Virus record (IMG/VR): IMGVR_UViG_3300034112_000721 | Span: 1-64,000 of that record | Source of the DNA: a virus | DNA length: 64,000 bases | Direction: 5' to 3' (one strand) | Shown here: piece after piece, positions 1-64,000 of the stretch | Layout: each line of letters starts with the position of its first letter | Numbering within the stretch: the first letter of the stretch is position 1 | Made by a program: the position numbers and the translations under genes | Notes under the pieces: model-generated | The model's input: only the letters and a program-made list of their open reading frames with translations | Databases searched by the model: none | What the model was told of the DNA's origin: nothing

Positions 1-257
1 TAATTGCACCAGACAGTGAGAATACTATGATACCTGAGAACATAATGAATAGCATTAGTTCTAAGTATCAAAAAGTATGTGTGTTGTTTGATAATGATGA
101 GGCTGGTATAAAAGCTGCTGAGAAGTATAAATCAAAATATGGTTTTGAGTATGTAGTGTTAGAACTTGAGAAGGATTTATCAGATTCTATTAAAACACAT
201 GGTGTAGATAAAGTAAGAGATAATCTTTTGCCATTATTAAAACAAACATTATTATGA
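1..257 (+). CDS. DNA primase, TOPRIM C-terminal part (5'-truncated by the window)
   Basis: Frame is open from base 3 (IAPDSENTMIPE...). It has the TOPRIM DxD motif VCVLFDNDEAG and the KDLSD motif typical of DnaG-like primase C-termini. Confidence 0.8.
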   Translation, partial: IAPDSENTMIPENIMNSISSKYQKVCVLFDNDEAGIKAAEKYKSKYGFEYVVLELEKDLSDSIKTHGVDKVRDNLLPLLKQTLL

Positions 258-679
258 GTTGGATATATCAAGGTAAAGAGTTTGATGACAAACAAATTCC
301 AGATGGAGCAGTAGGCTTTGTTTATATAATGTCTGCTATTATAGATGGAAAATCAGTTTTATATGTAGGTAAGAAAAACTTCTTTGCTAATGTCAAAAGA
401 CCTCTTGGCAAAAAAGCTCTGGCTATGTCTACAGATAAAAGATTAAAAAAGTACAAAAGAGAACTGAAACCTGACTTTATGAATTATTACAGTAGTAATA
501 AGATTCTTAAAGATGCTCACAAATCAGGAGTACCTATCAAAAGAGAAATTCTTAGGATATGTTATTCTCAGATGGAGCTTACTTATCAGGAGACTAAACA
601 TCAGTTTATCTATGAAGTACTTGAAAAACAAGAATTCCTAAATGGTAATATTTTAGGTAGGTTTTACAAATTCAAATAA
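254..679 (+). CDS. GIY-YIG-like endonuclease family protein
   Basis: GFVYIM...LYVGKK pair resembles the GIY...YIG motifs. Later YYSS, REIL, E and N residues fit the fold. Confidence 0.6.
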   Translation: MSWIYQGKEFDDKQIPDGAVGFVYIMSAIIDGKSVLYVGKKNFFANVKRPLGKKALAMSTDKRLKKYKRELKPDFMNYYSSNKILKDAHKSGVPIKREILRICYSQMELTYQETKHQFIYEVLEKQEFLNGNILGRFYKFK

Positions 680-681
680 TT

Positions 682-1077
682 ATGACAGAACAAGAATTAA
701 TGCAAACCTTGATCCAGTTAGCGGATCTGGGGGTTACTGGTATTAGAATAAGTTATGAAGGTGGAGGAGATAGTGGTTGTATAGAAGATATGATGTATAC
801 AGATAAAGAGGGTGTTTCACTTATTGAAGTTCAAAATTTATCTTGGGATTCTAAGAATCTAAGAAACTTAAGTAATGAACTTGCAAACAATATAGAAAAC
901 TTTACTACAGATACAATTCTTGATACCATAGAAGATTGGTGGAATAATGAGGGTGGTAGTGGTACATTATCTATACTAGTTCCTTCCGGAGAATATAATG
1001 TAGAAAACAACATTAGAAGAGTTGAGTATGATGAGTTTTTTCATGAAGGTAATTTATTTAGAAAAACAGAAGACTAA
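682..1077 (+). CDS. Conserved acidic phage protein (DUF6878-like)
   Basis: SYEGGGDSG and DWWNNEGGSG motifs, recalled from this family, which is usually adjacent to DUF6915. Confidence 0.55.
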   Translation: MTEQELMQTLIQLADLGVTGIRISYEGGGDSGCIEDMMYTDKEGVSLIEVQNLSWDSKNLRNLSNELANNIENFTTDTILDTIEDWWNNEGGSGTLSILVPSGEYNVENNIRRVEYDEFFHEGNLFRKTED

Positions 1078-1418
1078 TGTCACATCCTTGGCAACATGCA
1101 AAATCCTCTGCTAGAAAGTGGGGAGGTTTTCCAATTGATTACATAGAGATTCATAACTGGTTTGATGAAACTAAAGCTTGGATAGGACATAGTAAACATA
1201 GAATGTTCAGACACCACAGTGAAGGAATATTTGAATGTGAGAAAAAGTTTGGACCAAGTTTTGAAAATTCAGAAGGTAAAACTGTATACACAAGATATGT
1301 TGGAGAGCAACATGTAAAGGAAGATTGCAATGGTTATATTCCAAGTGCTAAAGAGTGGGTGGATAATATAAACACACCTACAGAATGGATGATAAAAACT
1401 TTAAAAATTGAAGACTGA
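1077..1418 (+). CDS. His-rich conserved phage protein (DUF6915-like)
   Basis: HPWQHAKSSARKWGG, IHNWFDETK, HRMFRHHSEGI and EQHVKED motifs. TAATG coupling to the upstream gene. Confidence 0.65.
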   Translation: MSHPWQHAKSSARKWGGFPIDYIEIHNWFDETKAWIGHSKHRMFRHHSEGIFECEKKFGPSFENSEGKTVYTRYVGEQHVKEDCNGYIPSAKEWVDNINTPTEWMIKTLKIED

Positions 1419-1843
1419 TGATTTTAACAAAAGAAGAAGTAAAGAATCTGATTGGAATGTTAAGATCTCCCGACAAGGATAATAGACTTGTAGCTTTTAA
1501 GATAATAGAAGATTTAGATCTTAAAAAGCATGTTGGGGAGATAATGGTAATGTATAAATATGGTGAGTATAATTTAGAAAGTTGGGAAGCTGACTGTAAA
1601 CCTGCTTATGAGTTTATAGTAAAGAGAATTGAGAACTTTAATGGAGATTGGGAAAGTAAACTTAGCTCTGGAGAAGTACTTTCACTAATGACAGCAAATA
1701 AATCTAGTAAGCAATCAATAGAATTATTCTTAGAATATTTTATTAGAGACATGACTAGGATGTTAGATGCTATGGGGTATCCTACAGACAAGTTTGAGTT
1801 AGACATAAAACTAAAAGAAGATGGACAAACAAAGAAGTCTTAG
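1418..1843 (+). CDS. Hypothetical helical protein
   Basis: 141-aa ORF, translationally coupled (TGATG). The N-terminal LxxMxxSxDxDNxxxAxxI motif is shared with ORF 4274-5506. Confidence 0.7.
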   Translation: MILTKEEVKNLIGMLRSPDKDNRLVAFKIIEDLDLKKHVGEIMVMYKYGEYNLESWEADCKPAYEFIVKRIENFNGDWESKLSSGEVLSLMTANKSSKQSIELFLEYFIRDMTRMLDAMGYPTDKFELDIKLKEDGQTKKS

Positions 1844-2999
1844 TAAGATTAGTAAGGAGCTAATGTTGAAAGAGCCCTATTATGGGTTCTTTCTCATTAT
1901 GCTCAATAAAGTATGGAGAAAAGATCTTCCTACTGCAGGTGTGAGTAAGAATGGTATCAACTTTCAGTTGGCCATTAATGAGGATTTTTGGACAAGCCTG
2001 AGTGAGATGCATCAAATGGGATTACTAAAGCATGAATTACTTCATATTGCTTTTGGTCATCTTACAAGCTTTAAGTCTTTTAAGAATAAAAGACTAGCAA
2101 ATGTGGCAATGGACATGGAGATCAATCAGTTTATAGATAAGGATTGGTTACCAGAGGGAGGAATAGATATAAATAACTATGAAGATCTAAATCTTGAAAG
2201 AAAAGCTGGTTGTAGATATTACTATGATAAGCTGAATCAGTTTCAAGATGAGAAGGATAAGAATGGTACATGTGGTAATGATGAGATGGATGAGTTACTT
2301 GACCAAGTAGCAAATGGAGAGGTGCCTGACCATAGTACATGGGAGGAGTTTGAAGATCTTAGTGAGGCTGAGCAGAAGCTAATAGAGAAACAGTTACAAA
2401 AAGTTTTAGCTGATGCTAAAGAACAGACTATCAAGAAGCGCGGAAATATTCCAGGTGAGATAGAAGGAGTAATTGTTGTTGAGGAAATAGTTCCACCTAA
2501 GTTTGATTGGCGGGGATATATTAGAAGATTTACTGGAGTGAGCACAAAAGTATTTACAAAGAAAATCCGCAGAAAAGAAAACAGAAGATATGAAGAGAAT
2601 CCAGGTCTGAAGATTAAGATGAGACAGCATATGTTGTTGGCTATTGATACTTCAGGTTCTGTAAGTGATTCTGAGCTACAAGAGTTTATGGGTGAGATTC
2701 ACCATATTTACAAAACAGGTGTAGATGTAACTATAATGCAGTGTGATACTAGCATTAGGTCTATTGAGCCCTATAAAGGTAAGAATGAAATAAATGTAGC
2801 AGGAAGAGGAGGAACAGAGTTTGATCCTGTCTTGGATTATTATAATGCTAATCAAAAGAAATATACTAGCCTGGTGTATTTTACTGATGGTGAGTGTTGT
2901 ACATCTGTAGTACCAAAAGGTAATGTCCTTTGGGTATTGTCAGAAAGATCACATATGAATGAAGATTTACCAGGTAGAGTAATTAAATTAGAATTATAA
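1821..2999 (+). CDS. Metallopeptidase-vWA domain protein (DUF2201-like)
   Basis: N-terminal HELLH zincin motif and NVAMDMEINQ. C-terminal vWA MIDAS IDTSGS, GRGGTEF and YFTDG. Confidence 0.9.
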   Translation: MDKQRSLSKISKELMLKEPYYGFFLIMLNKVWRKDLPTAGVSKNGINFQLAINEDFWTSLSEMHQMGLLKHELLHIAFGHLTSFKSFKNKRLANVAMDMEINQFIDKDWLPEGGIDINNYEDLNLERKAGCRYYYDKLNQFQDEKDKNGTCGNDEMDELLDQVANGEVPDHSTWEEFEDLSEAEQKLIEKQLQKVLADAKEQTIKKRGNIPGEIEGVIVVEEIVPPKFDWRGYIRRFTGVSTKVFTKKIRRKENRRYEENPGLKIKMRQHMLLAIDTSGSVSDSELQEFMGEIHHIYKTGVDVTIMQCDTSIRSIEPYKGKNEINVAGRGGTEFDPVLDYYNANQKKYTSLVYFTDGECCTSVVPKGNVLWVLSERSHMNEDLPGRVIKLEL

Positions 3000-3004
3000 A
3001 AATT

Positions 3005-4174
3005 ATGAATACAGTACAGTTAAACGTAGAAGAGTTAAAAGGATTTATCCGTCATATGGTTAAGAATAACCAGCATATTCAAGCTGAAGGTAAAGTACCT
3101 GTAGCAATTAACATAGAAGGTGATGCCGGTCTTGGTAAGACTTCTGCTATTATGCAGTTGGGTAAGGAGCTTGGTATGGATGTAGTAAAACTTAATCTAT
3201 CACAGATAGAAGAACTAGGTGACCTTGTTGGTTTTCCTGTTAAAGAATTTTTAGTAAAGAATCAGGAAGGTAAACAAAGATGGATAACTGAAGCTCAGAT
3301 ACAAGGAGCTCTTAAAGCGGGATATACTGTTGCTGATAAGAGAATGGCTCATGCTGCTCCTGAGTGGATTCAAGGTAAAGGTGAGGGTGGTTTCTTAGTA
3401 TTGGATGATTATACTCGTGCAGACCATAGATTTATGCAAGCTACTATGGAGATTTTAGATAGACAAGAATATGTTTCTTGGAAGCTACCTAAGAACTGGC
3501 ATGTTATCTTGACTACTAATCCAGACAATGGTGATTATAATGTTACTAGCTTGGATGTTGCTCAGAAGACTAGATTTATTTCTGTAGAGATGAAATATGA
3601 TTCTAATGTGTGGGCTAAGTGGGCTGAGACTGCAGGGATAGATGGTAGATGTATTAACTTTATGTTGATGAATCCAGAGCTTGTAACTCAAAGAGTTAAT
3701 CCAAGATCTATTACCACATTCTTTAATGCTATTAGTTCTATTGCTAAGTTTGAAGATGAACTACCTCTTATTCAGATGATTGGTGAGGGCTCTGTTGGAG
3801 CAGACTTTAGTTCTATGTTTACTATGTTTATCAATAATAAACTAGATAAGTTAATCTCTCCTGAAGATATCTTGACTAAGGATAAGGATTATGTAATGGG
3901 AGCTCTAACAAATGCAGTTGGTAAGGATGATAACTTTAGAGCAGATATCTCTAGTATTATTGCAACACGGGTAATTAACTATTCACTTGTTCAAGCTGAT
4001 AAAGGTACAATTAGTCCGGCAATAATTGACAGATTAGCAATTCTAACTACTGAATGTGATGCATTTACAAATGACCTTAGATATTATATGGTCAAAGAGA
4101 TAGTAAACGGAAACAAAGTTAAGTTTGCTAAGCTCATGCAGAATACTAATGTGGTGAAGATGGCTATCCAATAA
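3005..4174 (+). CDS. MoxR-type AAA+ ATPase
   Basis: Walker A GDAGLGKT, Walker B LVLDDYTR, sensor-1 TTNP, LDVAQKTRF and NPRS. Adjacent to the vWA gene. Confidence 0.9.
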   Translation: MNTVQLNVEELKGFIRHMVKNNQHIQAEGKVPVAINIEGDAGLGKTSAIMQLGKELGMDVVKLNLSQIEELGDLVGFPVKEFLVKNQEGKQRWITEAQIQGALKAGYTVADKRMAHAAPEWIQGKGEGGFLVLDDYTRADHRFMQATMEILDRQEYVSWKLPKNWHVILTTNPDNGDYNVTSLDVAQKTRFISVEMKYDSNVWAKWAETAGIDGRCINFMLMNPELVTQRVNPRSITTFFNAISSIAKFEDELPLIQMIGEGSVGADFSSMFTMFINNKLDKLISPEDILTKDKDYVMGALTNAVGKDDNFRADISSIIATRVINYSLVQADKGTISPAIIDRLAILTTECDAFTNDLRYYMVKEIVNGNKVKFAKLMQNTNVVKMAIQ

Positions 4175-4228
4175 AACAAAGGTGGGCAATCACCCCCTTT
4201 AAACAAACATTAATCTGATTAAAAACTA

Positions 4229-4262
4229 AGATAGGGGAAGGTAATACTTCCCCTAATCTTTA
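4229..4262 (+). terminator. Stem-loop, probable weak intrinsic terminator
   Basis: TAGGGGAAG-GTAATA-CTTCCCCTA perfect 9-bp stem followed by ATCTTT. A smaller hairpin lies at 4178-4200. Confidence 0.55.
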
Positions 4263-4273
4263 TAAATTAAACT

Positions 4274-5506
4274 ATGGAAAAATTTGTTCATATTGATTTG
4301 ACCAATGGGTCAGAGTATAATAACATACGTGGTTTTAATGTAGATATTATAGAAGGTCTTGAAGATTCAGTTTCTACATTTGTAAATTCAAAGGGATATG
4401 TTCCTACAAAGGGAGACACAATATATCTATTGCCGGGAGTTAATATCCCAAGAATGAAACTAAAAGACCTTGCACTAAATCTTGGTATCAGAGTAGTAAG
4501 AGATCCAGCTAAAGCTACTGTTGTATTCAGTGGTAAGAGTAGTGTGGGCAAACTTACTACATCTACATGGTATTATTTTGCTGATGCAAATACTATTCTT
4601 GAAAATGTAAAGAAACTTTGTAAAGATAATTATTACATTGACAAATTAGAAGTAGCAATATCAAACACAGGTGCTACAAGAGTTTGTTCAGGTTGGTCAG
4701 ACATGAGAAATACTCTGTGTAATGGGGATATGAGCATCTATGAAAGTCAATATATTTATGGTATTGAACCAGAGTATCAGGAAACATATGATGCTATTCA
4801 GGGTAAACCAATTTATTGTGAGTCAGAGTTGCTTACCAATATCAATGGTGATGATTCTACAATAATAGACTATGATGTATACCAGCAGCTAAAAAGTATG
4901 TTTGAAAGCTCTGATAATGACAATCACATCCTGGCTATGGAAATTATGGCTAACTCTCATTATGAGAACAGTGTGCTGTACTTACTGATGCTTATAAGTG
5001 ATTTTAGTGGTGTAATATCTAATACACATACTAAAAACCATGTGAACTTCAAGTCTATGCTTGCTTATTTTAATTGGGTTCCAAGACAAGTTAGTCATAT
5101 GAATGCTGATGATATAATCAAGATAATAGATGAAAAAGGTCTGTTAACTCTAGATATGATTAAGATATTGTATAAAGAGTATGCCAATGATATTCATAGA
5201 ATGATTTCATATGATGAGGTCTTTGAAATCAAGGAAGTTACTATTAAACAGGGCTATCTTGACAAACTTAATTTAACATCTCTTAACTTAATTGATCCTG
5301 AAGAACTTGAGGTCACAGATCCGGTAGATGAAATAGTTACTGATGAACTTATAGAAGCTGCAATAACTAATATTAAGAGAGATGAACTTAAGTCAGAGTT
5401 AATAGCTATTGAAGAAGAATTAAGTGCAGACCAGGGGACCCCTGAAGAAGAATCAAATAACAATCAAATAGAAAAAACAAATGGAGATGACTTTGAATGG
5501 TTCTGA
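4274..5506 (+). CDS. Hypothetical protein (possible BRCT-like N-terminal region, acidic C-terminal tail)
   Basis: 410-aa ORF. IYLLPGVNIPRMKLK...GIRVVRDPAKATVVF resembles a BRCT beta1-alpha1-beta2-beta3 pattern. It ends in acidic GDDFEWF. Confidence 0.6.
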   Translation: MEKFVHIDLTNGSEYNNIRGFNVDIIEGLEDSVSTFVNSKGYVPTKGDTIYLLPGVNIPRMKLKDLALNLGIRVVRDPAKATVVFSGKSSVGKLTTSTWYYFADANTILENVKKLCKDNYYIDKLEVAISNTGATRVCSGWSDMRNTLCNGDMSIYESQYIYGIEPEYQETYDAIQGKPIYCESELLTNINGDDSTIIDYDVYQQLKSMFESSDNDNHILAMEIMANSHYENSVLYLLMLISDFSGVISNTHTKNHVNFKSMLAYFNWVPRQVSHMNADDIIKIIDEKGLLTLDMIKILYKEYANDIHRMISYDEVFEIKEVTIKQGYLDKLNLTSLNLIDPEELEVTDPVDEIVTDELIEAAITNIKRDELKSELIAIEEELSADQGTPEEESNNNQIEKTNGDDFEWF

Positions 5507-6524
5507 GGAACTAGAAAAATTCTATAAAGAAAAGTTTTACTTTAGCTACTCTAGCATTAGTAAACTTCTTTATTCTCCGGTAGCATTCTATAATCATTAT
5601 GTGCTCAACAACAGAGAAGATAGTGTTGGCCCTCACCTGGTAGCAGGTAGGGTCATACACTGTCTCTTGTTTGAAGAGGATAAGTATGATGATTATTTTA
5701 CAAGCATGCCGGGAAAACTACCAACAGATAGTCAGAAGAAAATTATTGATAATATTTTCAAGACACACTTGACAATAGAAAATAATTCTCTATCTTTGGA
5801 GGACTACTCACAAGATATACTTACAGAGCTACTCACAGCTAATCTCTATCAAAATCTTACTGATGATAAAAAAGATAAGTCTATAACAGGAGATTCAAAA
5901 AGACTTGATAAGATACTCACAGAGGAAAACAAACAATACTTTAATTTTCTTAAAGAAGCCCGTGAAAAAACGGTAGTAGACCAACCTACTCTAGATGGCT
6001 GTAGAGCAAGTGTTGAAGTACTTAAGTCTAATAAAGACATAAGACAATTACTACAATTTGATAGGGCTAAAACAGATGATCACATAGAGGTGTATAGTGA
6101 GTTGCAGGTGCAGGTTGACGTGGATTATCTACCATATGGTTTTAAGGGTATAATAGATAATCTTGTGATAGATAGACAATCTAAAACAATATTTATCAAT
6201 GACCTTAAGACTACAGGTAAATCTTTACTAGAGTTTCCTGAGTCCGTGCAATATTATAAATATTGGATTCAAGCAATTGTATATGAGAAGCTTGTGTTTC
6301 ATAAGTTTCTAAAAGATTTACCAGATCTGGCAGAGTGGAAGTTGTACTTTACATTTATTGTAATAGATAAATACAACCAAGCTTATCCATTTCAAGTCTC
6401 AGCAGAGACAATGGCTATATGGCAGCAGGACTTTGATGACATAACTGATATGATTAAATATCATTATGAGAACAAGGACTACACACTACCATATGATTTA
6501 GTTTTTGGTAATGTAAAATTGTAA
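5481..6524 (+). CDS. PD-(D/E)XK exonuclease (RecE/DUF3799/Cas4-like)
   Basis: FSYSSISKL, GRVIHCLL, SE..., KGIIDNL, INDLKT and YWIQAIVY motifs. Confidence 0.85.
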   Translation: MEMTLNGSEELEKFYKEKFYFSYSSISKLLYSPVAFYNHYVLNNREDSVGPHLVAGRVIHCLLFEEDKYDDYFTSMPGKLPTDSQKKIIDNIFKTHLTIENNSLSLEDYSQDILTELLTANLYQNLTDDKKDKSITGDSKRLDKILTEENKQYFNFLKEAREKTVVDQPTLDGCRASVEVLKSNKDIRQLLQFDRAKTDDHIEVYSELQVQVDVDYLPYGFKGIIDNLVIDRQSKTIFINDLKTTGKSLLEFPESVQYYKYWIQAIVYEKLVFHKFLKDLPDLAEWKLYFTFIVIDKYNQAYPFQVSAETMAIWQQDFDDITDMIKYHYENKDYTLPYDLVFGNVKL

Positions 6525-6529
6525 GCTTT

Positions 6530-7093
6530 ATGGTAATAAATACACTTTATGTAAAATATTTTCAGAAGTCCAAGATATTTTTGTATCCGCTCTTGGGCAT
6601 TAAAAGAGGTAGTAGTGTTGTTCCAGTTGAAACATTTATCAGCTGGGGTGAGAAATATACTCCCGAGGATGCAAAGCTTATTTGTTTATATGATATAAGA
6701 GAGGACGCAGAGTATAGAAACTTTGAAAAAACAATCTTATTAAAGCATAATAGGCTACATGATTATATAGTTTATGAAAATCAAAGTGTATTTGTATTTG
6801 ATTTCCAGGATTTTAAGGAAGATTGGAATTATTTTGTAAATGGTAAGTACAGCAAACTAAAGGATAGTACAAAGGAAAGAATTCTTGGATTCTTTGAGAG
6901 GTATAGCGGCAATTATATTTATATATATAGTTATCTTTATCCTAATAAATGGTTTGAGAGATATGCTGAAATATTAAATGTGGATGTAAATCTGTTAAAA
7001 GAGGTGGGGGAACTTTGTAATATCCCTGATTTAGAGAAAGAATGTTTAGAAATAAAAGTTGCAGACTTGGAAAATATAAATATTCTAACTTAA
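6530..7093 (+). CDS. Hypothetical protein
   Basis: 187-aa ORF in operon order. FLYPLLGI and FVNGKYSKL motifs. Confidence 0.7.
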   Translation: MVINTLYVKYFQKSKIFLYPLLGIKRGSSVVPVETFISWGEKYTPEDAKLICLYDIREDAEYRNFEKTILLKHNRLHDYIVYENQSVFVFDFQDFKEDWNYFVNGKYSKLKDSTKERILGFFERYSGNYIYIYSYLYPNKWFERYAEILNVDVNLLKEVGELCNIPDLEKECLEIKVADLENINILT

Positions 7094-7117
7094 TTTGTAA
7101 AACTTAAATAACCAACA

Positions 7118-7474
7118 ATGAGTGAAAAATCAATGATGCTGGTACAGTCAAGCTGGCAAGAAAGTCAAACATTTAGATTAATTCCTATTAGTGAATCATG
7201 TCCCTATGTAGAATGTATATATGATCCGGGAACAAAAGTTTTTGTTATTATTTCAAAAACTACAAAAGTTACTTTGCACATGCTCCCTAAGTTAGATGAG
7301 TATGGTCAAGTAATTACTGGAACAAAAGGCACTAAACAAGAAAGACATAAGATTGAAGTCTTTCAAGAGTTCTATATTGAGGATGCAGTAGCAATAAAAG
7401 ATCTAATTCATATGTTTGCAGTTAATGCAGATACATTTGAATATGCATCTTTTATGACTGAATCTAAGAAATAA
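7118..7474 (+). CDS. Hypothetical protein
   Basis: 118-aa ORF with an A-rich leader, in operon order. Confidence 0.7.
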   Translation: MSEKSMMLVQSSWQESQTFRLIPISESCPYVECIYDPGTKVFVIISKTTKVTLHMLPKLDEYGQVITGTKGTKQERHKIEVFQEFYIEDAVAIKDLIHMFAVNADTFEYASFMTESKK

Positions 7475-7484
7475 GTAATTTAGG

Positions 7485-7517
7485 TCACTATGGGGTGGCT
7501 TAGGTTGCCCCATGTGA
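7485..7517 (+). promoter_or_regulatory. Long hairpin in the leader of the DNA polymerase gene
   Basis: TCAC-TATGGGGTGGC-TTAG-GTTGCCCCATGTGA stem using G-U pairs, with no U-tract. Confidence 0.45.
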
Positions 7518-7550
7518 TATTATACGGGGAAACAGCTTAACTGAATTAAC

Positions 7551-9449
7551 ATGAGACAACACTATGTAATGGACTATGAAACTCTCTCCAACTGCTTTAT
7601 TGGAGTATTTGAGGGAGTAAAATCTGAAGATCAAGAAATCTTTATTATCCATGAGTCTAAGAATGATATTCTAGAACTAGTAACATTTCTAGAAAGAAAC
7701 ATTGCTTATGATGAGTGGCATGTAAGTTTCAATGGTCTTGGGTTTGATAGCCAAATCACTGAGCACATTTTAAGAAATAAAGAACAACTATTAGAGCAAC
7801 CTGGCGGTAAAATTGCCAAGTTCATCTATAGAAAATCCCAGGACATTATAAACAGGAGTAACAATGGTGAGTTTCAGGAGTATTCTCCTAGAGACCTCAG
7901 CATTAGGCAGCTTGATGTTTATAAACTAAACCATTGGGATAACAATGCTAAGAGATCTAGTCTAAAGTGGATACAGTATACCATGGACTGGCATAACATT
8001 ATTGATATGCCTATTCATCATACTACTGAAGTTACAGCAGAACAAATACCTGAGATAATCAGATATTGTATTAATGATGTTCAGTCCACTAAGAAGATTA
8101 TGCATCTCTGTAAGGATCAAATAGACTTGCGTAGAACTTTGACAGATGAGTATGGAATAGATTTATATTCTGCATCTGAGCCAAGGATATCCAAAGAATT
8201 ATTCTTATTGTTTCTTAGTAAGCAGACTGGTATCAAGAAGTATGAGCTCCGCCAGATGAGAACTAACAGACTAAAAATTACTGTTAAAGATATCATACTA
8301 CCTTATATAGAATTTAAAACAGCTACCTTTCAGAATCTTCTGAAAAAGTTCCAGGATGTAGTTATATATCCCGGGGAAACAAAAGGTGGATTTAAATATT
8401 CTGTAAGGTATAAAGGTGTACAGACAGATTTTGGTTTGGGTGGTGTCCATGGTGCACGTTCTACTAAAGTATATGAGTCTAATGAGGAGATGATAATAAT
8501 GACGTCTGACGTTACTAGTTTTTATCCTAATCTTGCTATTAGAAATAAATGGGCACCTGCTCATTTACCAGAAGAAGAATTCTGCAATCTGTATGAGTGG
8601 TTCTTTGAGGAAAGAAAAAAGATTCCAAAGAAAGATCCTAGGAACTATGTGTATAAGATTATCTTAAATTCAACTTATGGGCTCAGTAATGATGAGAATA
8701 GTTTCTTGTATGACCCAGAGTTTACTATGAGAATTACCATTAATGGTCAGCTTAGTCTTACTATGTTGTATGAGATGATCTGTGAGGAAATACCAAATGC
8801 TGTTCCACTAATGCAGAATACAGATGGTTTGGAGACTATGATCCCTAGACACTATGTAGATAAGTATATGGAGATTTGTGAAAGATGGGAAAAGATTACC
8901 AATCTACAACTAGAGCACGACAAGTATTCTAAGATTATTTTGGGTGATGTAAATAATTACATTGCTATAACAGAAGATGGTAAGTCTAAGTGCAAGGGCC
9001 GTTTTGAGTTTGCTAATCTAGCAATGCACAAGAACAAAAGTTTCCTGGTTATTCCTAAAGCTATCCATGCATATTTTGTGGATGGAATTAAACCCGAGGA
9101 TTATATTAAATCTAACACAGATATATTTGATTTCTGTGGGGGTGTGAAGATTAAAGGAGACTGGAGCTTTTATCAACACAAGATTGTTGATGGTGAATAT
9201 TTAGTTGAAAAACTGCAGCACACTATCAGGTATTTTATTTCTACCAAAGGAACCAAAGTTATTAAAAAGAATAACACCGATGGTAGAGAGATACAGATAG
9301 AAGCAGGTAAGTGGATGCAATCTTTAATGATTGATTATGTAGAAAAACCATTTACTGAATATGATATTAACTATGATTATTATTTGGACAAGATCAATAA
9401 AGAGATAAGAGATCTTGAGCCTATTGTAACACAACTTAGTTTATTTTAA
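7551..9449 (+). CDS. Family B DNA polymerase with 3'-5' exonuclease
   Basis: ExoI VMDYET, ExoII FNGLGFD, ExoIII YCINDV. Motif A SDVTSFYPN, motif B YKIILNSTYG, motif C NTDG. C-terminal QLSLF. Confidence 0.95.
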   Translation: MRQHYVMDYETLSNCFIGVFEGVKSEDQEIFIIHESKNDILELVTFLERNIAYDEWHVSFNGLGFDSQITEHILRNKEQLLEQPGGKIAKFIYRKSQDIINRSNNGEFQEYSPRDLSIRQLDVYKLNHWDNNAKRSSLKWIQYTMDWHNIIDMPIHHTTEVTAEQIPEIIRYCINDVQSTKKIMHLCKDQIDLRRTLTDEYGIDLYSASEPRISKELFLLFLSKQTGIKKYELRQMRTNRLKITVKDIILPYIEFKTATFQNLLKKFQDVVIYPGETKGGFKYSVRYKGVQTDFGLGGVHGARSTKVYESNEEMIIMTSDVTSFYPNLAIRNKWAPAHLPEEEFCNLYEWFFEERKKIPKKDPRNYVYKIILNSTYGLSNDENSFLYDPEFTMRITINGQLSLTMLYEMICEEIPNAVPLMQNTDGLETMIPRHYVDKYMEICERWEKITNLQLEHDKYSKIILGDVNNYIAITEDGKSKCKGRFEFANLAMHKNKSFLVIPKAIHAYFVDGIKPEDYIKSNTDIFDFCGGVKIKGDWSFYQHKIVDGEYLVEKLQHTIRYFISTKGTKVIKKNNTDGREIQIEAGKWMQSLMIDYVEKPFTEYDINYDYYLDKINKEIRDLEPIVTQLSLF

Positions 9450-9451
9450 TT

Positions 9452-10648
9452 ATGCCAAAGAAAATTGCTGAATGTACAAAGGCGCACTTAGTTAGTGTGC
9501 CTCTACCAAATCATGGTGCTACTTATACTGTAATTAGTCACCAATCTGTTATGGATTATGTATATACTGAGCTTGCTGCTGCAGGTTTCAGTGTTGTTCA
9601 TGAAGAGTATAGATGTACTGCTGATGGACAAATTGCTCATGGGATTTATAAGTTAAACTTTAATAACGATCCTGAGCTGTCAATGATGTTTGCTTGGACA
9701 AACAGCTATAACAAACAAGTAAGATTTAAGTGTGGTGTTGGTGGTTATATTAACTTGACCGGAACAACTATGGTTTGTGGAGATATGGGAAGCTGGGCCA
9801 GAAAACATACTGGAACAGCTGATGAAGAGACAATTAAAACCATACAAGATCAAATAGCTAATGCACATATGTATTATAACCAACTTTGTGCAGACAAAGA
9901 GTCTATGAAGGGTATCACACTGAACAAGAGAAAGCAAGCTCAATTATTGGGTATCTTGTTTGCAGAGTATCAGATTCTTACTACAGAGCAAGCTAGTATT
10001 GTAAGACAACAAATGGACAGACCTAGTCATGTCTATGTAGATAGTAACAGCTTGTGGGCATTCTACAACTTTGTAACTATTGCTCTACAGCATTCACATC
10101 CTAAGACTTGGATGGAAGATCAACGTGTCTTGCATTATTTTATTTCAACTGTTAATAACTTTCAACAGTGCAACACATCTGCACAGATAGTTGCACCTAT
10201 TCCAACAGATATTACAGCTGAGACACCTGTAGTTAATCCTAATCAGGTAGACCTGGAAGATTTAATTGCTATTGCAGAAGCAGAACAAGCTATGTCAGAA
10301 ACAATAGTAACTTATACTGATCCGGTTGGAAATACTTTTGAAGCTCCTGTAGTTAATGAGAGTGACCCAGAAGATGAAGAGGAAGATCTAAATGATTGGG
10401 TAAATCTTCCAGTAGAAGAATTAGCTAAGCCAGAAGATTTTCCTGGATATGAGCCTGCAGATGACCAAGAATATACTTGTGAGAATGCATCTTATATGAG
10501 TTTAGAAGTATCTCCAGAAGATAGAGAACAAGCAGAATTAGATGTTATTAAGTTTGATGAGAAAGATGCATCAGAAGATGCAAATTTAGATGACTTAATA
10601 TTTAATATTGAAGATGAAGATGAGGATGACTCATCAGATTTCTTCTAA
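9452..10648 (+). CDS. DUF932-like protein with long acidic tail
   Basis: TYTVISH, WTNSYNKQ, RKHTG and SLWAFYNFVT motifs. The last ~130 aa are D/E-rich and end in SSDFF. Confidence 0.7.
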   Translation: MPKKIAECTKAHLVSVPLPNHGATYTVISHQSVMDYVYTELAAAGFSVVHEEYRCTADGQIAHGIYKLNFNNDPELSMMFAWTNSYNKQVRFKCGVGGYINLTGTTMVCGDMGSWARKHTGTADEETIKTIQDQIANAHMYYNQLCADKESMKGITLNKRKQAQLLGILFAEYQILTTEQASIVRQQMDRPSHVYVDSNSLWAFYNFVTIALQHSHPKTWMEDQRVLHYFISTVNNFQQCNTSAQIVAPIPTDITAETPVVNPNQVDLEDLIAIAEAEQAMSETIVTYTDPVGNTFEAPVVNESDPEDEEEDLNDWVNLPVEELAKPEDFPGYEPADDQEYTCENASYMSLEVSPEDREQAELDVIKFDEKDASEDANLDDLIFNIEDEDEDDSSDFF

Positions 10649-10685
10649 GAGCCTATAGTAAATAGGGTTAATAATCACAAGTAAG

Positions 10686-10720
10686 ATGGGGATGGCTTCG
10701 GCTGTCCCCATTTTTTTTTT
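10686..10720 (+). terminator. Rho-independent terminator
   Basis: ATGGGGATGGC-TTCG-GCTGTCCCCAT stem with a C(UUCG)G tetraloop followed by T10. Confidence 0.9.
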
Positions 10721-10731
10721 AAATTTACAGT

Positions 10732-11142
10732 ATGAAAGAACAATTAAAAGCAGTGGCTGAGTTCCACAAAGCATTTGGCCAGAAAGATGGTAAGTGGCCA
10801 AGACCATTAGAAAGAAATGATTATAATCTTAGACATGCCCTAATGGAAGAAGAGAACAATGAGTACCTAGAGGCTTGTGAGAAAAACTCTCTTGTAGAAA
10901 TAGCTGATGCTTTAGGGGATCAGTTGTATATCTTATGTGGTACTATTCTAAGACATGGTATGCAAGATGTAATTATAGATGTATTCAATGAAATACAAGC
11001 TAGTAATATGAGTAAGTTGGGTCCTGACGGTAAGCCAATTATTAGAGAAGATGGAAAAATATTAAAAGGGCCTGAGTATTTTAAGCCAGATCTTAGTAAA
11101 TTTATAAACCAACAATATGAAGAAAAAAGTAATGAAGATTAA
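10732..11142 (+). CDS. MazG-like NTP pyrophosphohydrolase (PRA-PH/DR2231-like)
   Basis: VAEFHKAF, EEENNEY, EIADALGDQLY, SNMSKL and GKILKG motifs. Confidence 0.85.
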   Translation: MKEQLKAVAEFHKAFGQKDGKWPRPLERNDYNLRHALMEEENNEYLEACEKNSLVEIADALGDQLYILCGTILRHGMQDVIIDVFNEIQASNMSKLGPDGKPIIREDGKILKGPEYFKPDLSKFINQQYEEKSNED

Positions 11143-11311
11143 CTTTAATAATGAAGATCTATATATTAGATTTGTTTCAAGTGATCAAAAGTATGTTCTT
11201 GTTAGTAAGAAGAAAGAAATTCCAGAACTAGTATTTAAGATTGATATTTGTGATCTTGTAGATGTAGATTTAGATAAACTTAAAAAGTTTAATAAGAAAG
11301 GGAAGAAATAA
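11117..11311 (+). CDS. Small hypothetical protein
   Basis: 64-aa ORF ending inside the convergent terminator. The start could alternatively be the second Met. Confidence 0.55.
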   Translation: MKKKVMKINFNNEDLYIRFVSSDQKYVLVSKKKEIPELVFKIDICDLVDVDLDKLKKFNKKGKK

Positions 11312-11325
11312 TCTTCCCTTTTTTT
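11294..11325. terminator. Bidirectional terminator between the convergent arms
   Basis: AAAGGGAAGA-AATAA-TCTTCCCTTT stem flanked by A-rich and T-rich tracts, between stop codons at 11311 (+) and 11324 (-). Confidence 0.85.
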
Positions 11326-14300
11326 ATCTAAAGAAACTTGATTCAAATGCTTTTACAGCCTGATCAGGATTGAGTGTGTTACCCGTTACACCCATTAATT
11401 TTAAGAAATAAGCCCAAGTTTTGCTATCACCTTTTTCCCAGGGACCAGTTTTTCTTTTATAATAATTTGCTTCATCATCAAAAACACCAACAACAAATTG
11501 TTTTATAAAACTAATAAACCTATCAATACTATTTGTTGCTGCTGACGGAGATTTAACAATCCTCCACAAGTCAGGCCAGCCAACTACAGGCAAATAAGCT
11601 GCAGTCTCACTTCTCATTCTCAAGGCTTGATATAACATATAATTATAACCCATAGATTTTTTAAGATCATCATCATCTCCTGCCATAGCATGTAATGCTG
11701 CAACAAGTGCATATAGTGCAAGTACAAAACTTACTTCATAAAGAGTTCTTTTGATCTGTGCTTTTTCAAATGAAGTATATCCACTCCAGTTTTTAATGAC
11801 ATTAAATTTAAAATCTCTGAGATCTCTAATAAATGTTTTCCAAAAAGTCACATAGTAACCCTCTGTTGGTGAACCAAGTTCAACATCCATACCTGCTCTC
11901 TTAAACCTTTTTTTGTATGACGGAATAAGATATTTTCTATACATTAATGCAAGTCTGCCTAGAGTGTATCTTTGAGCTACTGACTGATCAAAACTATTAT
12001 AAACACCATGCATTCTTTTGTTTAATGCATGCAATCTATTTTGTAAATCTAGCTTTTGTTTTTTAGTGTAACTTGTTTTATTATAGACATCTTCCATACC
12101 ATACTTTTTGTATGCCTGATATAATGTCATTTCTTTACCTGTTGCATTATCAGTTACCTTCTCTCTATCCATTAGCGCAAACATCATAGCTGTTTGAATT
12201 TCATATTCCCCAGCATGCATGTTTACAAACAGAGTATTAGTTCTGAAAAGCTTATTTGCTAATGAACCAGTTATTGTTTGACCATACATATCTTTAAACT
12301 CTCCTTGTAAAGGATCAAACTCTTCTATTATTTGTCCTTCTAGAGTTACTGCAACACCTTTTCCAAAGTCCTTAAGAAAATTACCTCCAATTAAATATAA
12401 ATTTGCTGCAGCTTTACCTTTTGCATAATTTTTAAAATCTATGAATTCTGCAGAAGCAGCCTCAAGAATAACTTGAATATTTGCTTGTAAGTTATTTGCT
12501 ACACCCTTCATAAGATCAGCAGCCAGAGTTGTTAATGCTGAGTAAGACATGATTGTATCAGAGATTTTTGAAATATTATATCCAAATAAAGTTTCTTTCT
12601 TTCTCATCTCACCATACACAATCATATCTATAAAAGCATCTAGATGTAACTCAGAATATGGTGTACCATTTAAATTTATATAGCTTTCATAACCAAGTTT
12701 TTTTGCGACACTATCTAATATAGGTTTTCCTTCAGATGTTGTAGCTCTTATTTTTCTACCACCTATTATACTTTTAAGTAACTTAGTCTCTGAGTGAATA
12801 CCATTAAGTGCCTCAAAATTATTTACAGACTGACTAAATAATAAAACAGATCTTAATAAGTTAAGACTTGTTTCAGATGCGTCCATTGGTTCAATGTATC
12901 TAATTGGTATAAGTTTAACAGCACCCTCTCCAGAAAGTGTTGATGTCATAAACTCATAGTCATTTGCAGTAAATTGAAAAGCCTCTTTAAATTCTGTCTT
13001 ACCAGCTTTAATAATATTATCAATCATCCTCTCACCTTTTGTCTTTAAAACTGAAGGCAAGAAGTATCCTATCCTAGAAAACTCTGGTATTTTATCCTGC
13101 TGGCTAAAATATACATCAGTTAAAGCTTTGTGGTACTTACCTTTTGCGTTTTTGGGAACACCATTTTCATCATACAATGCAGACCATTTTCTAGATATAT
13201 ACTTATTAGATGGAGTTGATAGTTCTCTCATATATACTAAAGAACCATCAAGTTTTTCATATACAACAGATTTTACCCATTTATTATATTCATCTTCTGT
13301 AATTATCTTTCTCTTAAGCTGATTCTTCTTATAAGCAACTATTTCTTTTCTTTCTTCCTCTGAAATAGGTTGAGTATTTTCACTGTACCAATCTCTTTCA
13401 GCTGCAAGATATGCGGCCATGTCTTCACTCCCTCTTTGGGGTCTTTTACCAAGTTTTTTATAAAACTCTATTCTATCATTCTCAAACTTAACAATATCAT
13501 ATTTCTGAACAAATGCTGCTCTATCCATGAATATAACATTTCCACTTTCATCTTTCTTTACATTTCCATCTGCATCTCTAAGTGGAACTCTTAGTATTTC
13601 ATATAAACCCTCATTAAATTTTTTAGGATTATCTCTTGAACCAGGAGCAACCCTTTGATACTCATTAAATGCTTTTTGCAGTTCTCTTTGTATCTTAATA
13701 TCTTTCATTCTAGCATCTTCAAGCTCTGTCTTAACAGCTCTAGCAAATAAAGCTATTACACTGTCATTAGAACTTATAAGTGGAGTAAAGAGATAATCAA
13801 TCAATGATTCATCTCTTACTGCTTCTTTAAGAAATTTAATAAGATTAGCTTTATCTAGAGTAAAATTTTGCCACTCATTAATTTGATCCTGTAACTCTTT
13901 AGTTCTTTTAGCAATAAACTCAGGTTTATTTTTTGGATTATTCTTTACATCTTCTATTCTCTGCTTATATTTTTCAATTTGCTCAGAGATTTTTTCTTCT
14001 ATTGATGCAGGAGCATAATCTAAAAGAAAGTCTGCCATTAACTCAATACCCTGATTATTTACTTGTGATTTAATTCTATTTCTAGTATTTATTGCAAATG
14101 TCAATTTATCCTGGGCAGTTAATTGATCAGATGACTTTTTCATTATTTCCTCTACAGAACCTGAAAAATAATTATCTATATCTGATGCATCTATATCATC
14201 TAATATATTATAGTTATTTGCATATTCTAGTAATGCAACAAGTGAATCTATAGCTTCTTTTCTATTTATTCTATTATTCTGAATTCTTTTTAATACTTTA

Positions 14301-14695
14301 CCCATTAATTCATAGGCTTGATTTGCCTGATTATATGCGTACTCAACAAATGCATTTATAGATTCTAGATTCTCTAGTTCTGACATATTTTTTTGAAGCT
14401 TTTTAAGCTCATCAATTTTTTCAGACTTTAGAGTTGTTTCTGTTCTTTGCAGTATCTCAATTTTATTTTGAAGATATATTCTTAGTCTTTGTACTAAGTC
14501 TGAGAATGAGTCTGTTTTTTCTTCTGGCTCAAACTCTTCTTGTGCCATTTCTATATCATCAGTTTGTGGCTCTGATCCACCATCACCTTCTTGGTCATAC
14601 TCTGTTGTCCAGATTCTCATGGCCTCTTCTTCATTGCCATTAGCTCTGTTCATTGCATCTTTCCACTCTTTGCTATTTTTATTAGGACACGACAT
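11324..14695 (-). CDS. Large internal/ejected virion protein (~1123 aa)
   Basis: The likely start is the ATG at 14695, overlapping the upstream stop as TAATG (MSCPNKN...). Helical/coiled-coil, with a C-terminal hydrophobic segment VSFVLALYALVAALHAMAG. Last gene of the cargo cluster. Confidence 0.7.
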   Translation of the reverse strand: MSCPNKNSKEWKDAMNRANGNEEEAMRIWTTEYDQEGDGGSEPQTDDIEMAQEEFEPEEKTDSFSDLVQRLRIYLQNKIEILQRTETTLKSEKIDELKKLQKNMSELENLESINAFVEYAYNQANQAYELMGKVLKRIQNNRINRKEAIDSLVALLEYANNYNILDDIDASDIDNYFSGSVEEIMKKSSDQLTAQDKLTFAINTRNRIKSQVNNQGIELMADFLLDYAPASIEEKISEQIEKYKQRIEDVKNNPKNKPEFIAKRTKELQDQINEWQNFTLDKANLIKFLKEAVRDESLIDYLFTPLISSNDSVIALFARAVKTELEDARMKDIKIQRELQKAFNEYQRVAPGSRDNPKKFNEGLYEILRVPLRDADGNVKKDESGNVIFMDRAAFVQKYDIVKFENDRIEFYKKLGKRPQRGSEDMAAYLAAERDWYSENTQPISEEERKEIVAYKKNQLKRKIITEDEYNKWVKSVVYEKLDGSLVYMRELSTPSNKYISRKWSALYDENGVPKNAKGKYHKALTDVYFSQQDKIPEFSRIGYFLPSVLKTKGERMIDNIIKAGKTEFKEAFQFTANDYEFMTSTLSGEGAVKLIPIRYIEPMDASETSLNLLRSVLLFSQSVNNFEALNGIHSETKLLKSIIGGRKIRATTSEGKPILDSVAKKLGYESYINLNGTPYSELHLDAFIDMIVYGEMRKKETLFGYNISKISDTIMSYSALTTLAADLMKGVANNLQANIQVILEAASAEFIDFKNYAKGKAAANLYLIGGNFLKDFGKGVAVTLEGQIIEEFDPLQGEFKDMYGQTITGSLANKLFRTNTLFVNMHAGEYEIQTAMMFALMDREKVTDNATGKEMTLYQAYKKYGMEDVYNKTSYTKKQKLDLQNRLHALNKRMHGVYNSFDQSVAQRYTLGRLALMYRKYLIPSYKKRFKRAGMDVELGSPTEGYYVTFWKTFIRDLRDFKFNVIKNWSGYTSFEKAQIKRTLYEVSFVLALYALVAALHAMAGDDDDLKKSMGYNYMLYQALRMRSETAAYLPVVGWPDLWRIVKSPSAATNSIDRFISFIKQFVVGVFDDEANYYKRKTGPWEKGDSKTWAYFLKLMGVTGNTLNPDQAVKAFESSFFR

Positions 14696-17600
14696 TAGCA
14701 CAAATTTTTATTAATTATAATTCTAAGTTCATTTAGTTCCTCTTCACTATTTACATTCTCTGCACGATCTATTATATCATTTACATCTATACCTTTATTG
14801 GCTAGTACTAGATCTATTCTGTATTCTTTGATTTGACTGTTCAAAGTATTAATGAATTTTGTAATACTATCTTTTCCAACAGGTGTTTGTGGTAATATAT
14901 CAGAAACAATATTTCCAGTTGTAAGATCTATGTTACGAAGATATATACTACCTGTGTCAATATCAACTAGATTGTATAAATTATTCTCAGATAGAACATA
15001 TTTGTTAGTGCCTTCACTACTTTCATAGATGAATTCTTTTGGATAAACTCCATTTGTTCTTGCTAGTTCTTCATTGAATAGTCCTATGACAGGGTTATTT
15101 TCCGGGCTTAATCTCTGTTGTACAGTGGTCATTTGCTGGATCTTTCCTGCAGGTGTAATTCCAAAGACATACCTTGTAGCATCACCCTTTATAAAGTTCT
15201 GCATGAACCTATTGTTGTTTGTGTAGTCACTCCAGTTTTTAAATCCTTCTGCTTTAGCAAAGCTGTCCTTACTTCTTACAAAAGATTTGTTTGTCTTTTC
15301 GTTTGTGATTACTACCGAATTACCAACTACCCGTGCAATACCATAATATTTTATTTTTACTTGTTGTGTATCACCAGCAAGATATGTATCATCTGCAATA
15401 AGTTCTGTTCTAGTAGTAATTACTTTACTACCATCTAGTACTTTAGCGATGTTTGTATTTGATAGTGGTAACTGAGCTGTTGTTTTAGAAGCTACTGTTC
15501 CAGGTTCTTGTATTGTTTCAGCTTTTGTTTCTATTTGAATAGTAGGTTGAGTAGACAATATAGACTCTAATAATTTAAATTGTTCTTCTGATAATATATT
15601 TTTTAAATAATATCCAGCTTTTGGTGTTGCCATATAAAGTTCAGTAAGAACAGGTATAATCTCATCTTTATTACCTTTAGCTAATTCTCTTTTTAGATAA
15701 TTTCCACTATCTATACCGTAATATTCATTCTCATCTCTAGCAACTTCATCAAAAGCTTTTATTATTAACTCTACTTGCTTATCTGATAGATCAATGCCAG
15801 GATTATCAAAACTGTGAGCAGCTTCGTGTATTAATAAAGATTCTAATTTAAAATCTCTATATTTTTCGTCATTAAAAAATATTACATTAGTATTAGCAGG
15901 TAATCCTTTATACTCTAAAAAAGCATCTATATATTTTCTATACTTTGGATTTATTTGAAATCCATGTAAAATTGATTCTGGATTAAAAGGATTTTGACCT
16001 GAAGCTTTTCTTATTGATCTATAAAATTCTGAAAGATTATCAATATACTCCTTGGATCCCTCAACTCCACCTTTTCTATTATATATAGTATCTTGTAATA
16101 CCATATCATAAACTACAGAACCAAAAGAAGCAATAGCAGAAATATTTGCTTTATTAAATAGATCTTTATTTCTATCTATTATTCCTAAAATTGGTGTAGA
16201 GTTACCATATTTATCTAACAAAACTTTAATTTCTCCTACTGGTTGTACTGTAGGTTGAGTAGATATGGGTTCTGAAAATTTAAAGTCATAAGTAGAAGTT
16301 GTGTTTTCTAAAAATTCCCCTACTTTCAAGGGATTTTTTTGAATTGATTTTATTACTTTTCCATTTTCTATTATAACATTTATCACAGTACCGCCATCAT
16401 AACCTTTAATATTTAGAGTGACATTATAACCATTTTCTGTTTTTTCTATTTTTCTTATAGTACCTGTATTGGTTACTGTCTTATATTTTAATTTAGATGT
16501 CCGTGTAATGATGTCCCCTACTTTATTTAGTAATTGATTTTCAGACAGTCCAGGTGCTTGAGTAGGTTTAATGACTTCAAATTCTATTGCTGCAGCACCG
16601 TCTTTAAATCTATCTATTACATTTACATCTTCCGCTCTCCAACCTTCTTTATTCCAAGTTCCTTTAAATCCAGGTGTTCCTTTAGGATGAATAGCAGTTA
16701 CTCTAGCTAAAATATTTTTAGTTGTACCATCTGCTGATTTACCAAAGTGTTTGATTATATCTCCAACTTTAACAGCATACTTAGACATTTCACTTTCACT
16801 TCTTGTAGTTCTGGTTCTAAACCCAGCCTCTATCATATCTATAGAATGTGGATTTGCCCCAAGTGCTTTAATTACTTCAGAATTTGCAGTAACTGTAGAA
16901 CCAAAGGATTCTATTCCAGATACTTTGTTTTGTGGTATATCAGCTACAGTAGCTTGGGTAGGTTGTTGAAACTCTTCATCTTCAAAAGTTATTTCTGTTT
17001 CTTCTGCAGGCAATACTTTTGGTATATACTGAGAATACTCAGTATCTGTTACTGTAAAATCTATAAACCTTCTATTATTTGGATCTGTTATTTTATCTAA
17101 TACAAAATCATATGTTTTATTATTGTCATAGTTGTTCTTAAATAAATCTCCCGCAGCTTTCATTATCTTTAGATAATCATCCTGTGGAAGAACATTATCA
17201 AAACCATTAAGTGTTTTACCTACACCATGCTGATAAATCATTAATAGTGGGAACAACTTGAATATTCTACTGAGTCTCTCATTCTCTTCAGGACTTGTTT
17301 CAGTATTTTTTACTTTCTGAATCTTTGCATTGCCCAGTTGTTTTAATTCTGAAGCATAAAGAGTTGCTGTGTTACCATCTATTACATCTCTGTTAGTTAG
17401 AGTAAGAATGCTTTTATTTGCACCAGCTTCTACATATTTTCTTATCTGATCTATTATAGAGAATTGTCTTGACAATGTTGATCTGTGTTTGTCAATAGTT
17501 CTCATTACTAGGTCACTATAAGAATACTTCCCGGGATTTATAATTACACCAGGATTAAATGTATTAATTAAAGCAAACTGATTTAACTCATCACCTCTAA

Positions 17601-20600
17601 GACCTTTCTGAAATAGATTTTCTCTTTCAAGTACATATCTAATGTAACTTTCCTCTGTAGGAAATAGATCATTTTCATTTGAAGGAAATGCTTCTAAACC
17701 TTGTCTTTCTGTATAGCTTTCCGCACTTGTACTTGTATCCAAATATCTTTTATTAGTATAGTCCTCTCTTATTCTATTTTGATTAATTAAGAAAACACCA
17801 TCTTTTATAGTTACATCTGTGTCAATAGAATTATCTATTTTAACTTCTTGTTGTCTATACTTGTTTGGTATCATTACAAACTTACCATCCTCAAATACTG
17901 TATTAGACAAATAGTTTTGAAATACAAATGTTTTTAAACCTGATTTAAAATCTCTATTGAATCTAGTAAGACCTTCTTGTGTTGCTTTATATTTTTTTGA
18001 GTCAACTATTTTTTCAAGTTTGCTATTACCTTCATAGCCACCCATGGCATCCAACAAGAATCTATTTACTTTAGGTCCATTGATTAAATCCATCATTGGC
18101 ATAAAGATTTTCTCAATAATATCCTTATCACCAAATGATGCAATAATACTTTCTTCTAAAACACCCTTTGCAGTTTCTAAGTCAATCTTAGAGTTATCAA
18201 ATGCTAAATCAACATCTAACTCTCTTTTAATTGCTTCCTGTGGAGTCCTAAGATTTCTAACATCTGGTTTAGATAGATTCTTTAATGCATTTATACCCCT
18301 TAACTGGTTTTCTATTTCTACATAGTGAGCTAACATTGCAAGAGATTTTGTCAATTGTTCTGGAGATAGCTCACCCTTTTTCTGAATCATCTCAAACATA
18401 CTATTCTTGTCAAAACTTCCACGTCTTAAGACACCAGGTATATTTGATAAGAATGATGATACAGCATATACATTTTTATTTGAGGGTATGAAGTTTCTAT
18501 AAATTACTTGTGCTACTCCTTCTGCTTTAACTAAATTAAGATTTGGAGCTAATGTTGGTAATTGATTTATAAAATTACCTTTTGTAATTTTTTCAGAAAC
18601 TTTTTCTGGTGCATCTGTAACAGGATTCTTTCTAAAATATTCTATAGTAAGTTCAGTACTATCAGAAAGTGATTTAATTCTGTCTAATATAAATCTCTCT
18701 TTATATTTATCAAATACTTGTTTTGCAGATTCATATTTAAGAGCAGGAGCTAGTTCTGGTGCTACACCAGAAGCTCTTCCAAAAACTCCACCTTTGAGTC
18801 TTTGATTTTCTGTATACTCTCTAATTAATGGATTAGATATAAAATAAACTGCATCTTCAGGACTAACCCCAGCTTCAGTGAGATATAAAAACACAGGAAG
18901 TGCTTGAACATTACCCTGAATATAGAATATCCAAGGATTGGTTTCAACATCCACAGTACCATTTAAAGCTTGTGAAAATATCTCAGCTATTTTATAAATA
19001 TTATCATTAGTGTAAATATTTGACAAAGAGATATGTCCATCTATTTCATTATGTGGCAAAAATAATCTTACATCAAATACTGCCTTACTTTTCTTACTCT
19101 CTACATACCTTCCATATTTCTTTTTATATTCTGCCGGTTTATATTTCTTAGGCATCTTAGCCCCTATAGAAGTATATAATGGATTTAATGCATTTTGATT
19201 TGCTACAATACCAAGTCCCCGCTTACCTTCCAAGTTTTGAGCATGCTTTTCTACATTTGTTAAAGGCTCAAATATTGATGTTGGAGATGCATACTTAGTA
19301 CCCTTTTTAGAAACATTTGGTTTCTCATCATTTACTTTAGCATACTTATCTCTTGTACTTACAAGATCTTGTAATTTAATTGCAATGTCTTCTAGGATTG
19401 ATGTGTCATTAGGAGTTACTAGTGAGGCATAGTTTTCTTCTATCTCTAATATACTTTTGATAGTTTCAATAAACTCATTCTCTGCTGCTTTCTTTTGCGT
19501 ACTAATAACATCCTTTGGATTTTTTTCCTGGTTCTCTAATGCACTTACTTCTTTAAAGAAATTTTGATTAGAGATACTTGATCTAACATAACTACCATCT
19601 TTATTTATATTTGGAAAGAATGTAGTTAACTTATCAACGTCAAAGTCAGATCCTGATTTTGCAACTATTTCTGTTGGTGGAATAATCATGTTTACTGCAG
19701 AAGGATCTAAGAATTCATAGACTTCCATAAATTCCATAGAGTTTAGACCTTGTACTGGTATTCTTACTGCAGTTAATGTAACAGACTTTCTATTGTCAGC
19801 AATATCTAACCAAGCATCTTCCTTAATCATTGCATTTAACCTATCAATAGTCTTGATTGGTTGACCATCTAAATGTTGAAGATTTAATAAATTAAAGAAA
19901 TCACCTTGTAATGTAATGGCAACTTTCATTGATAATGTCTTACCATCTTTACCTTTAGTATAGAAAGGTAAACCATTAGTTCCCAAATATTTCTTGCGTG
20001 CAGCTTCAAGTTCCTCTTTAGACAAGTTTGCAAACTTGTTTCCCTGAGTAACATCCCAGGTTCCATTCCACATACTATTTGCTACCTGTACAAGTGCATC
20101 ACCGTTTACTTTTTGCCTAACAAGTCTTTTCTCAATAAGAGACATTACTATATTCTCTATAGTTTCTGTATCTAAGAAATATGATAGATCATACTGCAAT
20201 GTTCCATCAGAATTAGTTTTGAGTTGATCTATTAAATGTTGAGGATAGTCTTTGGCTTTTAAGTTAGTTTGAATTAGTTTTAAAAATTTAGAAGGGTTAC
20301 CAATATAAGTTCCAGATTCATCTTTTCTGTATCCTATTTCATTCTCTAATTCTTTTCTTACTAATTCATTATAGAAATTAACTAGTGATTCATATTTATT
20401 ACCAAGTTCTTTTGCTTTATCAGATACATACTGACCATTTTCCTTTAATCCTTCTAATATTAATTTTCTTAACTGTGTTGAGAATATTACTTTACCCTTA
20501 GATTTAGATGGTACAGATGTTGCTTCTTTAATAAATGCTGCATTTATTCTGTTATTTGTAAAAGTCACACTTTCTTTTAGTGCTTTTCCTCCATCTTCAA

Positions 20601-23600
20601 ATACTTGATCAGGTTTTCCATTAGATGTTACTCCAGATATTTTAGAACCAGATGCAAATGTTACATACTGAATGTTTTGTTCTAACATCTTTTTGTGTAA
20701 TTCTTCCAACTGTGTTCCTTTAACAGCAGATGGAATTAATGGCATTAATGCAAACTTATGCATTGCTTGTACTGGCAGTATTGTATCTTCTACCCAACCA
20801 AAGTTTTGTAACTTAAGAACCGGGAAACCTTCTATATAATCTGTTAATGGTATTTCTTCTTTATTAATGATTCTTTGATAAAGTTTCTCCTGTGAAGTTG
20901 ACCACTTGTTCATTAACTTTTTGATTGCTCTATAAGAATCAATAGTTATATAACCTTGTCCATCACCTTCTTTTATGTCAGATTTACTATATTTTTTAAC
21001 TGCTCTTTCTACAGCAAGTTCTATTTCTCTATCTGATAGTTTAGAGTTTCTACGTTTAAAATCTGCAATTAAACCTTTTTTAATTTCAGACATAAAAATA
21101 CTATCCCTACTTATATCTTCTATGATAGCTGTATTAATATACCCATCATACTTAAACTTATCATATGCCTCTCCAAGAGATTTTGCATATGTATTTGAAT
21201 TAAATCCACCTTCAGAACTATTGCTTATAAATAGTTGAGCATAAATATCAGTTCTAATTCTTGGACCGTTTGAAATTAATCCAGAAAGTCTTTTGAATGC
21301 TGCATCTTTAGAATGATCAAGTTGAGCTATATCTCCTGTAAAAAACAATATACTTGTTTCTACATTATGTATCCAGGAATTATAAAAGAAAGCTTTTGCT
21401 AAAACTTGTTTTCTTTGCTCATCTGAAAGTTCAATATTACCAAATCTATTTATCAGCTTAAAGTCAATGAACTCAGTTTTCTTAATCTCATCTAATAACT
21501 CTACTGATTTTTTATCAAAGTAATTTGCTATTTCATTTACAATCTTATTGTATAAATCAGGATCTGTTTTTAAATAATCAAGAAGATCTGTGCTAGGGCT
21601 ATTTACTTTTTCTAGTATTTCTTTTTTAGTTCCCGAATTTAAAATACCATCAAAATAATTATATACTTCACCAGATAGCTGACCACTATCATTTACAGGT
21701 TGATTATAACCAACATAATTTTTAGCTTCAGGATTTGATTTAAATACATTAATTCTATTTGTTTCTGAAGCTAAATAAGGTAATATTATTTCTTCTATAA
21801 TTTCTCTTTCTGTTCCTGTTTGTGGTATGAAAGAATTAATATCAGCATATAAAAATGGTTCAGACTTCTGACCTATTGCTTGTCTAGATACAAATCCTCC
21901 TTCAAATAACCATCCCCAAGCAGAAGATTTAGAACCTGGTCTCATAATTTCTTGATGACCAGCTTTTAACATTGTATGAAACTCTTGTAATAACTTACCT
22001 TGTTGGCTTAGTGATGTTGTGTTTTGTCCACCATCAGTAGCTTCATTATTTGTTTCTTGTGTTCCAGACTGTTGGAAATATTTAATTGATCTATTGCTCT
22101 TTTTATTATCATTTGCATCAAATAAATTTCTTAATACAAATGAGCTTTTAGCCATTGGATTTTTTCTTGGATCAAGAAATCTTAAAACACTACCTTCTCT
22201 GTACATATCAGTCTTTTTCTCAACTGTATTAAGAGCATCTATCAATACTGTAAATGTGTTATCAGTAGTGTGTTCATTTATTCTATTTCTCTCAGCATTA
22301 GTAGAACTAAAAGAAGTAGTTGCTGATCCATATCTTACTTGAAGTTCAGCAATTCTTTCTATCTGTGTCTTTTGCTTAGAGCCATTTTTAAAAACTCTTG
22401 AGTCAGCTTCACCAATAAGATTTTTATCAATACCATTGATTAATACTCCTATAGGATTTAATTTTAAATCACGTAATAAATTATCTTGTGCTTCAGTTCT
22501 TTTTTCTAAACTATCTGTAAATTGAGCAGCTTTTAAAGTATCATAGATGTATGGTAAACCATATACCCTTGATAGTTTATTTGCATTAGTAATTTCAGAG
22601 TTTATTCTTTCATTGTTATCTAGTGTGATACCTAATACTTTTAAAAACTCACTTGCTTTTCTAACATCAAAATTTCTATTTGAGTCAGCAAAGTCACTAA
22701 CTATTTTCTTTAGATTTAGATATACATTATTATTATTATCTGTAAATACATACTTACTTTCCTTGTTAGACTTGTAATCATATTGGAATTGTTTTATAAC
22801 TGTTTTTACATCTAATGAGCCTGGAGTAACTTCAGTACTTATGCCACCCTCAGTTTTAAATAAGGACAGCTGCATGTAAGGAACTCTTGGTAAACTAAAT
22901 ACAGACCAGAATGAAGTTATGTTGTCAAACTCATAACTATTATTTTTTGAATCCGGTTTTGGTAATTTAAATTCTACAAGCTGTTTAAGTTCAGGAAATC
23001 TGTTAGATGCCTCAACAATTTTATTATATATGACCTCTGGATCTTTAGTACTCTCAGTTATTCTTACTAGATTATTCCAAACTTTTTTAAAGTCTACTAG
23101 TTTTTTAAATCCAAGATTGTCTTTTTCAGTCACATAATTATCACCTTGTTTTGTTACTTTATGTAAGCTCCTAAGAATATAAATTACATCCTTACCACCC
23201 AACTCAAAGAGTGATTCTTTACCAATGTCTTTACCTATTTTTTCAGATTTAGTAACATCTGTAGTTGCATCATCTTCTACAAGATCTATAGTGCTAGAAA
23301 TAATTTCAAAGCTACTGTTTTTTTCATGGTACTTAATTACTGAATCCCAGTTCTTAACTGCCGTTTGTAATACTCTTAAGTTATCTAGGAGCTTTCCTTG
23401 CAATCTACCTATATTAGCTACTGATTCTGCAGTAACTAATGGATTTAATTCAAATGAAGTAAATGTATCCTCTCCTGCAGCTACATAACTATCGTATTGT
23501 TCCTTACCTTCACTTATATCATTTACAACAATAATTGTAGCATTACCTTTAGTAGAATCTTTTATAGACTTATGTGTGTAAAAATCACCTACAATTTCTA

Positions 23601-26600
23601 CTTGGTCTTTATATAATTCTCCTTTAACTCTTTGATCTCCTTCAGTTGCAAGATCTAAGTTATTATAATCTTCTATCTGTGTTGCTAGAAAAATATATTT
23701 ATGGTCTCCATTTTTTGACCTAATAATTGCAGAAGCATTATCTTCTAAATCCTTTATTGTACTAAATGAAGTAAATGGTTTTTCTGGTGCTATCTTAAGT
23801 CTTGATTTTATTTCATCAATTTTTTCTATAAACTTAAGTCTAGCAATTTGATAAGCTACTTTTCTATTATTTAAATCAGTAATAATCTTTGTAGTACCAG
23901 CTTTATTATCCTTTCCACTTGATTTCTCTCTTTGATACTGCTCATCTATTATATCAGAGATAACAGAGTCTATTGACTCTACTACATCATTTGTATCTTT
24001 CTGATTTAATGCAATTTCATTTTTATTCTCTGTCTGTGTAATTCCCCTATTAAGAATATCAAACATTACATTATCAATACTAGGTGTGTAGATGTTTAAT
24101 AACTCGGGATTATTACTTGCAAGATACAAGTTTTTAAAAAGCTCACCTGCTACTCCTTCTGACTCAACATCATACTGTTGTAAGTTATCAGATATACTTG
24201 TTGTTTTACCAAACAACTTTCTTAAGAAGTTAAGTATTCTTCTAAATAAAGAATTTCTTTTAGGAGAACTTGGCTTTGTTTTTTGATTTAGTGCATATGA
24301 TCTAAAATCTTCTGCAAGAATTTCTTCTAATTGCAAGAAAGAATAATTCTTATACTTTGGATTACTCTTTCTTAGTTCTTCATACAAAGCTATTTTTTCT
24401 TCTCTAGTTAAAAACAACTGAGAGAAGGCATGCCAAGCTTCATGATAAGCATCAACTACTGAACCTCCTGTAGCTTCATTAATTTGTATTGCACCCAGTG
24501 CTCCAGTATATTGTCCAGCAATTAATGTTGATCCAGCCGTAACAAATCTTGCATAAGCATCAGAGTTTACTATATTAATCATCTGTAACTCACCAAGATA
24601 TTTCTTTAGTGGTGATTTATCATACCAACTGATAGCATTACTAATTTGTTCAGCTGTTACTCCTTCTGGTAAGCTTGTTTTTCTATCTAATTTAAACTGA
24701 TTAAAAAGATTAGATATTTCAGAATCATCTGATGGATTTCTAACATTCTTAGGATTTAAAGCTTCTGATTGTTGTGTATCTGATTCTTCTTCTGAAACAG
24801 TCTTTGGTGCTTCTGTAACCTCATCTAATTCTTCTATTTCTTCTTGTTCTGCAACATATTCTTCTTGCATTGGAACAGCTGGTCTAGAAGTTTCTTTACC
24901 AAAATCTGTTTCTTGAAGATTTCCATATTTTATTATATTATTTCCTTCTATTTTAATTGCAGAAATATTATTTGGATATCCAAAGCCATTTTCTATTTCA
25001 ATAGGATCTATAATAAGTTCTAATGTTTCACCTATCTGAGGCTGATTTAGAGACTTCATTAGCTTGTGCTCTCCTTGTTGACCTTCAATTTCTACAGTTA
25101 TATATGTAGAAAATGTCCCTGTCTTAGGATCACCCTCTGTAGTATATTCTTTTACAGTAGCTAATACTTTTTGATCTGGTGAGTTTTTTATTACCTCAAC
25201 TAAGTTATCCTTAAACTTTCTTATTTCAGATCTATCATCTTTTTCTACAGTTTCTTTTGCTTCATTTACTTGATCTACAAAAGTATCATCAAGAGTAAAA
25301 TTAATACTAGAATTATATAATGGAATTATTTTACCATCTTTTACTTTTATTCTTGCATTTTGTTCTTGTAAAAAATCTGAATAGCTTCTCAATACAAATT
25401 GACCATCTTGATAATCTAAATATTCCTCACCAACTAATCTTGGTCTATACACAATTTTAGAACTAAAAGGCTCTCCATTTTTACCGGTGGCACCTTTCAT
25501 AAAAATATCATAGATATCTTTTTCAGCAGTACTAGATTTAAGGTCTATAGTTTTTGGTTCCTTATTTTGTGCTGCTTTACTTGCATCTGCTTTTGCTTCA
25601 TTTAATGTAAATGGTGCATATGAAAAAATAAGTTCTCCATCTACAAGATTTAAATTATGTCTTTGGAAGCTTGCTGGAATAGAAATTTTTTGATCAGTAA
25701 AAAACTGATGATAAAATCTAATCTTTTGTTCATTTGATATATTGGGGTTTGTTAATACAGCGGCAACCTTTCTTGCTGTATCTTCATTTATATTTGCTCT
25801 ATCTACCTCATATATCTCATTATTAATTGTTACATATGACCCACCACTAGGAATGTTTTCAAACTTAATGGGTGTTACATTTAAACTATTAATAATTGCT
25901 TTTCTTTGCTCTTCAGTAAAGTAGCTTGATAGATTGTTAATCTTTATATTGTTAAGTATTTTAAAACTAAATACTCCGCGTGTTGCTCCAGTAATAGTTA
26001 ACAGTTTTGTTTTCTTAGTACTAATTAACTCTTGTCTAAAGTCATAAAGTTTTTTAAACTCTTCTTGTTGTTGTTTTTCAACTTCTTTAACATACTCTGC
26101 AAAAGACATTCCTTTTGCATTTTCTAAATTTTCTTTAGACCCATATAACAAAGAAATTTCATCATTTACAATATCCTCTGGAGAAATTATCTGATCTTCT
26201 ATACCATAAATATCAGTAACTCTATACTTACCATTCTCTAGCCTTACATCTCTTAGCATCTGATAGACTATTCTACCACCCTCATCTTTTGTACTTACTC
26301 TTCCATCTTTTGTAAAATAAACAAAGGCTCCAGATGCATCAGATAGAACTAAAGCAAATTGTTCTGAAACTGGTGTTACTTTACTTTCACCACCTTGATT
26401 AATTATTGCATTTTGTTTTGCTATTATTGCATTTGAATAATTTGTTCTATCATTTGATGAAAGTCTATCTAAAGGAATAACTTTTAGTTTTAAATTTACT
26501 CCATCAATACTTGCATTATCTAATAAGTCTATATCAGCTGTATTAATACTTAATCTTGACACAGTATTAATAGCAGTTATTTTATCAGAATCTGTTACTT

Positions 26601-27126
26601 CAAATTCTTCAATTTTAGTTTTTGGATCCTTAGCTAAAAACTGTTCATCAGTTCCAGAGTTTACATTTCTAGATTTTAATCTCTTATCAGTTGGACTAGT
26701 TAACTCTTGTACTGGTTTTGATTCAGTATATTGATCTACCGGTTTATTAGCATTATCTTCAGCAATTAGAGCTAATTGTTTAGGGGATAATGTTTTTTCA
26801 AAGTATCCATAGACCATTTGAATTCCACTATCTTGATTTCTAAATGCCCTAGATAATGGTAGTATATTTATCTCATTACCAGTATTATCTTTTGAAAGCT
26901 CTATGTCTTTCCTAGTTGCTACCAGATTTATTATATATGGTACTTGTTGCATATATTGAATAGCACTATCAACACCTTGTCTACTTTTAAGGTTACTGTA
27001 TAATCTATTCATAAAATCATTAATGTCAAATGACTCACCTTTAGCTTGTGAGTTTAACATTGCTTTACTTATAACTCTTGTAAGAGCTTCAATATGTTCT
27101 GATCCTAATGCACAAGTAATAGCCAT
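14695..27126 (-). CDS. Virion-packaged crAss-type RNA polymerase polyprotein (4143 aa) with zincin and ASCH-like accessory domains
   Basis: Catalytic loop VRIPVQG...SGSDFDVDKL (19633-19647) matches the DFDxD motif of crAss-like two-barrel vRNAPs, with EGDGQGYIT upstream. HEAWH...EEILAE zincin at 24430-24444 and HEAAH at 15814-15828. Confidence 0.88.
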   Translation of the reverse strand: MAITCALGSEHIEALTRVISKAMLNSQAKGESFDINDFMNRLYSNLKSRQGVDSAIQYMQQVPYIINLVATRKDIELSKDNTGNEINILPLSRAFRNQDSGIQMVYGYFEKTLSPKQLALIAEDNANKPVDQYTESKPVQELTSPTDKRLKSRNVNSGTDEQFLAKDPKTKIEEFEVTDSDKITAINTVSRLSINTADIDLLDNASIDGVNLKLKVIPLDRLSSNDRTNYSNAIIAKQNAIINQGGESKVTPVSEQFALVLSDASGAFVYFTKDGRVSTKDEGGRIVYQMLRDVRLENGKYRVTDIYGIEDQIISPEDIVNDEISLLYGSKENLENAKGMSFAEYVKEVEKQQQEEFKKLYDFRQELISTKKTKLLTITGATRGVFSFKILNNIKINNLSSYFTEEQRKAIINSLNVTPIKFENIPSGGSYVTINNEIYEVDRANINEDTARKVAAVLTNPNISNEQKIRFYHQFFTDQKISIPASFQRHNLNLVDGELIFSYAPFTLNEAKADASKAAQNKEPKTIDLKSSTAEKDIYDIFMKGATGKNGEPFSSKIVYRPRLVGEEYLDYQDGQFVLRSYSDFLQEQNARIKVKDGKIIPLYNSSINFTLDDTFVDQVNEAKETVEKDDRSEIRKFKDNLVEVIKNSPDQKVLATVKEYTTEGDPKTGTFSTYITVEIEGQQGEHKLMKSLNQPQIGETLELIIDPIEIENGFGYPNNISAIKIEGNNIIKYGNLQETDFGKETSRPAVPMQEEYVAEQEEIEELDEVTEAPKTVSEEESDTQQSEALNPKNVRNPSDDSEISNLFNQFKLDRKTSLPEGVTAEQISNAISWYDKSPLKKYLGELQMINIVNSDAYARFVTAGSTLIAGQYTGALGAIQINEATGGSVVDAYHEAWHAFSQLFLTREEKIALYEELRKSNPKYKNYSFLQLEEILAEDFRSYALNQKTKPSSPKRNSLFRRILNFLRKLFGKTTSISDNLQQYDVESEGVAGELFKNLYLASNNPELLNIYTPSIDNVMFDILNRGITQTENKNEIALNQKDTNDVVESIDSVISDIIDEQYQREKSSGKDNKAGTTKIITDLNNRKVAYQIARLKFIEKIDEIKSRLKIAPEKPFTSFSTIKDLEDNASAIIRSKNGDHKYIFLATQIEDYNNLDLATEGDQRVKGELYKDQVEIVGDFYTHKSIKDSTKGNATIIVVNDISEGKEQYDSYVAAGEDTFTSFELNPLVTAESVANIGRLQGKLLDNLRVLQTAVKNWDSVIKYHEKNSSFEIISSTIDLVEDDATTDVTKSEKIGKDIGKESLFELGGKDVIYILRSLHKVTKQGDNYVTEKDNLGFKKLVDFKKVWNNLVRITESTKDPEVIYNKIVEASNRFPELKQLVEFKLPKPDSKNNSYEFDNITSFWSVFSLPRVPYMQLSLFKTEGGISTEVTPGSLDVKTVIKQFQYDYKSNKESKYVFTDNNNNVYLNLKKIVSDFADSNRNFDVRKASEFLKVLGITLDNNERINSEITNANKLSRVYGLPYIYDTLKAAQFTDSLEKRTEAQDNLLRDLKLNPIGVLINGIDKNLIGEADSRVFKNGSKQKTQIERIAELQVRYGSATTSFSSTNAERNRINEHTTDNTFTVLIDALNTVEKKTDMYREGSVLRFLDPRKNPMAKSSFVLRNLFDANDNKKSNRSIKYFQQSGTQETNNEATDGGQNTTSLSQQGKLLQEFHTMLKAGHQEIMRPGSKSSAWGWLFEGGFVSRQAIGQKSEPFLYADINSFIPQTGTEREIIEEIILPYLASETNRINVFKSNPEAKNYVGYNQPVNDSGQLSGEVYNYFDGILNSGTKKEILEKVNSPSTDLLDYLKTDPDLYNKIVNEIANYFDKKSVELLDEIKKTEFIDFKLINRFGNIELSDEQRKQVLAKAFFYNSWIHNVETSILFFTGDIAQLDHSKDAAFKRLSGLISNGPRIRTDIYAQLFISNSSEGGFNSNTYAKSLGEAYDKFKYDGYINTAIIEDISRDSIFMSEIKKGLIADFKRRNSKLSDREIELAVERAVKKYSKSDIKEGDGQGYITIDSYRAIKKLMNKWSTSQEKLYQRIINKEEIPLTDYIEGFPVLKLQNFGWVEDTILPVQAMHKFALMPLIPSAVKGTQLEELHKKMLEQNIQYVTFASGSKISGVTSNGKPDQVFEDGGKALKESVTFTNNRINAAFIKEATSVPSKSKGKVIFSTQLRKLILEGLKENGQYVSDKAKELGNKYESLVNFYNELVRKELENEIGYRKDESGTYIGNPSKFLKLIQTNLKAKDYPQHLIDQLKTNSDGTLQYDLSYFLDTETIENIVMSLIEKRLVRQKVNGDALVQVANSMWNGTWDVTQGNKFANLSKEELEAARKKYLGTNGLPFYTKGKDGKTLSMKVAITLQGDFFNLLNLQHLDGQPIKTIDRLNAMIKEDAWLDIADNRKSVTLTAVRIPVQGLNSMEFMEVYEFLDPSAVNMIIPPTEIVAKSGSDFDVDKLTTFFPNINKDGSYVRSSISNQNFFKEVSALENQEKNPKDVISTQKKAAENEFIETIKSILEIEENYASLVTPNDTSILEDIAIKLQDLVSTRDKYAKVNDEKPNVSKKGTKYASPTSIFEPLTNVEKHAQNLEGKRGLGIVANQNALNPLYTSIGAKMPKKYKPAEYKKKYGRYVESKKSKAVFDVRLFLPHNEIDGHISLSNIYTNDNIYKIAEIFSQALNGTVDVETNPWIFYIQGNVQALPVFLYLTEAGVSPEDAVYFISNPLIREYTENQRLKGGVFGRASGVAPELAPALKYESAKQVFDKYKERFILDRIKSLSDSTELTIEYFRKNPVTDAPEKVSEKITKGNFINQLPTLAPNLNLVKAEGVAQVIYRNFIPSNKNVYAVSSFLSNIPGVLRRGSFDKNSMFEMIQKKGELSPEQLTKSLAMLAHYVEIENQLRGINALKNLSKPDVRNLRTPQEAIKRELDVDLAFDNSKIDLETAKGVLEESIIASFGDKDIIEKIFMPMMDLINGPKVNRFLLDAMGGYEGNSKLEKIVDSKKYKATQEGLTRFNRDFKSGLKTFVFQNYLSNTVFEDGKFVMIPNKYRQQEVKIDNSIDTDVTIKDGVFLINQNRIREDYTNKRYLDTSTSAESYTERQGLEAFPSNENDLFPTEESYIRYVLERENLFQKGLRGDELNQFALINTFNPGVIINPGKYSYSDLVMRTIDKHRSTLSRQFSIIDQIRKYVEAGANKSILTLTNRDVIDGNTATLYASELKQLGNAKIQKVKNTETSPEENERLSRIFKLFPLLMIYQHGVGKTLNGFDNVLPQDDYLKIMKAAGDLFKNNYDNNKTYDFVLDKITDPNNRRFIDFTVTDTEYSQYIPKVLPAEETEITFEDEEFQQPTQATVADIPQNKVSGIESFGSTVTANSEVIKALGANPHSIDMIEAGFRTRTTRSESEMSKYAVKVGDIIKHFGKSADGTTKNILARVTAIHPKGTPGFKGTWNKEGWRAEDVNVIDRFKDGAAAIEFEVIKPTQAPGLSENQLLNKVGDIITRTSKLKYKTVTNTGTIRKIEKTENGYNVTLNIKGYDGGTVINVIIENGKVIKSIQKNPLKVGEFLENTTSTYDFKFSEPISTQPTVQPVGEIKVLLDKYGNSTPILGIIDRNKDLFNKANISAIASFGSVVYDMVLQDTIYNRKGGVEGSKEYIDNLSEFYRSIRKASGQNPFNPESILHGFQINPKYRKYIDAFLEYKGLPANTNVIFFNDEKYRDFKLESLLIHEAAHSFDNPGIDLSDKQVELIIKAFDEVARDENEYYGIDSGNYLKRELAKGNKDEIIPVLTELYMATPKAGYYLKNILSEEQFKLLESILSTQPTIQIETKAETIQEPGTVASKTTAQLPLSNTNIAKVLDGSKVITTRTELIADDTYLAGDTQQVKIKYYGIARVVGNSVVITNEKTNKSFVRSKDSFAKAEGFKNWSDYTNNNRFMQNFIKGDATRYVFGITPAGKIQQMTTVQQRLSPENNPVIGLFNEELARTNGVYPKEFIYESSEGTNKYVLSENNLYNLVDIDTGSIYLRNIDLTTGNIVSDILPQTPVGKDSITKFINTLNSQIKEYRIDLVLANKGIDVNDIIDRAENVNSEEELNELRIIINKNLC

Positions 27127-27127
27127 T

Positions 27128-30100
27128 TTAACAAATCTTTTTATTGTATAATTCTTCTTCTAGTGTATCTAAGTCTTTATCTTTTACTGCATCAATGATA
27201 TTATCAATATCTGCATTAGTTAAACTATCTGCTGCTGTAATGCTCTCAATAATTTTTGATTTAGCTTCTGGAGTAATTTCAATTTTCTCTACAGCAGACT
27301 TAGATTTTGCTTCCTCTTGTGTCATGATTTTACCGTTTAGATTATCAAATTTAACACTTTTTTTCTCATTAGAATTAGCAACTTCAAAAGTAATATTATC
27401 ACCTTCCATACTTGTTATTGTAATGAGTGAGCCAGCAGGAATATCATCTATTGGTTGTATAGTTACATACTGTGTCTCTTGTATGTCATTCATCTGATCT
27501 TTTATCTCAGATTTAAACTCTTCTGTTAAGGATTTGATTCTGCTTTTTGCAGCATCATTTATAACTTTTACTTCATAAGCTGTTAGATCCGAAACATCTT
27601 TTAACATCTCTTTGATTTCATCTACAGTAGACTTATTTATTCTCGAAATAATGTCAGCACCTTTCTCACTAATAACACTTTCCTTAACAGGTCTTTCTGC
27701 TAAACTTAGTATCTCTCCTAGTGAGATCTCTGATACAACATCACCTTTAGATTTATCTATAGTTTCATCAAGTTTGTTTTTATTTGTAGAGCTTGTATTC
27801 TTAGTATTAGTAGGTTTTGGTCCATTAGAATTCTTATCAGATAATTTATTTGCAATTGATTCTTTTGATACCTCATTAAGAATATCATTTAAGTATCTAA
27901 CCTCTTTGTTATAGCTCTTTAAACTCTCTTGTAATGAGTTAATTCTTTCTATTTCTAGCTCTTTAACTTTAGGAGTTAGTTCTGCTACATCCATAGTAGC
28001 TGAAAGTCTTGATCTCAGATTCTTAAACTGTTTTACAATAGAATTAAAATCTTCTAGTGTTGCATTCTCTAAGTTATCTACTGCTTCTTCTAATCTTTCA
28101 ACTTCTTCTTTAGAAAGTGGTTTATAATTAGCATCCGGTATTAATTGTAATTGCTGTCCTACCTGAGAGTCTAATTTTTTAATGCCATCAATATACTCTT
28201 TTAAAAGTTTTTTAGTTCTAAGTATTGTATCATTAATTGTCTTAATAGATCTATTTAAAGAATTTATTTTCTTTTTTATTTCTGCTATTTTTATTTTAAT
28301 GTCAGACCTACTAAACAATGCTAAGTCTTCTGTATCTAAAATATTTTGATAATAGTCTATTTGATCATTAAGATCCTTTACCTGTGCAGTAAGTATTTCT
28401 TTTTCTTTTCTAAGATCCTCTAATCTTCCTACTACACCTGCAATTACAACAAACTCTCTTCTAAACTGATCTCTAACATCTTGATTTTTAATAGATGTTT
28501 TTCCGCGACCTTTTCTAAATTTAGATTTAAGATACTGACCAGTTACTTGATCTAATGCAGTAATAGAGTTTATTATATCTGTAAGTTCATCTGCAGTCAA
28601 CTCAATAGATGCATTACCGATAGTATCTAAATAGTTAAGGATGTCATTGATCTTTTTTAAATCTGTATCTAATTTTTGTTGTCTACTTCTTAGAGTTTGT
28701 ATTTTATCTAGGATTGCAATTTTATTTTCTTTTGCTAACCTTCTTTGTTGTGCTGCTATATCTTCTACTTCTTGTTCAATTGTTGCTTGTTCTTCATCTA
28801 CTACTTCTTCAATAACAGGTTCTCCAGATGCTGTTCTCATTGGAATAATGTCATTGATTTTTATTTGAAGAGTTTCTCCATCTACAGTTGTTTGATTAGG
28901 ATCTACTGGAGCTACAATCTTACCAGGAACTAATATTGGACTAGCAGATTCAATTGTTTCTATTCTTCCTGTAGCTGAATCAGTTGATATCTGTAATGGT
29001 AATAAAACAGTTTTTGGATTAATACCAGTCATGTTATATAACATATTCTTAGCTGCTACAAGCTCAAGTCCATAACTTTCTTTTTTAGAGACATCACTTG
29101 TTTCATCATCATATTCTTCCCACTTATTTACATCACCCATTTTTACAAGGACAATAGTTGTATTACCCTCTCTATCTACTAGTAAGAAATTAATTTCTCC
29201 TGCAACACCTGCTGGAATATCAAATACTGTAAGCTTGGCTGGAATAATAACTATGTCACCTAAATTAGCTTTCTCTTTTAGTTCGGCCAATATAGATTTA
29301 CTACCAAATAAACTATCAAAAGCTTGTTGACTTAATAATGTAGGGTCATTTTTAACCTCTTTATCTGCTAAGAAATTTTTAATCTGATCTGTAACGTAAG
29401 TTTCAGTTTCTGCTTTTTGTTCAAACACTCTTTCATTTACTAATGATAAAACATCATTAAGTGAAATTCTTCTTTGTACTTTTTCTTCGGCTGAAACAGC
29501 TCCTTTAGATTTATCATAAAGTTCTTTACTATCCCAAATAGTTTTAGTAGCTGTATCAAAATATTGACCTAGTTGAAGTTCTTTTCCCCAAGTATCTTTT
29601 GTTCTTTGTATTTCTTGATCAATTGCTTTTAATGCATCTTTACTATAACTCTTCTTAGAACTTTCTAGAGTACTAAGTTTATCCTCAAGAGTTTGTGGTT
29701 TATACCATAAAAGATCTTGTTGTTTAAACTTATTTGCAATTTCTATAGACTTTCTTTGAGCTTGTTCTGCAGTAAGATTACTGCCTAATACAATACGTAC
29801 TCCTTTAACACCACCAAAGTTTGTATCTGATTCTTTAAGTTCATTAGCTATTTTTTTATTTTCTTCAGATAAACTATCATATGCAATTTCAATATAATCT
29901 TGTCCACCAGCTTTTCCTTGTATAGATTCTATCCAAGAACCTGTAGTTTGAATATTTTTATCCCAGAAAATTTCTGAAGCTGGAACTAATGGTCCTGCTA
30001 CAACATCTGCTATATCTTCTTTTTTAGAAATAGGTACATTAAAAGTTCGAAAACCTGTTTTAGGTCCTTCAGTACTAACTTGACTTGTAGGTTTACCTTC

Positions 30101-33100
30101 TAAAGCAGCTAGTTCTGCATCATATTTAGCATTGATTTTATCAGCATTTGGAATTAATGGAACAGATATTGTATCAAAGATGTTATCTCCATCTATAATC
30201 CATTCTTGAGCATCTTTTTCTTTATTACCTGTAAGCTCTCTTGCATTAAGAGATTCTGTTTTATTAACTATATATAAAGTAGGATTATTTTTTCCATATC
30301 TTAATGCATATGTAAGAGATGTTATAGGAGTAGCTGAAAAACTAAAGTTTCCTTTAGGAATTCTAACACCCATAGATTCTGCCACTCTACGCATGTCTAC
30401 ATTGGAATATTCACCAGTTTGAAAAAACTGTTTATCAAATTTATCAAACTTAGGACCCCCATGAAATAATACATTATCTGTCTTCCAACCCTTATCTTTT
30501 ATTGCTTTATCAATTTGATCTTTTAAAGCATTTTTATTATTATCAAAAGCTTTATTTAACTCCTCTTGTCTTCTTCTTTCTATATCAGCTTTCTTAGCTT
30601 CTATGTCTTCAGTTGTTGTAGTTGGTTCTAAAGAACTTTGTGCTGAATCATATTTAGAAGTAATTTCTTTACCAAGTTTTTCTACATTACTTCTTAATGT
30701 TTTCCTAGCATCAGCATTGTTTATTGCAGGAGTATATGACAACTTAGAATTAATATAATCCTCTACTTTATCTGCTAAAGTTGATAAAGGTTTTGAAGTT
30801 GCATTTGGATCTCCATCATTTGTAAATGCAGACGGATCTGTTCCATAAAAGTTATTTAATTCTTCAGATATTGACTTTACTATATCTGCTGTTTCTTTGC
30901 CCCAATATCTTTCATAATAAGTCTCCATATCAGACTTATCTGTTTTATTTAACCAGCCATCTTTTCCAATACCAAAAAATGGATACCAACCTGGAACTAA
31001 GCCTTTACCTGCTTGTCCTGTTGTTAAATAAAAAGGTACAATAGTTCCATTTATATTTACAAGAACTTTGGCTCTATCTGTAGATGTAACTACATTCCAA
31101 TAATTACCATCTATAGTGAAACCTTCTAATTTAAAGTTAGGATTTGAAAATATTATTTCTTCAATATTATTTAATCCTTTTCTACCTTTAGTACTAGTAA
31201 CAGGAGCTTCTGTAGTTTCACCTGTTAGTGCTTTAAGTTTTTCTGATAACTCATTATAAGTATCTTCTGTAAAACCAGGAAGATTTGCTTTCTTAAGTTC
31301 AGATATAAAATCATCAACAGAATTATTCTTTGCTAATGTATTATTATATATCTGAGCTATTTGATCTCTTTGTTTTTCTTGATACTTCTCACTTATTACC
31401 CTTTCAATTTCTTTATTGACTTTCTCAAGTTTGTTACCATTAACAGTATATTGATTTGTTGTTTCATCAAATGTAATATCACCTTGCTGATCAATTACTT
31501 TAGAAACCTCTTTAATTACTTTTGATCTCTTTGGAGATTCTTTAAAGTTTAATTTATAATTTAAATACTTATTGGCAAGAGCAAGATTAAATTCTAGTAT
31601 TGCAAGATTTTCTCTTTCTTGATCTGTAAGATCTGTTTTGTCTTTTAGTTTCTTAATATCCGTTTCTATTTTCTTTATGTTAGCTTTAATATCCTTTATG
31701 TCAAGATTTTTAAAGTCCTGATCCTTACCTCTTACTTGCATAACAGGCGGCTCTACCTCATCTAATTGTTGAGCAGTTAACTTCTCTTTCATTTTGTTAT
31801 TATACTGCTCAATAACTTTTTCTGCTCTTGGATTATTTTGAATAAAATTATCTAACTCAGATAATAGTTTTTCATCAGATACTTCACTTAATTCATCAGC
31901 AAGACCTTCTGTATCTTCTACATATTGATTAAATGCATTCTCAAGTTGCTTTCTCAATGCTTCATCCATTAACTCAAACTTTGTATTTTTTGTAAATGGA
32001 ATAAATGTAGAAGCTTGTGTTAGTTTCTCAGATTGAGCTCTTGCCGTTAATTCTTGAATTGCATTTATTTTTTTCTCAGTAAATTCAGAATTTATTTTAT
32101 CTATAGCAGCTTTATCTGCAACTAATTCTAATGTATATTTCTTTCCAACTTCAAAACCTTGCTTAACATTATTCTTATTGACTAGTTCACCTGTTGGACC
32201 ATTATATCTTAAACCTTCTTTTGATTTGTACAAAATAAGTTCTCTTACTCTTAATCCTGATTTATATTTTACCTCCGCGTATTGTCCAACATTCATCTGA
32301 AGATCTACATCATTAATTGTTGCTTTTGTCCCCTTTGGTATATTAATAGGTCCTTTTTCTACACGTTCTTCTGTTTTAGCTAAAGCATCTAATGCAGCTT
32401 TTCTTTCAGCTTCCAATCTTGCCAAAGTAAGATTTAAAGCAGTATTATCTGCAGATCTCCCCTTTGGATTTAACTTTCTTACAGCAGCAGCTCTTTCAAA
32501 GAATATAGCATAATTGTCATATTCTGGATGACCTTCTTTAATAACTACCTTTCTTGTGTCATCATAAAATTCAGTAGGTATAGTTGCTGTTCTTAAAAAT
32601 TCTGCAGCTTCATCTTCACTAATATATACATTTCTATCTGCTAATTCATTTAGCAATGCGTTAAGCTCTATATTATCAAGTTGTTGATTAACTATATTAG
32701 AGAAGTAGTCTCTTCTATTATTGTAAAGATTACTCATCCAAAGATAATTTCTTTGGACATGATCCATAAAATCTCTTGGATTATTTAATACGTTTACATA
32801 GTTTGCAAGAATAGAAGATTCTTTACCCAACTTGTAATTATCTAATATCATTTCAAAAGCAGCCTCAGCCTCTTCTGATAAATAAATATCTCCTGTAGAA
32901 TTTGCAATAGCTTTTAAATACTCTTTGTATGCATTTTCCAAATTAGCTTCAACTTCTAATCTATTTTCATTAGTTCTTTCACCAACTCTATTTGCTCTAT
33001 TTATTTCTTTTCTGAGTTGAACTTCTGCTTCATCTATAGAAATGTTATTTTCATCAGCTATATTTTGTAGCTCACCTGATTCTTTAAACTTTTCTATGAT

Positions 33101-35740
33101 TTCATTTACTTGATTATTTTCAAATTTATCATAGTTTTTATATGCCTCTGATAATGCCTCAAGTGCTTTTAACTTATTTTGTTTCTTTCTAAGTTCTTCT
33201 GGTGATAATACATTTTTTTGAGCTTCTATTTCTTCTTTTAAAATATTACGCTCATTAAACATTCTACTTGGTTCTAATAATAACTGAATCTCAGAGTCAG
33301 TCATTTTAGATAATGGTTTAGATGATTTAATTTTAGTACTAATATCCTTCATTCTCTTTACAGCATCTTGATAAGAAGACCCCATAAAGATTGCATTCAT
33401 TTTTGCTACTTCCCAAGCCTGACTAAATAACTGTGCCTGTTTATATGCATCTGTTCCTTTTTCATACTGTGAAATATCTATAGGATTAACATATTTATCA
33501 TTTATTTTATCATAGTTAGTTTTGATTTCATTCATTCTTTGAACTATACCATCTATTCTTGATTGATATTTTAATCCCTCTCCTTTGGGAATATTTTGAA
33601 CAGCATCTTCAAATTCCTCTGGCGTTAAGTCTCTAAATGATTCAATTCTTTCTTTAAACATATCAAGTGTTCCAGATCTCAATGCTGTTACAACTTGTGA
33701 TACTAAAGCAAAATCTTTAGCATCTAATACATTTTTTCTTCCACCCTCCTGAATAATCTTTGTAAGTATTTCTTGATTACCAAGATTAAATAATTTAGAA
33801 TCAAAAAATTCTCCTGGATTCTCATTATATAATTTAGTAAGTGTTTCCGCAATACTCTCACCAAATGCATTCTTTTTATTTTTATAATCTGCATAGTGTT
33901 CTGGTCTAAACATTCTGTTATAACCATTAGATGCCCAGTTTGGAAGATTATTAATTGGACTAGCAAAAGCACCCATTATAAATCCAGTAGCAAATGTTTC
34001 AAATCCTTGTTTTGTAAATGGATTTTGATTTGCCCATGCATCTTTAAAGTAAGATGCTTTACTTCTACTTGCATCTGCAATAGCACCTTTAGAATATAAA
34101 TGAGCTTTAACAGCATCTGAGTTAAAAGTATTTACATAATAATTACCTAGAGCTTCAGATATTGTTTCCTGAAAGTTTTCTTGTAAACCTTCTCCAATAT
34201 TTGCTTTAAAATATTTTCCTAAACCAACAACAGATTTTGCAGAAAGATTTTTAAAACCAGCTTTAAAACCATCCTCTCTAAGTCTTTTTATACTTCCCCT
34301 TATACCATTTTCTACATATGTAAACTCACCCTTTGCAAGTTTTTTACCTTCTTCTTTTATTGTTTTAAAAACTACCTTACCTCTTTCAAGATTTAAAATC
34401 TCTTTAGTTCTTGCACCCAAAATACTTGCTGTTCCCTTTCCACCTGCAATACTTGGAAATACAAGTTTGTTAGATAAATAAATAACTCCTGTATTCCAAC
34501 CTAAATTCTCTAGACCAGCTTTTTCAGATTGTACCATCATATCATACATCTGTTTGTTAGATGGAGCCTGCCCAGTATTTTTGTAATGCAAATTATATAA
34601 ATCATAGTAGACTTTATTTTGTTGCATACCACCTTCTAGTTTAGCTTCAGTAACAGCAGCATTTATAAATTTCATGTCTCTATAAAAGCCGCCAGCAGTC
34701 TTTGAAAGTTTTGCAAGAGATGTTAAATTACCAAAGGCTTGAGCCTTTCTAATATCATTCATTGCATCAAATGTATTACCCAATGGATTTATAAATTTTC
34801 CAATTGGTGTATTTACCGCTTTCCAAAAGTTTCTTGCTGTTTGACTTGATTCTAATGTTTTTACTGCCGTGCCAAAAGCTTTATCTAAGTTTCCAAATAG
34901 TTTTCCAACTTTAGCAATCTTTGCAACTGCAGAAGCATCAGCAGTAGCCTCAAGAGCACCTGCTGCAGGTATACCAGCTCCAGTAGCCACTAATCCAGCT
35001 TCTAGTGCTTTTGTTGCTGCTTGTTCAGCTATTGTTTCAATAATAATACCGGCTGATAATCCAAAAGAGTTAAGAGCATTGTTTATAAATCCAAATGCTC
35101 CTCCCTTAGTTGACATACCTATATTAGAATACTTTTCAAAGTCTTCTGCATTATTTAAATCAATAGAAGTAAAATCTCCCTGAAGCATATCAAGAGTTCC
35201 TTGTGCACCAGATTTTATTCCTAACCAAAGACCCGGTAACAATGAATGATTTACCATTCTTGTAAAATCATTCCACTTAGTGGTTCTTTCATTATATATT
35301 GCTTCATTATCTCTAAATGGTGAGAAGCCTACCTCATCCATTTTTTTAGACCCATATGCCGCATATCTTTTATAATAGTTATTACCATCTGGTCCTGCGT
35401 TATATCCAAATATTCTTGAATACTCATTTTTGTCCTGATTGGTTTGAAATATGGATCTCATATAAGAATCTGCAGCTTGAGCAGATTCTTCAAAAGACAC
35501 ATTCTTTTTTGGACCTGGTGGATTTGGAGGGTTACCTACAACATTATCTCTAATACTTCTTTGTGGATTTGTTAATGATCCATAATTAGGAATTACATTA
35601 GTTAACTTAACTTGATCTATATCTAATCTTTTAAACCCATAAGGATCTAAGTTAAGTGGATTAGTAACATCCATATTAAACTTACCAATAGATGGACCTA
35701 GTGGTGCAAGAGGGTCAAAGTTTGTATTATCTTGAGCCAT
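27128..35740 (-). CDS. Giant internal/ejected polyvalent protein (2870 aa)
   Basis: N-terminal Gly/Ala-rich amphipathic region with a GEGLQENFQE motif, long coiled coils, an ADP-ribosyltransferase-like insert (FHGG...F...FSFS) and a degenerate PD-(D/E)XK domain. Confidence 0.7.
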   Translation of the reverse strand: MAQDNTNFDPLAPLGPSIGKFNMDVTNPLNLDPYGFKRLDIDQVKLTNVIPNYGSLTNPQRSIRDNVVGNPPNPPGPKKNVSFEESAQAADSYMRSIFQTNQDKNEYSRIFGYNAGPDGNNYYKRYAAYGSKKMDEVGFSPFRDNEAIYNERTTKWNDFTRMVNHSLLPGLWLGIKSGAQGTLDMLQGDFTSIDLNNAEDFEKYSNIGMSTKGGAFGFINNALNSFGLSAGIIIETIAEQAATKALEAGLVATGAGIPAAGALEATADASAVAKIAKVGKLFGNLDKAFGTAVKTLESSQTARNFWKAVNTPIGKFINPLGNTFDAMNDIRKAQAFGNLTSLAKLSKTAGGFYRDMKFINAAVTEAKLEGGMQQNKVYYDLYNLHYKNTGQAPSNKQMYDMMVQSEKAGLENLGWNTGVIYLSNKLVFPSIAGGKGTASILGARTKEILNLERGKVVFKTIKEEGKKLAKGEFTYVENGIRGSIKRLREDGFKAGFKNLSAKSVVGLGKYFKANIGEGLQENFQETISEALGNYYVNTFNSDAVKAHLYSKGAIADASRSKASYFKDAWANQNPFTKQGFETFATGFIMGAFASPINNLPNWASNGYNRMFRPEHYADYKNKKNAFGESIAETLTKLYNENPGEFFDSKLFNLGNQEILTKIIQEGGRKNVLDAKDFALVSQVVTALRSGTLDMFKERIESFRDLTPEEFEDAVQNIPKGEGLKYQSRIDGIVQRMNEIKTNYDKINDKYVNPIDISQYEKGTDAYKQAQLFSQAWEVAKMNAIFMGSSYQDAVKRMKDISTKIKSSKPLSKMTDSEIQLLLEPSRMFNERNILKEEIEAQKNVLSPEELRKKQNKLKALEALSEAYKNYDKFENNQVNEIIEKFKESGELQNIADENNISIDEAEVQLRKEINRANRVGERTNENRLEVEANLENAYKEYLKAIANSTGDIYLSEEAEAAFEMILDNYKLGKESSILANYVNVLNNPRDFMDHVQRNYLWMSNLYNNRRDYFSNIVNQQLDNIELNALLNELADRNVYISEDEAAEFLRTATIPTEFYDDTRKVVIKEGHPEYDNYAIFFERAAAVRKLNPKGRSADNTALNLTLARLEAERKAALDALAKTEERVEKGPINIPKGTKATINDVDLQMNVGQYAEVKYKSGLRVRELILYKSKEGLRYNGPTGELVNKNNVKQGFEVGKKYTLELVADKAAIDKINSEFTEKKINAIQELTARAQSEKLTQASTFIPFTKNTKFELMDEALRKQLENAFNQYVEDTEGLADELSEVSDEKLLSELDNFIQNNPRAEKVIEQYNNKMKEKLTAQQLDEVEPPVMQVRGKDQDFKNLDIKDIKANIKKIETDIKKLKDKTDLTDQERENLAILEFNLALANKYLNYKLNFKESPKRSKVIKEVSKVIDQQGDITFDETTNQYTVNGNKLEKVNKEIERVISEKYQEKQRDQIAQIYNNTLAKNNSVDDFISELKKANLPGFTEDTYNELSEKLKALTGETTEAPVTSTKGRKGLNNIEEIIFSNPNFKLEGFTIDGNYWNVVTSTDRAKVLVNINGTIVPFYLTTGQAGKGLVPGWYPFFGIGKDGWLNKTDKSDMETYYERYWGKETADIVKSISEELNNFYGTDPSAFTNDGDPNATSKPLSTLADKVEDYINSKLSYTPAINNADARKTLRSNVEKLGKEITSKYDSAQSSLEPTTTTEDIEAKKADIERRRQEELNKAFDNNKNALKDQIDKAIKDKGWKTDNVLFHGGPKFDKFDKQFFQTGEYSNVDMRRVAESMGVRIPKGNFSFSATPITSLTYALRYGKNNPTLYIVNKTESLNARELTGNKEKDAQEWIIDGDNIFDTISVPLIPNADKINAKYDAELAALEGKPTSQVSTEGPKTGFRTFNVPISKKEDIADVVAGPLVPASEIFWDKNIQTTGSWIESIQGKAGGQDYIEIAYDSLSEENKKIANELKESDTNFGGVKGVRIVLGSNLTAEQAQRKSIEIANKFKQQDLLWYKPQTLEDKLSTLESSKKSYSKDALKAIDQEIQRTKDTWGKELQLGQYFDTATKTIWDSKELYDKSKGAVSAEEKVQRRISLNDVLSLVNERVFEQKAETETYVTDQIKNFLADKEVKNDPTLLSQQAFDSLFGSKSILAELKEKANLGDIVIIPAKLTVFDIPAGVAGEINFLLVDREGNTTIVLVKMGDVNKWEEYDDETSDVSKKESYGLELVAAKNMLYNMTGINPKTVLLPLQISTDSATGRIETIESASPILVPGKIVAPVDPNQTTVDGETLQIKINDIIPMRTASGEPVIEEVVDEEQATIEQEVEDIAAQQRRLAKENKIAILDKIQTLRSRQQKLDTDLKKINDILNYLDTIGNASIELTADELTDIINSITALDQVTGQYLKSKFRKGRGKTSIKNQDVRDQFRREFVVIAGVVGRLEDLRKEKEILTAQVKDLNDQIDYYQNILDTEDLALFSRSDIKIKIAEIKKKINSLNRSIKTINDTILRTKKLLKEYIDGIKKLDSQVGQQLQLIPDANYKPLSKEEVERLEEAVDNLENATLEDFNSIVKQFKNLRSRLSATMDVAELTPKVKELEIERINSLQESLKSYNKEVRYLNDILNEVSKESIANKLSDKNSNGPKPTNTKNTSSTNKNKLDETIDKSKGDVVSEISLGEILSLAERPVKESVISEKGADIISRINKSTVDEIKEMLKDVSDLTAYEVKVINDAAKSRIKSLTEEFKSEIKDQMNDIQETQYVTIQPIDDIPAGSLITITSMEGDNITFEVANSNEKKSVKFDNLNGKIMTQEEAKSKSAVEKIEITPEAKSKIIESITAADSLTNADIDNIIDAVKDKDLDTLEEELYNKKIC

Positions 35741-38700
35741 ACTGCATTGTTTGTTCGTTCATTTTTTTTATTGCTGGCCAACCTTGTTGCAAGGCTTGAA
35801 ATCTTATATTAGTCAAATTATTTCCAGCTGTAATAGTATTATCATTAGTTGTTGCAATTCTAAAGTCTCCAATTGTAGGATCCCAAACAGGATACTTTGT
35901 TGTTATACTATAATCTCCCATACCTAAAGGATTTTTTTGAATCTCAAATTGATATCTACCATCCAATGGATCAGTATAAGTGTATGTTTGATTAGGACTA
36001 TTATCTACTCTTAATGCTAAAGGATCTTTAAAATTTTCTTGATATAAAGGATTTTGTAAATAATCACTATTTGCAATTATACTTATTCCATTTTTTAAAG
36101 CATCTTCATATTCAGTTTTATTTAATAGATTATTATTATCATCAGCATTTGTTGATTTGAATTTTTTCAAAAACTCTGCAGATGGTTTTATAATAATTGC
36201 ACCAAGATTTGCATTACCACCAGCAACTACAGCAGACGATAATTTAAACATATCTGTTTTACTAGATGGTCTTGACATTTCCCTTTGTATCTCATTTATT
36301 ATAGCTTTATATTTGCTTCCACCAACTGCATTCTCATAATCAGCTTCACTACGGCCTGTAACAGATATTCTAGCCTGTCCCATAAAATCTGAAAAATCCA
36401 ATTTATTTACATCACTCATTACACCATTCCAATAATATCTTCCTTTACTACTGTAAGGGTTTACCATGATTGATCTAATACCCATTGCTGCCATACCAGT
36501 ACCTGGGTCAGTGGTTTTTTCATAACCAACCGGAGGAGTTTTTATTAATCTTGAATCACTCCAAACCTCTTTGTCTGCAGTAGATACAAGATTCTCATAT
36601 AACGCTTTTAAATTTTCTTCTGCACTTGGTCCTTCAAGGAATGAATTAATTATTCCTGCAACTCCACCAGTAAATGCACCAAATACAGCACCAGGAGCGG
36701 CACCTACTCCAAAAAAAGCAGATCCAGCTGCTGCTCCTCCCGCAGCTCCTGCTGCTGCCCATGTTCCTGTACTAAGTGCTGCATCACCAAGAGCCTCCAA
36801 AAAACTTCTTTGGTCTCCAATTTCTATACCGGTTCTTTTAACATTTGCTGCAAAAGTTTCTGCAGACACTTGGTTACCATTATCATCATATAATAATTGA
36901 GTAATGGCTTTATCTGCAATACCTCTTCTTGCAAGTTCTGTTTCAGTTACATTTGCATAATCTTTTTTCCATTTAGTATTAGCTTTTACATAATCAATAT
37001 AATCTGTAAATTCTAAATTACTTTCTTGTAAAGCTGTCATGTTATTTTTAATAACAGAAAGATTACCATTGTTTTTTAAGAATGTATTAAAATTGGAATT
37101 AATCTTTTCTAAACCATCTGCTCCTGTTAAACTTGCAAAACCAGCTAGATTACCTTTATGTTTTTTAAGAAAATCTGAAAGAGATTCAACTGGTGCATTT
37201 GGTGTACTGAGTATTTGACCAGCTTGTTTCTCTGTCATCTGACCACTCTTTATTAATTGCTGAAGTGTATTTGTAACATTATTTATATATGGAGTAAAAT
37301 ACTGGTTAGCTTTATTTCTAAACATTTTATTAGAAAGCTCATATTGATTTGTTTCATCAGTAGAAACCTCTGAATCACTTTCTAAAAATGTAAAATCTTG
37401 ATCTTCAAATGGTACATACTCACCCTTTTCATTAAACATTCCTCTACCAAGTTTAACATTCTCTTTATCCACCATCATCTTCCTCTCAGCAGCTACTTTA
37501 ATACTTAGTATTTCTAAATCATTTTTATGTCTTTCAGCAATCTCACTTAAATTATACTGATGTTTATCAGCCATAATTGCATATGGATTTGCATCCATAT
37601 CCACTTTAGAATTTCTATAAGCGTATATATGTGCTGCTTGGTTTAAATCTCTAGCAAGTAATGAAGCAGAAACACCATTATCAACCATATATCTTAGTGT
37701 CTCAATATCCTCATATGGATTTTTAAAACCAGTTGAAGTAGTTGCAGTACTTGACTGACCACTATTCATTTTATCTAACTGCTTCTTTGATTGAGATAAT
37801 ACCTCATCATTAATAGATTTGTTTTCTATATAAGCATCTAATTGTTGCTGAAGCTGTGGATCTTTATTACCATTATCAATTTGCTTTTGAAGATCTTTGA
37901 TCTTATTATCATATGCTACAGAAGATTCATTTAACTGCTTATATCTTGACTCACTTGATCTCTTAAGAGTATTAAAGTTTTTCTCAAGATAATCCATCTC
38001 TGCAGCATTCCTATCTCCATTAAATTCACCCGCCCTGCTATATGCATAATCTTTTCTATTTACATATGCTTGCGTGCTATATATAGCTTGTACCTGTGGA
38101 TCATTACCCAGATTTGCTTCAAATAAATGTTGTAATGGTTCTTCAAGAATTTGACCATTGGTTCTTTTAATAACCCATCTTCCATCCTGACTCATCTCAA
38201 CACTTTCTATATTTCCAAATTCCTTTGCAAGTTCAAGTGCTTTATCTTGAACATTTACATAAGGTGTATATAGTACATTTTGAAAATTAAGTGCTTTTTC
38301 TGCACTAGCATCTTTAAATTCTCCCCTTCTATATTCAAGTTCTTTTAAACCGGTATCCCAAAACATTGCTCTATCTTTTTCATTTGCAGAGCCCTGGAAA
38401 CCTTGTGCTTTAAGAACTTGCATATTAAAGTTCTTAGTCCAAGCCATATCTTTCATTAAACCTTTATCTTCATAGAATGGCTTAAATACTTGTGTTGCTT
38501 GACTTACATTCTGCTGTAATGAAAGATCTAATCCCGCTAATCTACCTACATTAAAGTTAATTTGATCTACTAAATAATCTTTCTTCTGAATATTATCATC
38601 TCTTGTAAGATCTGCATAAAAATATTGACCATATACTCTATTTAGTGATTTCCAGTTACTATCATACTGATTCTGTTTATTTTGTATTAGATTAGAATAC

Positions 38701-38765
38701 AGATTAAGATCAGGTTGATAGGGCTGAAGTTGTGGTATAAAAGTGGCTGATGTAAAAGTTGCCAT
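35727..38765 (-). CDS. Internal virion (ejection) protein with glycine-zipper membrane segment (1012 aa)
   Basis: N-terminal PQLQPYQPD. Hydrophobic WAAAGAAGGAAAGSAFFGVGAAPGAVFGAFTGGVAGII. Position in the cargo cluster. Confidence 0.65.
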   Translation of the reverse strand: MATFTSATFIPQLQPYQPDLNLYSNLIQNKQNQYDSNWKSLNRVYGQYFYADLTRDDNIQKKDYLVDQINFNVGRLAGLDLSLQQNVSQATQVFKPFYEDKGLMKDMAWTKNFNMQVLKAQGFQGSANEKDRAMFWDTGLKELEYRRGEFKDASAEKALNFQNVLYTPYVNVQDKALELAKEFGNIESVEMSQDGRWVIKRTNGQILEEPLQHLFEANLGNDPQVQAIYSTQAYVNRKDYAYSRAGEFNGDRNAAEMDYLEKNFNTLKRSSESRYKQLNESSVAYDNKIKDLQKQIDNGNKDPQLQQQLDAYIENKSINDEVLSQSKKQLDKMNSGQSSTATTSTGFKNPYEDIETLRYMVDNGVSASLLARDLNQAAHIYAYRNSKVDMDANPYAIMADKHQYNLSEIAERHKNDLEILSIKVAAERKMMVDKENVKLGRGMFNEKGEYVPFEDQDFTFLESDSEVSTDETNQYELSNKMFRNKANQYFTPYINNVTNTLQQLIKSGQMTEKQAGQILSTPNAPVESLSDFLKKHKGNLAGFASLTGADGLEKINSNFNTFLKNNGNLSVIKNNMTALQESNLEFTDYIDYVKANTKWKKDYANVTETELARRGIADKAITQLLYDDNGNQVSAETFAANVKRTGIEIGDQRSFLEALGDAALSTGTWAAAGAAGGAAAGSAFFGVGAAPGAVFGAFTGGVAGIINSFLEGPSAEENLKALYENLVSTADKEVWSDSRLIKTPPVGYEKTTDPGTGMAAMGIRSIMVNPYSSKGRYYWNGVMSDVNKLDFSDFMGQARISVTGRSEADYENAVGGSKYKAIINEIQREMSRPSSKTDMFKLSSAVVAGGNANLGAIIIKPSAEFLKKFKSTNADDNNNLLNKTEYEDALKNGISIIANSDYLQNPLYQENFKDPLALRVDNSPNQTYTYTDPLDGRYQFEIQKNPLGMGDYSITTKYPVWDPTIGDFRIATTNDNTITAGNNLTNIRFQALQQGWPAIKKMNEQTMQYGSR

Positions 38766-38787
38766 AGTTTTTTCTTTCTATAGTATA

Positions 38788-38830
38788 AATATATTAAAAT
38801 ATTTTAAGTTTAATAAACCTTAAAAGTTTA
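38788..38830 (-). promoter_or_regulatory. Putative phage late promoter plus palindromic operator (copy 1)
   Basis: AATATATTAAAATAT at 38788 and TAAACCT-TAA-AAGTTTA at 38814, with the same spacing as the copy at 45679. Confidence 0.6.
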
Positions 38831-41359
38831 TTCATAGTAATAAAAAGGATAAACTGTGTCTCCATAAACCATCCCACCTACCTGATATACAGGTCCTCCA
38901 TATCTACTATATCTAGTTTTATATACTAATTCTTGCATATCATCTGGAAGACCACTTGCTTTTAATTGCATTGCATATTCTAAAGCATCTTCAGGTTTTT
39001 CAGGCTCTAATGGTTTACCCTGCTTAAAGATTTGCACTCCAGTTACAGGATCAATTGCATATTGCTCACTTTGAATATTGTATATATCAGCAGCATTTTT
39101 AATACCCTGATTCATCATTGCTGTTTTTAATGCATCTTTTGCATTTAATTCACCTCTATAGAAGTTTTCAGCAGCTCCAACTTTATCAATATACTGATTA
39201 AAAATATTTGCTCTATTTGCAGCTTCACTCATATCAGCTTGATAATTTAATTGTCTTTCCTGATTTTCTATACCAGTATTACCAGCCTGTGTTTGAAGTA
39301 TAGGATTTTGTATTGCACTAATAAGATCACCTTCTAATGAAGCAGCTATAGCTTGTTTTGCTGTAGATGGTGTTGCTGTTTTCCCTATTAAATCTAAATT
39401 TTTGGCAGCTGCCGCTTGTGCTGCTTGAACAGGGGCAAGCCACTCTTGTTTCTGCAAACTTATTTCAGGTGCTCTAGGAACCATTGCTGTAGGGTACTCA
39501 ATTCCAGTTCTTGTTCTCATTGCAGTGGCAAGATTTAACTTATCTTGAGTTGTCCATTCTGGCCAGTATGTTCCTCCCGGAGCCTGTACATCTGGAAACT
39601 GAACTTGTGGTTTTTGTTCCTGTTCACACTCACACTTACCATCTTTTAATGGAACTTCTTTTTCCACACCAGTTATAGGATCAGGACAAAAACATTTCTT
39701 TATTGTAGTTGGTGGAGCAAATTTAACTCTCTGTCCTAATGTAGTATTTGTATTAAATTGATCAATACCTGATACCTGTCCTTTTTTTCCTGCTATTTCT
39801 TCATCACCAACACCAACTTGGAACTGACCATATGGTTTATATTTTTCAGTTCCTAATAAATTTCTATATGCAATATATGCCGCTTGACCTTTAAAGCCAC
39901 TAGAAAAATCTAAATCACCAAGTCCATCAGGATTTTTTTGTATTAATTTATTTGCTGCAGCATTAGTACCAGTACTTCCTGATACATTTTGTTCTGTTTT
40001 AGAAGCATCTAAACCAAAAGCTTCTAGCCTTGCATTTCTTTCTTCTTGCGCTAGTAATTGATCTACAACAGATTTTTTATCAAGCTTTCTTAATTCCGGT
40101 GCATAACCGGTATATAGTTTTTCTCTTTGACTCTTAGTATAGTTTTCTTTATTTTCTATATCTTTTTGATATTGTGCATACAAGTCATTTTGAAAATCAA
40201 CATTTTCTTCTATTGCTCTTTTAGTATTTATAAAATCAATGTATGCTTGTTTCTTACCATTCCATTTTTTCTTAATTACCTCTAAGTCTTCTTTTGTTAA
40301 ATCTGCTTCAGTAATTTGTCCTCCTCCTTCAAATGTATTTAACTTACTTGTACTTCCACCATTTTGCATAATCAATGGCATATTAGTACCACCAATTATA
40401 ATGCCTTCTCTGGCCATAAATGGACCGCTTCCTAGCATTCTTTCTCTTCTTCCTAAATAGTTATTAGGATTACCTCCACCAAGAGAAATTCCATATTGTG
40501 CAAATGGCATTTCATAACCACCAACCGTCATACCATACATAGCCATAGGTGCTTCTTGCATTTGTTCTGGAGACATTTGTTGTGCACTCATCATCTGTTC
40601 TTCCATAGATGGTTGTGCAATTGGTTCTCCAGATGGCATTTGCTGTGGCATTGGTTGCTCTTCCATTTGTTCTTCTACCATTTCTTCTTGTGGCATACCT
40701 TCTTGCGGCATCATTTGTTCTTCTTCACTGATACCTTCTGGCATTAAATCTTCTTCTGTAATTCCATTAGCTTCCATGTATGGCTTAGCAATAACAGGTA
40801 TACCTTGAGGAAAACCTTTTTTAGATTCTTGTGCAAGTGCTAATGCACCAAGTTTCATGACATAATTTTTAATCATCATTTCTGCAGTTTTCTTTTCCAT
40901 TTTATTGGAGTCAGGATCTTGCAAAAGTTTTCTATATTTATTTATGTCATAAGTCTTAGATAATTCTGCTGGCGTATATCCACCTTTTTTAGGTGTTTTA
41001 CCAAACATCTTTAAGATTTCAGGATCAGTTATTTTCATTGACTGTGTGTCACTAAAAATAAATGTGTCATCTGGTAAGTTCATAGGTACTCCACCAGATG
41101 AATGTCTTGGACCTTTTATATTATAGAATGATGGAAATGTAGAACCATCTATATCTCCCACTAATGTTTCTCCACCCTCTGCTTCTATGTTAGCTTCTTC
41201 TCTAGGAACAGCTCCCATAGAATTTCTAACTCTTAAGCTTGGTTTACCAATGTATGCATTATAATCTGCACCACCAAAAGCAGGTACATCATTAGCTAAA
41301 GAACCTTGAATTTGATATCCAGTTCTTGCTCTAGGAAGTTTTTTTAGTTTTTTATCCAT
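38828..41359 (-). CDS. crAss-like cargo/internal virion protein (843 aa)
   Basis: N-terminal ANIEAEGGETL...GPRHSSGGV...FIFSD motif, recalled from crAss-like cargo proteins. M/Q/E/P low-complexity tract and multiple xxxGG motifs. Confidence 0.65.
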   Translation of the reverse strand: MDKKLKKLPRARTGYQIQGSLANDVPAFGGADYNAYIGKPSLRVRNSMGAVPREEANIEAEGGETLVGDIDGSTFPSFYNIKGPRHSSGGVPMNLPDDTFIFSDTQSMKITDPEILKMFGKTPKKGGYTPAELSKTYDINKYRKLLQDPDSNKMEKKTAEMMIKNYVMKLGALALAQESKKGFPQGIPVIAKPYMEANGITEEDLMPEGISEEEQMMPQEGMPQEEMVEEQMEEQPMPQQMPSGEPIAQPSMEEQMMSAQQMSPEQMQEAPMAMYGMTVGGYEMPFAQYGISLGGGNPNNYLGRRERMLGSGPFMAREGIIIGGTNMPLIMQNGGSTSKLNTFEGGGQITEADLTKEDLEVIKKKWNGKKQAYIDFINTKRAIEENVDFQNDLYAQYQKDIENKENYTKSQREKLYTGYAPELRKLDKKSVVDQLLAQEERNARLEAFGLDASKTEQNVSGSTGTNAAANKLIQKNPDGLGDLDFSSGFKGQAAYIAYRNLLGTEKYKPYGQFQVGVGDEEIAGKKGQVSGIDQFNTNTTLGQRVKFAPPTTIKKCFCPDPITGVEKEVPLKDGKCECEQEQKPQVQFPDVQAPGGTYWPEWTTQDKLNLATAMRTRTGIEYPTAMVPRAPEISLQKQEWLAPVQAAQAAAAKNLDLIGKTATPSTAKQAIAASLEGDLISAIQNPILQTQAGNTGIENQERQLNYQADMSEAANRANIFNQYIDKVGAAENFYRGELNAKDALKTAMMNQGIKNAADIYNIQSEQYAIDPVTGVQIFKQGKPLEPEKPEDALEYAMQLKASGLPDDMQELVYKTRYSRYGGPVYQVGGMVYGDTVYPFYYYE

Positions 41360-41360
41360 C

Positions 41361-44300
41361 TTATTTTTTATTTAAACCAGCTAGTTTTATTAAATTTTGA
41401 AAGTCACTAATATCTATTTTGTGACCACCAGTTGGTGCTTTGGTTTTTTTATTCTTAATAGATCCACCTTTTTTACCTATTACACCTTCAAATCCTTGTT
41501 GATAAACATCTCTACCTGTTCTAGGATCATATCCTCCAGGATTATAATCTTGATAGGCTTTTAATTTTTCACCTCTTGCTATTTCAGTCATTTGAGGAAT
41601 ATATTTATTTACTCTATCATTTCTATAATCTCTAATATCAGCAAGAGTAGCTCCGGCATCCATCAATCCCCTTGAAATATTATCATAGTTAATGGTACCA
41701 GTTCTATTTTCTTTTAATTTTAATTGAGCTTGTGTTGGTAGTTGTTCCATTGTACGCGGACCTTGACCTGCATACATTGGATCATAACATGGACTATTAG
41801 GATCTTTTACTTCATCTTCTGTACAAGGACCTATTTTACCTTGACCAATACCACCTGGTTGCACTATGCTATTTGTAGGATATGATACTGGAGAAAAATT
41901 TATTCCTAGATCAGCCCTTACAAGACCACCATTAGCACGGCTCTGAGCAAAAGGATTTTTCTTTTCTATTTGTCTTGCTTTTTCTGCATATGTAGACATT
42001 ATGTTTTCATAAATTCTTCTTTCCGCAGCATTTTTTGGCTGACCTGAACCTATATATCTTTTTATCTGTTTATTTCTATCATCGTAAAGACTACTTAAAG
42101 CCTTATCATAAAGTTTTCTTGCCTCATCTTCTGAATAATTTTTTGAATAATCAATTTTTGGATTAAATCTATTCTTTAAATTATATATATCACGAGACCA
42201 GTATGCAGATATAGGATCAAATCTTTCTGAAGCAGGATTATATCTTGGCCCAAAGTTATTTGTTGGTTGTTGATTTCTTCTTACTCCTGCTCTTGCTCCT
42301 GCTCTTACTCCTGTTCCTGTTTGATTTTTAATAATCTGTTTTTGAACTTCAGGTGTTTGTTGAGCAAACCAATCTCTTCCTTCCATTGTATTTAAAATAG
42401 AATTTGGATTATTAATTGCTATGTCACTTGAAGAACTACTAGTTAATGGATCTACACCAAATTTATATTCTGTAGGTTGTTCATAATCTGGATTAAATGG
42501 TATCATGCTTCCATCATATGGATTAGAAGAGAAGCTTGAATTATAAAAGTCTTCATCAGCTACAGGATTGCTACCTGGTTGTTGCATGAAAACATCTCCT
42601 TGATTAAATGATCCATAATTTGGAATACCAGAGCCTGAAGTAAATTGGTTATCCGTAAATCTCTGTAAATCAGAGTTTGGTTGTTGAAAGTAATTTTGTG
42701 CTGGCTGAATATTATTAACAACAGGGTTTCCTGCAGTAACTGATGCATTTTCAGTTTCAGGAATTTCTTGTTCTGATTGTGGTTCTTCAGTTTGTGGAAC
42801 TGATGCAGGTTGATTATTTACAGCTGGAGTATTTTGCTGTGGAGTAACCATTTCTTCCTCATCATAATATTCAGGAGAATCTATATTGATAGGCTCTCCT
42901 GCAGCATTAATTACAGTAAGATTTCCTTTTGTTGCTGTAGTAGGATTATTATAAATATCTGCAGTTCTTTGTGGTGTAATATTGTTTGCTGCAGCAGCTC
43001 TTTGTTGTGCTTGAATTGCGGATGTGCTTGTAGGTGCTCCTACTGTAGGCATAGAAGTTCCAGCACCTGGAGTTGTATTTAATACACTTGTAGGAGCTAT
43101 GTTTACAGGTGTTCCAGGTGTACCAGTAACTAGATCAGCACCTTGAGTACGGGTCATACTTGAAACAGGTGTATAAGGACTTTCTACTTTAAGACTTGAT
43201 GTTGGAGTAGTTGGTTGTTGTGTATATGGTCTATCATCTTCTAAAGGTTTTCCAAATCTAATTCTTTGGATAAGATCATTAGCTCCAAGTCTTAAACCTG
43301 AAAGACCCATCCCTTTATATTTATATCCTCTAGTATCTTGTTGACCAGTTGTTCCTGCAGCTGTACCAGATAGCGCAGGTAAACCTGCAGCTATTTGTCC
43401 TGGAGTAGCATAATCTATAGTTGTAATTCTATCTTTATTAAAACCTAAGTTTCTTTCAAACCAATTACCATCTTGTTTTCTTTCTTTACTATATTTTATA
43501 CCGGTAGGAAGCATTCCAGCTTTGGTAATTGCTGCAGCTGTTGCTGCATATTGCAATGGATCACCTACTGGTGAAAATGTAGAAGCCCCTCTAGTAAATG
43601 GTCTATATAGATTAGCAGCAGTTTGAAACATTCCTCTTCCACCAAAAGATCCTGCATATGGATTACCACCAAATTGAGGATACCCCCACACTGGTTGCCA
43701 AGGTCCAGCAGAACCAAAACCACCAGGATAGTATTGTTGTTGTTGTGTTTGAGTTTGTGTATTATATTTCTTTTGTGTAGCTTCTTCTATTTTCTTTCTT
43801 TCTTCTGCTATTGCTTTATCATACTCTTCTTTAGTAGTAATAGGTTTAAAAGTATTAGATTTATCTACTTCACTGTTACCAGTTCCTTGAAACTTGTATA
43901 AACCACCATCTCTAAAATATGAATCTGTTACATCTTTAGAGTTTGTATAATCTAAGTCAGATTGATTTACTGGTGGTTGCAATATATCTGATAAGAATAC
44001 ATTATCTACTTCTGTACCATATACAAATTTTGTTAGATCAGGTCTATTAGGATCTACAAAACCACCTTGTTGAAACCAAGGAGCTATTCCAGGATTTATA
44101 AATGTAGCTCCTATTTTTAAATAATCCCAAAAATCCAGTCCACCATCTGAACTACTAACTGGTTTAGGAGCTGGTTTAGGAGCGGGTTTTGGTGCCGGTG
44201 TAATACCTGACATATTAACTTTACCAGTACTTGAAGTAACTGGTGCAGGTGGTGTCTTTAATGGAATACCCAATCCTTTTTTTGTTTGGGCAGGCTTTAC

Positions 44301-45659
44301 AGAAGTTTTAGTAGTAGATGGAGCATTTGATTTGTTAGCTGCTTTTGCTGCAGCTTCTGATCCCGTAGCTTTTGCTACTTCTTCTGTAGACTTATTATTT
44401 ACCCCTTGTGCTACTGTTTCAGTAACAAGTCTTCCTGGTGTTACTACTCTAGTGTTTTGATTAACACCATACATTCCAGGAAAAGACATTGATGGAAACA
44501 TGGACATTAACATGAGTGGATTAAACTGTATGTCAGCATTTCTTAAACCACCAAGTAATCCAAAATTATATTTTGCAGAAGTTACTCCTGGAGGAGTAAA
44601 TGGCACACCAAACATTTTTCTATTTGCTCTTGCCATTCTACCACCACCAAATAAACCTGGTCTCCGATTCATATACATATTTCTATACATTTGTTCAGCT
44701 TGTTGTCTATAGAAATTTTCTTGCGCCTGGTTTCTAATAGCTCCAACAAAATTATTATTAGTAATTGTTGGTACAGGTTGTGTAGGATTTGTTTCAGTGC
44801 CTTTTACATTAGCTGTATTTGCATCTTTTGTTTCAGTTCCAGCAGCTGGTGTTTGTTGTCCATCTTGAGCTTTTTTAAGTTGTCTGACCATCTTATTTAC
44901 AAATGATCTTTTATTAGGTATGTTTCCACCAATTGCATATTGATTAGCCATATTGTAATCATCTAAATCTAGTACATCATTAAAATTATCAACTGCACCA
45001 CCTATTTGTTTATATGACCAATTACCTCTAACCTCATTAATATCCATATAATTATCTTGCTCTTCTGGTAATTCTTCTTCCTGATCATCTGCTTCTGCTA
45101 CTTCTTCATCATCTTTAATAGCATTAAATTCTAAATCATTTATTAAATTAGAACCACCAATATTAGAATTATCTTCTCCTGCTAATTCAGCATAATAACT
45201 TGCAGAATTATTATCTGTCTCTTTTTGCTCTGGAGCTTCAGTAATTGTTTCTTCTGTTATTTCAAGTCTTTCATTTTGTTGATCTCTTGCTTCCTTTCCA
45301 AACTGAGAAAATATTCCTTCCACTAATTGATTTACATTGGGAAGTATATTTGCAAGTTGCGGATAAGCTTCCTGATATGGCTCATACTTAGCATATATGG
45401 CTTCTTTTACATCATCACTTCCACCACCTCTAGAAATCATTTCTATAATATCTTTAACTATGATATCTTCAAAATTAACTTGTTGCTGTTGTTGTGGTTG
45501 TGGTTGCATACCTTGCATCTGTTGCATAATACCTGCAGTTACAGGAGTAACTCCAGACTCTGCACCCATCTCTGCTTGTCTTAACCACTTAGCGGTTTTA
45601 TTTATATAGCCTCCTTTACCATAAGGATCTTTATAAACTATTACTTTTCTTTTTGCCAT
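41361..45659 (-). CDS. Low-complexity, largely disordered internal virion protein (1432 aa)
   Basis: Q/P/T/G/N-rich, with PAPK repeats and many xxxGG motifs. Located in the cargo cluster. Confidence 0.6.
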   Translation of the reverse strand: MAKRKVIVYKDPYGKGGYINKTAKWLRQAEMGAESGVTPVTAGIMQQMQGMQPQPQQQQQVNFEDIIVKDIIEMISRGGGSDDVKEAIYAKYEPYQEAYPQLANILPNVNQLVEGIFSQFGKEARDQQNERLEITEETITEAPEQKETDNNSASYYAELAGEDNSNIGGSNLINDLEFNAIKDDEEVAEADDQEEELPEEQDNYMDINEVRGNWSYKQIGGAVDNFNDVLDLDDYNMANQYAIGGNIPNKRSFVNKMVRQLKKAQDGQQTPAAGTETKDANTANVKGTETNPTQPVPTITNNNFVGAIRNQAQENFYRQQAEQMYRNMYMNRRPGLFGGGRMARANRKMFGVPFTPPGVTSAKYNFGLLGGLRNADIQFNPLMLMSMFPSMSFPGMYGVNQNTRVVTPGRLVTETVAQGVNNKSTEEVAKATGSEAAAKAANKSNAPSTTKTSVKPAQTKKGLGIPLKTPPAPVTSSTGKVNMSGITPAPKPAPKPAPKPVSSSDGGLDFWDYLKIGATFINPGIAPWFQQGGFVDPNRPDLTKFVYGTEVDNVFLSDILQPPVNQSDLDYTNSKDVTDSYFRDGGLYKFQGTGNSEVDKSNTFKPITTKEEYDKAIAEERKKIEEATQKKYNTQTQTQQQQYYPGGFGSAGPWQPVWGYPQFGGNPYAGSFGGRGMFQTAANLYRPFTRGASTFSPVGDPLQYAATAAAITKAGMLPTGIKYSKERKQDGNWFERNLGFNKDRITTIDYATPGQIAAGLPALSGTAAGTTGQQDTRGYKYKGMGLSGLRLGANDLIQRIRFGKPLEDDRPYTQQPTTPTSSLKVESPYTPVSSMTRTQGADLVTGTPGTPVNIAPTSVLNTTPGAGTSMPTVGAPTSTSAIQAQQRAAAANNITPQRTADIYNNPTTATKGNLTVINAAGEPINIDSPEYYDEEEMVTPQQNTPAVNNQPASVPQTEEPQSEQEIPETENASVTAGNPVVNNIQPAQNYFQQPNSDLQRFTDNQFTSGSGIPNYGSFNQGDVFMQQPGSNPVADEDFYNSSFSSNPYDGSMIPFNPDYEQPTEYKFGVDPLTSSSSSDIAINNPNSILNTMEGRDWFAQQTPEVQKQIIKNQTGTGVRAGARAGVRRNQQPTNNFGPRYNPASERFDPISAYWSRDIYNLKNRFNPKIDYSKNYSEDEARKLYDKALSSLYDDRNKQIKRYIGSGQPKNAAERRIYENIMSTYAEKARQIEKKNPFAQSRANGGLVRADLGINFSPVSYPTNSIVQPGGIGQGKIGPCTEDEVKDPNSPCYDPMYAGQGPRTMEQLPTQAQLKLKENRTGTINYDNISRGLMDAGATLADIRDYRNDRVNKYIPQMTEIARGEKLKAYQDYNPGGYDPRTGRDVYQQGFEGVIGKKGGSIKNKKTKAPTGGHKIDISDFQNLIKLAGLNKK
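44161..44200 (-). repeat. 12-bp coding tandem repeat (PAPK x3)
   Basis: ggtttaggagct/ggtttaggagcg/ggttttggtgcc units. Confidence 0.7.
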
Positions 45660-45678
45660 TATACACTATATATTACTA

Positions 45679-45721
45679 AATATACTAAAAATAAATTTAA
45701 TTAGTAAACCTATTAAGTTTA
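45679..45721 (-). promoter_or_regulatory. Putative phage late promoter plus palindromic operator (copy 2)
   Basis: AATATACTAAAAATAAAT at 45679-45696 and TAAACCT-ATT-AAGTTTA at 45705-45721. Confidence 0.65.
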
Positions 45722-48700
45722 ATCTATTTCTTCTACTATCCAGCCACCTTTTCTATACTGATTTATTTCTTTATCAGAAAGATCCATTATCATACCCCCA
45801 TCTTGAAACATTCTTGTGTTACCACCAAATCTTTTTTGCTGCATTGCTGCAGCATAAATGTTATTTATATTTTGAAGACTTGGTTCAATTATCTTAGTAA
45901 AAGTTTTTAGTTGTTCAATTCTTGGATCTACTTGTTCTTCTTCTTTTCTTGGTTGCCAATCATCATTTTGCATGTCTTTGATGATTGTTGTTTTTACAAC
46001 TGTTTTTTCACCAGGTGTTCTTGTTGTACTTGATTCAAACCCAGGTATTGATTGATTTGAAGATCCTACAAGTGGTCTACCAGAAAACTTAGATATTCTG
46101 CGCTTAACATCTCCTACTGTATAGTAACCTTTTTTATCTGCATCAAAAGTTTTATTTTGATTATATAAGGCATCTTGATTTATTCCAAATACTTTAATAC
46201 CGCTTCCACTAGCACCTAATACAAAATCATCTGGTTTTCCAACTGCAGCTGGAAGAAATGTATACATATATAAATCACCAATGTCTTTTGCTTTACCCAC
46301 TACTGGTTTATAAAATTTTTCTACATAATCCAATTGTTCAATAGCAGACATATTTTTTAAAGCTTCAATACTTGTACCTAAACCTTTTGCAGTATTTGGC
46401 ATAAACTGAATTAAGCCTGTTGCATTTGTATAAGGATTAACAGCAGCTGGATTTAACCCAGATTCATGATTCATAATACCAATTAAATCTTCTAGTGATA
46501 CTCCAAGATTATTAGCTACTTGTTGTGCTTTTGCTTGGAAGGCAGGATCCAATCCACTCATCTGCATACCAGTTCTTGCCTTTGTTAAACTTGGTGTAGA
46601 AAAATCTTCTACTATATATCCTTGTTTTACAAGTTTATCAATTTCTTTTTCTGTAAGTTCAGATACTATACCATTATCATTTGTTTCAATTAAACCACCA
46701 GATTTATAGTTTGCTCCATCATTAGTACCATAAGCAGCAGCTCCTACTCCAAGTCCTGTTGGTATAATATATGGTAACATGGATTTATATATATTAGGAT
46801 TAGTCATATCCAAAAGTATATTTCCTACTGCTGATTTCATCCTGTTTGAAAAAGGAACTACCATTTCAAAAGCATTTTCATTTATATTAGGATAAAACTC
46901 ATCACCTATTACAATATCTTTATCTAAGTATTGTTTAACTCCTCTATTTTTCATTTTTTCAGAAATATTTCTATGAAAATTTCGAAGTTGAGGATCTGCC
47001 AAATGTGCTCTAGCTGACTTTGGTATAGATGGATCTATAAAACTACTAGCATATAATGGTGATTTTGCGTTTACATATAAATTATATTGATTAACACCAT
47101 AGTCTTTTGAATACTCTAACGGAGTTACGTAAGTTCCTACTCCTTTATCTCCCTTATCTGTTGTGGAACCAAAATGCTCTTCTTTAAATTCCACAAATTT
47201 ATTTGGAGAACCATGCTTTACTGGTAAAACATTACCTTTTGAGTCTCTTAAAATAATAGGAAAAGCTTTTTTAAAATTACTACTTTGTTGAATTACAAAT
47301 TGTTCAGGAGTTCCTTGAAAAGGTGTACCATCAGCATTTTTCATCCATGTACCAGCTTCTTTATTAGCCTTTTCTATATCATTTAATTCTTGAATAACAT
47401 TAGGATTATTATCAAAGTCTTCTTTATATTTAACCCAGTTTCTCCAATCTATTTCTGATTGAAATTTAGAATTAGGAGAACCTGGTAGTTGTTTAGGAAC
47501 ATCTATTTTTTTATATCCCTTTAACCAGTGTTGTTTATAAATAGTAGCTTCATTTGTTGGAATAAATTTTTCTGGATTTGTATAGACAATATCACCCAAA
47601 TCTTTGCCAGATCCAAAATAAGTATTTAACGGAGTAAATCTTGAATCTTTTGCCGCATTAGAAACTTCTGTCATATAAGGACCTGGATACCCTCTATCCC
47701 AAACATGACCAAAATACTTTCTAGTATCAGATGGAACACCCATTGTATAATAAGTTTCAGGATGTACTATTTTAATATCACTACCTTGAGAACTTGGTCT
47801 AAAATATCCACTTTCTAAAGCATCCTTTAAACCAGCTTCATCTCCAATCATTCTATAAGCGGCTTCAGGATTAGGTTTAAATGCCCAAGGGTTATATTTA
47901 TAAGTATTTTTTAAAGGTGTTTTGGTAGTAATAAACTCTCCTAAATTTGAAATAGCCTTCGGTGCTGCACCAAACATATTAATAACTCCAGGAGACCCTA
48001 AAATACCCAATGCATCTAAACCAACATTTCCTACTGCATCTAATATGTTAGAAGTAGTAGGATTATTATATGCTTTTTCTAAACTCTTTCTAGACTCAGA
48101 ATCAGAATCTGCAAGATTAGCTGCACTTTGTGAACCAAAAATTAAACTTGCAATATTAAATGGAGTTACTGTACCTGCAGTAGCTGTTGTTATTCCTTCT
48201 CCAAGTGGTAGAGCTGTATTTAATGCTGGCCAAATAACATTTTTAGCATATTTAGATCCAGATTTTAGAGCATTACCAACAAGACCTGCAGCACCACCAC
48301 TAGGTCCCATAAAGAACATTTCGGGATATACCATTTGTACAGGAGCATCTCCATAGTTATTCCAAGGACCATTACCAGTAACTTGTCTTCCATTATAATA
48401 ATAAGTTTTTGGTTTAACAGGATTATAAGTAGATTTGTATGCCCTTTCAATATCTGATTCTGCACCAAATATATTTTCATTTATCCAATCTCCAAAATCT
48501 TCTAAATAAGTTTGGTTTTTATTTTTATCTTCAATGTTCATAACCCATTGCTTATATTTAGCATCAGCATCAGGATCTTTTAATTCCATTTTATCTCCAT
48601 CTATGTAAATTATTTTGTTTTTTTCTTCATATGGATCTTTTTTTGATTTGAGATCAATTTCTTTTGCGTCTTGAACAAAATCACGTACAGCAAGATTTAC

Positions 48701-50656
48701 CTCTCCAGGTTTAGTTTTAGGTGCACTAGCTAATTTTTCAACTGCAGCAAGACTTTTTGGTTTTGCTGTTGCTCTAGCAGCACTAACATTACTAGAAGGT
48801 TTAGATTTATTTTCTGATTCAGAGATTGCCTTAGTAATATAATTAGCCATATTACCAAGACCACCAGCAGCACCACTAGCAATTAATCTTGAAAGCTCAG
48901 CAGCTTTTTCTTTTTCTTGAAGTTGTTTTATTGGATTACCTCCTTTATCCATTCTAGTTAATGAAGGTATAGAAATGTCTTCTATTATATATCCACCTTT
49001 TCTGTATTCTTCTATTTGATTATCATCAAGTTCAAGTTCAATATAACTAGGTGCTCCAATCATATTTCTTAAAAAACTCTGTGCATCAGAATCTGCAATT
49101 GAAGGATTTTCAGTTGCTATATTTCTACCATAAACATTTGTAATTGGCCTATAACCAATTTTTCTATCTTCATCTACAGCATGCTGAAATGTTTCATGTG
49201 CAGGTGATTTTAAATATTCTCCTGTATTTTGATTAATACTATATGCATGATAATAACCATCACTCTCTTTGGGTTGATCATAATTAAATTTTTCTGGTCT
49301 TCCCTCAGAATCCCAATAACCCCTTATATCATATGTAGCATCATCTGTTTGAAGATTTTCAGGAAGTGTAGCATAAAATTTTTGAAATTCTATTTCTTCT
49401 TCTGGTGACAGTTTAGTAATACCACCATTTTGTTTCCTTATAAGATTACCTATAGAATGTCCATAGCTTGCTTCTGGTAATTCTACACCATCTTTAAATA
49501 TTTGTCCTGCACTTCCTAATTTATTAATAACAGATTGTTTATTATCTATATGTCTATTTATTCCCAGTTCTTTTATTTTAGCTATCTTAGCTTTATCTGA
49601 TCCTGTTGCAAATATTCTATCTTCAGATATTCCCGCAGCTCTTGCTCTTTCTATCATATCTGGTGTTACTTCAGCTCTAGCAGATATTATATATTTTTCA
49701 TTAGGCATGGATTGAGCCATTTGTAAACCTCTATCTGTGCTAAGTGTATCATCAAAGTCAAATGAAATTATTTCACCTCCTATTTTTTTATATTTTAACT
49801 TTTTAAGATTTTCTAAAATGCTTTCTATTCTTTGTTCTTCTTGTCTCGCCTCTCCTTCTATTGTAGATGGATTCATATACATTCTTTCCTGTGCTAAATT
49901 TAGTATTTTCTCTTCTGGCATATCAGGATTTTCTTGCATAATTTGATCAAAAGCTTGATCAAATTCAACACCTCTTCTATCATAATAAGCACCTATTGCT
50001 TCATCTGATGCAACATATGGATTAGGCCTAAGACCTACTGAACCGTATGTACTCATTTTACCATCCATATTTTGTTTATCATGAAAAAGTTCATGCGCCA
50101 ACCACCAAGGATTATTTATATTTTCTATTGGACTATTTGGATTATATGTTATAGTTCTAAATGCAGAATTATAACCTAATTGATGTTCAGGATTATTAGG
50201 ATCATAATTTTTTATTGGAACATATGTTATACCACCATCTTGAAAATATGGAGAATTAGGATCAAAGATTTTATTCTTTACAGATTTTGATTTTTTAAAT
50301 AACGGGTTTTTTGTAAATAATATATTCCTAGCCATTAAGCTTTTGGAATATTTTTTAGGATACTTTTTACTACCACCTTTCTTAGCTTGTGGTATTTCAT
50401 AAACCATGTCTCCTTCAAACTGATACTCATTACCTGGAGTCATGTATTGTGCATTACCTAAATTATCTATACCCAATAAGTCATCTTCTACTCCTTTCAT
50501 GGTTATCTTTCCAGTAGGTGTAGGTACTGCAGTAGGAAGACCTGGGTAATCCCATTGCCCTCTTTCAGAAACAATAAATCCTTGAGTAAATCTTTTTAAC
50601 TCATTTGGACCACCGGGTAAACCAGCTTTTTCATATTTCTTAAAAGACTTCTTCAT
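45719..50656 (-). CDS. Multi-enzyme internal virion polyprotein (1645 aa): zincin, HAD-like, ART-like and SLT-type lytic transglycosylase domains
   Basis: HELFH...E (50081-50095). ISFDFDDTL...ISAR...K...HIDN HAD motifs. HGSP...F...GTYVT ART-like region. HESGLNP...ATGLIQFMP...EQLDYV transglycosylase near the C-terminus. Confidence 0.75.
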   Translation of the reverse strand: MKKSFKKYEKAGLPGGPNELKRFTQGFIVSERGQWDYPGLPTAVPTPTGKITMKGVEDDLLGIDNLGNAQYMTPGNEYQFEGDMVYEIPQAKKGGSKKYPKKYSKSLMARNILFTKNPLFKKSKSVKNKIFDPNSPYFQDGGITYVPIKNYDPNNPEHQLGYNSAFRTITYNPNSPIENINNPWWLAHELFHDKQNMDGKMSTYGSVGLRPNPYVASDEAIGAYYDRRGVEFDQAFDQIMQENPDMPEEKILNLAQERMYMNPSTIEGEARQEEQRIESILENLKKLKYKKIGGEIISFDFDDTLSTDRGLQMAQSMPNEKYIISARAEVTPDMIERARAAGISEDRIFATGSDKAKIAKIKELGINRHIDNKQSVINKLGSAGQIFKDGVELPEASYGHSIGNLIRKQNGGITKLSPEEEIEFQKFYATLPENLQTDDATYDIRGYWDSEGRPEKFNYDQPKESDGYYHAYSINQNTGEYLKSPAHETFQHAVDEDRKIGYRPITNVYGRNIATENPSIADSDAQSFLRNMIGAPSYIELELDDNQIEEYRKGGYIIEDISIPSLTRMDKGGNPIKQLQEKEKAAELSRLIASGAAGGLGNMANYITKAISESENKSKPSSNVSAARATAKPKSLAAVEKLASAPKTKPGEVNLAVRDFVQDAKEIDLKSKKDPYEEKNKIIYIDGDKMELKDPDADAKYKQWVMNIEDKNKNQTYLEDFGDWINENIFGAESDIERAYKSTYNPVKPKTYYYNGRQVTGNGPWNNYGDAPVQMVYPEMFFMGPSGGAAGLVGNALKSGSKYAKNVIWPALNTALPLGEGITTATAGTVTPFNIASLIFGSQSAANLADSDSESRKSLEKAYNNPTTSNILDAVGNVGLDALGILGSPGVINMFGAAPKAISNLGEFITTKTPLKNTYKYNPWAFKPNPEAAYRMIGDEAGLKDALESGYFRPSSQGSDIKIVHPETYYTMGVPSDTRKYFGHVWDRGYPGPYMTEVSNAAKDSRFTPLNTYFGSGKDLGDIVYTNPEKFIPTNEATIYKQHWLKGYKKIDVPKQLPGSPNSKFQSEIDWRNWVKYKEDFDNNPNVIQELNDIEKANKEAGTWMKNADGTPFQGTPEQFVIQQSSNFKKAFPIILRDSKGNVLPVKHGSPNKFVEFKEEHFGSTTDKGDKGVGTYVTPLEYSKDYGVNQYNLYVNAKSPLYASSFIDPSIPKSARAHLADPQLRNFHRNISEKMKNRGVKQYLDKDIVIGDEFYPNINENAFEMVVPFSNRMKSAVGNILLDMTNPNIYKSMLPYIIPTGLGVGAAAYGTNDGANYKSGGLIETNDNGIVSELTEKEIDKLVKQGYIVEDFSTPSLTKARTGMQMSGLDPAFQAKAQQVANNLGVSLEDLIGIMNHESGLNPAAVNPYTNATGLIQFMPNTAKGLGTSIEALKNMSAIEQLDYVEKFYKPVVGKAKDIGDLYMYTFLPAAVGKPDDFVLGASGSGIKVFGINQDALYNQNKTFDADKKGYYTVGDVKRRISKFSGRPLVGSSNQSIPGFESSTTRTPGEKTVVKTTIIKDMQNDDWQPRKEEEQVDPRIEQLKTFTKIIEPSLQNINNIYAAAMQQKRFGGNTRMFQDGGMIMDLSDKEINQYRKGGWIVEEID

Positions 50657-53600
50657 TATCTTATTGACATTTCATTTTTACTATTTACAACTTTTAATAT
50701 AAAGTTGATATCTCTTTCTTGTTCTGTAGCAAGTTTAGATAAAAATAAATAATTTAAGTAATGTCTAAACTTCTTTCTTTGAGTATCTAACTTAGCATAA
50801 TTTAAGTTTGCATTATTCAAAGTTTTAATATAACCATTTGGTTCTGTATTCCAAATAAATTGTTCAGAATAATTACCAAGAAGTTGTGTAGTTCCAGGAA
50901 CAAGAGGTCCTGTTGGAGGGTAATCTGACCCAATTGGAAATTCTCCTCTATCTTTTGTAATATCCCAATACTGATTAAACCTATACTTATTTTCTTCTTT
51001 TGAAAATAATATATCAAATGAAGATAAGTTGGATTGATTTAATTTAGGATATTGTAATGAAAGAGTAATATTATTTTTTGGGAATATGTTTAAATTAAGA
51101 TATCCAGATACTTGCTCTGTGTTAGATATAACTGCTTGACTAAAGTTTGCATCAAGAACATGAAACTGATCTACACAGTTAAATTGTGAATATCTATAAC
51201 ACTCTAAGGTATATTCTATTGATCTTACAATACTTGGAGCAGATCCTGTATTTATTGGATACTCTATTTCAAAAGGATATTGTGTACCATAAAAATTACA
51301 GAAGTCATCACATACATCATTATGTCTCCAGATTGTATTACCTTTTACAGTAAACAATGTTTCTTTAGATGAAAATACAAGATCTGGATGCCAATCATGA
51401 TAACTAATAAATACTTGTAATTTAGGGTCATAACTTACAGTCCATGATGCATCAACAAAAACATTTGGGTGCCCTAATGGATAATTTACTCCAAGATAAT
51501 TAAACTTATTTGTTTCTGGATTATAAGATACTTTACCTATATCCTTTCTTAACTGATAATCTTTCTTAGTAAAGTATAGTATAGATGATCTTGTATCATA
51601 TCCTGCTTGAACACCAATACCAGCTACTGGATTATCTTGATGTGGATAATCTGGAAAATCTTCTGTTAGCTTATATGGTAAAAATAAAGAAAACCACCAC
51701 TTCAATCCATTTTGTGAAATTTCTTTTATACCCTCACCATATGCAAAAAGTTTACCCTGATTCATTGATGCATAATATAATCCAGCTGGTGAGTATATTA
51801 CAGATCTTATATTTTGAGATGAACCATATTCAAATGGTGCATCAGCATTTACTGCAGACTGTGGAGGATTACTAAATAAACCACCATCTCCAATAGTTAC
51901 TTTTTTACCAGATAAAGTCTGTAATGTATCTATACCTTGATAGAACAAAGGTCCTGTAGTTGGGAATGTAAAGATCATACCTGTCATACCAACAGGTTTT
52001 ACCGTAGTAATTTTATCATTAAACTGTACATAGTTTAATGGTAAATAGATCAACCAATTATTATCATAGGATTGATCATCTTGGTACAATGAGTATAACG
52101 CTCTATTTGGATAATATGTAAAACATAATTCTGCAACTTGAGGATCATAATTTGCACCTTGTGTTGATCCGGCAGAAAGATACTGTGTAAAAAACTTAGT
52201 AACACTTAATGAATAATCATAGTTATAAAAGTTACCCTTAGTAATTACTTCTGGATTCATATCAAACAGCTGTCTTAAATCTGTATATTGATATGGTATA
52301 TATGGTTGTTGTGATTGTAAAGTTCCTTGTGATCTAAAGTCTACAAGTACATTACTCTCTACAAAGAAATCTCTTACACCAGAATTAGCTAAATACATGT
52401 ATGAATCCTTAACAGATAAAAATCCTGGATAGTTTCCTTCCGTATCATTTTGTCTATCATAATTATCATTATCTAAATTATAATATCCTTTTGGCATTGG
52501 ACCAGTACCAAATGTTGGCTGAGGAGTTAGTAAAGATATTATATCTGCAATTGTTGTTGCAATATTACCACCAGCAGCAATTGGATTTTCATCTTTACTG
52601 TATGGTGCAGTATTCATCCAATACCTTGCTGTAGGTATATTATTATATAATGCATAGTTCCATATAGTTCCATCAGGTAAATTATATAACCAGTTGTAAA
52701 AGAAAAGCATTGTGTTCTTTTCTGTAAATCTGTTTATATAAGTATCTCCTCCAAATATAATTTCTGATGTTGGAAGAACTTTATGAAATACTTGTCCATT
52801 CAACGGGCAGTTGCCAGATGTTGGTTGAGAAATTATATTATTAGGATCAAATTTTTGTTCACACGTTGTTGCAACAACTTGTTTAATACTATCAATTCTA
52901 CCATATTGATTTTGTACATTATATTTTAATCCAACATAATGACTTGCTATATTTCCTAAAAATTGTTTAAATAATGATTCATTTTTAAAACTCATATCAA
53001 AGCTTGGAACATCAGTTGCTTTACCAAGATTAATTAATGAGTTATCTTCTTGAAAACCAATTTGCTGTGTTGATCCAACATATGTACCAACTAACTGCGG
53101 TCCTATTGTTGGAGCAATGGTAGGTGATGTGTATGTTGTATTTGGAGCAGAAGTTCTAATAAAGACTGTCTTAGGTCTAGAAAGATTATTTATTGTAAAT
53201 CTTTGAAAATTACCAAATCCATTTAAATAATCTGGAACCTCTTGATTTCTATCACTAAGATAGAACCCGTTTTCAATTTTAAATCTTTTTAAGAAATTAG
53301 TATTAGGTGCAACAAATCTTGCATAGAATCCATGTGCTAATGATTGTAAAGCATATTGTCTAAATGGTAAAAATGCTTGAATAATTCTTAGTGTTGTATT
53401 GAACCCCTCAGTAAAATAATATGGTAACTGCACACCAATATTTATTGCGCTTGTTGCAAAAACACCAAGCCCTAAATTATTTAAAACAGTTGCTGTATTA
53501 TAATCTGTTATAAGTGTTGTTGGTGGATATAGTCCAATATTTGCATATGATTGTGCCGTTGTTTCAAAAATCTCTTCAAGCGTTAAAGATGCCGGATTAC

Positions 53601-56109
53601 CAGGTCCAGTAATTGCACCAGAAATTTGTTGAGAGGCACTATTAAAATAGTTATTAAGTTGTGTATAAAAGTTAAATGCATTACTTGCAGCAGCATTTAC
53701 TGTAAATGAATCAAGATCTCCTGGTGGTGGATTTGGTGGTGTTAAGTTATTACCATTACCACCTGCAATATTCCAATAATCATATTTTTGATAAGGGACT
53801 TGAAAATCTGGAAGAGCTGGTGATGATATCTGTTTCTTACCCAATAAGTTTAATAAAGCATTTCCAAGACCAGCTATAATTGCAATATAAACCGCAGCAT
53901 TACTCATCAACTGATTTTCAGGATGCTTATCTGGTATTACAAAAGAATGTACTGAGTTACCTTCTAAACTTCCATAGATTTTTAATTCAGTTTGGTTTAT
54001 AAAAGGATTTCTAAAGCTAGTATCTGGAGATGTAAATGTAAGAAGGTTTTTTGGTATACCTTGATTTACAAATGTTTCATTTCCATCTTTATCTATAGTG
54101 GTTGTTTTAATAAAAGGATCATTATAATAATAATCATGATCTCCAATATTTGCAGTATTATCTAATGGTATTGAACAGTTAAATGGATAGTTTGCATATA
54201 GTCCTGTTCTATTACCTTTTGATTGCCCCTGTATAGGATAAGTCCTAAAGTTATTAATCATCCCTTTAGCAACTATACTAAGATTACCTTCTCTTGAACC
54301 TCTTAGTATTTCATATCCAACTATATTAGGAATATCATTACCGTCATTATCTTTTGGGTAGATTATATTATTAAACTCTACACCCATTATTCTAATAAAC
54401 TTTTTACCATCAGAAGCATTAGCATTTTCTACTCTAAAGTGATATGTATCAGGTGTTAATGCATTATCTGGAAACTTGTGATGTCTAATAGGTTTACCAC
54501 AAAGATCATATCTTGGATCTTTAGTAGCTGTCCAACACTGTGAACTTGAATTCCATATGTTAGGTTGGTTATCAGGATATATTTCTGTAGATTGCCAGTA
54601 TCCCATTTTACCTTTAGCTAATACAACTCCTCCATCAGGTAATACTGGATAGTTAGGAAAGTATGTATCTGTCTGCCAAGCTGTATTTACAGTTTCAAAT
54701 AATAATGTGTTATCTACAAAACTATTCTTATCTGTATATGTATCAGCATCTTTTGTATTTGCAGGAACATTATCTGGATTTGGTGTTGGATAGTTTTCTT
54801 CTGGTCTTCCAGGAATGTGATAAGATGCAGATTTATCTCCAGTATTGTATACCCATCTTATAAAGAAAGCATATACCTCATCTCTAAGATAACCTACTTT
54901 AGATCCTCCAGTAATATAATAGTCTTCAGGATATTCAACTGACACCCATTTAGTATTTATCAAATTAGCAAGTGGCTGATAATTAAAATCAAATTTAGAT
55001 GTGGGAGCAATTCTAAGTAAGTACTGTCCAACATTAACTATCTGATCTGATTTCTCATATACTGGATTTAATAATGGTATAGCTGATGTTGGTATAGTTA
55101 TTAATGTCTGTGGTATATCATCTAATAAGATTGATGTTTCAGAAGTAGAATAATAACCAATCTGTTTTGCTTGAACATTTTCATTAATTGATCTAACTAT
55201 TACTAATTCAAACTGCTCAAAGTTTTCAGTGTCTAAATCTAATGTTAATAGTAATGATCCTTGTGAAACATCATTAGGATTATATACTGGTTGAAGATTA
55301 CTTGGAGAAAAATAATTAGTTACATTCTGACCCTTAATAGAATATGCTACAACGGCAAAGTAAGTTCCATTTTCTAATGTACCTGTACCAGGTGCAATTG
55401 AAAGTTGAACGCATGGTGTCTGTACTAATGATGCCAATCTTATTTTGTCACAATCTAAAAAGTTTAAATCTGTACATATTTTACAATCTCCAGGAGTACA
55501 TTTTTGTTCCCATGCAGTAATTGGCCATAATACAGTTCCACTTGATGAAATATATCTATTATAATTTATACCTGCTGTAGCTTGATTAGAGCCACCCCAT
55601 TGAAAAGATGAATCTGGCCATGTCTTTGGATCACCAATATTTAAATATCTATCAGGATTTAAACCATCTGCCCAATACACTTCCCACTTACAATCTCCCT
55701 TTTGTCTAGAAGCTCCGGTAATTAAATTATATGGACTAAAATTTAAACATGGTGCAGAAACAATTGGTCTATACAAACAATGTTCTTCTTCATATAAACC
55801 AATTTCAGAATTAACAGGTTTACCATTTACAGTAGCAACAGTAAATATAATCCACTTATCCGCATATAAATGTATAATACCAATAATAGCTTTATCACCC
55901 TGCATGGTCTCTCCACTTGTTCCGCAGAGATAGTTTGAGTCCTCATTAGATAAAGTACCTAGGTTACCCTCATCAGTATTATTGACCATGTTTCTTGCAT
56001 GTGTCCATAGTCCAGATGTTACAAATGATGGGTCTGTATCTTTATTTAGACCTTTAGAGAAACTATTTGTAATATTCTGAGTAGTATTTTGAAGACCTTT
56101 TTTAGCCAT
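50656..56109 (-). CDS. Tail stabilization / muzzle protein (1817 aa)
   Basis: N-terminal FSKGLNKD...W..ARN, GYLRDEVYAFFIRW, KPIRHHKFP, FGGDTYINRF and SYHDWHP motifs typical of crAss-like tail stabilization proteins. Confidence 0.75.
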   Translation of the reverse strand: MAKKGLQNTTQNITNSFSKGLNKDTDPSFVTSGLWTHARNMVNNTDEGNLGTLSNEDSNYLCGTSGETMQGDKAIIGIIHLYADKWIIFTVATVNGKPVNSEIGLYEEEHCLYRPIVSAPCLNFSPYNLITGASRQKGDCKWEVYWADGLNPDRYLNIGDPKTWPDSSFQWGGSNQATAGINYNRYISSSGTVLWPITAWEQKCTPGDCKICTDLNFLDCDKIRLASLVQTPCVQLSIAPGTGTLENGTYFAVVAYSIKGQNVTNYFSPSNLQPVYNPNDVSQGSLLLTLDLDTENFEQFELVIVRSINENVQAKQIGYYSTSETSILLDDIPQTLITIPTSAIPLLNPVYEKSDQIVNVGQYLLRIAPTSKFDFNYQPLANLINTKWVSVEYPEDYYITGGSKVGYLRDEVYAFFIRWVYNTGDKSASYHIPGRPEENYPTPNPDNVPANTKDADTYTDKNSFVDNTLLFETVNTAWQTDTYFPNYPVLPDGGVVLAKGKMGYWQSTEIYPDNQPNIWNSSSQCWTATKDPRYDLCGKPIRHHKFPDNALTPDTYHFRVENANASDGKKFIRIMGVEFNNIIYPKDNDGNDIPNIVGYEILRGSREGNLSIVAKGMINNFRTYPIQGQSKGNRTGLYANYPFNCSIPLDNTANIGDHDYYYNDPFIKTTTIDKDGNETFVNQGIPKNLLTFTSPDTSFRNPFINQTELKIYGSLEGNSVHSFVIPDKHPENQLMSNAAVYIAIIAGLGNALLNLLGKKQISSPALPDFQVPYQKYDYWNIAGGNGNNLTPPNPPPGDLDSFTVNAAASNAFNFYTQLNNYFNSASQQISGAITGPGNPASLTLEEIFETTAQSYANIGLYPPTTLITDYNTATVLNNLGLGVFATSAINIGVQLPYYFTEGFNTTLRIIQAFLPFRQYALQSLAHGFYARFVAPNTNFLKRFKIENGFYLSDRNQEVPDYLNGFGNFQRFTINNLSRPKTVFIRTSAPNTTYTSPTIAPTIGPQLVGTYVGSTQQIGFQEDNSLINLGKATDVPSFDMSFKNESLFKQFLGNIASHYVGLKYNVQNQYGRIDSIKQVVATTCEQKFDPNNIISQPTSGNCPLNGQVFHKVLPTSEIIFGGDTYINRFTEKNTMLFFYNWLYNLPDGTIWNYALYNNIPTARYWMNTAPYSKDENPIAAGGNIATTIADIISLLTPQPTFGTGPMPKGYYNLDNDNYDRQNDTEGNYPGFLSVKDSYMYLANSGVRDFFVESNVLVDFRSQGTLQSQQPYIPYQYTDLRQLFDMNPEVITKGNFYNYDYSLSVTKFFTQYLSAGSTQGANYDPQVAELCFTYYPNRALYSLYQDDQSYDNNWLIYLPLNYVQFNDKITTVKPVGMTGMIFTFPTTGPLFYQGIDTLQTLSGKKVTIGDGGLFSNPPQSAVNADAPFEYGSSQNIRSVIYSPAGLYYASMNQGKLFAYGEGIKEISQNGLKWWFSLFLPYKLTEDFPDYPHQDNPVAGIGVQAGYDTRSSILYFTKKDYQLRKDIGKVSYNPETNKFNYLGVNYPLGHPNVFVDASWTVSYDPKLQVFISYHDWHPDLVFSSKETLFTVKGNTIWRHNDVCDDFCNFYGTQYPFEIEYPINTGSAPSIVRSIEYTLECYRYSQFNCVDQFHVLDANFSQAVISNTEQVSGYLNLNIFPKNNITLSLQYPKLNQSNLSSFDILFSKEENKYRFNQYWDITKDRGEFPIGSDYPPTGPLVPGTTQLLGNYSEQFIWNTEPNGYIKTLNNANLNYAKLDTQRKKFRHYLNYLFLSKLATEQERDINFILKVVNSKNEMSIR

Positions 56110-57155
56110 TATATTATTCTATTGCCGGTTAAGTTTCTATAATATGCTGCATTAGGAGAATAACTTTCAAACATATAGTAATACTTACCATACATTGATT
56201 TTCTATTTGTCCACCACATCTTTTCAAGTTCCTTGAAGTTTGGTGTATTAACAACACTTAATGCTTGATTTCTAGCTGCTCTTAATCTTTGTTCAATTAA
56301 CTGCATTCTTTGTGCTACATCCTCACCATTAATATATAGGTTTTCAAGTATTCTAGATTTTAAAGCATATTCATAATATTCATTTATTAGATCATGATCT
56401 GGGACCATTAAGTATCCTTGATCATTTACCATTTCACCTTGATAATTTAAATATACCTTACCAGTTTCAAATGTTGTAAATAGAAAACCACCTTTTATCC
56501 AACCTTGGTTTGCTGTATTAAAATAAAGATTTGGACAGTCACATTCTATTTCTTGACTAGCCTTCATTCTTAATGGTAATAAATCTGTGTAAACTCTTGT
56601 AGCTCCAGAATTATTCATTACTTGAACTAGTTCCCACTTTTCCCCTTTACAATTCATAAAAACTCTAGGTGCAATACAAGTATCACCATAAGGATTGTTT
56701 GGGTCATACTCTGTAGGTATTGGATCTACTATAGGAAAATTAAGATCACATGCTGCAGTTTTGTTACATGGATTAGAATTACATGTTCTGCAGTTAACTG
56801 TTGGTGGTGCACACACATCTGTAGTAGATGGAGTTTCTTGGTATCTTACTTCTTGTATATTAGTTCCTGCAGACATTGGACCATATCCAACTTGTTGAAC
56901 ATAGTTACCGCATACTAATGCAAAGTTAAATACATAAAAATCATCTGGTAGTTTTACCTTACCATGACATACATCTAGAATAACTTCTTTAGTTTGATTT
57001 ACCCTTAGACCAAGATCATAATTTAGTTTTTTAACCAGCTTAATTAATTGCTGAGGCTCTATCATGTTTTCTAGAGCAAAGGTGTTTAAATCAACTGTTA
57101 CATCTTCTAACAATTGATCAAAAGTTCTATATCTAAGAGTATAATTAAAATCCAT
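56109..57155 (-). CDS. Tail ring/tubular-type structural protein with Cys-rich insertion
   Basis: KVKLPDDF and GKVYLNYQG...LMVPD motifs of podoviral tail ring/adaptor proteins. Adjacent to the muzzle gene. Confidence 0.6.
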   Translation of the reverse strand: MDFNYTLRYRTFDQLLEDVTVDLNTFALENMIEPQQLIKLVKKLNYDLGLRVNQTKEVILDVCHGKVKLPDDFYVFNFALVCGNYVQQVGYGPMSAGTNIQEVRYQETPSTTDVCAPPTVNCRTCNSNPCNKTAACDLNFPIVDPIPTEYDPNNPYGDTCIAPRVFMNCKGEKWELVQVMNNSGATRVYTDLLPLRMKASQEIECDCPNLYFNTANQGWIKGGFLFTTFETGKVYLNYQGEMVNDQGYLMVPDHDLINEYYEYALKSRILENLYINGEDVAQRMQLIEQRLRAARNQALSVVNTPNFKELEKMWWTNRKSMYGKYYYMFESYSPNAAYYRNLTGNRII

Positions 57156-57820
57156 TATCTAAGTATATTTTGACCATCATCAGGACCATCTGTTGGAACC
57201 TGCATAGTCATAGTTAATTCTTTAATTACAAACTGCTCTACTTCAGAAAATAAATACTCTGGAATAGTTAATAATTTATCTTGTGCTATCTCACACTGTT
57301 GAGCAGGATCACACGGATCAGTTACTCCTTGAAAGATAGCCTCCATTCTAATTGCTTCCCAATCTATATTGGGGCAGTATAAATATCCATTTAAATACCA
57401 AAAATATTTTCTTGTATTATATTTAAATGTAGTAGTCTTTGTCATTGAAACCCATGTACCCGGATCTGTTCTAAACATTTCTATACTACCATCTATTGAA
57501 GATACTGTACGTATAACAGGACCAAATGTTCCTTCTAATATAGTTGGTAGTTTATCTTTTGTTCTTTTAAAATAACATCCAGAATAAACACCAAGACATC
57601 CAGCTTCTACTTTATCTACATCTATAAGTTCAAGATATGGTAATACCTGAAATATAGAGCTAATCTTCATTAGCTTGAATTGATTATCCTCTCTCTTTAA
57701 AAGAGTCTGGCCATATTTAATTAGAGAGCTATAGATTACTCTATCAGTTAAAAAAGAATCTTCTTTAACTGCTTTTAAAGTATTTCTAACCCGTGATATT
57801 GCTTCACCTATAGTTGTCAT
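57155..57820 (-). CDS. Tail ring structural protein
   Basis: C.FKRTKDKLP and YFWYLNGYLY motifs. Position between the HU-like and ring genes. Confidence 0.55.
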   Translation of the reverse strand: MTTIGEAISRVRNTLKAVKEDSFLTDRVIYSSLIKYGQTLLKREDNQFKLMKISSIFQVLPYLELIDVDKVEAGCLGVYSGCYFKRTKDKLPTILEGTFGPVIRTVSSIDGSIEMFRTDPGTWVSMTKTTTFKYNTRKYFWYLNGYLYCPNIDWEAIRMEAIFQGVTDPCDPAQQCEIAQDKLLTIPEYLFSEVEQFVIKELTMTMQVPTDGPDDGQNILR

Positions 57821-58398
57821 AGTTCAAATTCATTATATTGTTTTAAGTCCTCCTGTAGCTTTTTTTGCATAGAGTTGACTAAAAAATTTTTAGTATGGTT
57901 AAGTTTTATTTTTGCTGTTGGTTCAACTACAAGATACATATTCCAATTTTCTGGATAAGCTTTAGAAACCGCTCTTTTAAATTCTCTACATGCAGTAAAT
58001 CCCCAAAATTCTCTATTCTTCATTTTGTGTTTTAATGCATAACTTGTAAAAAATATTTTTGCTAGTTTACCATCTGTTTCCCAATTCTTATTTGTAACAG
58101 ATACTCCATACTTCTTTGACTTTGCAAAATCAGTATTTTGTTTTTTTGGACTTTGACATGTTCCAATAAATATCCAACCTATTTGTTCAGGTAGTTGAAC
58201 ACCATCCCTTGTATCAATAACTGTTTGATAAAAAGTATTATTAAAAGATTTTATAATCTTTCTTAAGTCTTTATCATCCATCTGTTTATACTTAGGATAT
58301 TTCTTTTTAAAACTTTCAAAGAACTTCTTGTTCATAATTGTATGTACTTCAGGTCTATACCTTGGTGCATTTAAGTCTGGACTTTTAAATTCCTTCAT
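57817..58398 (-). CDS. HU/IHF-like basic DNA-binding protein
   Basis: Basic protein with RKIIKSFN...DGVQLPEQIGWIFI and WGFTACREFKRAV, matching HU-fold elements. IHF-like genes are common in crAss-like structural modules. Confidence 0.55.
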   Translation of the reverse strand: MKEFKSPDLNAPRYRPEVHTIMNKKFFESFKKKYPKYKQMDDKDLRKIIKSFNNTFYQTVIDTRDGVQLPEQIGWIFIGTCQSPKKQNTDFAKSKKYGVSVTNKNWETDGKLAKIFFTSYALKHKMKNREFWGFTACREFKRAVSKAYPENWNMYLVVEPTAKIKLNHTKNFLVNSMQKKLQEDLKQYNEFEL

Positions 58399-58410
58399 AC
58401 TATACTATTT

Positions 58411-58428
58411 AATATACTAAAAATAAAT
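58411..58428 (-). promoter_or_regulatory. Putative late promoter core (copy 3)
   Basis: AATATACTAAAAATAAAT is an exact 18-bp match to 45679-45696. It lies just after a terminator and 13 bp before an ATG. Confidence 0.65.
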
Positions 58429-58449
58429 GACTTTAACAAATATAGCAAT

Positions 58450-58480
58450 AAAAGCAAAACCCCCGCGAGTGCAGGGGTTC
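58450..58480 (-). terminator. Rho-independent terminator
   Basis: Minus-strand AACCCCTGC-ACTC-GCGGGGGTT followed by TTGCTTTT. Confidence 0.8.
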
Positions 58481-58514
58481 TACCAGTTGTTACAGAAACC
58501 AACAAACTGCAACT

Positions 58515-59516
58515 TTATATTTGTTCAACCATCATTTGAGCTTGTAATAACCAAGCTGCAGATGTTGCATCTTTTGTTTTAAATTTTAAACTAACTGTTT
58601 CACCAGCATTTAAAGTAATATAATAAAAGAAAGAAACATTAAATGGTAACTGACCATTTAAGAATCTAAACTCAACTGTATTACCTGCAGTAGTTAAAAC
58701 TTGATCAGGTGCAATAGAAGATCTATTTACAATATCTCCAACATTTGCACCATCCATTAATGATCCTGATAATAACGGTCTTCCAAAATTTTGATAAACT
58801 GGTGTATCAATAAAACCAACAGTTTTTATAATTGCTCCATCAACCCAGTTTGCAATATTAGAACTATTTGCTGATGTTGGTAATGTAACTGTATCATATG
58901 ATACCCATACTTTATAATTCTTAGCTGCACCTCCAGGATTAGTATATGATAATGCAGAATAATTTACATTTGGAAAACTATATATACTTGGTGTTGCACC
59001 AGCATTAAGATTTACTGTTTGTACATTATCATCATAGAAAAATTCTTTTGCTGTCGCATTTACAGTATATGTAGTTGTGTTACCTACTGTAGATGAAGTA
59101 ATATTAATTCCTGTTCCTGATTCAAGTTGTACAACTGGCAATTGTGTTGGATCAAAACAAATTGTATATGTAGTTACTCCTGTTACTGGGTTAGTGACTG
59201 AAGTTATATCTAAATAATCATTTGTATTACATACCTCTACAACAGATCCTAAGTCTGGGCCAGTAATATACTCACAGAAAAAACTAATAATTGCATTAAT
59301 AGCATCTGCTAAATTTGTATTAGTATCAACAACAACTTGTTGTATACATTCAATTGGTAATCCACTATATACAACACATTCTGCATCAAATACCTCAGAA
59401 CATGCAATTGGATTAGGACATCCTGCTGGAGTAGGACATGGTGCAGGTGAAATTAATCCATTATCTGAACATCCACATTTTTTACATCCACAAGAAGTAC
59501 AAGTATTATGAGCCAT
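58515..59516 (-). CDS. Cys-rich tail fibre/spike-like structural protein (333 aa)
   Basis: Cys-rich N-terminus, a CVVYSG..I.C module, TGINIT...TTYTV fibre motif and a beta-rich C-terminal domain. Confidence 0.55.
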   Translation of the reverse strand: MAHNTCTSCGCKKCGCSDNGLISPAPCPTPAGCPNPIACSEVFDAECVVYSGLPIECIQQVVVDTNTNLADAINAIISFFCEYITGPDLGSVVEVCNTNDYLDITSVTNPVTGVTTYTICFDPTQLPVVQLESGTGINITSSTVGNTTTYTVNATAKEFFYDDNVQTVNLNAGATPSIYSFPNVNYSALSYTNPGGAAKNYKVWVSYDTVTLPTSANSSNIANWVDGAIIKTVGFIDTPVYQNFGRPLLSGSLMDGANVGDIVNRSSIAPDQVLTTAGNTVEFRFLNGQLPFNVSFFYYITLNAGETVSLKFKTKDATSAAWLLQAQMMVEQI

Positions 59517-59527
59517 AGTTTAAATTA

Positions 59528-61207
59528 TTAAGGACAAACAATTGGTGTTGGTATATCTGTAGTACATGGATTAATATAAGCAATCAAACCATCAAGTTGA
59601 AAAATAAATCCTCCAAGATTTGTTTCATCATTTGCGTTACAGCTAAACTGATATCTTAGATTTGCATTATATTCCATGTTAAGAGGAATGGTTCCCGCAG
59701 CAGCATTACTGTTTACATTAGTATTTATATTATCAAACTTTGGAACATAATCTCCAAGACGAACATGTGAAATAATATAGTTTAAATGTGAAGTATCATA
59801 AGCAGCTGTTCCAGAAAAAATGTTTTGTTCTGCATTTTTAACTAATGCAAAGCTTAAAGTTTTATTACTTGAAATAGATAAGAATCCAACAGTTGTTAAA
59901 ATTGTACTTGTATCAGGAGCATTGTCAATCTGAGTTCTTCTATATCCTGTAGAAAATTCTTTAGTATAATTATCATCTAATAATTCTGCAACTCCCATTA
60001 CTGTAGATGGAATAACTACATTACCTTGATTAAATGTAATTAATCCAGAACCACTTGTAATAACAGACCCTGGTCCAACAGATGCAGGAGTAACAGTAGT
60101 TGATAAATAATAAGTATCAATTGGTGGAACATTTTGATATTGCCATAACAATGGTGCACCTGTTCCATCATCAATAGGTATCATTACTTGACCTTTAAAA
60201 TGCAATACATTACCAATTCTTCTTACTCTTGGTCTTAATGCATCTGTATCAGATCCAGTATAGAAACTAAAACCATCTAGGTCTACCCAACCTGTATCAA
60301 GAATCTTTGATGATACAGTATAAGCAGGTCCACCAGTTACTGTTGTAGCTATTGTGTTTGTAGTAGCTCCTGTAACTGTTACTGTTGTACCATTGTATAT
60401 ATCACATAATACAATCCATAAATTATTAATCACAGAAGCGATTGTACTTGCTGGTTGTATCCAAGTAGGATATTGTGCAGCATATGTAGCAGCAGGATTT
60501 ACTTTTGTAAAATCTGTACCCGCAATACACTGAGCAGTTACTGCACTTAGTAAAGATGCAGTTGATCCAGTTGCAGCATAGAATCCACACCAAACATCAT
60601 TTATAAACTCTTCTAGCACTACATCTATTCCATATGAGTTTCCAGAAATAAGTGAATTAATAGGACAGTTTATTGTAAATGATGGTAATGTAAATACAGG
60701 TGCAGGAGTTGTTTCTAGTGTAGTTACTCTAACATCTAGATCATTAATCTGTAAATTAATTGTGCTTATTTGTGTAATAAGATCACAAATTTTAGTACCC
60801 ATTGCCTGGGCATATTCTGCAACAGACATTACAGTTGTTGAACCTATAACAAAACATGGTGCTACAGTAACTAAAGTATCTGCTGTTGTTGTTCTTACAG
60901 TTGCGGATGGAGTTGCTACTGCAGTTGTTTGAGCAGTTTGCAGTGCACAAATCTTTTCAATTAAAAATTGAATTAATTCTTGAAAATTATTTGGTGCACA
61001 GCTTGAAAGATTAAAACAAGATAAATCATATCCATTAACATCTAGTAGGTCTAATACATTACAAAGCTCAGTTGCAAGCTTATGAATTACATTAGATACA
61101 GTGTCTCCAGTACATAATTTTATACAAGGAATATCTGGACCTTGCCATATCACACAGTTACTTGATATTGGACTACAAGGGCTATTATCTAAATTTAGAG
61201 GTTTCAT
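59528..61207 (-). CDS. Tail fibre-like protein (559 aa)
   Basis: Repeated Cys-helix-Cys modules, a short coiled coil, and DTGWVDL...RVRRIGNVLHFKG typical of fibre tip domains. Confidence 0.6.
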   Translation of the reverse strand: MKPLNLDNSPCSPISSNCVIWQGPDIPCIKLCTGDTVSNVIHKLATELCNVLDLLDVNGYDLSCFNLSSCAPNNFQELIQFLIEKICALQTAQTTAVATPSATVRTTTADTLVTVAPCFVIGSTTVMSVAEYAQAMGTKICDLITQISTINLQINDLDVRVTTLETTPAPVFTLPSFTINCPINSLISGNSYGIDVVLEEFINDVWCGFYAATGSTASLLSAVTAQCIAGTDFTKVNPAATYAAQYPTWIQPASTIASVINNLWIVLCDIYNGTTVTVTGATTNTIATTVTGGPAYTVSSKILDTGWVDLDGFSFYTGSDTDALRPRVRRIGNVLHFKGQVMIPIDDGTGAPLLWQYQNVPPIDTYYLSTTVTPASVGPGSVITSGSGLITFNQGNVVIPSTVMGVAELLDDNYTKEFSTGYRRTQIDNAPDTSTILTTVGFLSISSNKTLSFALVKNAEQNIFSGTAAYDTSHLNYIISHVRLGDYVPKFDNINTNVNSNAAAGTIPLNMEYNANLRYQFSCNANDETNLGGFIFQLDGLIAYINPCTTDIPTPIVCP

Positions 61208-61213
61208 ATCTAT

Positions 61214-61223
61214 AATATACTAA
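61214..61223 (-). promoter_or_regulatory. Putative late promoter core (copy 4)
   Basis: AATATACTAA occupies the 19-bp intergenic gap, 7 bp before the ATG. Confidence 0.5.
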
Positions 61224-61226
61224 TTA

Positions 61227-63092
61227 TTATTGAGAATTACAAGTGGTTGTTGGTGTCCCACAATTACATGGAGCATAACCACAAGATGGAGTACTTGGGC
61301 AACATGGATTAATAGAAGTACATATATAATTTGGATCTCTCAAAGCATCCAAATCTATAAGTTCTTTTTTAATTAACCATTTATCTGTATCTTCTGGACA
61401 ACAGTCAGATATTCCATATCTTAAGTATAATACTTGTTTGTAATATACTTCTGCTGATTTGCAAGATATTTTCTCATATTTTTCAATGGTACATGCCGGT
61501 GTGTTATATCCTGGTTGAACACTTCTTCTTGGATAAATAACTGGTGGACAAGACCAAATATCTTGTTGTGTATCTTCTGTACAATCACCATAAGTTTCTA
61601 TGTAGTCTGTTTCAGGATAATAAACATCCCAAACTCTCATACAGAATTTTTCAGACTGCGCTCCTGCAGCAAGTGTAAATGTTTGTACTATTAAATTACA
61701 ATCAAAATAACTATATGTTTTAGATGTAGTACTATCATTTCTTACAGTAGTACAAACACAAGGATATGTTAATAAACACTCAGTGCAGTTTGTATATTCT
61801 ATTTCTGGAAATACTATACCGGCATTTGTAGGATCATTAGTTTGTTGTACAGTCCAACATGTTTCTGGACAATACTTTATTTTGATAACTGATCCTATAT
61901 ATTGACTTAGATCTGTATATGTTATAATTGGATCTTTAAATCCTGTACAGTCAAAAAGCTTGTAATACTCTCTTGCACATGCAATGCAATCTGTGTAAGC
62001 TGCAGTAACTGTAACTATTGTATCAGAGGGTATATCTTGTATCTCTTCTATATACCAACATCCTGGACAATCCCCTCTAAGAATTACTTGACCTACAAAA
62101 GGACTTAAGTCTGAACTTGTGTAAACTATTGTGTTTGGATCATCACAATTTGTGAGCTTATACTTACTTGGATTTTTACAAGTAGGACAATCATCATATG
62201 CTTGAACTACAACTACATCTATTGCACAATCACAATTTGCAGTTGAATTAACTATCCAACATGTATCTGGATAATTTTCAATTTTTACTATTTGGCCAAG
62301 TATTGCATATAATCCTAGTGATAGTTTATTAGTAACAATAGGATCTTGAATACCATCACAGTCTACTAGTTCATAACACTCATCTGGGCAATTACCATTT
62401 ACACATGGTCCTATATTCACAATATTAATTGGACTAGGAAATTCATTACCAATTACTGCAGGATATGTAGAGGAACATGATATTTGCTCAAGTGTTCCAG
62501 TAAGTGGTCCAGTATTTTGAACATTACCATCACAGTCTATATATAAACAATCCTTAGAATTTGCAATTATATTATAACAATTACATGGACATTCACAGTC
62601 TTCTACATACGATAATGTTTCTGTTGTTGAATTACAGAATAAACTTGCATTAGGTGATAAAGCTACCTGATAACATGTTGCTGGTAAATCTGTTCCTTGA
62701 AGTACTACTGACTGTCCAACATAGGCTGATAAATCTTGTGTGGTAGTAAATGGTGGTATTGAACCATCACATGAAACTAATAAATAACAAGGATCACATT
62801 CTGCACACTCTCCAAACAATACAGAACAATCTGTATATCCAGGACCAGTTGTTGACATCCAATTACTACCTATATTTGGATATGCAGATCCGTCTCCTAC
62901 AACTTGAGTAAATAAATAACACTGGCCAGATATTAAACCATAGTAATCTCCATGAATTCCTGATGCATCATAGACTAGTTGCTGTGGAAAAGTAAAACCA
63001 TAAATTGGTGAATTATTTGCAATTGGAGGTTGAAAATATAATATTTCACCTGTGCAACATGATTCAAGTCTATAATAGTAAGGAGCAGACAT
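61227..63092 (-). CDS. Cys-rich repeat structural protein (621 aa)
   Basis: About 5 repeats of Y.L..C.....I.T..DLS.(Y/F)(V/I)G.V......P..CW.V......C..C. Confidence 0.7.
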   Translation of the reverse strand: MSAPYYYRLESCCTGEILYFQPPIANNSPIYGFTFPQQLVYDASGIHGDYYGLISGQCYLFTQVVGDGSAYPNIGSNWMSTTGPGYTDCSVLFGECAECDPCYLLVSCDGSIPPFTTTQDLSAYVGQSVVLQGTDLPATCYQVALSPNASLFCNSTTETLSYVEDCECPCNCYNIIANSKDCLYIDCDGNVQNTGPLTGTLEQISCSSTYPAVIGNEFPSPINIVNIGPCVNGNCPDECYELVDCDGIQDPIVTNKLSLGLYAILGQIVKIENYPDTCWIVNSTANCDCAIDVVVVQAYDDCPTCKNPSKYKLTNCDDPNTIVYTSSDLSPFVGQVILRGDCPGCWYIEEIQDIPSDTIVTVTAAYTDCIACAREYYKLFDCTGFKDPIITYTDLSQYIGSVIKIKYCPETCWTVQQTNDPTNAGIVFPEIEYTNCTECLLTYPCVCTTVRNDSTTSKTYSYFDCNLIVQTFTLAAGAQSEKFCMRVWDVYYPETDYIETYGDCTEDTQQDIWSCPPVIYPRRSVQPGYNTPACTIEKYEKISCKSAEVYYKQVLYLRYGISDCCPEDTDKWLIKKELIDLDALRDPNYICTSINPCCPSTPSCGYAPCNCGTPTTTCNSQ

Positions 63093-63250
63093 TACTTAGT
63101 GTATTTTTGTAGATCTTGTTTATTTTTACCTAATTTAAGTTGTGCTTCATATTTTCCAATACAATTAGAACACACCTGTTGTCCGTTTGATGCTTTTCTT
63201 CTCTGACATCCACAAGACAATTTTGTTTTACAATTTGCACATACTGACAT
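63092..63250 (-). CDS. Small Zn-finger-like protein (52 aa, not in the supplied ORF track)
   Basis: Reads MSVCANCKTKLSCGCQRRKASNGQQVCSNCIGKYEAQLKLGKNKQDLQKYTK*. It fills the gap and its stop overlaps the next ATG (TAATG). Confidence 0.8.
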   Translation of the reverse strand: MSVCANCKTKLSCGCQRRKASNGQQVCSNCIGKYEAQLKLGKNKQDLQKYTK

Positions 63251-63270
63251 ATTATTGGTTTTTAGTTAGT

Positions 63271-63831
63271 TTAACAATTTGTACAAGACAATTTATTTAA
63301 AAGCTTTAAAGCATAGTTGTATAAAGCCATTCCTTTCTGTGGCTCATGACAAAACTCTACTTTAGATTTTGCAGCTTGAAGATACATAAATATTAATCTA
63401 AGCTCCTCTAGCTTCTGTTGTATTTTAAATGGTGGTTCACATGCTGCTACATCAACATCACAAAGTATTTTGTAATATTTATTTAGGGCATGTGTTACCC
63501 TTAAATGATTATATTCTACATAAACTGTTTCATTAGGTGAAACACTATATTTTATAATATAAATACCATCTGGTAAATTATAATATGAAGTTCCACAGTC
63601 TACAGTTTGTAGTTGTAAATCACAAGCAGTTATGGTAGCAGATCCTGTAGTATAAAAATTTGTAGCATCTATTTGATTAGAATATCCAAATCCTGGAACA
63701 GTAATGTTCAAGGTAGGACATACTACAGGTATTGCAGGATTTGCTGTTTGATACACACTTGTGTCAAGTAATTTAAGAACACATTCATTCATTACTTGAG
63801 GCACCTCTAAACTTAATACATGATTTGCCAT
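63271..63831 (-). CDS. Virion structural protein (186 aa)
   Basis: L.DTSVY and LPDGIYIIKYSVSP motifs. It directly follows the probable capsid gene. Confidence 0.6.
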   Translation of the reverse strand: MANHVLSLEVPQVMNECVLKLLDTSVYQTANPAIPVVCPTLNITVPGFGYSNQIDATNFYTTGSATITACDLQLQTVDCGTSYYNLPDGIYIIKYSVSPNETVYVEYNHLRVTHALNKYYKILCDVDVAACEPPFKIQQKLEELRLIFMYLQAAKSKVEFCHEPQKGMALYNYALKLLNKLSCTNC

Positions 63832-63844
63832 AACTATGTTTTAT

Positions 63845-63880
63845 AAAAAAGGGAGAGGAGTATAAACTCTCTCTCCCCTT
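63845..63880 (-). terminator. Rho-independent terminator
   Basis: Imperfect GGGAGAG(A)GAG/CTCCTCTCCC stem followed on the minus strand by T6. Confidence 0.75.
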
Positions 63881-63903
63881 ATATATTTATTAACGTTTAA
63901 CTA

Positions 63904-64000
63904 TTAGATTCCACACTGAGCTGGAAGAGCTGGAAACTCAATAGCTGAGCATGTAGACTCACAACTAAATGTTTCAATCTCACAAACTCCACAGTTATTT
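63904..64000 (-). CDS. 3' end of upstream structural gene, possibly the major capsid protein (truncated by the window)
   Basis: Open frame ...NNCGVCEIETFSCESTCSAIEFPALPAQCGI followed by TAA TAG and a terminator. The capsid identity is inferred only from gene order. Confidence 0.4.
   Translation of the reverse strand, partial: NNCGVCEIETFSCESTCSAIEFPALPAQCGI

Follow-up and report, generated by a model that had tools for sequence, protein, structure and literature searches.

Three neighbouring genes in the 64,000-nucleotide stretch of viral DNA analyzed here (the window) encode giant proteins, A, B, and C, whose families share a simple rule: proteins of these types are purged of cysteine, save for one kept at every end facing a neighbour in the chain. 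The cysteine pairing tracks protein borders through gene splits, fusions, and border shifts. Such a pattern suggests a head-to-tail tether that reduction could open, with a disulfide as its most likely form; the result would be one chain threadable from N to C in mimicry of a polyprotein. On balance we favor this reading, while leaving ample room for doubt.

Cysteine placement in a putative crassvirus cargo block

Homology identifies A, B, and C as the RNA-polymerase cargo block of a freshwater crAss-like phage, with gp67-gp66-gp65 of phi14:2 and gp47-gp50-gp49 of crAss001 as their predicted counterparts. The first-pass annotation had labelled B a virion RNA polymerase (vRNAP), and this label is supported by the invariant SGxDFDVD motif and by BLASTP matches to phi14:2 gp66 (E 9e-22) and crAss001 gp50 (E 4e-10); a search with SG[GSA]D[FY]D[VI]D as pattern yielded 405 relatives. 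No solved chain was matched in a PDB sequence search with B. The vRNAP of phi14:2, gp66, has a crystal structure (Drobysheva et al.), for which DTT was present in both purification and crystallization of the recombinant protein. By BLASTP, A matches phi14:2 g067 (E 1.6e-6) and crAss001 gp47 (1.4e-4), the latter being reached at 4e-21 by other A-family members, while C matches crAss001 gp49 (E 1e-48) and phi14:2 g065 (1e-25). Cargo proteins have been shown in virions by mass spectrometry for phi14:2 and crAss001 only, and the literature describes them as leaving through the tail in a partly unfolded state; homology, together with a position beside virion genes, suggests that A, B, and C would also be packaged and ejected.

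The phi14:2 and crAss001 blocks hold homologous proteins in identical order and follow an identical cysteine rule. In phi14:2, the only cysteine of g067 is its last residue, g066 has cysteines at residues 3 and 2179 of 2180, and g065 has only Cys3; in crAss001, gp47 has only Cys2339 of 2341 residues, gp50 has Cys5 and Cys2404 plus one internal cysteine, and gp49 has only Cys5. Two differences set the window apart. A, B, and C are much longer than these counterparts, and the zincin-like domain found here in B lies in gp47, the A counterpart, in crAss001: the HEAWH region of B matches the C-terminal part of gp47, which places the domain upstream of the A-B border in that phage.

Within the window, A, B, and C together comprise 8136 residues and four cysteines, none of them internal (Table 1), while other proteins of the window contain 0.5-8.5% cysteine. 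A count bears out the earlier claims that these four are the last residue of A, residue 5 and the last residue of B, and residue 3 of C, and that the outer ends of the array, the A N-terminus and the C C-terminus, have none. Were four cysteines scattered over 8135 residues, the chance that all would fall within five residues of the four junction-facing ends is ~4e-11. Both junctions are tight, with a single spare base between A and B, and with the ATG start of C (14693-14695) overlapping the B stop (TAATG). The two cysteine-ending tails had also been described as alike, and in both a short acidic helix does lead into K-x-hydrophobic-C; as homology the likeness is not supported, since A-tail and B-tail profiles showed no significant similarity when compared (hhalign probability 0.3%).

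Table 1. Positions in the window of the chain genes, their cysteines and motifs, and the outer chain border
Feature	Position	Strand	Remark
Gene A, first chain link	27128..35740	minus	2870 aa
A C-terminal Cys, residue 2870, codon TGT	27131..27133	minus	Sole Cys of A
Gene B, middle link, virion-type two-barrel RNA polymerase (by homology)	14695..27126	minus	4143 aa
B Cys5, codon TGT, N-terminus MAITC	27112..27114	minus	Cys at residue 3-5 in all full-length homologues
B C-terminal Cys, residue 4143, codon TGC	14698..14700	minus	At most 10 residues from end in all relatives
HEAWH, zincin-like HExxH motif, B residues 895-899	24430..24444	minus	Invariant in B-family alignment
DFDVD catalytic motif of RNA polymerase, B residues 2494-2498	19633..19647	minus	D2494, D2496, D2498 invariant
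HEAAH, second HExxH of B, residues 3767-3771	15814..15828	minus	Located in sequence
Gene C, last chain link	11324..14695	minus	1123 aa
C Cys3, codon TGT, N-terminus MSCPNKNSKEW	14687..14689	minus	C3 and P4 invariant in C-family alignment
Upstream 1012-aa protein, outer chain border	35727..38765	minus	0 Cys; junction with A Cys-free on both sides

Cysteine pairs follow protein borders across relatives

The first-pass annotation had proposed conservation and paired co-variation of the terminal cysteines as checks, and both hold. Counting distinct junctions in 157 related IMG/VR loci, we found cysteine on both sides of all 183 within-chain junctions, on neither side of the 57 junctions just upstream of the chain, and on one side only in 0 of 240. 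At 178 of the paired junctions the cysteines lie in the last five and first eight residues, and at the five others the C-terminal cysteine stands at -8 to -10; overall the position ranges from the last residue to -10 at one end and from residue 2 to 8 at the other. Conservation extends down to about 22-30% identity. In B homologues of 34-93% identity cysteine is confined to residue 4-5 and the C-terminal end, the single cysteine of A homologues is the last residue in 10/10, and C homologues have one at residue 2-6 in 43/43, with no other in 36 and one more in seven. An N-terminal cysteine is likewise found in 116 of 120 separate-size C representatives, chosen such that pairwise identity never exceeds 50%; the other four lack any cysteine in this set of protein sequences, which counts against a tether. 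The rule also applies in phi14:2, crAss001, crAss002, p-crAssphage, and Flavobacterium phage Fpv3. Between the ends the purge is nearly complete, with 53 internal cysteines in 803,135 residues of the relatives (0.0066%) beside 418 terminal ones; small neighbouring ORFs contain 1.8%.

Where the chain is split into more genes, the pairs multiply. Some chains carry extra small proteins of 242-782 aa, each with exactly one cysteine near its start, mostly at residue 3, and one at or near its end; one locus (L066) has a chain of four links. Gene borders also differ in place along a common domain string, and the cysteines move with them. For example, a domain of ~400 aa occurs in the C-terminal part of B (L116, L148), in the N-terminal part of C (L113, L115, L125), or on its own (L109, L066, L054), and in none of these proteins was an internal cysteine found at sites that are borders elsewhere.

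Fusions provide the converse illustration, and the loss of both cysteines that the earlier reading predicted for them is what is seen. The fusion point of the A+B protein of cr50_1 is without cysteine, and among 14 fully fused A+B+C polyproteins (3953-5388 aa) none has a terminal cysteine and nine are wholly cysteine-free. Most of these polyproteins have HEFAH or HEFGH at a place comparable to the HEAAH of B. This single giant form (Drobysheva et al. preprint, 10.1101/2020.03.07.982082) has the same domain string as the separate proteins, including the zincin-like motif, DFDxD, and the C-family region, but its link is a peptide bond, it has no terminal cysteine and is mostly cysteine-free, and its separation would need proteolysis rather than reduction. 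Intermediate cases are two-protein systems, divided either as A and B+C (crAss002, p-crAssphage) or as A+B and C (cr50_1, cr118_1, Fpv3). Here each protein has one terminal cysteine, such that only pairing between proteins is possible.

A proposed tether and its rivals

In the tether that we propose, the C-terminal cysteine of A would bond Cys5 of B in the assembled particle, and the C-terminal cysteine of B would bond Cys3 of C, the disulfides most likely forming once the virion meets oxidizing lake water. The product would be an unbranched chain of ~8100 residues that keeps one N-to-C polarity throughout and takes the place of the single polyprotein encoded by other lineages; within this chain, each protein would pull the next in fixed order and 1:1:1 ratio. 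The purge of internal cysteines would prevent wrong cross-links, and the reducing host cytoplasm would open the links to release three proteins. With links at the extreme ends, such a chain could thread through a narrow channel.

Several observations are consistent with this scheme. Phage DNA of this kind occurs in lake-water metagenomes, an oxic setting. Virions of crAss001 contain inter-protein disulfides in the tail, and crAss001 cargo has been proposed to exit partly unfolded, N-to-C in the case of gp45 (PMC10172136). An AF2 model of an inserted link protein places Cys3 in a coil ahead of the first helix and the last cysteine directly after the final helix. A head-to-tail chain had already been read from the window; conservation, strict pairing, splits, and fusions give that reading partial support, and the likeness of the tails is not supported as homology. 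Other observations count against the tether. Tails and heads differ widely in sequence, the tails falling into at least four unrelated types, so they share no common docking motif. Because the cytoplasm in which virions assemble is reducing, the ends would first have to dock without a bond. Gut crassviruses still keep the cysteine pairs in an oxygen-free habitat, and there the purge is looser (31 internal cysteines in about 36,600 residues, ~13 times more). Tail type does associate with the type of the next head, although this could simply reflect inheritance of adjacent DNA.

The pairing rule is silent on bond type, and neighbours may instead be bridged by a metal ion held in common (Zn, Fe, Cu) or by some other link through their thiols. 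Even while the virion assembles in the reducing cytoplasm a metal bridge could form, and the two HExxH motifs of B point to metal binding in these proteins. Two thiolates would, however, leave the usual four-ligand site unfilled, and in the cysteine-anchored profiles neither His, Asp, Glu, nor a second Cys is conserved at a constant distance across the tail types or the head types. We regard this alternative as unlikely.

Slightly less credible is that virion thiols stay free and disulfides form only after ejection, when host periplasmic thiol oxidases would tie the proteins into a trans-envelope structure. An earlier suggestion, known to us through its citation in the DEV paper (PMC11445570), is that ejection proteins lack cysteine because the periplasm through which they pass catalyzes disulfides, and retained terminal cysteines could exploit the same chemistry. 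But the RNA polymerase must reach the cytoplasm, N4-like phages manage without any cysteine, and cysteine-less full fusions fit a link required ahead of threading or in the course of it, not afterwards.

Numbers alone do not dictate a chain: equal counts of N-terminal and C-terminal cysteines fit as well if two-cysteine proteins (B and the inserted small ones) close on themselves and A pairs with C, or if each cysteine anchors its protein to some other virion component, for instance the portal or inner capsid, and DNA linkage alone could give the association of tails with next heads. Such topologies are improbable, since two-protein systems leave room for neighbour pairing only, a ring of 4000 residues cannot thread single-stranded, and anchoring elsewhere does not explain why the A N-terminus and C C-terminus lack cysteine or why complete fusions lose it. 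We give marginally less weight still to the notion that the terminal cysteines bridge nothing and are separate sites of processing, modification, or recognition, paired in appearance through joint inheritance of modules. Tail and head modules are indeed mobile and travel between carrier proteins, but neither the lack of one-sided junctions nor the loss of both cysteines on fusion is predicted by separate roles, the N-terminal sequences show no signal peptide or lipobox ahead of the cysteines at residue 3-6, and Pfam detects neither intein nor protease-site families in the three proteins.

Finally, the tight junctions of the window might prompt the idea that the cysteine codons are incidental to a signal in the nucleotide sequence there, for instance one for translational coupling, but we reject it as having next to no chance of being right: cysteine position varies, surrounding residues differ between tail types, and crAss001 gp47 is encoded far from gp50 and on the strand opposite gp50 and gp49 with both cysteines of the pair kept, which marks a protein-level feature. 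Two further candidates were rejected. For split inteins or trans-splicing, no Hint or intein family was found in A, B, or C (Pfam, E up to 0.1), and cysteines 0-10 residues from the ends leave no room for intein halves. For a bacterial lipoprotein cysteine, the residue lies at position 2-8 directly after the start methionine with no hydrophobic leader.

Other reducible links and implications for crassviruses

Inter-chain disulfides of AB-type toxins, and some capsid disulfides that open on cell entry, follow the same logic as the proposed tether, in that a covalent link stable outside the cell is opened by the reducing cytosol once translocation is complete. The putative bond here would differ in joining several separate gene products end to end and in sequence through terminal cysteines, and there is no sequence relationship.

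A closer likeness is the Schitoviridae ejection operon (N4 gp50/gp51/gp52; DEV gp71/gp72/gp73), which encodes a giant virion RNA polymerase and companions that are nearly cysteine-free, as are A, B, and C. Cysteine depletion in ejected proteins of Schitoviridae and N4-like phages has already been published, with 0.00075% in gp71 homologues (PMC11445570), and N4 gp50, gp51, and gp52 have none. Unlike the crassvirus proteins, which add kept and paired cysteines to a cysteine-free background, the Schitoviridae proteins have no terminal cysteine at all, and their polymerase, a single chain, is not the same enzyme as B; BLASTP searches with B and with A- and C-family proteins gave no match to N4 gp50. 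The tail and portal-vertex disulfides of crAss001 join structural ring, hub, and vertex proteins, whereas its cargo was not resolved and no disulfide was reported there (PMC10172136). We found no description in the literature of terminal cysteine pairs in cargo proteins, and the papers that we read on the phi14:2 and crAss001 blocks leave the terminal cysteines unmentioned. With the depletion already on record, what is new is the terminal cysteine pairs only.

More tentatively, and with somewhat less confidence than in the tether itself, we suggest that in Crassvirales and Fpv-type Flavobacterium phages terminal disulfides may stitch separately encoded cargo into a "pseudo-polyprotein" whose passage through the tail would run N-to-C in a set order. 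The virion RNA polymerase would be released, and perhaps activated, on reduction inside the host cytoplasm, and fusion and Cys-Cys stitch would be interchangeable evolutionary solutions.

The cysteine rule can aid annotation, indicating true protein ends, chain order, and which giant ORFs constitute the ejected set. For crassviruses, which outnumber all other phages in the human gut, the means of packing and ejecting megadaltons of cargo, a giant RNA polymerase among it, are still debated (PMC10172136; PMC13434306). If the proposed tether is correct, a covalent reducible chain would explain ejection order, cargo stoichiometry, and the separation of the proteins inside the host, as well as why the block is a single polyprotein in some lineages and three to five genes in others.

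Cysteine layout of the cargo block

The three giant cargo genes A, B and C, of which B encodes a virion-type RNA polymerase, lie consecutively on the minus strand, with the stop codon of B overlapped by the start codon of C as TAATG. When every gene is begun at the first Met of its open frame, a computed count bears out the first-pass annotation's manual scan, which had placed four cysteines at the two gene junctions: the three proteins together hold 4 Cys in 8136 residues, all at facing ends. The outer ends of the array are Cys-free, as was also claimed, and the upstream 1012-aa protein has no Cys at all. For comparison, replication and tail genes of the same window encode 0.5-8.5% Cys, and chance would place four cysteines within 5 residues of those four ends with a probability of about 4e-11.

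Coordinates and cysteine content of features in the window
Feature	Position	Strand	Length	Cysteines
Gene A	27128-35740	minus	2870 aa	sole Cys is the last residue
Gene B	14695-27126	minus	4143 aa	residue 5 and last residue only
Second HExxH of B (HEAAH, residues 3767-3771)	15814-15828	minus		
Gene C	11324-14695	minus	1123 aa	sole Cys is residue 3
Protein in the Cys-poor cargo run	38828-41359	minus	843 aa	four, as a tight CxC...CxC (residues 556, 558, 576, 578)
Lytic transglycosylase (SLT) domain protein (domain at about 1379-1431)	45719-50656	minus	1645 aa	0
Virion genes upstream of the cargo run	56109-63831	minus		3-8.5%
SegE-like GIY-YIG endonuclease gene	254-679	plus		

Matches to proteins of cultured phages identify A, B and C as the RNA-polymerase cargo block of a crAss-like phage. 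B carries SGxDFDVD and HEAWH motifs, both invariant; its BLASTP matches include gp66, the RNA polymerase of Cellulophaga phage phi14:2 (E 9e-22), and crAss001 gp50. C matches crAss001 gp49 (1e-48) and phi14:2 g065 (1e-25). A alone matches g067 and gp47 weakly, and more strongly via members of its family (4e-21, BLASTP). Searches of PHROGs and Pfam returned nothing meaningful for the three proteins, and a PDB sequence search no relevant match. The neighbouring genes, which encode the Cys-free transglycosylase-domain protein and virion structural proteins, are consistent with a cargo block, and cargo-block proteins occur in the virions of cultured relatives. The window's DNA is present in 20 metagenome runs from lake water, and the source sample may be any one of these.

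Conservation, pairing and loss of the terminal cysteines

The terminal cysteines are conserved among homologues of all three proteins, as the first-pass annotation had asked. The last residue is the sole Cys in 10/10 homologues of A. In database homologues of B, which are 34-93% identical over the part used for searching, Cys occupies residue 4-5 and the C-terminal end; the thirteen listed proteins, the first of which is the window's own B, show 1 internal Cys in total. In homologues of C, Cys stands at residue 2-6 in 43/43, accompanied by no other Cys in 36 and by one more in 7. Searching 1.84 billion representatives yielded 2414 relatives of C; among the best 150, 120 begin with Met and span 1000-3000 aa, and 116 of these 120 have Cys within the first eight residues, 91 of the 116 with no further Cys.

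Paired conservation is equally evident at the junctions themselves. We retrieved 157 IMG/VR loci with C- and B-family alignments, followed the succession of plus-strand ORFs along every locus and removed duplicate junctions. In counts that overstate the number of independent events, because related loci are not phylogenetically independent, 178 junctions have Cys in both the last five residues upstream and the first eight downstream, 5 more are paired with the upstream Cys at -8 to -10, 57 lack Cys on either side, and none is one-sided; the proposed co-variation in pairs is thus upheld. All 57 junctions without Cys lie between A and the protein just upstream of it, which is about 320-1190 aa long and in many cases cut by the locus end. 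The 404 distinct proteins hold 201 N-terminal and 217 C-terminal cysteines and only 53 internal ones in 803,135 residues (0.0066%), compared with 1.8% Cys in small neighbouring ORFs.

The rule of one Cys on each end facing the next cargo protein is followed by at least six distinct architectures, and is obeyed in phi14:2, crAss001, cr108_1, cr118_1, cr50_1, crAss002, p-crAssphage and Flavobacterium phage Fpv3. Internal Cys is commoner in gut phages (31 in about 36,600 residues, by our own count) than in the environmental set. In crAss001, gene A is encoded on the strand opposite to that of B and C, yet its product still ends in Cys, which rules out a junction signal at the level of nucleotides or translation.

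Where protein borders multiply or move, the cysteines go with them. Many loci encode one or two extra link proteins of 242-782 aa between B and C. Each of these carries a Cys close to its start, mostly at residue 3, a second at or close to its end, and no others; the chain of one locus (L066) runs through four consecutive links. Their N-terminal module of about 170 aa elsewhere opens a C protein, and their C-terminal module of about 130 aa is homologous to the final 130 residues of B where B directly precedes C. A mobile domain of about 400 aa, for which no Pfam match was found, occurs in the C-terminal part of B, in the N-terminal part of C or standing alone, depending on the phage; in proteins where it is internal, the positions that form borders elsewhere are free of Cys. 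The A|B border moves too: a zincin-like domain that belongs to B in the window belongs to gp47, the counterpart of A, in crAss001.

Gene fusion, in turn, loses both cysteines, as predicted. The fused A+B protein of cr50_1 (4774 aa) is Cys-free at the fusion point and retains the pair at its border with C, while B and C are fused in crAss002 and p-crAssphage and only the A|B pair is retained. Fourteen proteins of 3953-5388 aa join an A-like start, one or two HExxH motifs and a C region, with a DFDxD motif in 13; none of the 14 has a terminal Cys and 9 are wholly Cys-free. At the fused B|C site of crAss002 gp33, Cys 3119 (context DDPNC) may be a remnant of the tail motif. The terminal cysteines are therefore a selected, protein-level feature bound to protein borders, and the pair behaves as if it replaced a peptide bond.

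Further features of the cargo block and its surroundings

The second HExxH of B, together with two such motifs in most of the fused polyproteins (HEAFH near residue 1300 and HEFAH near 3400), indicates that there may be two zincin-like domains per block. RecD/PIF1-type helicase Pfam domains occur in the C-terminal part of B homologues P0006, P0007, P0009-P0011 and P0013; Pfam found none in the window's B. Relatives of A (P0014-P0021) are 95-100% identical over their last 600 residues yet range from 2462 to 3263 aa, and close relatives of B (P0001-P0005) span 4143 to 4836 aa, so some large segments must be gained or lost quickly. Tandem repeats were rejected as the cause: in the window they do not account for these differences.

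Two annotations of cultured relatives deserve comment. The cr108_1 polymerase gene is annotated as two pieces split exactly at the catalytic motif (L163 20441-20732), the first ending ...AGSD and the second, after a 290-nt gap, beginning LYDID, which suggests an intron or other insertion. For crAss002 gp33 (L166 15945-16041), the annotation probably places the start 32 codons too far upstream: starting at Met33 gives the N-terminus MSCTPS, matching the N-terminal Cys rule.

Around the cargo genes, the cysteine cluster of the 843-aa protein, which has no match in Pfam or PHROG, could be a small metal-binding knuckle. The 1645-aa protein probably acts as a cell-wall hydrolase that is ejected; at 1138-1279 it also matches the ART-PolyVal ADP-ribosyltransferase family, below the cutoff. 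The upstream virion genes are the opposite of the cargo genes in cysteine content—one 621-aa protein has 53 Cys—suggesting heavy use of disulfides or metal in outer tail parts. The SegE-like gene (Pfam E 8e-21), at the edge of the replication module, likely encodes a homing endonuclease. Thioredoxin-like proteins are encoded in the replication modules of p-crAssphage (L168 28706-29973) and cr108_1 (L163 31684-31953); Pfam found none among window genes from 254 to 50656, with those beyond 50656 covered by PHROGs only.

A putative tether between cargo proteins

The simplest mechanism would tether the C-terminus of each protein to the N-terminus of the next. Such a tether would most likely be a disulfide, because inter-protein disulfides occur in the tail of crAss001 virions (PMC10172136), the surroundings of the Cys show no second conserved metal ligand, and the cytoplasm would open a link that can be reduced. 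The terminal cysteines might alternatively have independent roles, or become oxidised only in the periplasm. A metal bridge between them would account for paired Cys as well, but the lack of a conserved second ligand argues against it. Ring closure, as an example of a different topology, is disfavoured relative to neighbour pairing because partners in two-protein systems have a single terminal Cys each.

In the AF2 model computed for a link protein of 307 aa (pLDDT 74; no PDB match at E <= 0.001 by Foldseek), Cys3 stands ahead of the first helix and the last Cys behind the final one, and the two modules are joined by an acidic, disordered linker. Complex prediction for residues 3984-4143 of the window's B with residues 1-150 of C, with no alignments supplied, reached 0.14 where the mark is 0.34, a score that speaks neither for nor against binding. 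The resemblance first seen between the tails of A and B was not supported as homology by profile comparison; head-to-head profiles gave short N-terminal motif matches only.

Cysteine depletion in ejected proteins is not itself new, since near-absence of Cys has been published for those of Schitoviridae, with passage through the periplasm as the suggested cause (PMC11445570). N4 gp50, gp51 and gp52 have 0 Cys each. Paired terminal cysteines go unmentioned in the phi14:2 polymerase preprint, the crAss001 atlas and the 2026 N4 paper, and for crassviruses our text searches turned up no account of either terminal Cys or disulfides among cargo proteins. Reducible inter-chain disulfides are familiar from translocated toxins and from capsids opened on entry, which the proposed crassvirus link would resemble in logic.

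Tethers from C-terminus to N-terminus would yield an unbranched chain of continuous N-to-C polarity. Such a chain fits proposals for crAss001, in which cargo would pass constrictions of less than 50 A in a partly unfolded state, gp45 would exit N-to-C, and the order of extrusion would depend on cargo-cargo interactions (PMC10172136).

Follow-up and report, generated by a model that had tools for sequence, protein, structure and literature searches.

What holds together, and what is done by, the short glycine-containing peptides that punctuate three adjacent large proteins of an uncultured crAss-like phage? Crassviruses are among the most abundant phages and carry megadaltons of protein cargo. 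The window analysed here is a stretch of 64,000 nucleotides (positions 1 to 64,000 of IMG/VR record IMGVR_UViG_3300034112_000721) from a phage whose complete genome measures 112.5 kb. Three open reading frames on the minus strand, on which the features of these proteins described below also lie, encode a 1645-aa polyvalent protein (P0001, 45719..50656), a 1432-aa low-complexity protein (P0002, 41361..45659) and an 843-aa protein (P0003, 38828..41359). P0001 lies directly downstream of the muzzle gene (50656-56109, identified by Pfam as PF25731), with the giant genes downstream. This placement between the muzzle gene and the giant genes of virion RNAP type matches that of crassvirus cargo and is syntenic in 11 loci; by synteny, P0003 is the positional counterpart of cargo protein 1. 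The three proteins are most likely packed into the particle and then injected. They are chains of swappable units, and short conserved Gly-Gly peptides join and cap these units.

P0001 has 210 mosaic homologues, in which VanY, SET, amidase and LysM domains are swapped in; its own Pfam matches are SLT and, below the family cut-off, ART-PolyVal. P0002, which contains FG-like runs (e.g., PQFGG and GSFGG), has no match in Pfam, PHROG, NCBIfam or the PDB, and sequence searches of the PDB with P0003 likewise returned nothing. Among 50,697 phage records, no cultured relative was recovered by megablast of the region or by tblastn of P0001, a handle segment (defined below) or P0003; the SLT domain alone produced matches in the tblastn search with P0001.

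The initial annotation of this DNA had listed 29 pentapeptides of the forms xxxGG and xAxxG, all of which are present in the proteins to which they were assigned. Enrichment over shuffled sequence holds for tight forms of the motif, defined post hoc, and the loose forms alone are uninformative. The three proteins contain 47 GG dipeptides compared to 30 expected from shuffles (P = 0.001), an excess that stems from P0002 (20 vs. 11.5 expected) and P0003, whereas P0001 has 13 vs. 11.5. Generic AxxG is not enriched (27 vs. 26.5), and the more specific [KRFMT]A[QRK]xG occurs 5 times vs. 1.1 expected (P = 0.004). The pattern [FYWM][QRK]xGG occurs 9 times vs. 0.6 expected, a count reached in none of 2000 shuffles. 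Over the whole genome, [FYWM][QRKA]xGG is found 10 times in the three proteins (3,920 aa), 8 times in a cluster of tiny Lys-rich proteins and twice in the remaining 30,424 aa, so that the tight motif is almost confined to the three proteins and this cluster. The divergent relatives L008, L009 and L011 contain it only in proteins of the syntenic muzzle-to-C2 interval. The genes for the small Lys-rich proteins with the motif adjoin the capsid gene.

The relationship between the peptides, here called seams, and protein architecture is clearest in P0001. Its beta-rich N-terminal head domain (residues 25-91, 50384..50584; AF2 pLDDT 87-93), with the signature GQWxYPG, is constant in the family, is covered by HSPs from 60-100 of 120 homologues, and recurs in many module-bearing proteins. 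The head ends at the AKKGG seam (residues 91-95, 50372..50386), where conservation of G94 and G95 in A1 is 90% or more and pLDDT falls below 50 at 92-101. The FQDGG seam (residues 138-142, 50231..50245; pLDDT < 50 at 136-141), at whose last residue 21 HSPs end exactly, precedes a HExxH (zincin-like) domain (residues 143-289, 49790..50230) with HELFH and EGEA motifs, pLDDT of 80-94 and a match in 45 of the 120 homologues. KKIGG (residues 290-294, 49775..49789), with pLDDT < 50 at 288-302 and 5 HSPs starting at 289, precedes a HAD-like domain with the motif DxDxT. KQNGG (residues 408-412, 49421..49435) sits inside a stretch of pLDDT < 50 (365-414), and 10 HSPs start at 407-409; in the homologues P0011 and P0013 this seam is joined straight to a handle, without the 413-540 cassette. 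The first handle module (residues 536-573, 48938..49051; HMM match 544-562) includes YRKGG and is followed by IPSLT..MDKGG; 18 HSPs end at 572/573, and L543, I548, Y551, G554, G555, Y556 and E559 show conservation of 90% or more.

The C-terminal part of P0001 repeats this arrangement. An ART-PolyVal-like payload (residues 1138-1279, 46820..47245), modelled by AF2 with low confidence, matches PF18760 at 28.9 bits, below the cut-off of 31.2; P0004 is without the stretch around it and joins at an xSGG seam before the second handle. There, YKSGG, handle module 2 in a KQGY variant and TPSLTKARTG follow one another (residues 1317-1363, 46568..46708; HMM match 1335-1353; helix 1336-1344 with pLDDT ~56), and a linker with pLDDT < 50 leads to a lytic transglycosylase (SLT) domain (residues 1369-1529, 46070..46552; PF01464, E = 1.2e-8; PDB 9udh, E = 5.6e-27; pLDDT 82-95). 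The protein terminates with KRFGG, FQDGG and handle module 3 (residues 1608-1645, 45722..45835; HMM match 1627-1645; helix 1628-1636 with pLDDT 68-73). A Foldseek search of the 1130-residue model against the PDB returned nothing at E <= 0.001, weak matches of receiver or KdsC-like and cupin-like type being all that appeared, and the HAD and zincin labels consequently rest on sequence motifs and the compactness of the AF2 domains. As the initial annotation had claimed, the motifs fall at domain boundaries: AKKGG, FQDGG, KKIGG, KQNGG, MDKGG and KARTG all lie in AF2 linkers of pLDDT < 50 between confident domains. Of 68 unique homology breakpoints, 13 lie within 5 aa of a motif compared with 6.8% by chance (P = 6e-4, the HSPs not being independent).

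With SLT, ART-PolyVal-like, HExxH and HAD-like segments parted by linkers, P0001 has the multi-domain organization of the polyvalent proteins, in which unrelated effector-type domains share one polypeptide of mosaic architecture in the phage virion module (Iyer, Burroughs, Anand, de Souza and Aravind 2017, PMC5512222). Its homologues P0074 and P0030 carry ART-PolyVal. The present phage differs in that the MPTase-PolyVal of that family is absent and the ART match stays below the Pfam cut-off, and its seam, handle and leader peptides are outside the described family; linkers, glycine and crAss are unmentioned in the text of that paper (PMC5512222). None of the literature searched describes the motif. 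The seam peptides are real and apparently new to the literature.

Rather than being a single tag, the pentapeptides belong to a composite seam consisting of a handle, a leader and isolated seams. The handle is an acidic element of ~28 aa, [KQ]xGG-φxxEL-[TDS][DE]xEIxxYxK(G)G-YφφE[ED]φ[DS], in which L, E, I, Y, G, Y and E hardly vary. At E <= 0.001 its profile matches the representatives of 751 protein clusters, 216 of them also at E <= 1e-10, and most of these proteins carry 2-4 copies; its core occurs 223 times in 112 of 123 proteins. It is predicted to form a strand, a short helix, a Gly turn and a second strand; the helix has moderate AF2 confidence (pLDDT 55-73), in line with expectation for a peptide that might fold upon binding. 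In place of the first Gly of the handle, Q, D, L or N is frequent; Q stands at the first inner Gly in 15%, and divergent copies keep a single invariant Gly per turn, while the residues after the GG (Y-I-V-E-E) are conserved as strongly as those before. The handle has a net charge of -5.4; the leaders, basic N-terminal peptides with PKA[QR]xG, average +4.4 over the first 25 aa of family proteins. Isolated φxxGGφ seams sit in low-complexity stretches. The three handle segments had no match in NCBIfam at E <= 10, leader families included, and a UBA, SAP or HeH-like identity of the helix was dropped, profile support being absent. Handles are C-terminal in 116 of 139 sampled bearers (83%), and behind 96 of 106 internal handles there is a GG or KAxxG at a fixed offset. 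Relatives have two or three separate genes in place of the 1645-aa gene; each piece ends with a handle and starts with a leader, so that the internal seams look like fused ends. The split genes end after ...YIVEEID and begin before M..K..PKAxxG, not at GG.

The same elements occur in P0002 and P0003, whose orthologues keep the seams down to 37% identity. P0002 starts with the basic leader MAKRKVIVYKDPYGKGG (residues 1-17, 45609..45659), of which orthologues keep KVRIYKxxxGxGG. Its KAQDG seam (residues 263-267, 44859..44873) is aligned with KKAQEG, KKAQKG and KKQMGG in orthologues, indicating that the AxxG and xxGG forms interchange. At FQQGG (529-533) and FRDGG (582-586; together 43902..44075), GG is retained in most of nine aligned sequences and the flanks drift. 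In RANGG-LV-RADLG (residues 1241-1252, 41904..41939), orthologues conserve GG and the next hydrophobic residue, RADLG being found only in the closer ones. GKKGG near the C-terminus (residues 1395-1399, 41463..41477) is conserved in closer orthologues; those in L008 and L011 have a handle module here, with which they end. The leader of P0003, MDKKLKKLPRARTG (residues 1-14, 41318..41359), has P9, A11, G14, Y15 and Q16 invariant in 7 orthologues, and its signature PxxxKA[RQ]xG is also found after internal handles. A variable Gly-rich stretch (residues 286-347, 40319..40504) holds FAQYG, which is limited to closer relatives, MAREG, MQNGG and FEGGG, with A[KR][EQ]G-II and IMxxGG semi-conserved. In the C-terminal tail SRYGG-PV-YQVGG-MVYG (residues 818-843, 38831..38908), G821, G822, G828, G829 and Y832 are invariant in the 7 orthologues.

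The motif is thus conserved and confined to the cargo interval and the small basic proteins, and its positions match those of exchange points and unstructured linkers. We propose, with about an even chance of being right, that the pentapeptides represent glycine turns, with their flanks, in conserved peptides that form the ends and joints of fused cargo units, and that the seams work uncut as hinges or docking handles. A cargo unit would begin with a basic leader at the N-terminus (M-x-K-K-V-R-I-Y-K...GxGG and/or ...PKA[QR]xG), carry a payload and, in most cases, close at the C-terminus with the acidic handle of ~28 aa; isolated φ-x-x-G-G-φ seams would part its sub-domains and dot stretches of low complexity. 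End-to-end fusion and exchange of units may have given rise to large polyvalent proteins, the 1645-aa protein among them; such fusion would place a handle and then the leader signature of the next unit at each internal seam. Left uncut, the seams could serve both as flexible hinges and as short docking elements by which the chain is held on parts of the virion: the portal, the tail barrel, the muzzle or, possibly through contacts of acidic handle with basic leader, other cargo. Such an arrangement might allow the domains to leave one after another, as a thread, at ejection. The suggestion in the initial annotation that the motifs are capsid-targeting tags finds partial support, a role in virion loading being plausible because the handle caps the C-terminus in 83% of sampled bearers and the basic leader caps the N-terminus.

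A handle, leader and seam code common to hundreds of cargo protein clusters would be a concrete, mutable element with which to study the recruitment of cargo to the procapsid and its retention on the portal or tail, and to ask whether it exits as one thread or in pieces. It would explain the shuffling of effector domains (wall-degrading enzymes, ADP-ribosyltransferase-like and SET domains) and would aid the annotation of cargo genes without Pfam matches in uncultured crass-like genomes.

A precedent for docking, by analogy, is provided by cargo protein C1 of the Bacteroides phage PhicrAss001: of its short segments, 214-245 sits in the tail barrel and 425-552 binds the portal (Bayfield et al. 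2023, PMC10172136). That report never mentions proteolysis (PMC10172136). C1 (gp45, PF25725) and C2 (gp46, PF25712) are encoded, as P0001-P0003 are, by genes located between that of the muzzle and the giant genes of RNAP type. In gp45, aromatic residues closely precede GG 10 times vs. 3.8 expected, and such sites flank the two resolved segments, lying shortly before 214, within the beginning of the modelled domain (F426-G427-G428) and shortly after 552. Unlike the present phage, PhicrAss001 has one large protein rather than three, and the acidic handle is not seen in gp45. P0001-P0003 have no significant sequence or profile similarity to gp45 or gp46; PF25725 (crAss_CARG1) is absent from P0001-P0003 (E <= 0.01) and from the 7 P0003 orthologues (E <= 5), and hhalign of P0003 against gp45 gave no match (probability 0.4%). 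We considered P0003 and a 1012-aa protein as homologues of gp45 and gp46, which is unproven: BLASTP gave only a weak colinear match (E = 0.008 as a single-pair comparison), hhalign produced no match, and neither crAss_CARG1 nor crAss_CARGO2 was recognised by Pfam. The P0001 homologue P0030 does carry a crAss_CARG1 domain, and P0003 is an Atlas feature look-alike of PF25725 clusters (score 0.91), a lead only.

The initial annotation had read the three genes as polyproteins processed by a phage maturation protease. In this reading cleavage behind GG (or AxxG) at some or all seams, either within the procapsid or once injection has taken place, would free effectors and remove terminal targeting peptides, with the HExxH domain in cis, an unrecognised phage peptidase or a host peptidase as the enzyme. 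Motifs do flank each confident domain of the 1645-aa protein, the short terminal peptides ending in GG look like removable targeting sequences, as do the leaders of 14-17 aa ending in G(G), which resemble capsid-targeting sequences, and autoprocessing of polyvalent proteins by zincins has been predicted (Iyer et al. 2017, PMC5512222). The complete genome, however, contains none of the six peptidase families searched (S78, S77, ClpP, C48, C39 and MPTase-PolyVal): PF03420, PF04586, PF00574 and PF02902 have no match at E <= 1, PF03412 (C39) is absent, and MPTase-PolyVal (PF18818) does not match even the HExxH domain. Pfam, run on ~26 ORFs, found no peptidase family in the structural genes, and the giant proteins of 4143 and 2870 aa, which have no Pfam match at all, could hide one. 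The sole peptidase-like domain is the HExxH domain, whose match in only 45 of 120 homologues argues against it as the cutting enzyme, and the cargo genes of L008 and L011 keep the motifs without any HExxH. The natural split points lie away from GG, and a single invariant Gly per turn, with Q in 15%, is more readily explained by a turn than by a protease site specific for GG. Several motifs are close to an end of the protein, either 8 aa from the C-terminus or within 17 aa of the N-terminus, and a cut 8 aa from the C-terminus would free nothing useful. The modelled C1 domain of PhicrAss001 runs through F426-G427-G428. The evidence favours hinges or docking handles over protease cutting sites, and we regard cleavage as rather unlikely; of the earlier reading, non-random, conserved motifs at the domain and unit boundaries of a positional crassvirus cargo stand, and the protease-processed polyprotein is unsupported.

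Viruses with cleaved core proteins offer a comparison. Adenovirus protease and ASFV pS273R, dedicated proteases of clan CE, mature virion core polyproteins at Gly-Gly-X. Recurring xxGG sites at the unit borders of internal virion proteins are common to these systems and ours, but the Ulp1-like C48, the clan CE family searched, was not found here, and the hydrophobic residue of the adenovirus consensus is one place nearer GG. Nor does the phage encode, among the named families, a protease of the T4 gp21, HK97 or clan CE type. Double-glycine leaders, cut by the C39 peptidase domains of PCAT/AMS transporters, share with the handle an amphipathic helix (hydrophobic-xxx-E-hydrophobic-xx-hydrophobic, then GG) with the same i, i+4, i+5, i+8 spacing (Bobeica et al. 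2019, PMC6363468). The handle helix, with L(-13), E(-9), I(-8) and Y(-5), is one residue further from GG than that of the leaders, with L(-12), E(-8), L(-7) and a hydrophobic residue, V for instance, at -4, and handles are C-terminal or internal, whereas the leaders are N-terminal; the handle does not belong to the C39 substrate class.

It is also unlikely, in our judgement, that the seams are merely passive linkers, flexible joints that tolerate domain insertion and deletion and mark viable recombination, with no specific role in binding or cleavage. The breakpoints of mosaic homologues exactly at seams, the location of seams within low-confidence linkers, and the cassettes by which close relatives differ (the stretch of the ART region absent from P0004, and 413-540 absent from P0011 and P0013) are all consistent with such joints. 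Passive linkers need neither an aromatic residue or Met three places before the glycines nor a hydrophobic residue after them, nor a 28-aa handle with seven near-invariant residues, and they have no need to cap 83% of C-termini. The three handle copies of P0001 share 61-70% nucleotide identity with exact runs of <= 11 nt, a weak DNA homology for recombination, and a DNA-level recombination hot spot within the gene is therefore unsupported. Polymorphic toxins carry demarcation motifs, VENN in CdiA and DPxGL in Rhs. These resemble the seams as short conserved peptides at the border between constant and exchangeable parts, coinciding with recombination breakpoints; they differ in sequence and belong to secreted toxins, whereas the seams belong to virion cargo, with several per protein and at both ends. 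A general reference on such toxins is Zhang et al. 2012 (PMC3482391).

A variant of cleavage, which we hold to be quite improbable, treats the seams as a processing and delivery code in which the acidic handle and the basic leader load each unit into the capsid and, after injection, a host peptidase of double-glycine type or an unrecognised phage enzyme cuts at the Gly seams. If true, separately acting effectors released at the seams would represent a polyprotein strategy new for tailed phages.

There is a small chance that the aromatic-x-x-GG and MKKGG repeats are stickers driving a putative multivalent self-association, with a condensate or inner body co-packaging cargo in the capsid. The motif is common to the 1432-aa protein with its FG-like runs and to the small basic proteins encoded beside the capsid gene, and ~5 MDa of cargo is unresolved in the PhicrAss001 capsid (PMC10172136), but an ordered handle and fixed offsets suggest an element more specific than a generic sticker. 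The notion that Gly-rich disordered proteins simply yield many GG, from which a reader picked out a pattern, draws on the uninformative loose definitions and on FAQYG, RADLG, KQIGG and YAIGG, conserved in close relatives only or lying within indels; it has virtually no chance of being correct and is already refuted by the shuffles and by conservation, given the tight motif (9 vs. 0.6), its genome-wide distribution (10 + 8 vs. 2 in 30,424 aa), its recurrence in divergent relatives, the conservation of motif positions, and the 751 matches of the handle profile.

The window phage is crAss-like, and its complete virus record of 112,531 bp, of which the window is part, carries direct terminal repeats. 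The muzzle protein (PF25731) is encoded at 50656–56109 and tail ring proteins 1 and 2 at 56109–57820, and beyond the ring genes are found a crassvirus major capsid protein, a P22-like portal and a ring 3/4 protein. The muzzle gene is followed, on the minus strand, by three large putative cargo proteins, P0001 (1645 aa, 45719–50656), P0002 (1432 aa, 41361–45659) and P0003 (843 aa, 38828–41359), and these by a 1012-aa protein and two giants (2870 and 4143 aa). The same position in PhicrAss001 is occupied by cargo proteins C1 and C2 and virion RNA polymerase subunits (PMC10172136). The gene order is conserved in 11 IMG/VR loci; no cultured relative was found in the phage collection. The two giants (14695–35740) stand where crassviruses encode their virion RNA polymerase proteins; they lack Pfam matches at E ≤ 0.01 and have almost no seam motif, the seam being a short Gly-containing joint peptide. 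The 1012-aa protein (35727–38765) has the C2 position without a crAss_CARGO2 match, and its residues 654–704 are Gly/Ala-rich with a weak DUF6861 match (E = 3.1e-5, below the cut-off). Within the virion structural module, at C1:65626–66255 of the phage's own genome record (L013:1826–2455), lies a gene for a ferritin-like or rubrerythrin-like protein (PF00210, E = 3.5e-26).

The initial annotation had listed xxxGG and xAxxG pentapeptides in P0001–P0003, all of which are found in the sequence, and had read them as protease cleavage sites or capsid-targeting tags of polyproteins. In P0001, YRKGG lies inside an acidic peptide of about 28 aa, here called the handle, while FQDGG and YKSGG precede a handle and MDKGG and KARTG follow one. 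The 19-aa handle core (consensus DDDEIEEYRKGGYIVEEID) occurs 223 times in 112 proteins among 120 mosaic homologues of P0001, and 153 non-identical contexts yield the extended logo [KQ]xGG-φxxEL-[TDS][DE]xEIxxY[RK]K(G 0.76 / Q 0.15)G-Y[IV][VI]E[ED][IL][DS]. GG or KAxxG stands at fixed offsets behind 96 of 106 internal handles (GG in 60, KAxxG in 34, both in 2), with VPSLT often bridging the two elements. When 1.84 billion proteins were searched with a 38-column handle profile, 751 representatives of 50% identity clusters matched at E ≤ 0.001, most with 2–4 copies, and a copy was located at the protein end in 116 of the 139 fetched matches (83% of this sample). P0002 and P0003 of the window phage have no handle; the P0002 orthologues in two relatives (L008 and L011) end in one. 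The mean net charge is −5.4 per 24 aa in the handle and +4.4 over the first 25 residues of these proteins, and judged by these calculated charges the handle is acidic and the N-terminal start basic.

The relation between handles and seams can be followed in loci where the genes are split. For the P0001 region, L008, L009 and L011 have two or three genes instead of one; every piece has a terminal handle (e.g., ...GYIVEEIK, ...GYTLEMVK), and the piece after a handle-ended piece opens with a basic N-terminal peptide, or leader, such as MAKYKITGLPKAQKG, MAKYRITSTPDDSFKKGG or MKKKVRIYKAEDGKG. The N-terminus of P0003 (..KLPRARTGYQIQG, with P9, A11, G14, Y15 and Q16 invariant) bears the same signature as the sequence that follows internal P0001 handles (TPSLTKARTGMQ), and an internal seam therefore appears to be a C-terminal handle joined to the leader signature of the next unit. 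At L009:8096–12523 and L010:8102–12523, one gene of about 1475 aa combines a P0002-like start (MEKRRVRIYKAEDGG...) with a P0003-like part that matches P0003 residues 19–287, hence two cargo genes are apparently fused in these loci. Both fission and fusion thus appear to occur in the cargo interval. P0030, a P0001 homologue of 2263 aa, contains crAss_CARG1 (PF25725) at residues 1257–1379 plus ART-PolyVal, so in some phages the C1 domain that binds the portal is itself a cassette within this kind of polyvalent chain.

We infer that the seams are most likely hinge-and-handle peptides. Their glycines would form turns in a succession of short hydrophobic strand, helix and second strand. The constant head domain, the leader and the C-terminal handle would be the parts used in loading and ejection, the variable middle would be the payload, and the uncut chain, held by short docked segments, could exit by threading, one domain after another. 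The strongest precedent is C1 of PhicrAss001 (gp45), whose homology to the window proteins is unproven. An aromatic-GG motif of gp45 ends at residue 210, directly ahead of the tail-barrel helix (214–245), a second (426–428) lies where the portal-bound domain (425–552) starts, and a third (562–563) is directly beyond that domain.

An alternative is that the seams are processing sites, as the initial annotation proposed. The handle helix does resemble that of double-glycine leaders (L-12, E-8, L-7, V-4, then GG), but it is one residue further from GG, and the handle is C-terminal or internal with an equally conserved strand after it. Positive support for cutting did not emerge. A survey of named families in the complete genome gave no match to Peptidase_C39, S78, S77, ClpP, C48 or MPTase-PolyVal, and neither the structural genes nor the giants gave a peptidase match in Pfam. 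The HExxH domain of P0001 is matched in only 45 of 120 homologues, and L008 and L011 have no HExxH among their cargo genes, though handle and seams are present there; the zincin is therefore not general. The natural split points fall between handle end and leader, away from GG, and several motifs are only 8 aa short of the C-terminus. When 13 divergent handles are aligned, only one Gly of each pair never or hardly ever varies (RSLGY, IKDGY, KQGY, NIGDE), a pattern that suits a turn glycine more than a site specific for GG. The PhicrAss001 paper never mentions proteolysis, models C1 residues 425–552 as one domain and proposes C1 as a single chain from tail barrel to portal (PMC10172136); the modelled domain spans F426-G427-G428 of gp45. 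This case against cutting lowers the cleavage reading, which we regard as doubtful.

The claim that the motifs lie at domain boundaries held for P0001. AF2 models of residues 1–1130 and 1100–1645, built on imperfect alignments of 49 and 42 rows from mosaic full-length homologues, contain confident domains at residues 25–91 (beta-rich head), 143–289 (HExxH), about 303–364 (DxDxT, HAD-like) and 1369–1529 (SLT), and AKKGG, FQDGG, KKIGG, KQNGG, MDKGG and KARTG are all in inter-domain stretches with pLDDT < 50. The handle is modelled as a short helix (pLDDT 55–73). Independently of AF2, BLAST breakpoints against homologues cluster on the motifs: 21 matches end at residue 142 (second G of FQDGG) and 18 at 572/573 (MDKGG), and 10 start at 407–409 (KQNGG) and 5 at 289 (KKIGG). 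Among 68 unique breakpoints, 13 fall no more than 5 aa from a motif, compared to 6.8% expected. P0004 lacks the ART-like-domain stretch and is joined at an xSGG seam upstream of handle 2, and P0011 and P0013 lack residues 413–540, so that KQ[ND]GG runs straight into a handle. Such breakpoints are in keeping with seams as passive exchange linkers, an explanation that seems unlikely. The compact head (window 50384–50584) has a GQWxYPG signature, and most proteins with a handle, among them many short ones with one payload, begin with this constant domain; Foldseek returned weak cupin-like rows only.

In P0002 and P0003, the glycines are retained while the flanks drift among orthologues of 37–90% identity, as in FQQGG/LQYGG/FAAGG/QQYGG/HEEGG and YFRDGG/YFMHGG/YFKKHGG/YFQRGG, and those of the P0003 C-terminal RYGGPVxQxGGMVYG are likewise kept. 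KKAQDG aligns with KKQMGG, and the two motif forms that the initial annotation had grouped are indeed interchangeable. KQIGG, YAIGG, FAQYG and RADLG are kept in close relatives only or fall within indels. That the seams act as sticker motifs for cargo condensation we consider quite improbable. P0003 residues 556–578 (window 39626–39694) form a CxC...CxC cluster (KKCFCPD...DGKCECEQ), whose C556, C558, C576 and C578 are invariant in 7 orthologues of this otherwise Cys-poor protein; it could be a small metal-binding knuckle.

Comparisons with shuffled sequences gave a divided answer on enrichment. GG in P0001 (13 observed, 11.5 expected) and AxxG (27 and 26.5) occur at chance frequency, and such loose definitions hold little information. 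The residue-specific forms are enriched, with 9 [FYWM][QRK]xGG against 0.6 expected and 5 [KRFMT]A[QRK]xG against 1.1, and the residues flanking the glycines are strongly non-random. Genome-wide, [FYWM][QRKA]xGG occurs 10 times in P0001–P0003, 8 times in a small Lys-rich protein cluster adjoining the capsid gene, and twice in the other 30,424 aa; divergent relatives likewise carry the tight motif only in the muzzle-to-C2 interval. The motif definitions are post hoc, but the observation is solid because it is replicated in relatives and positionally conserved, and chance is hardly credible as an explanation.

The protein class itself is already known, as polyvalent proteins (PMC5512222) and crassvirus cargo (PMC10172136); neither these papers nor a wider literature search contained a description of the seam, handle and leader code. 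New here are the evidence from split genes that an internal seam consists of fused ends, the finding of one invariant Gly per pair, the 751-cluster count with its 83% C-terminal share (139 sampled), the contrast of acidic handle and basic leader, the one-residue offset from double-glycine leaders and the negative protease survey of the complete genome.

Outside the window, between the capsid-side genes and the ring 3/4 gene, the phage's own genome has eight small Lys/Arg-rich ORFs in a row (66–164 aa, 21–28% K+R; C1:66966–69775, L013:3166–5975). MKKGG, MKAGG, MAKGG, MATGG or MKTGG is found in 3 of the 8, and there are 8 matches compared to 0.44 expected from shuffles in a set that included the adjacent 341-aa ORF. 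These small basic proteins may be packaged as well and have the tag in common with the three large ones.
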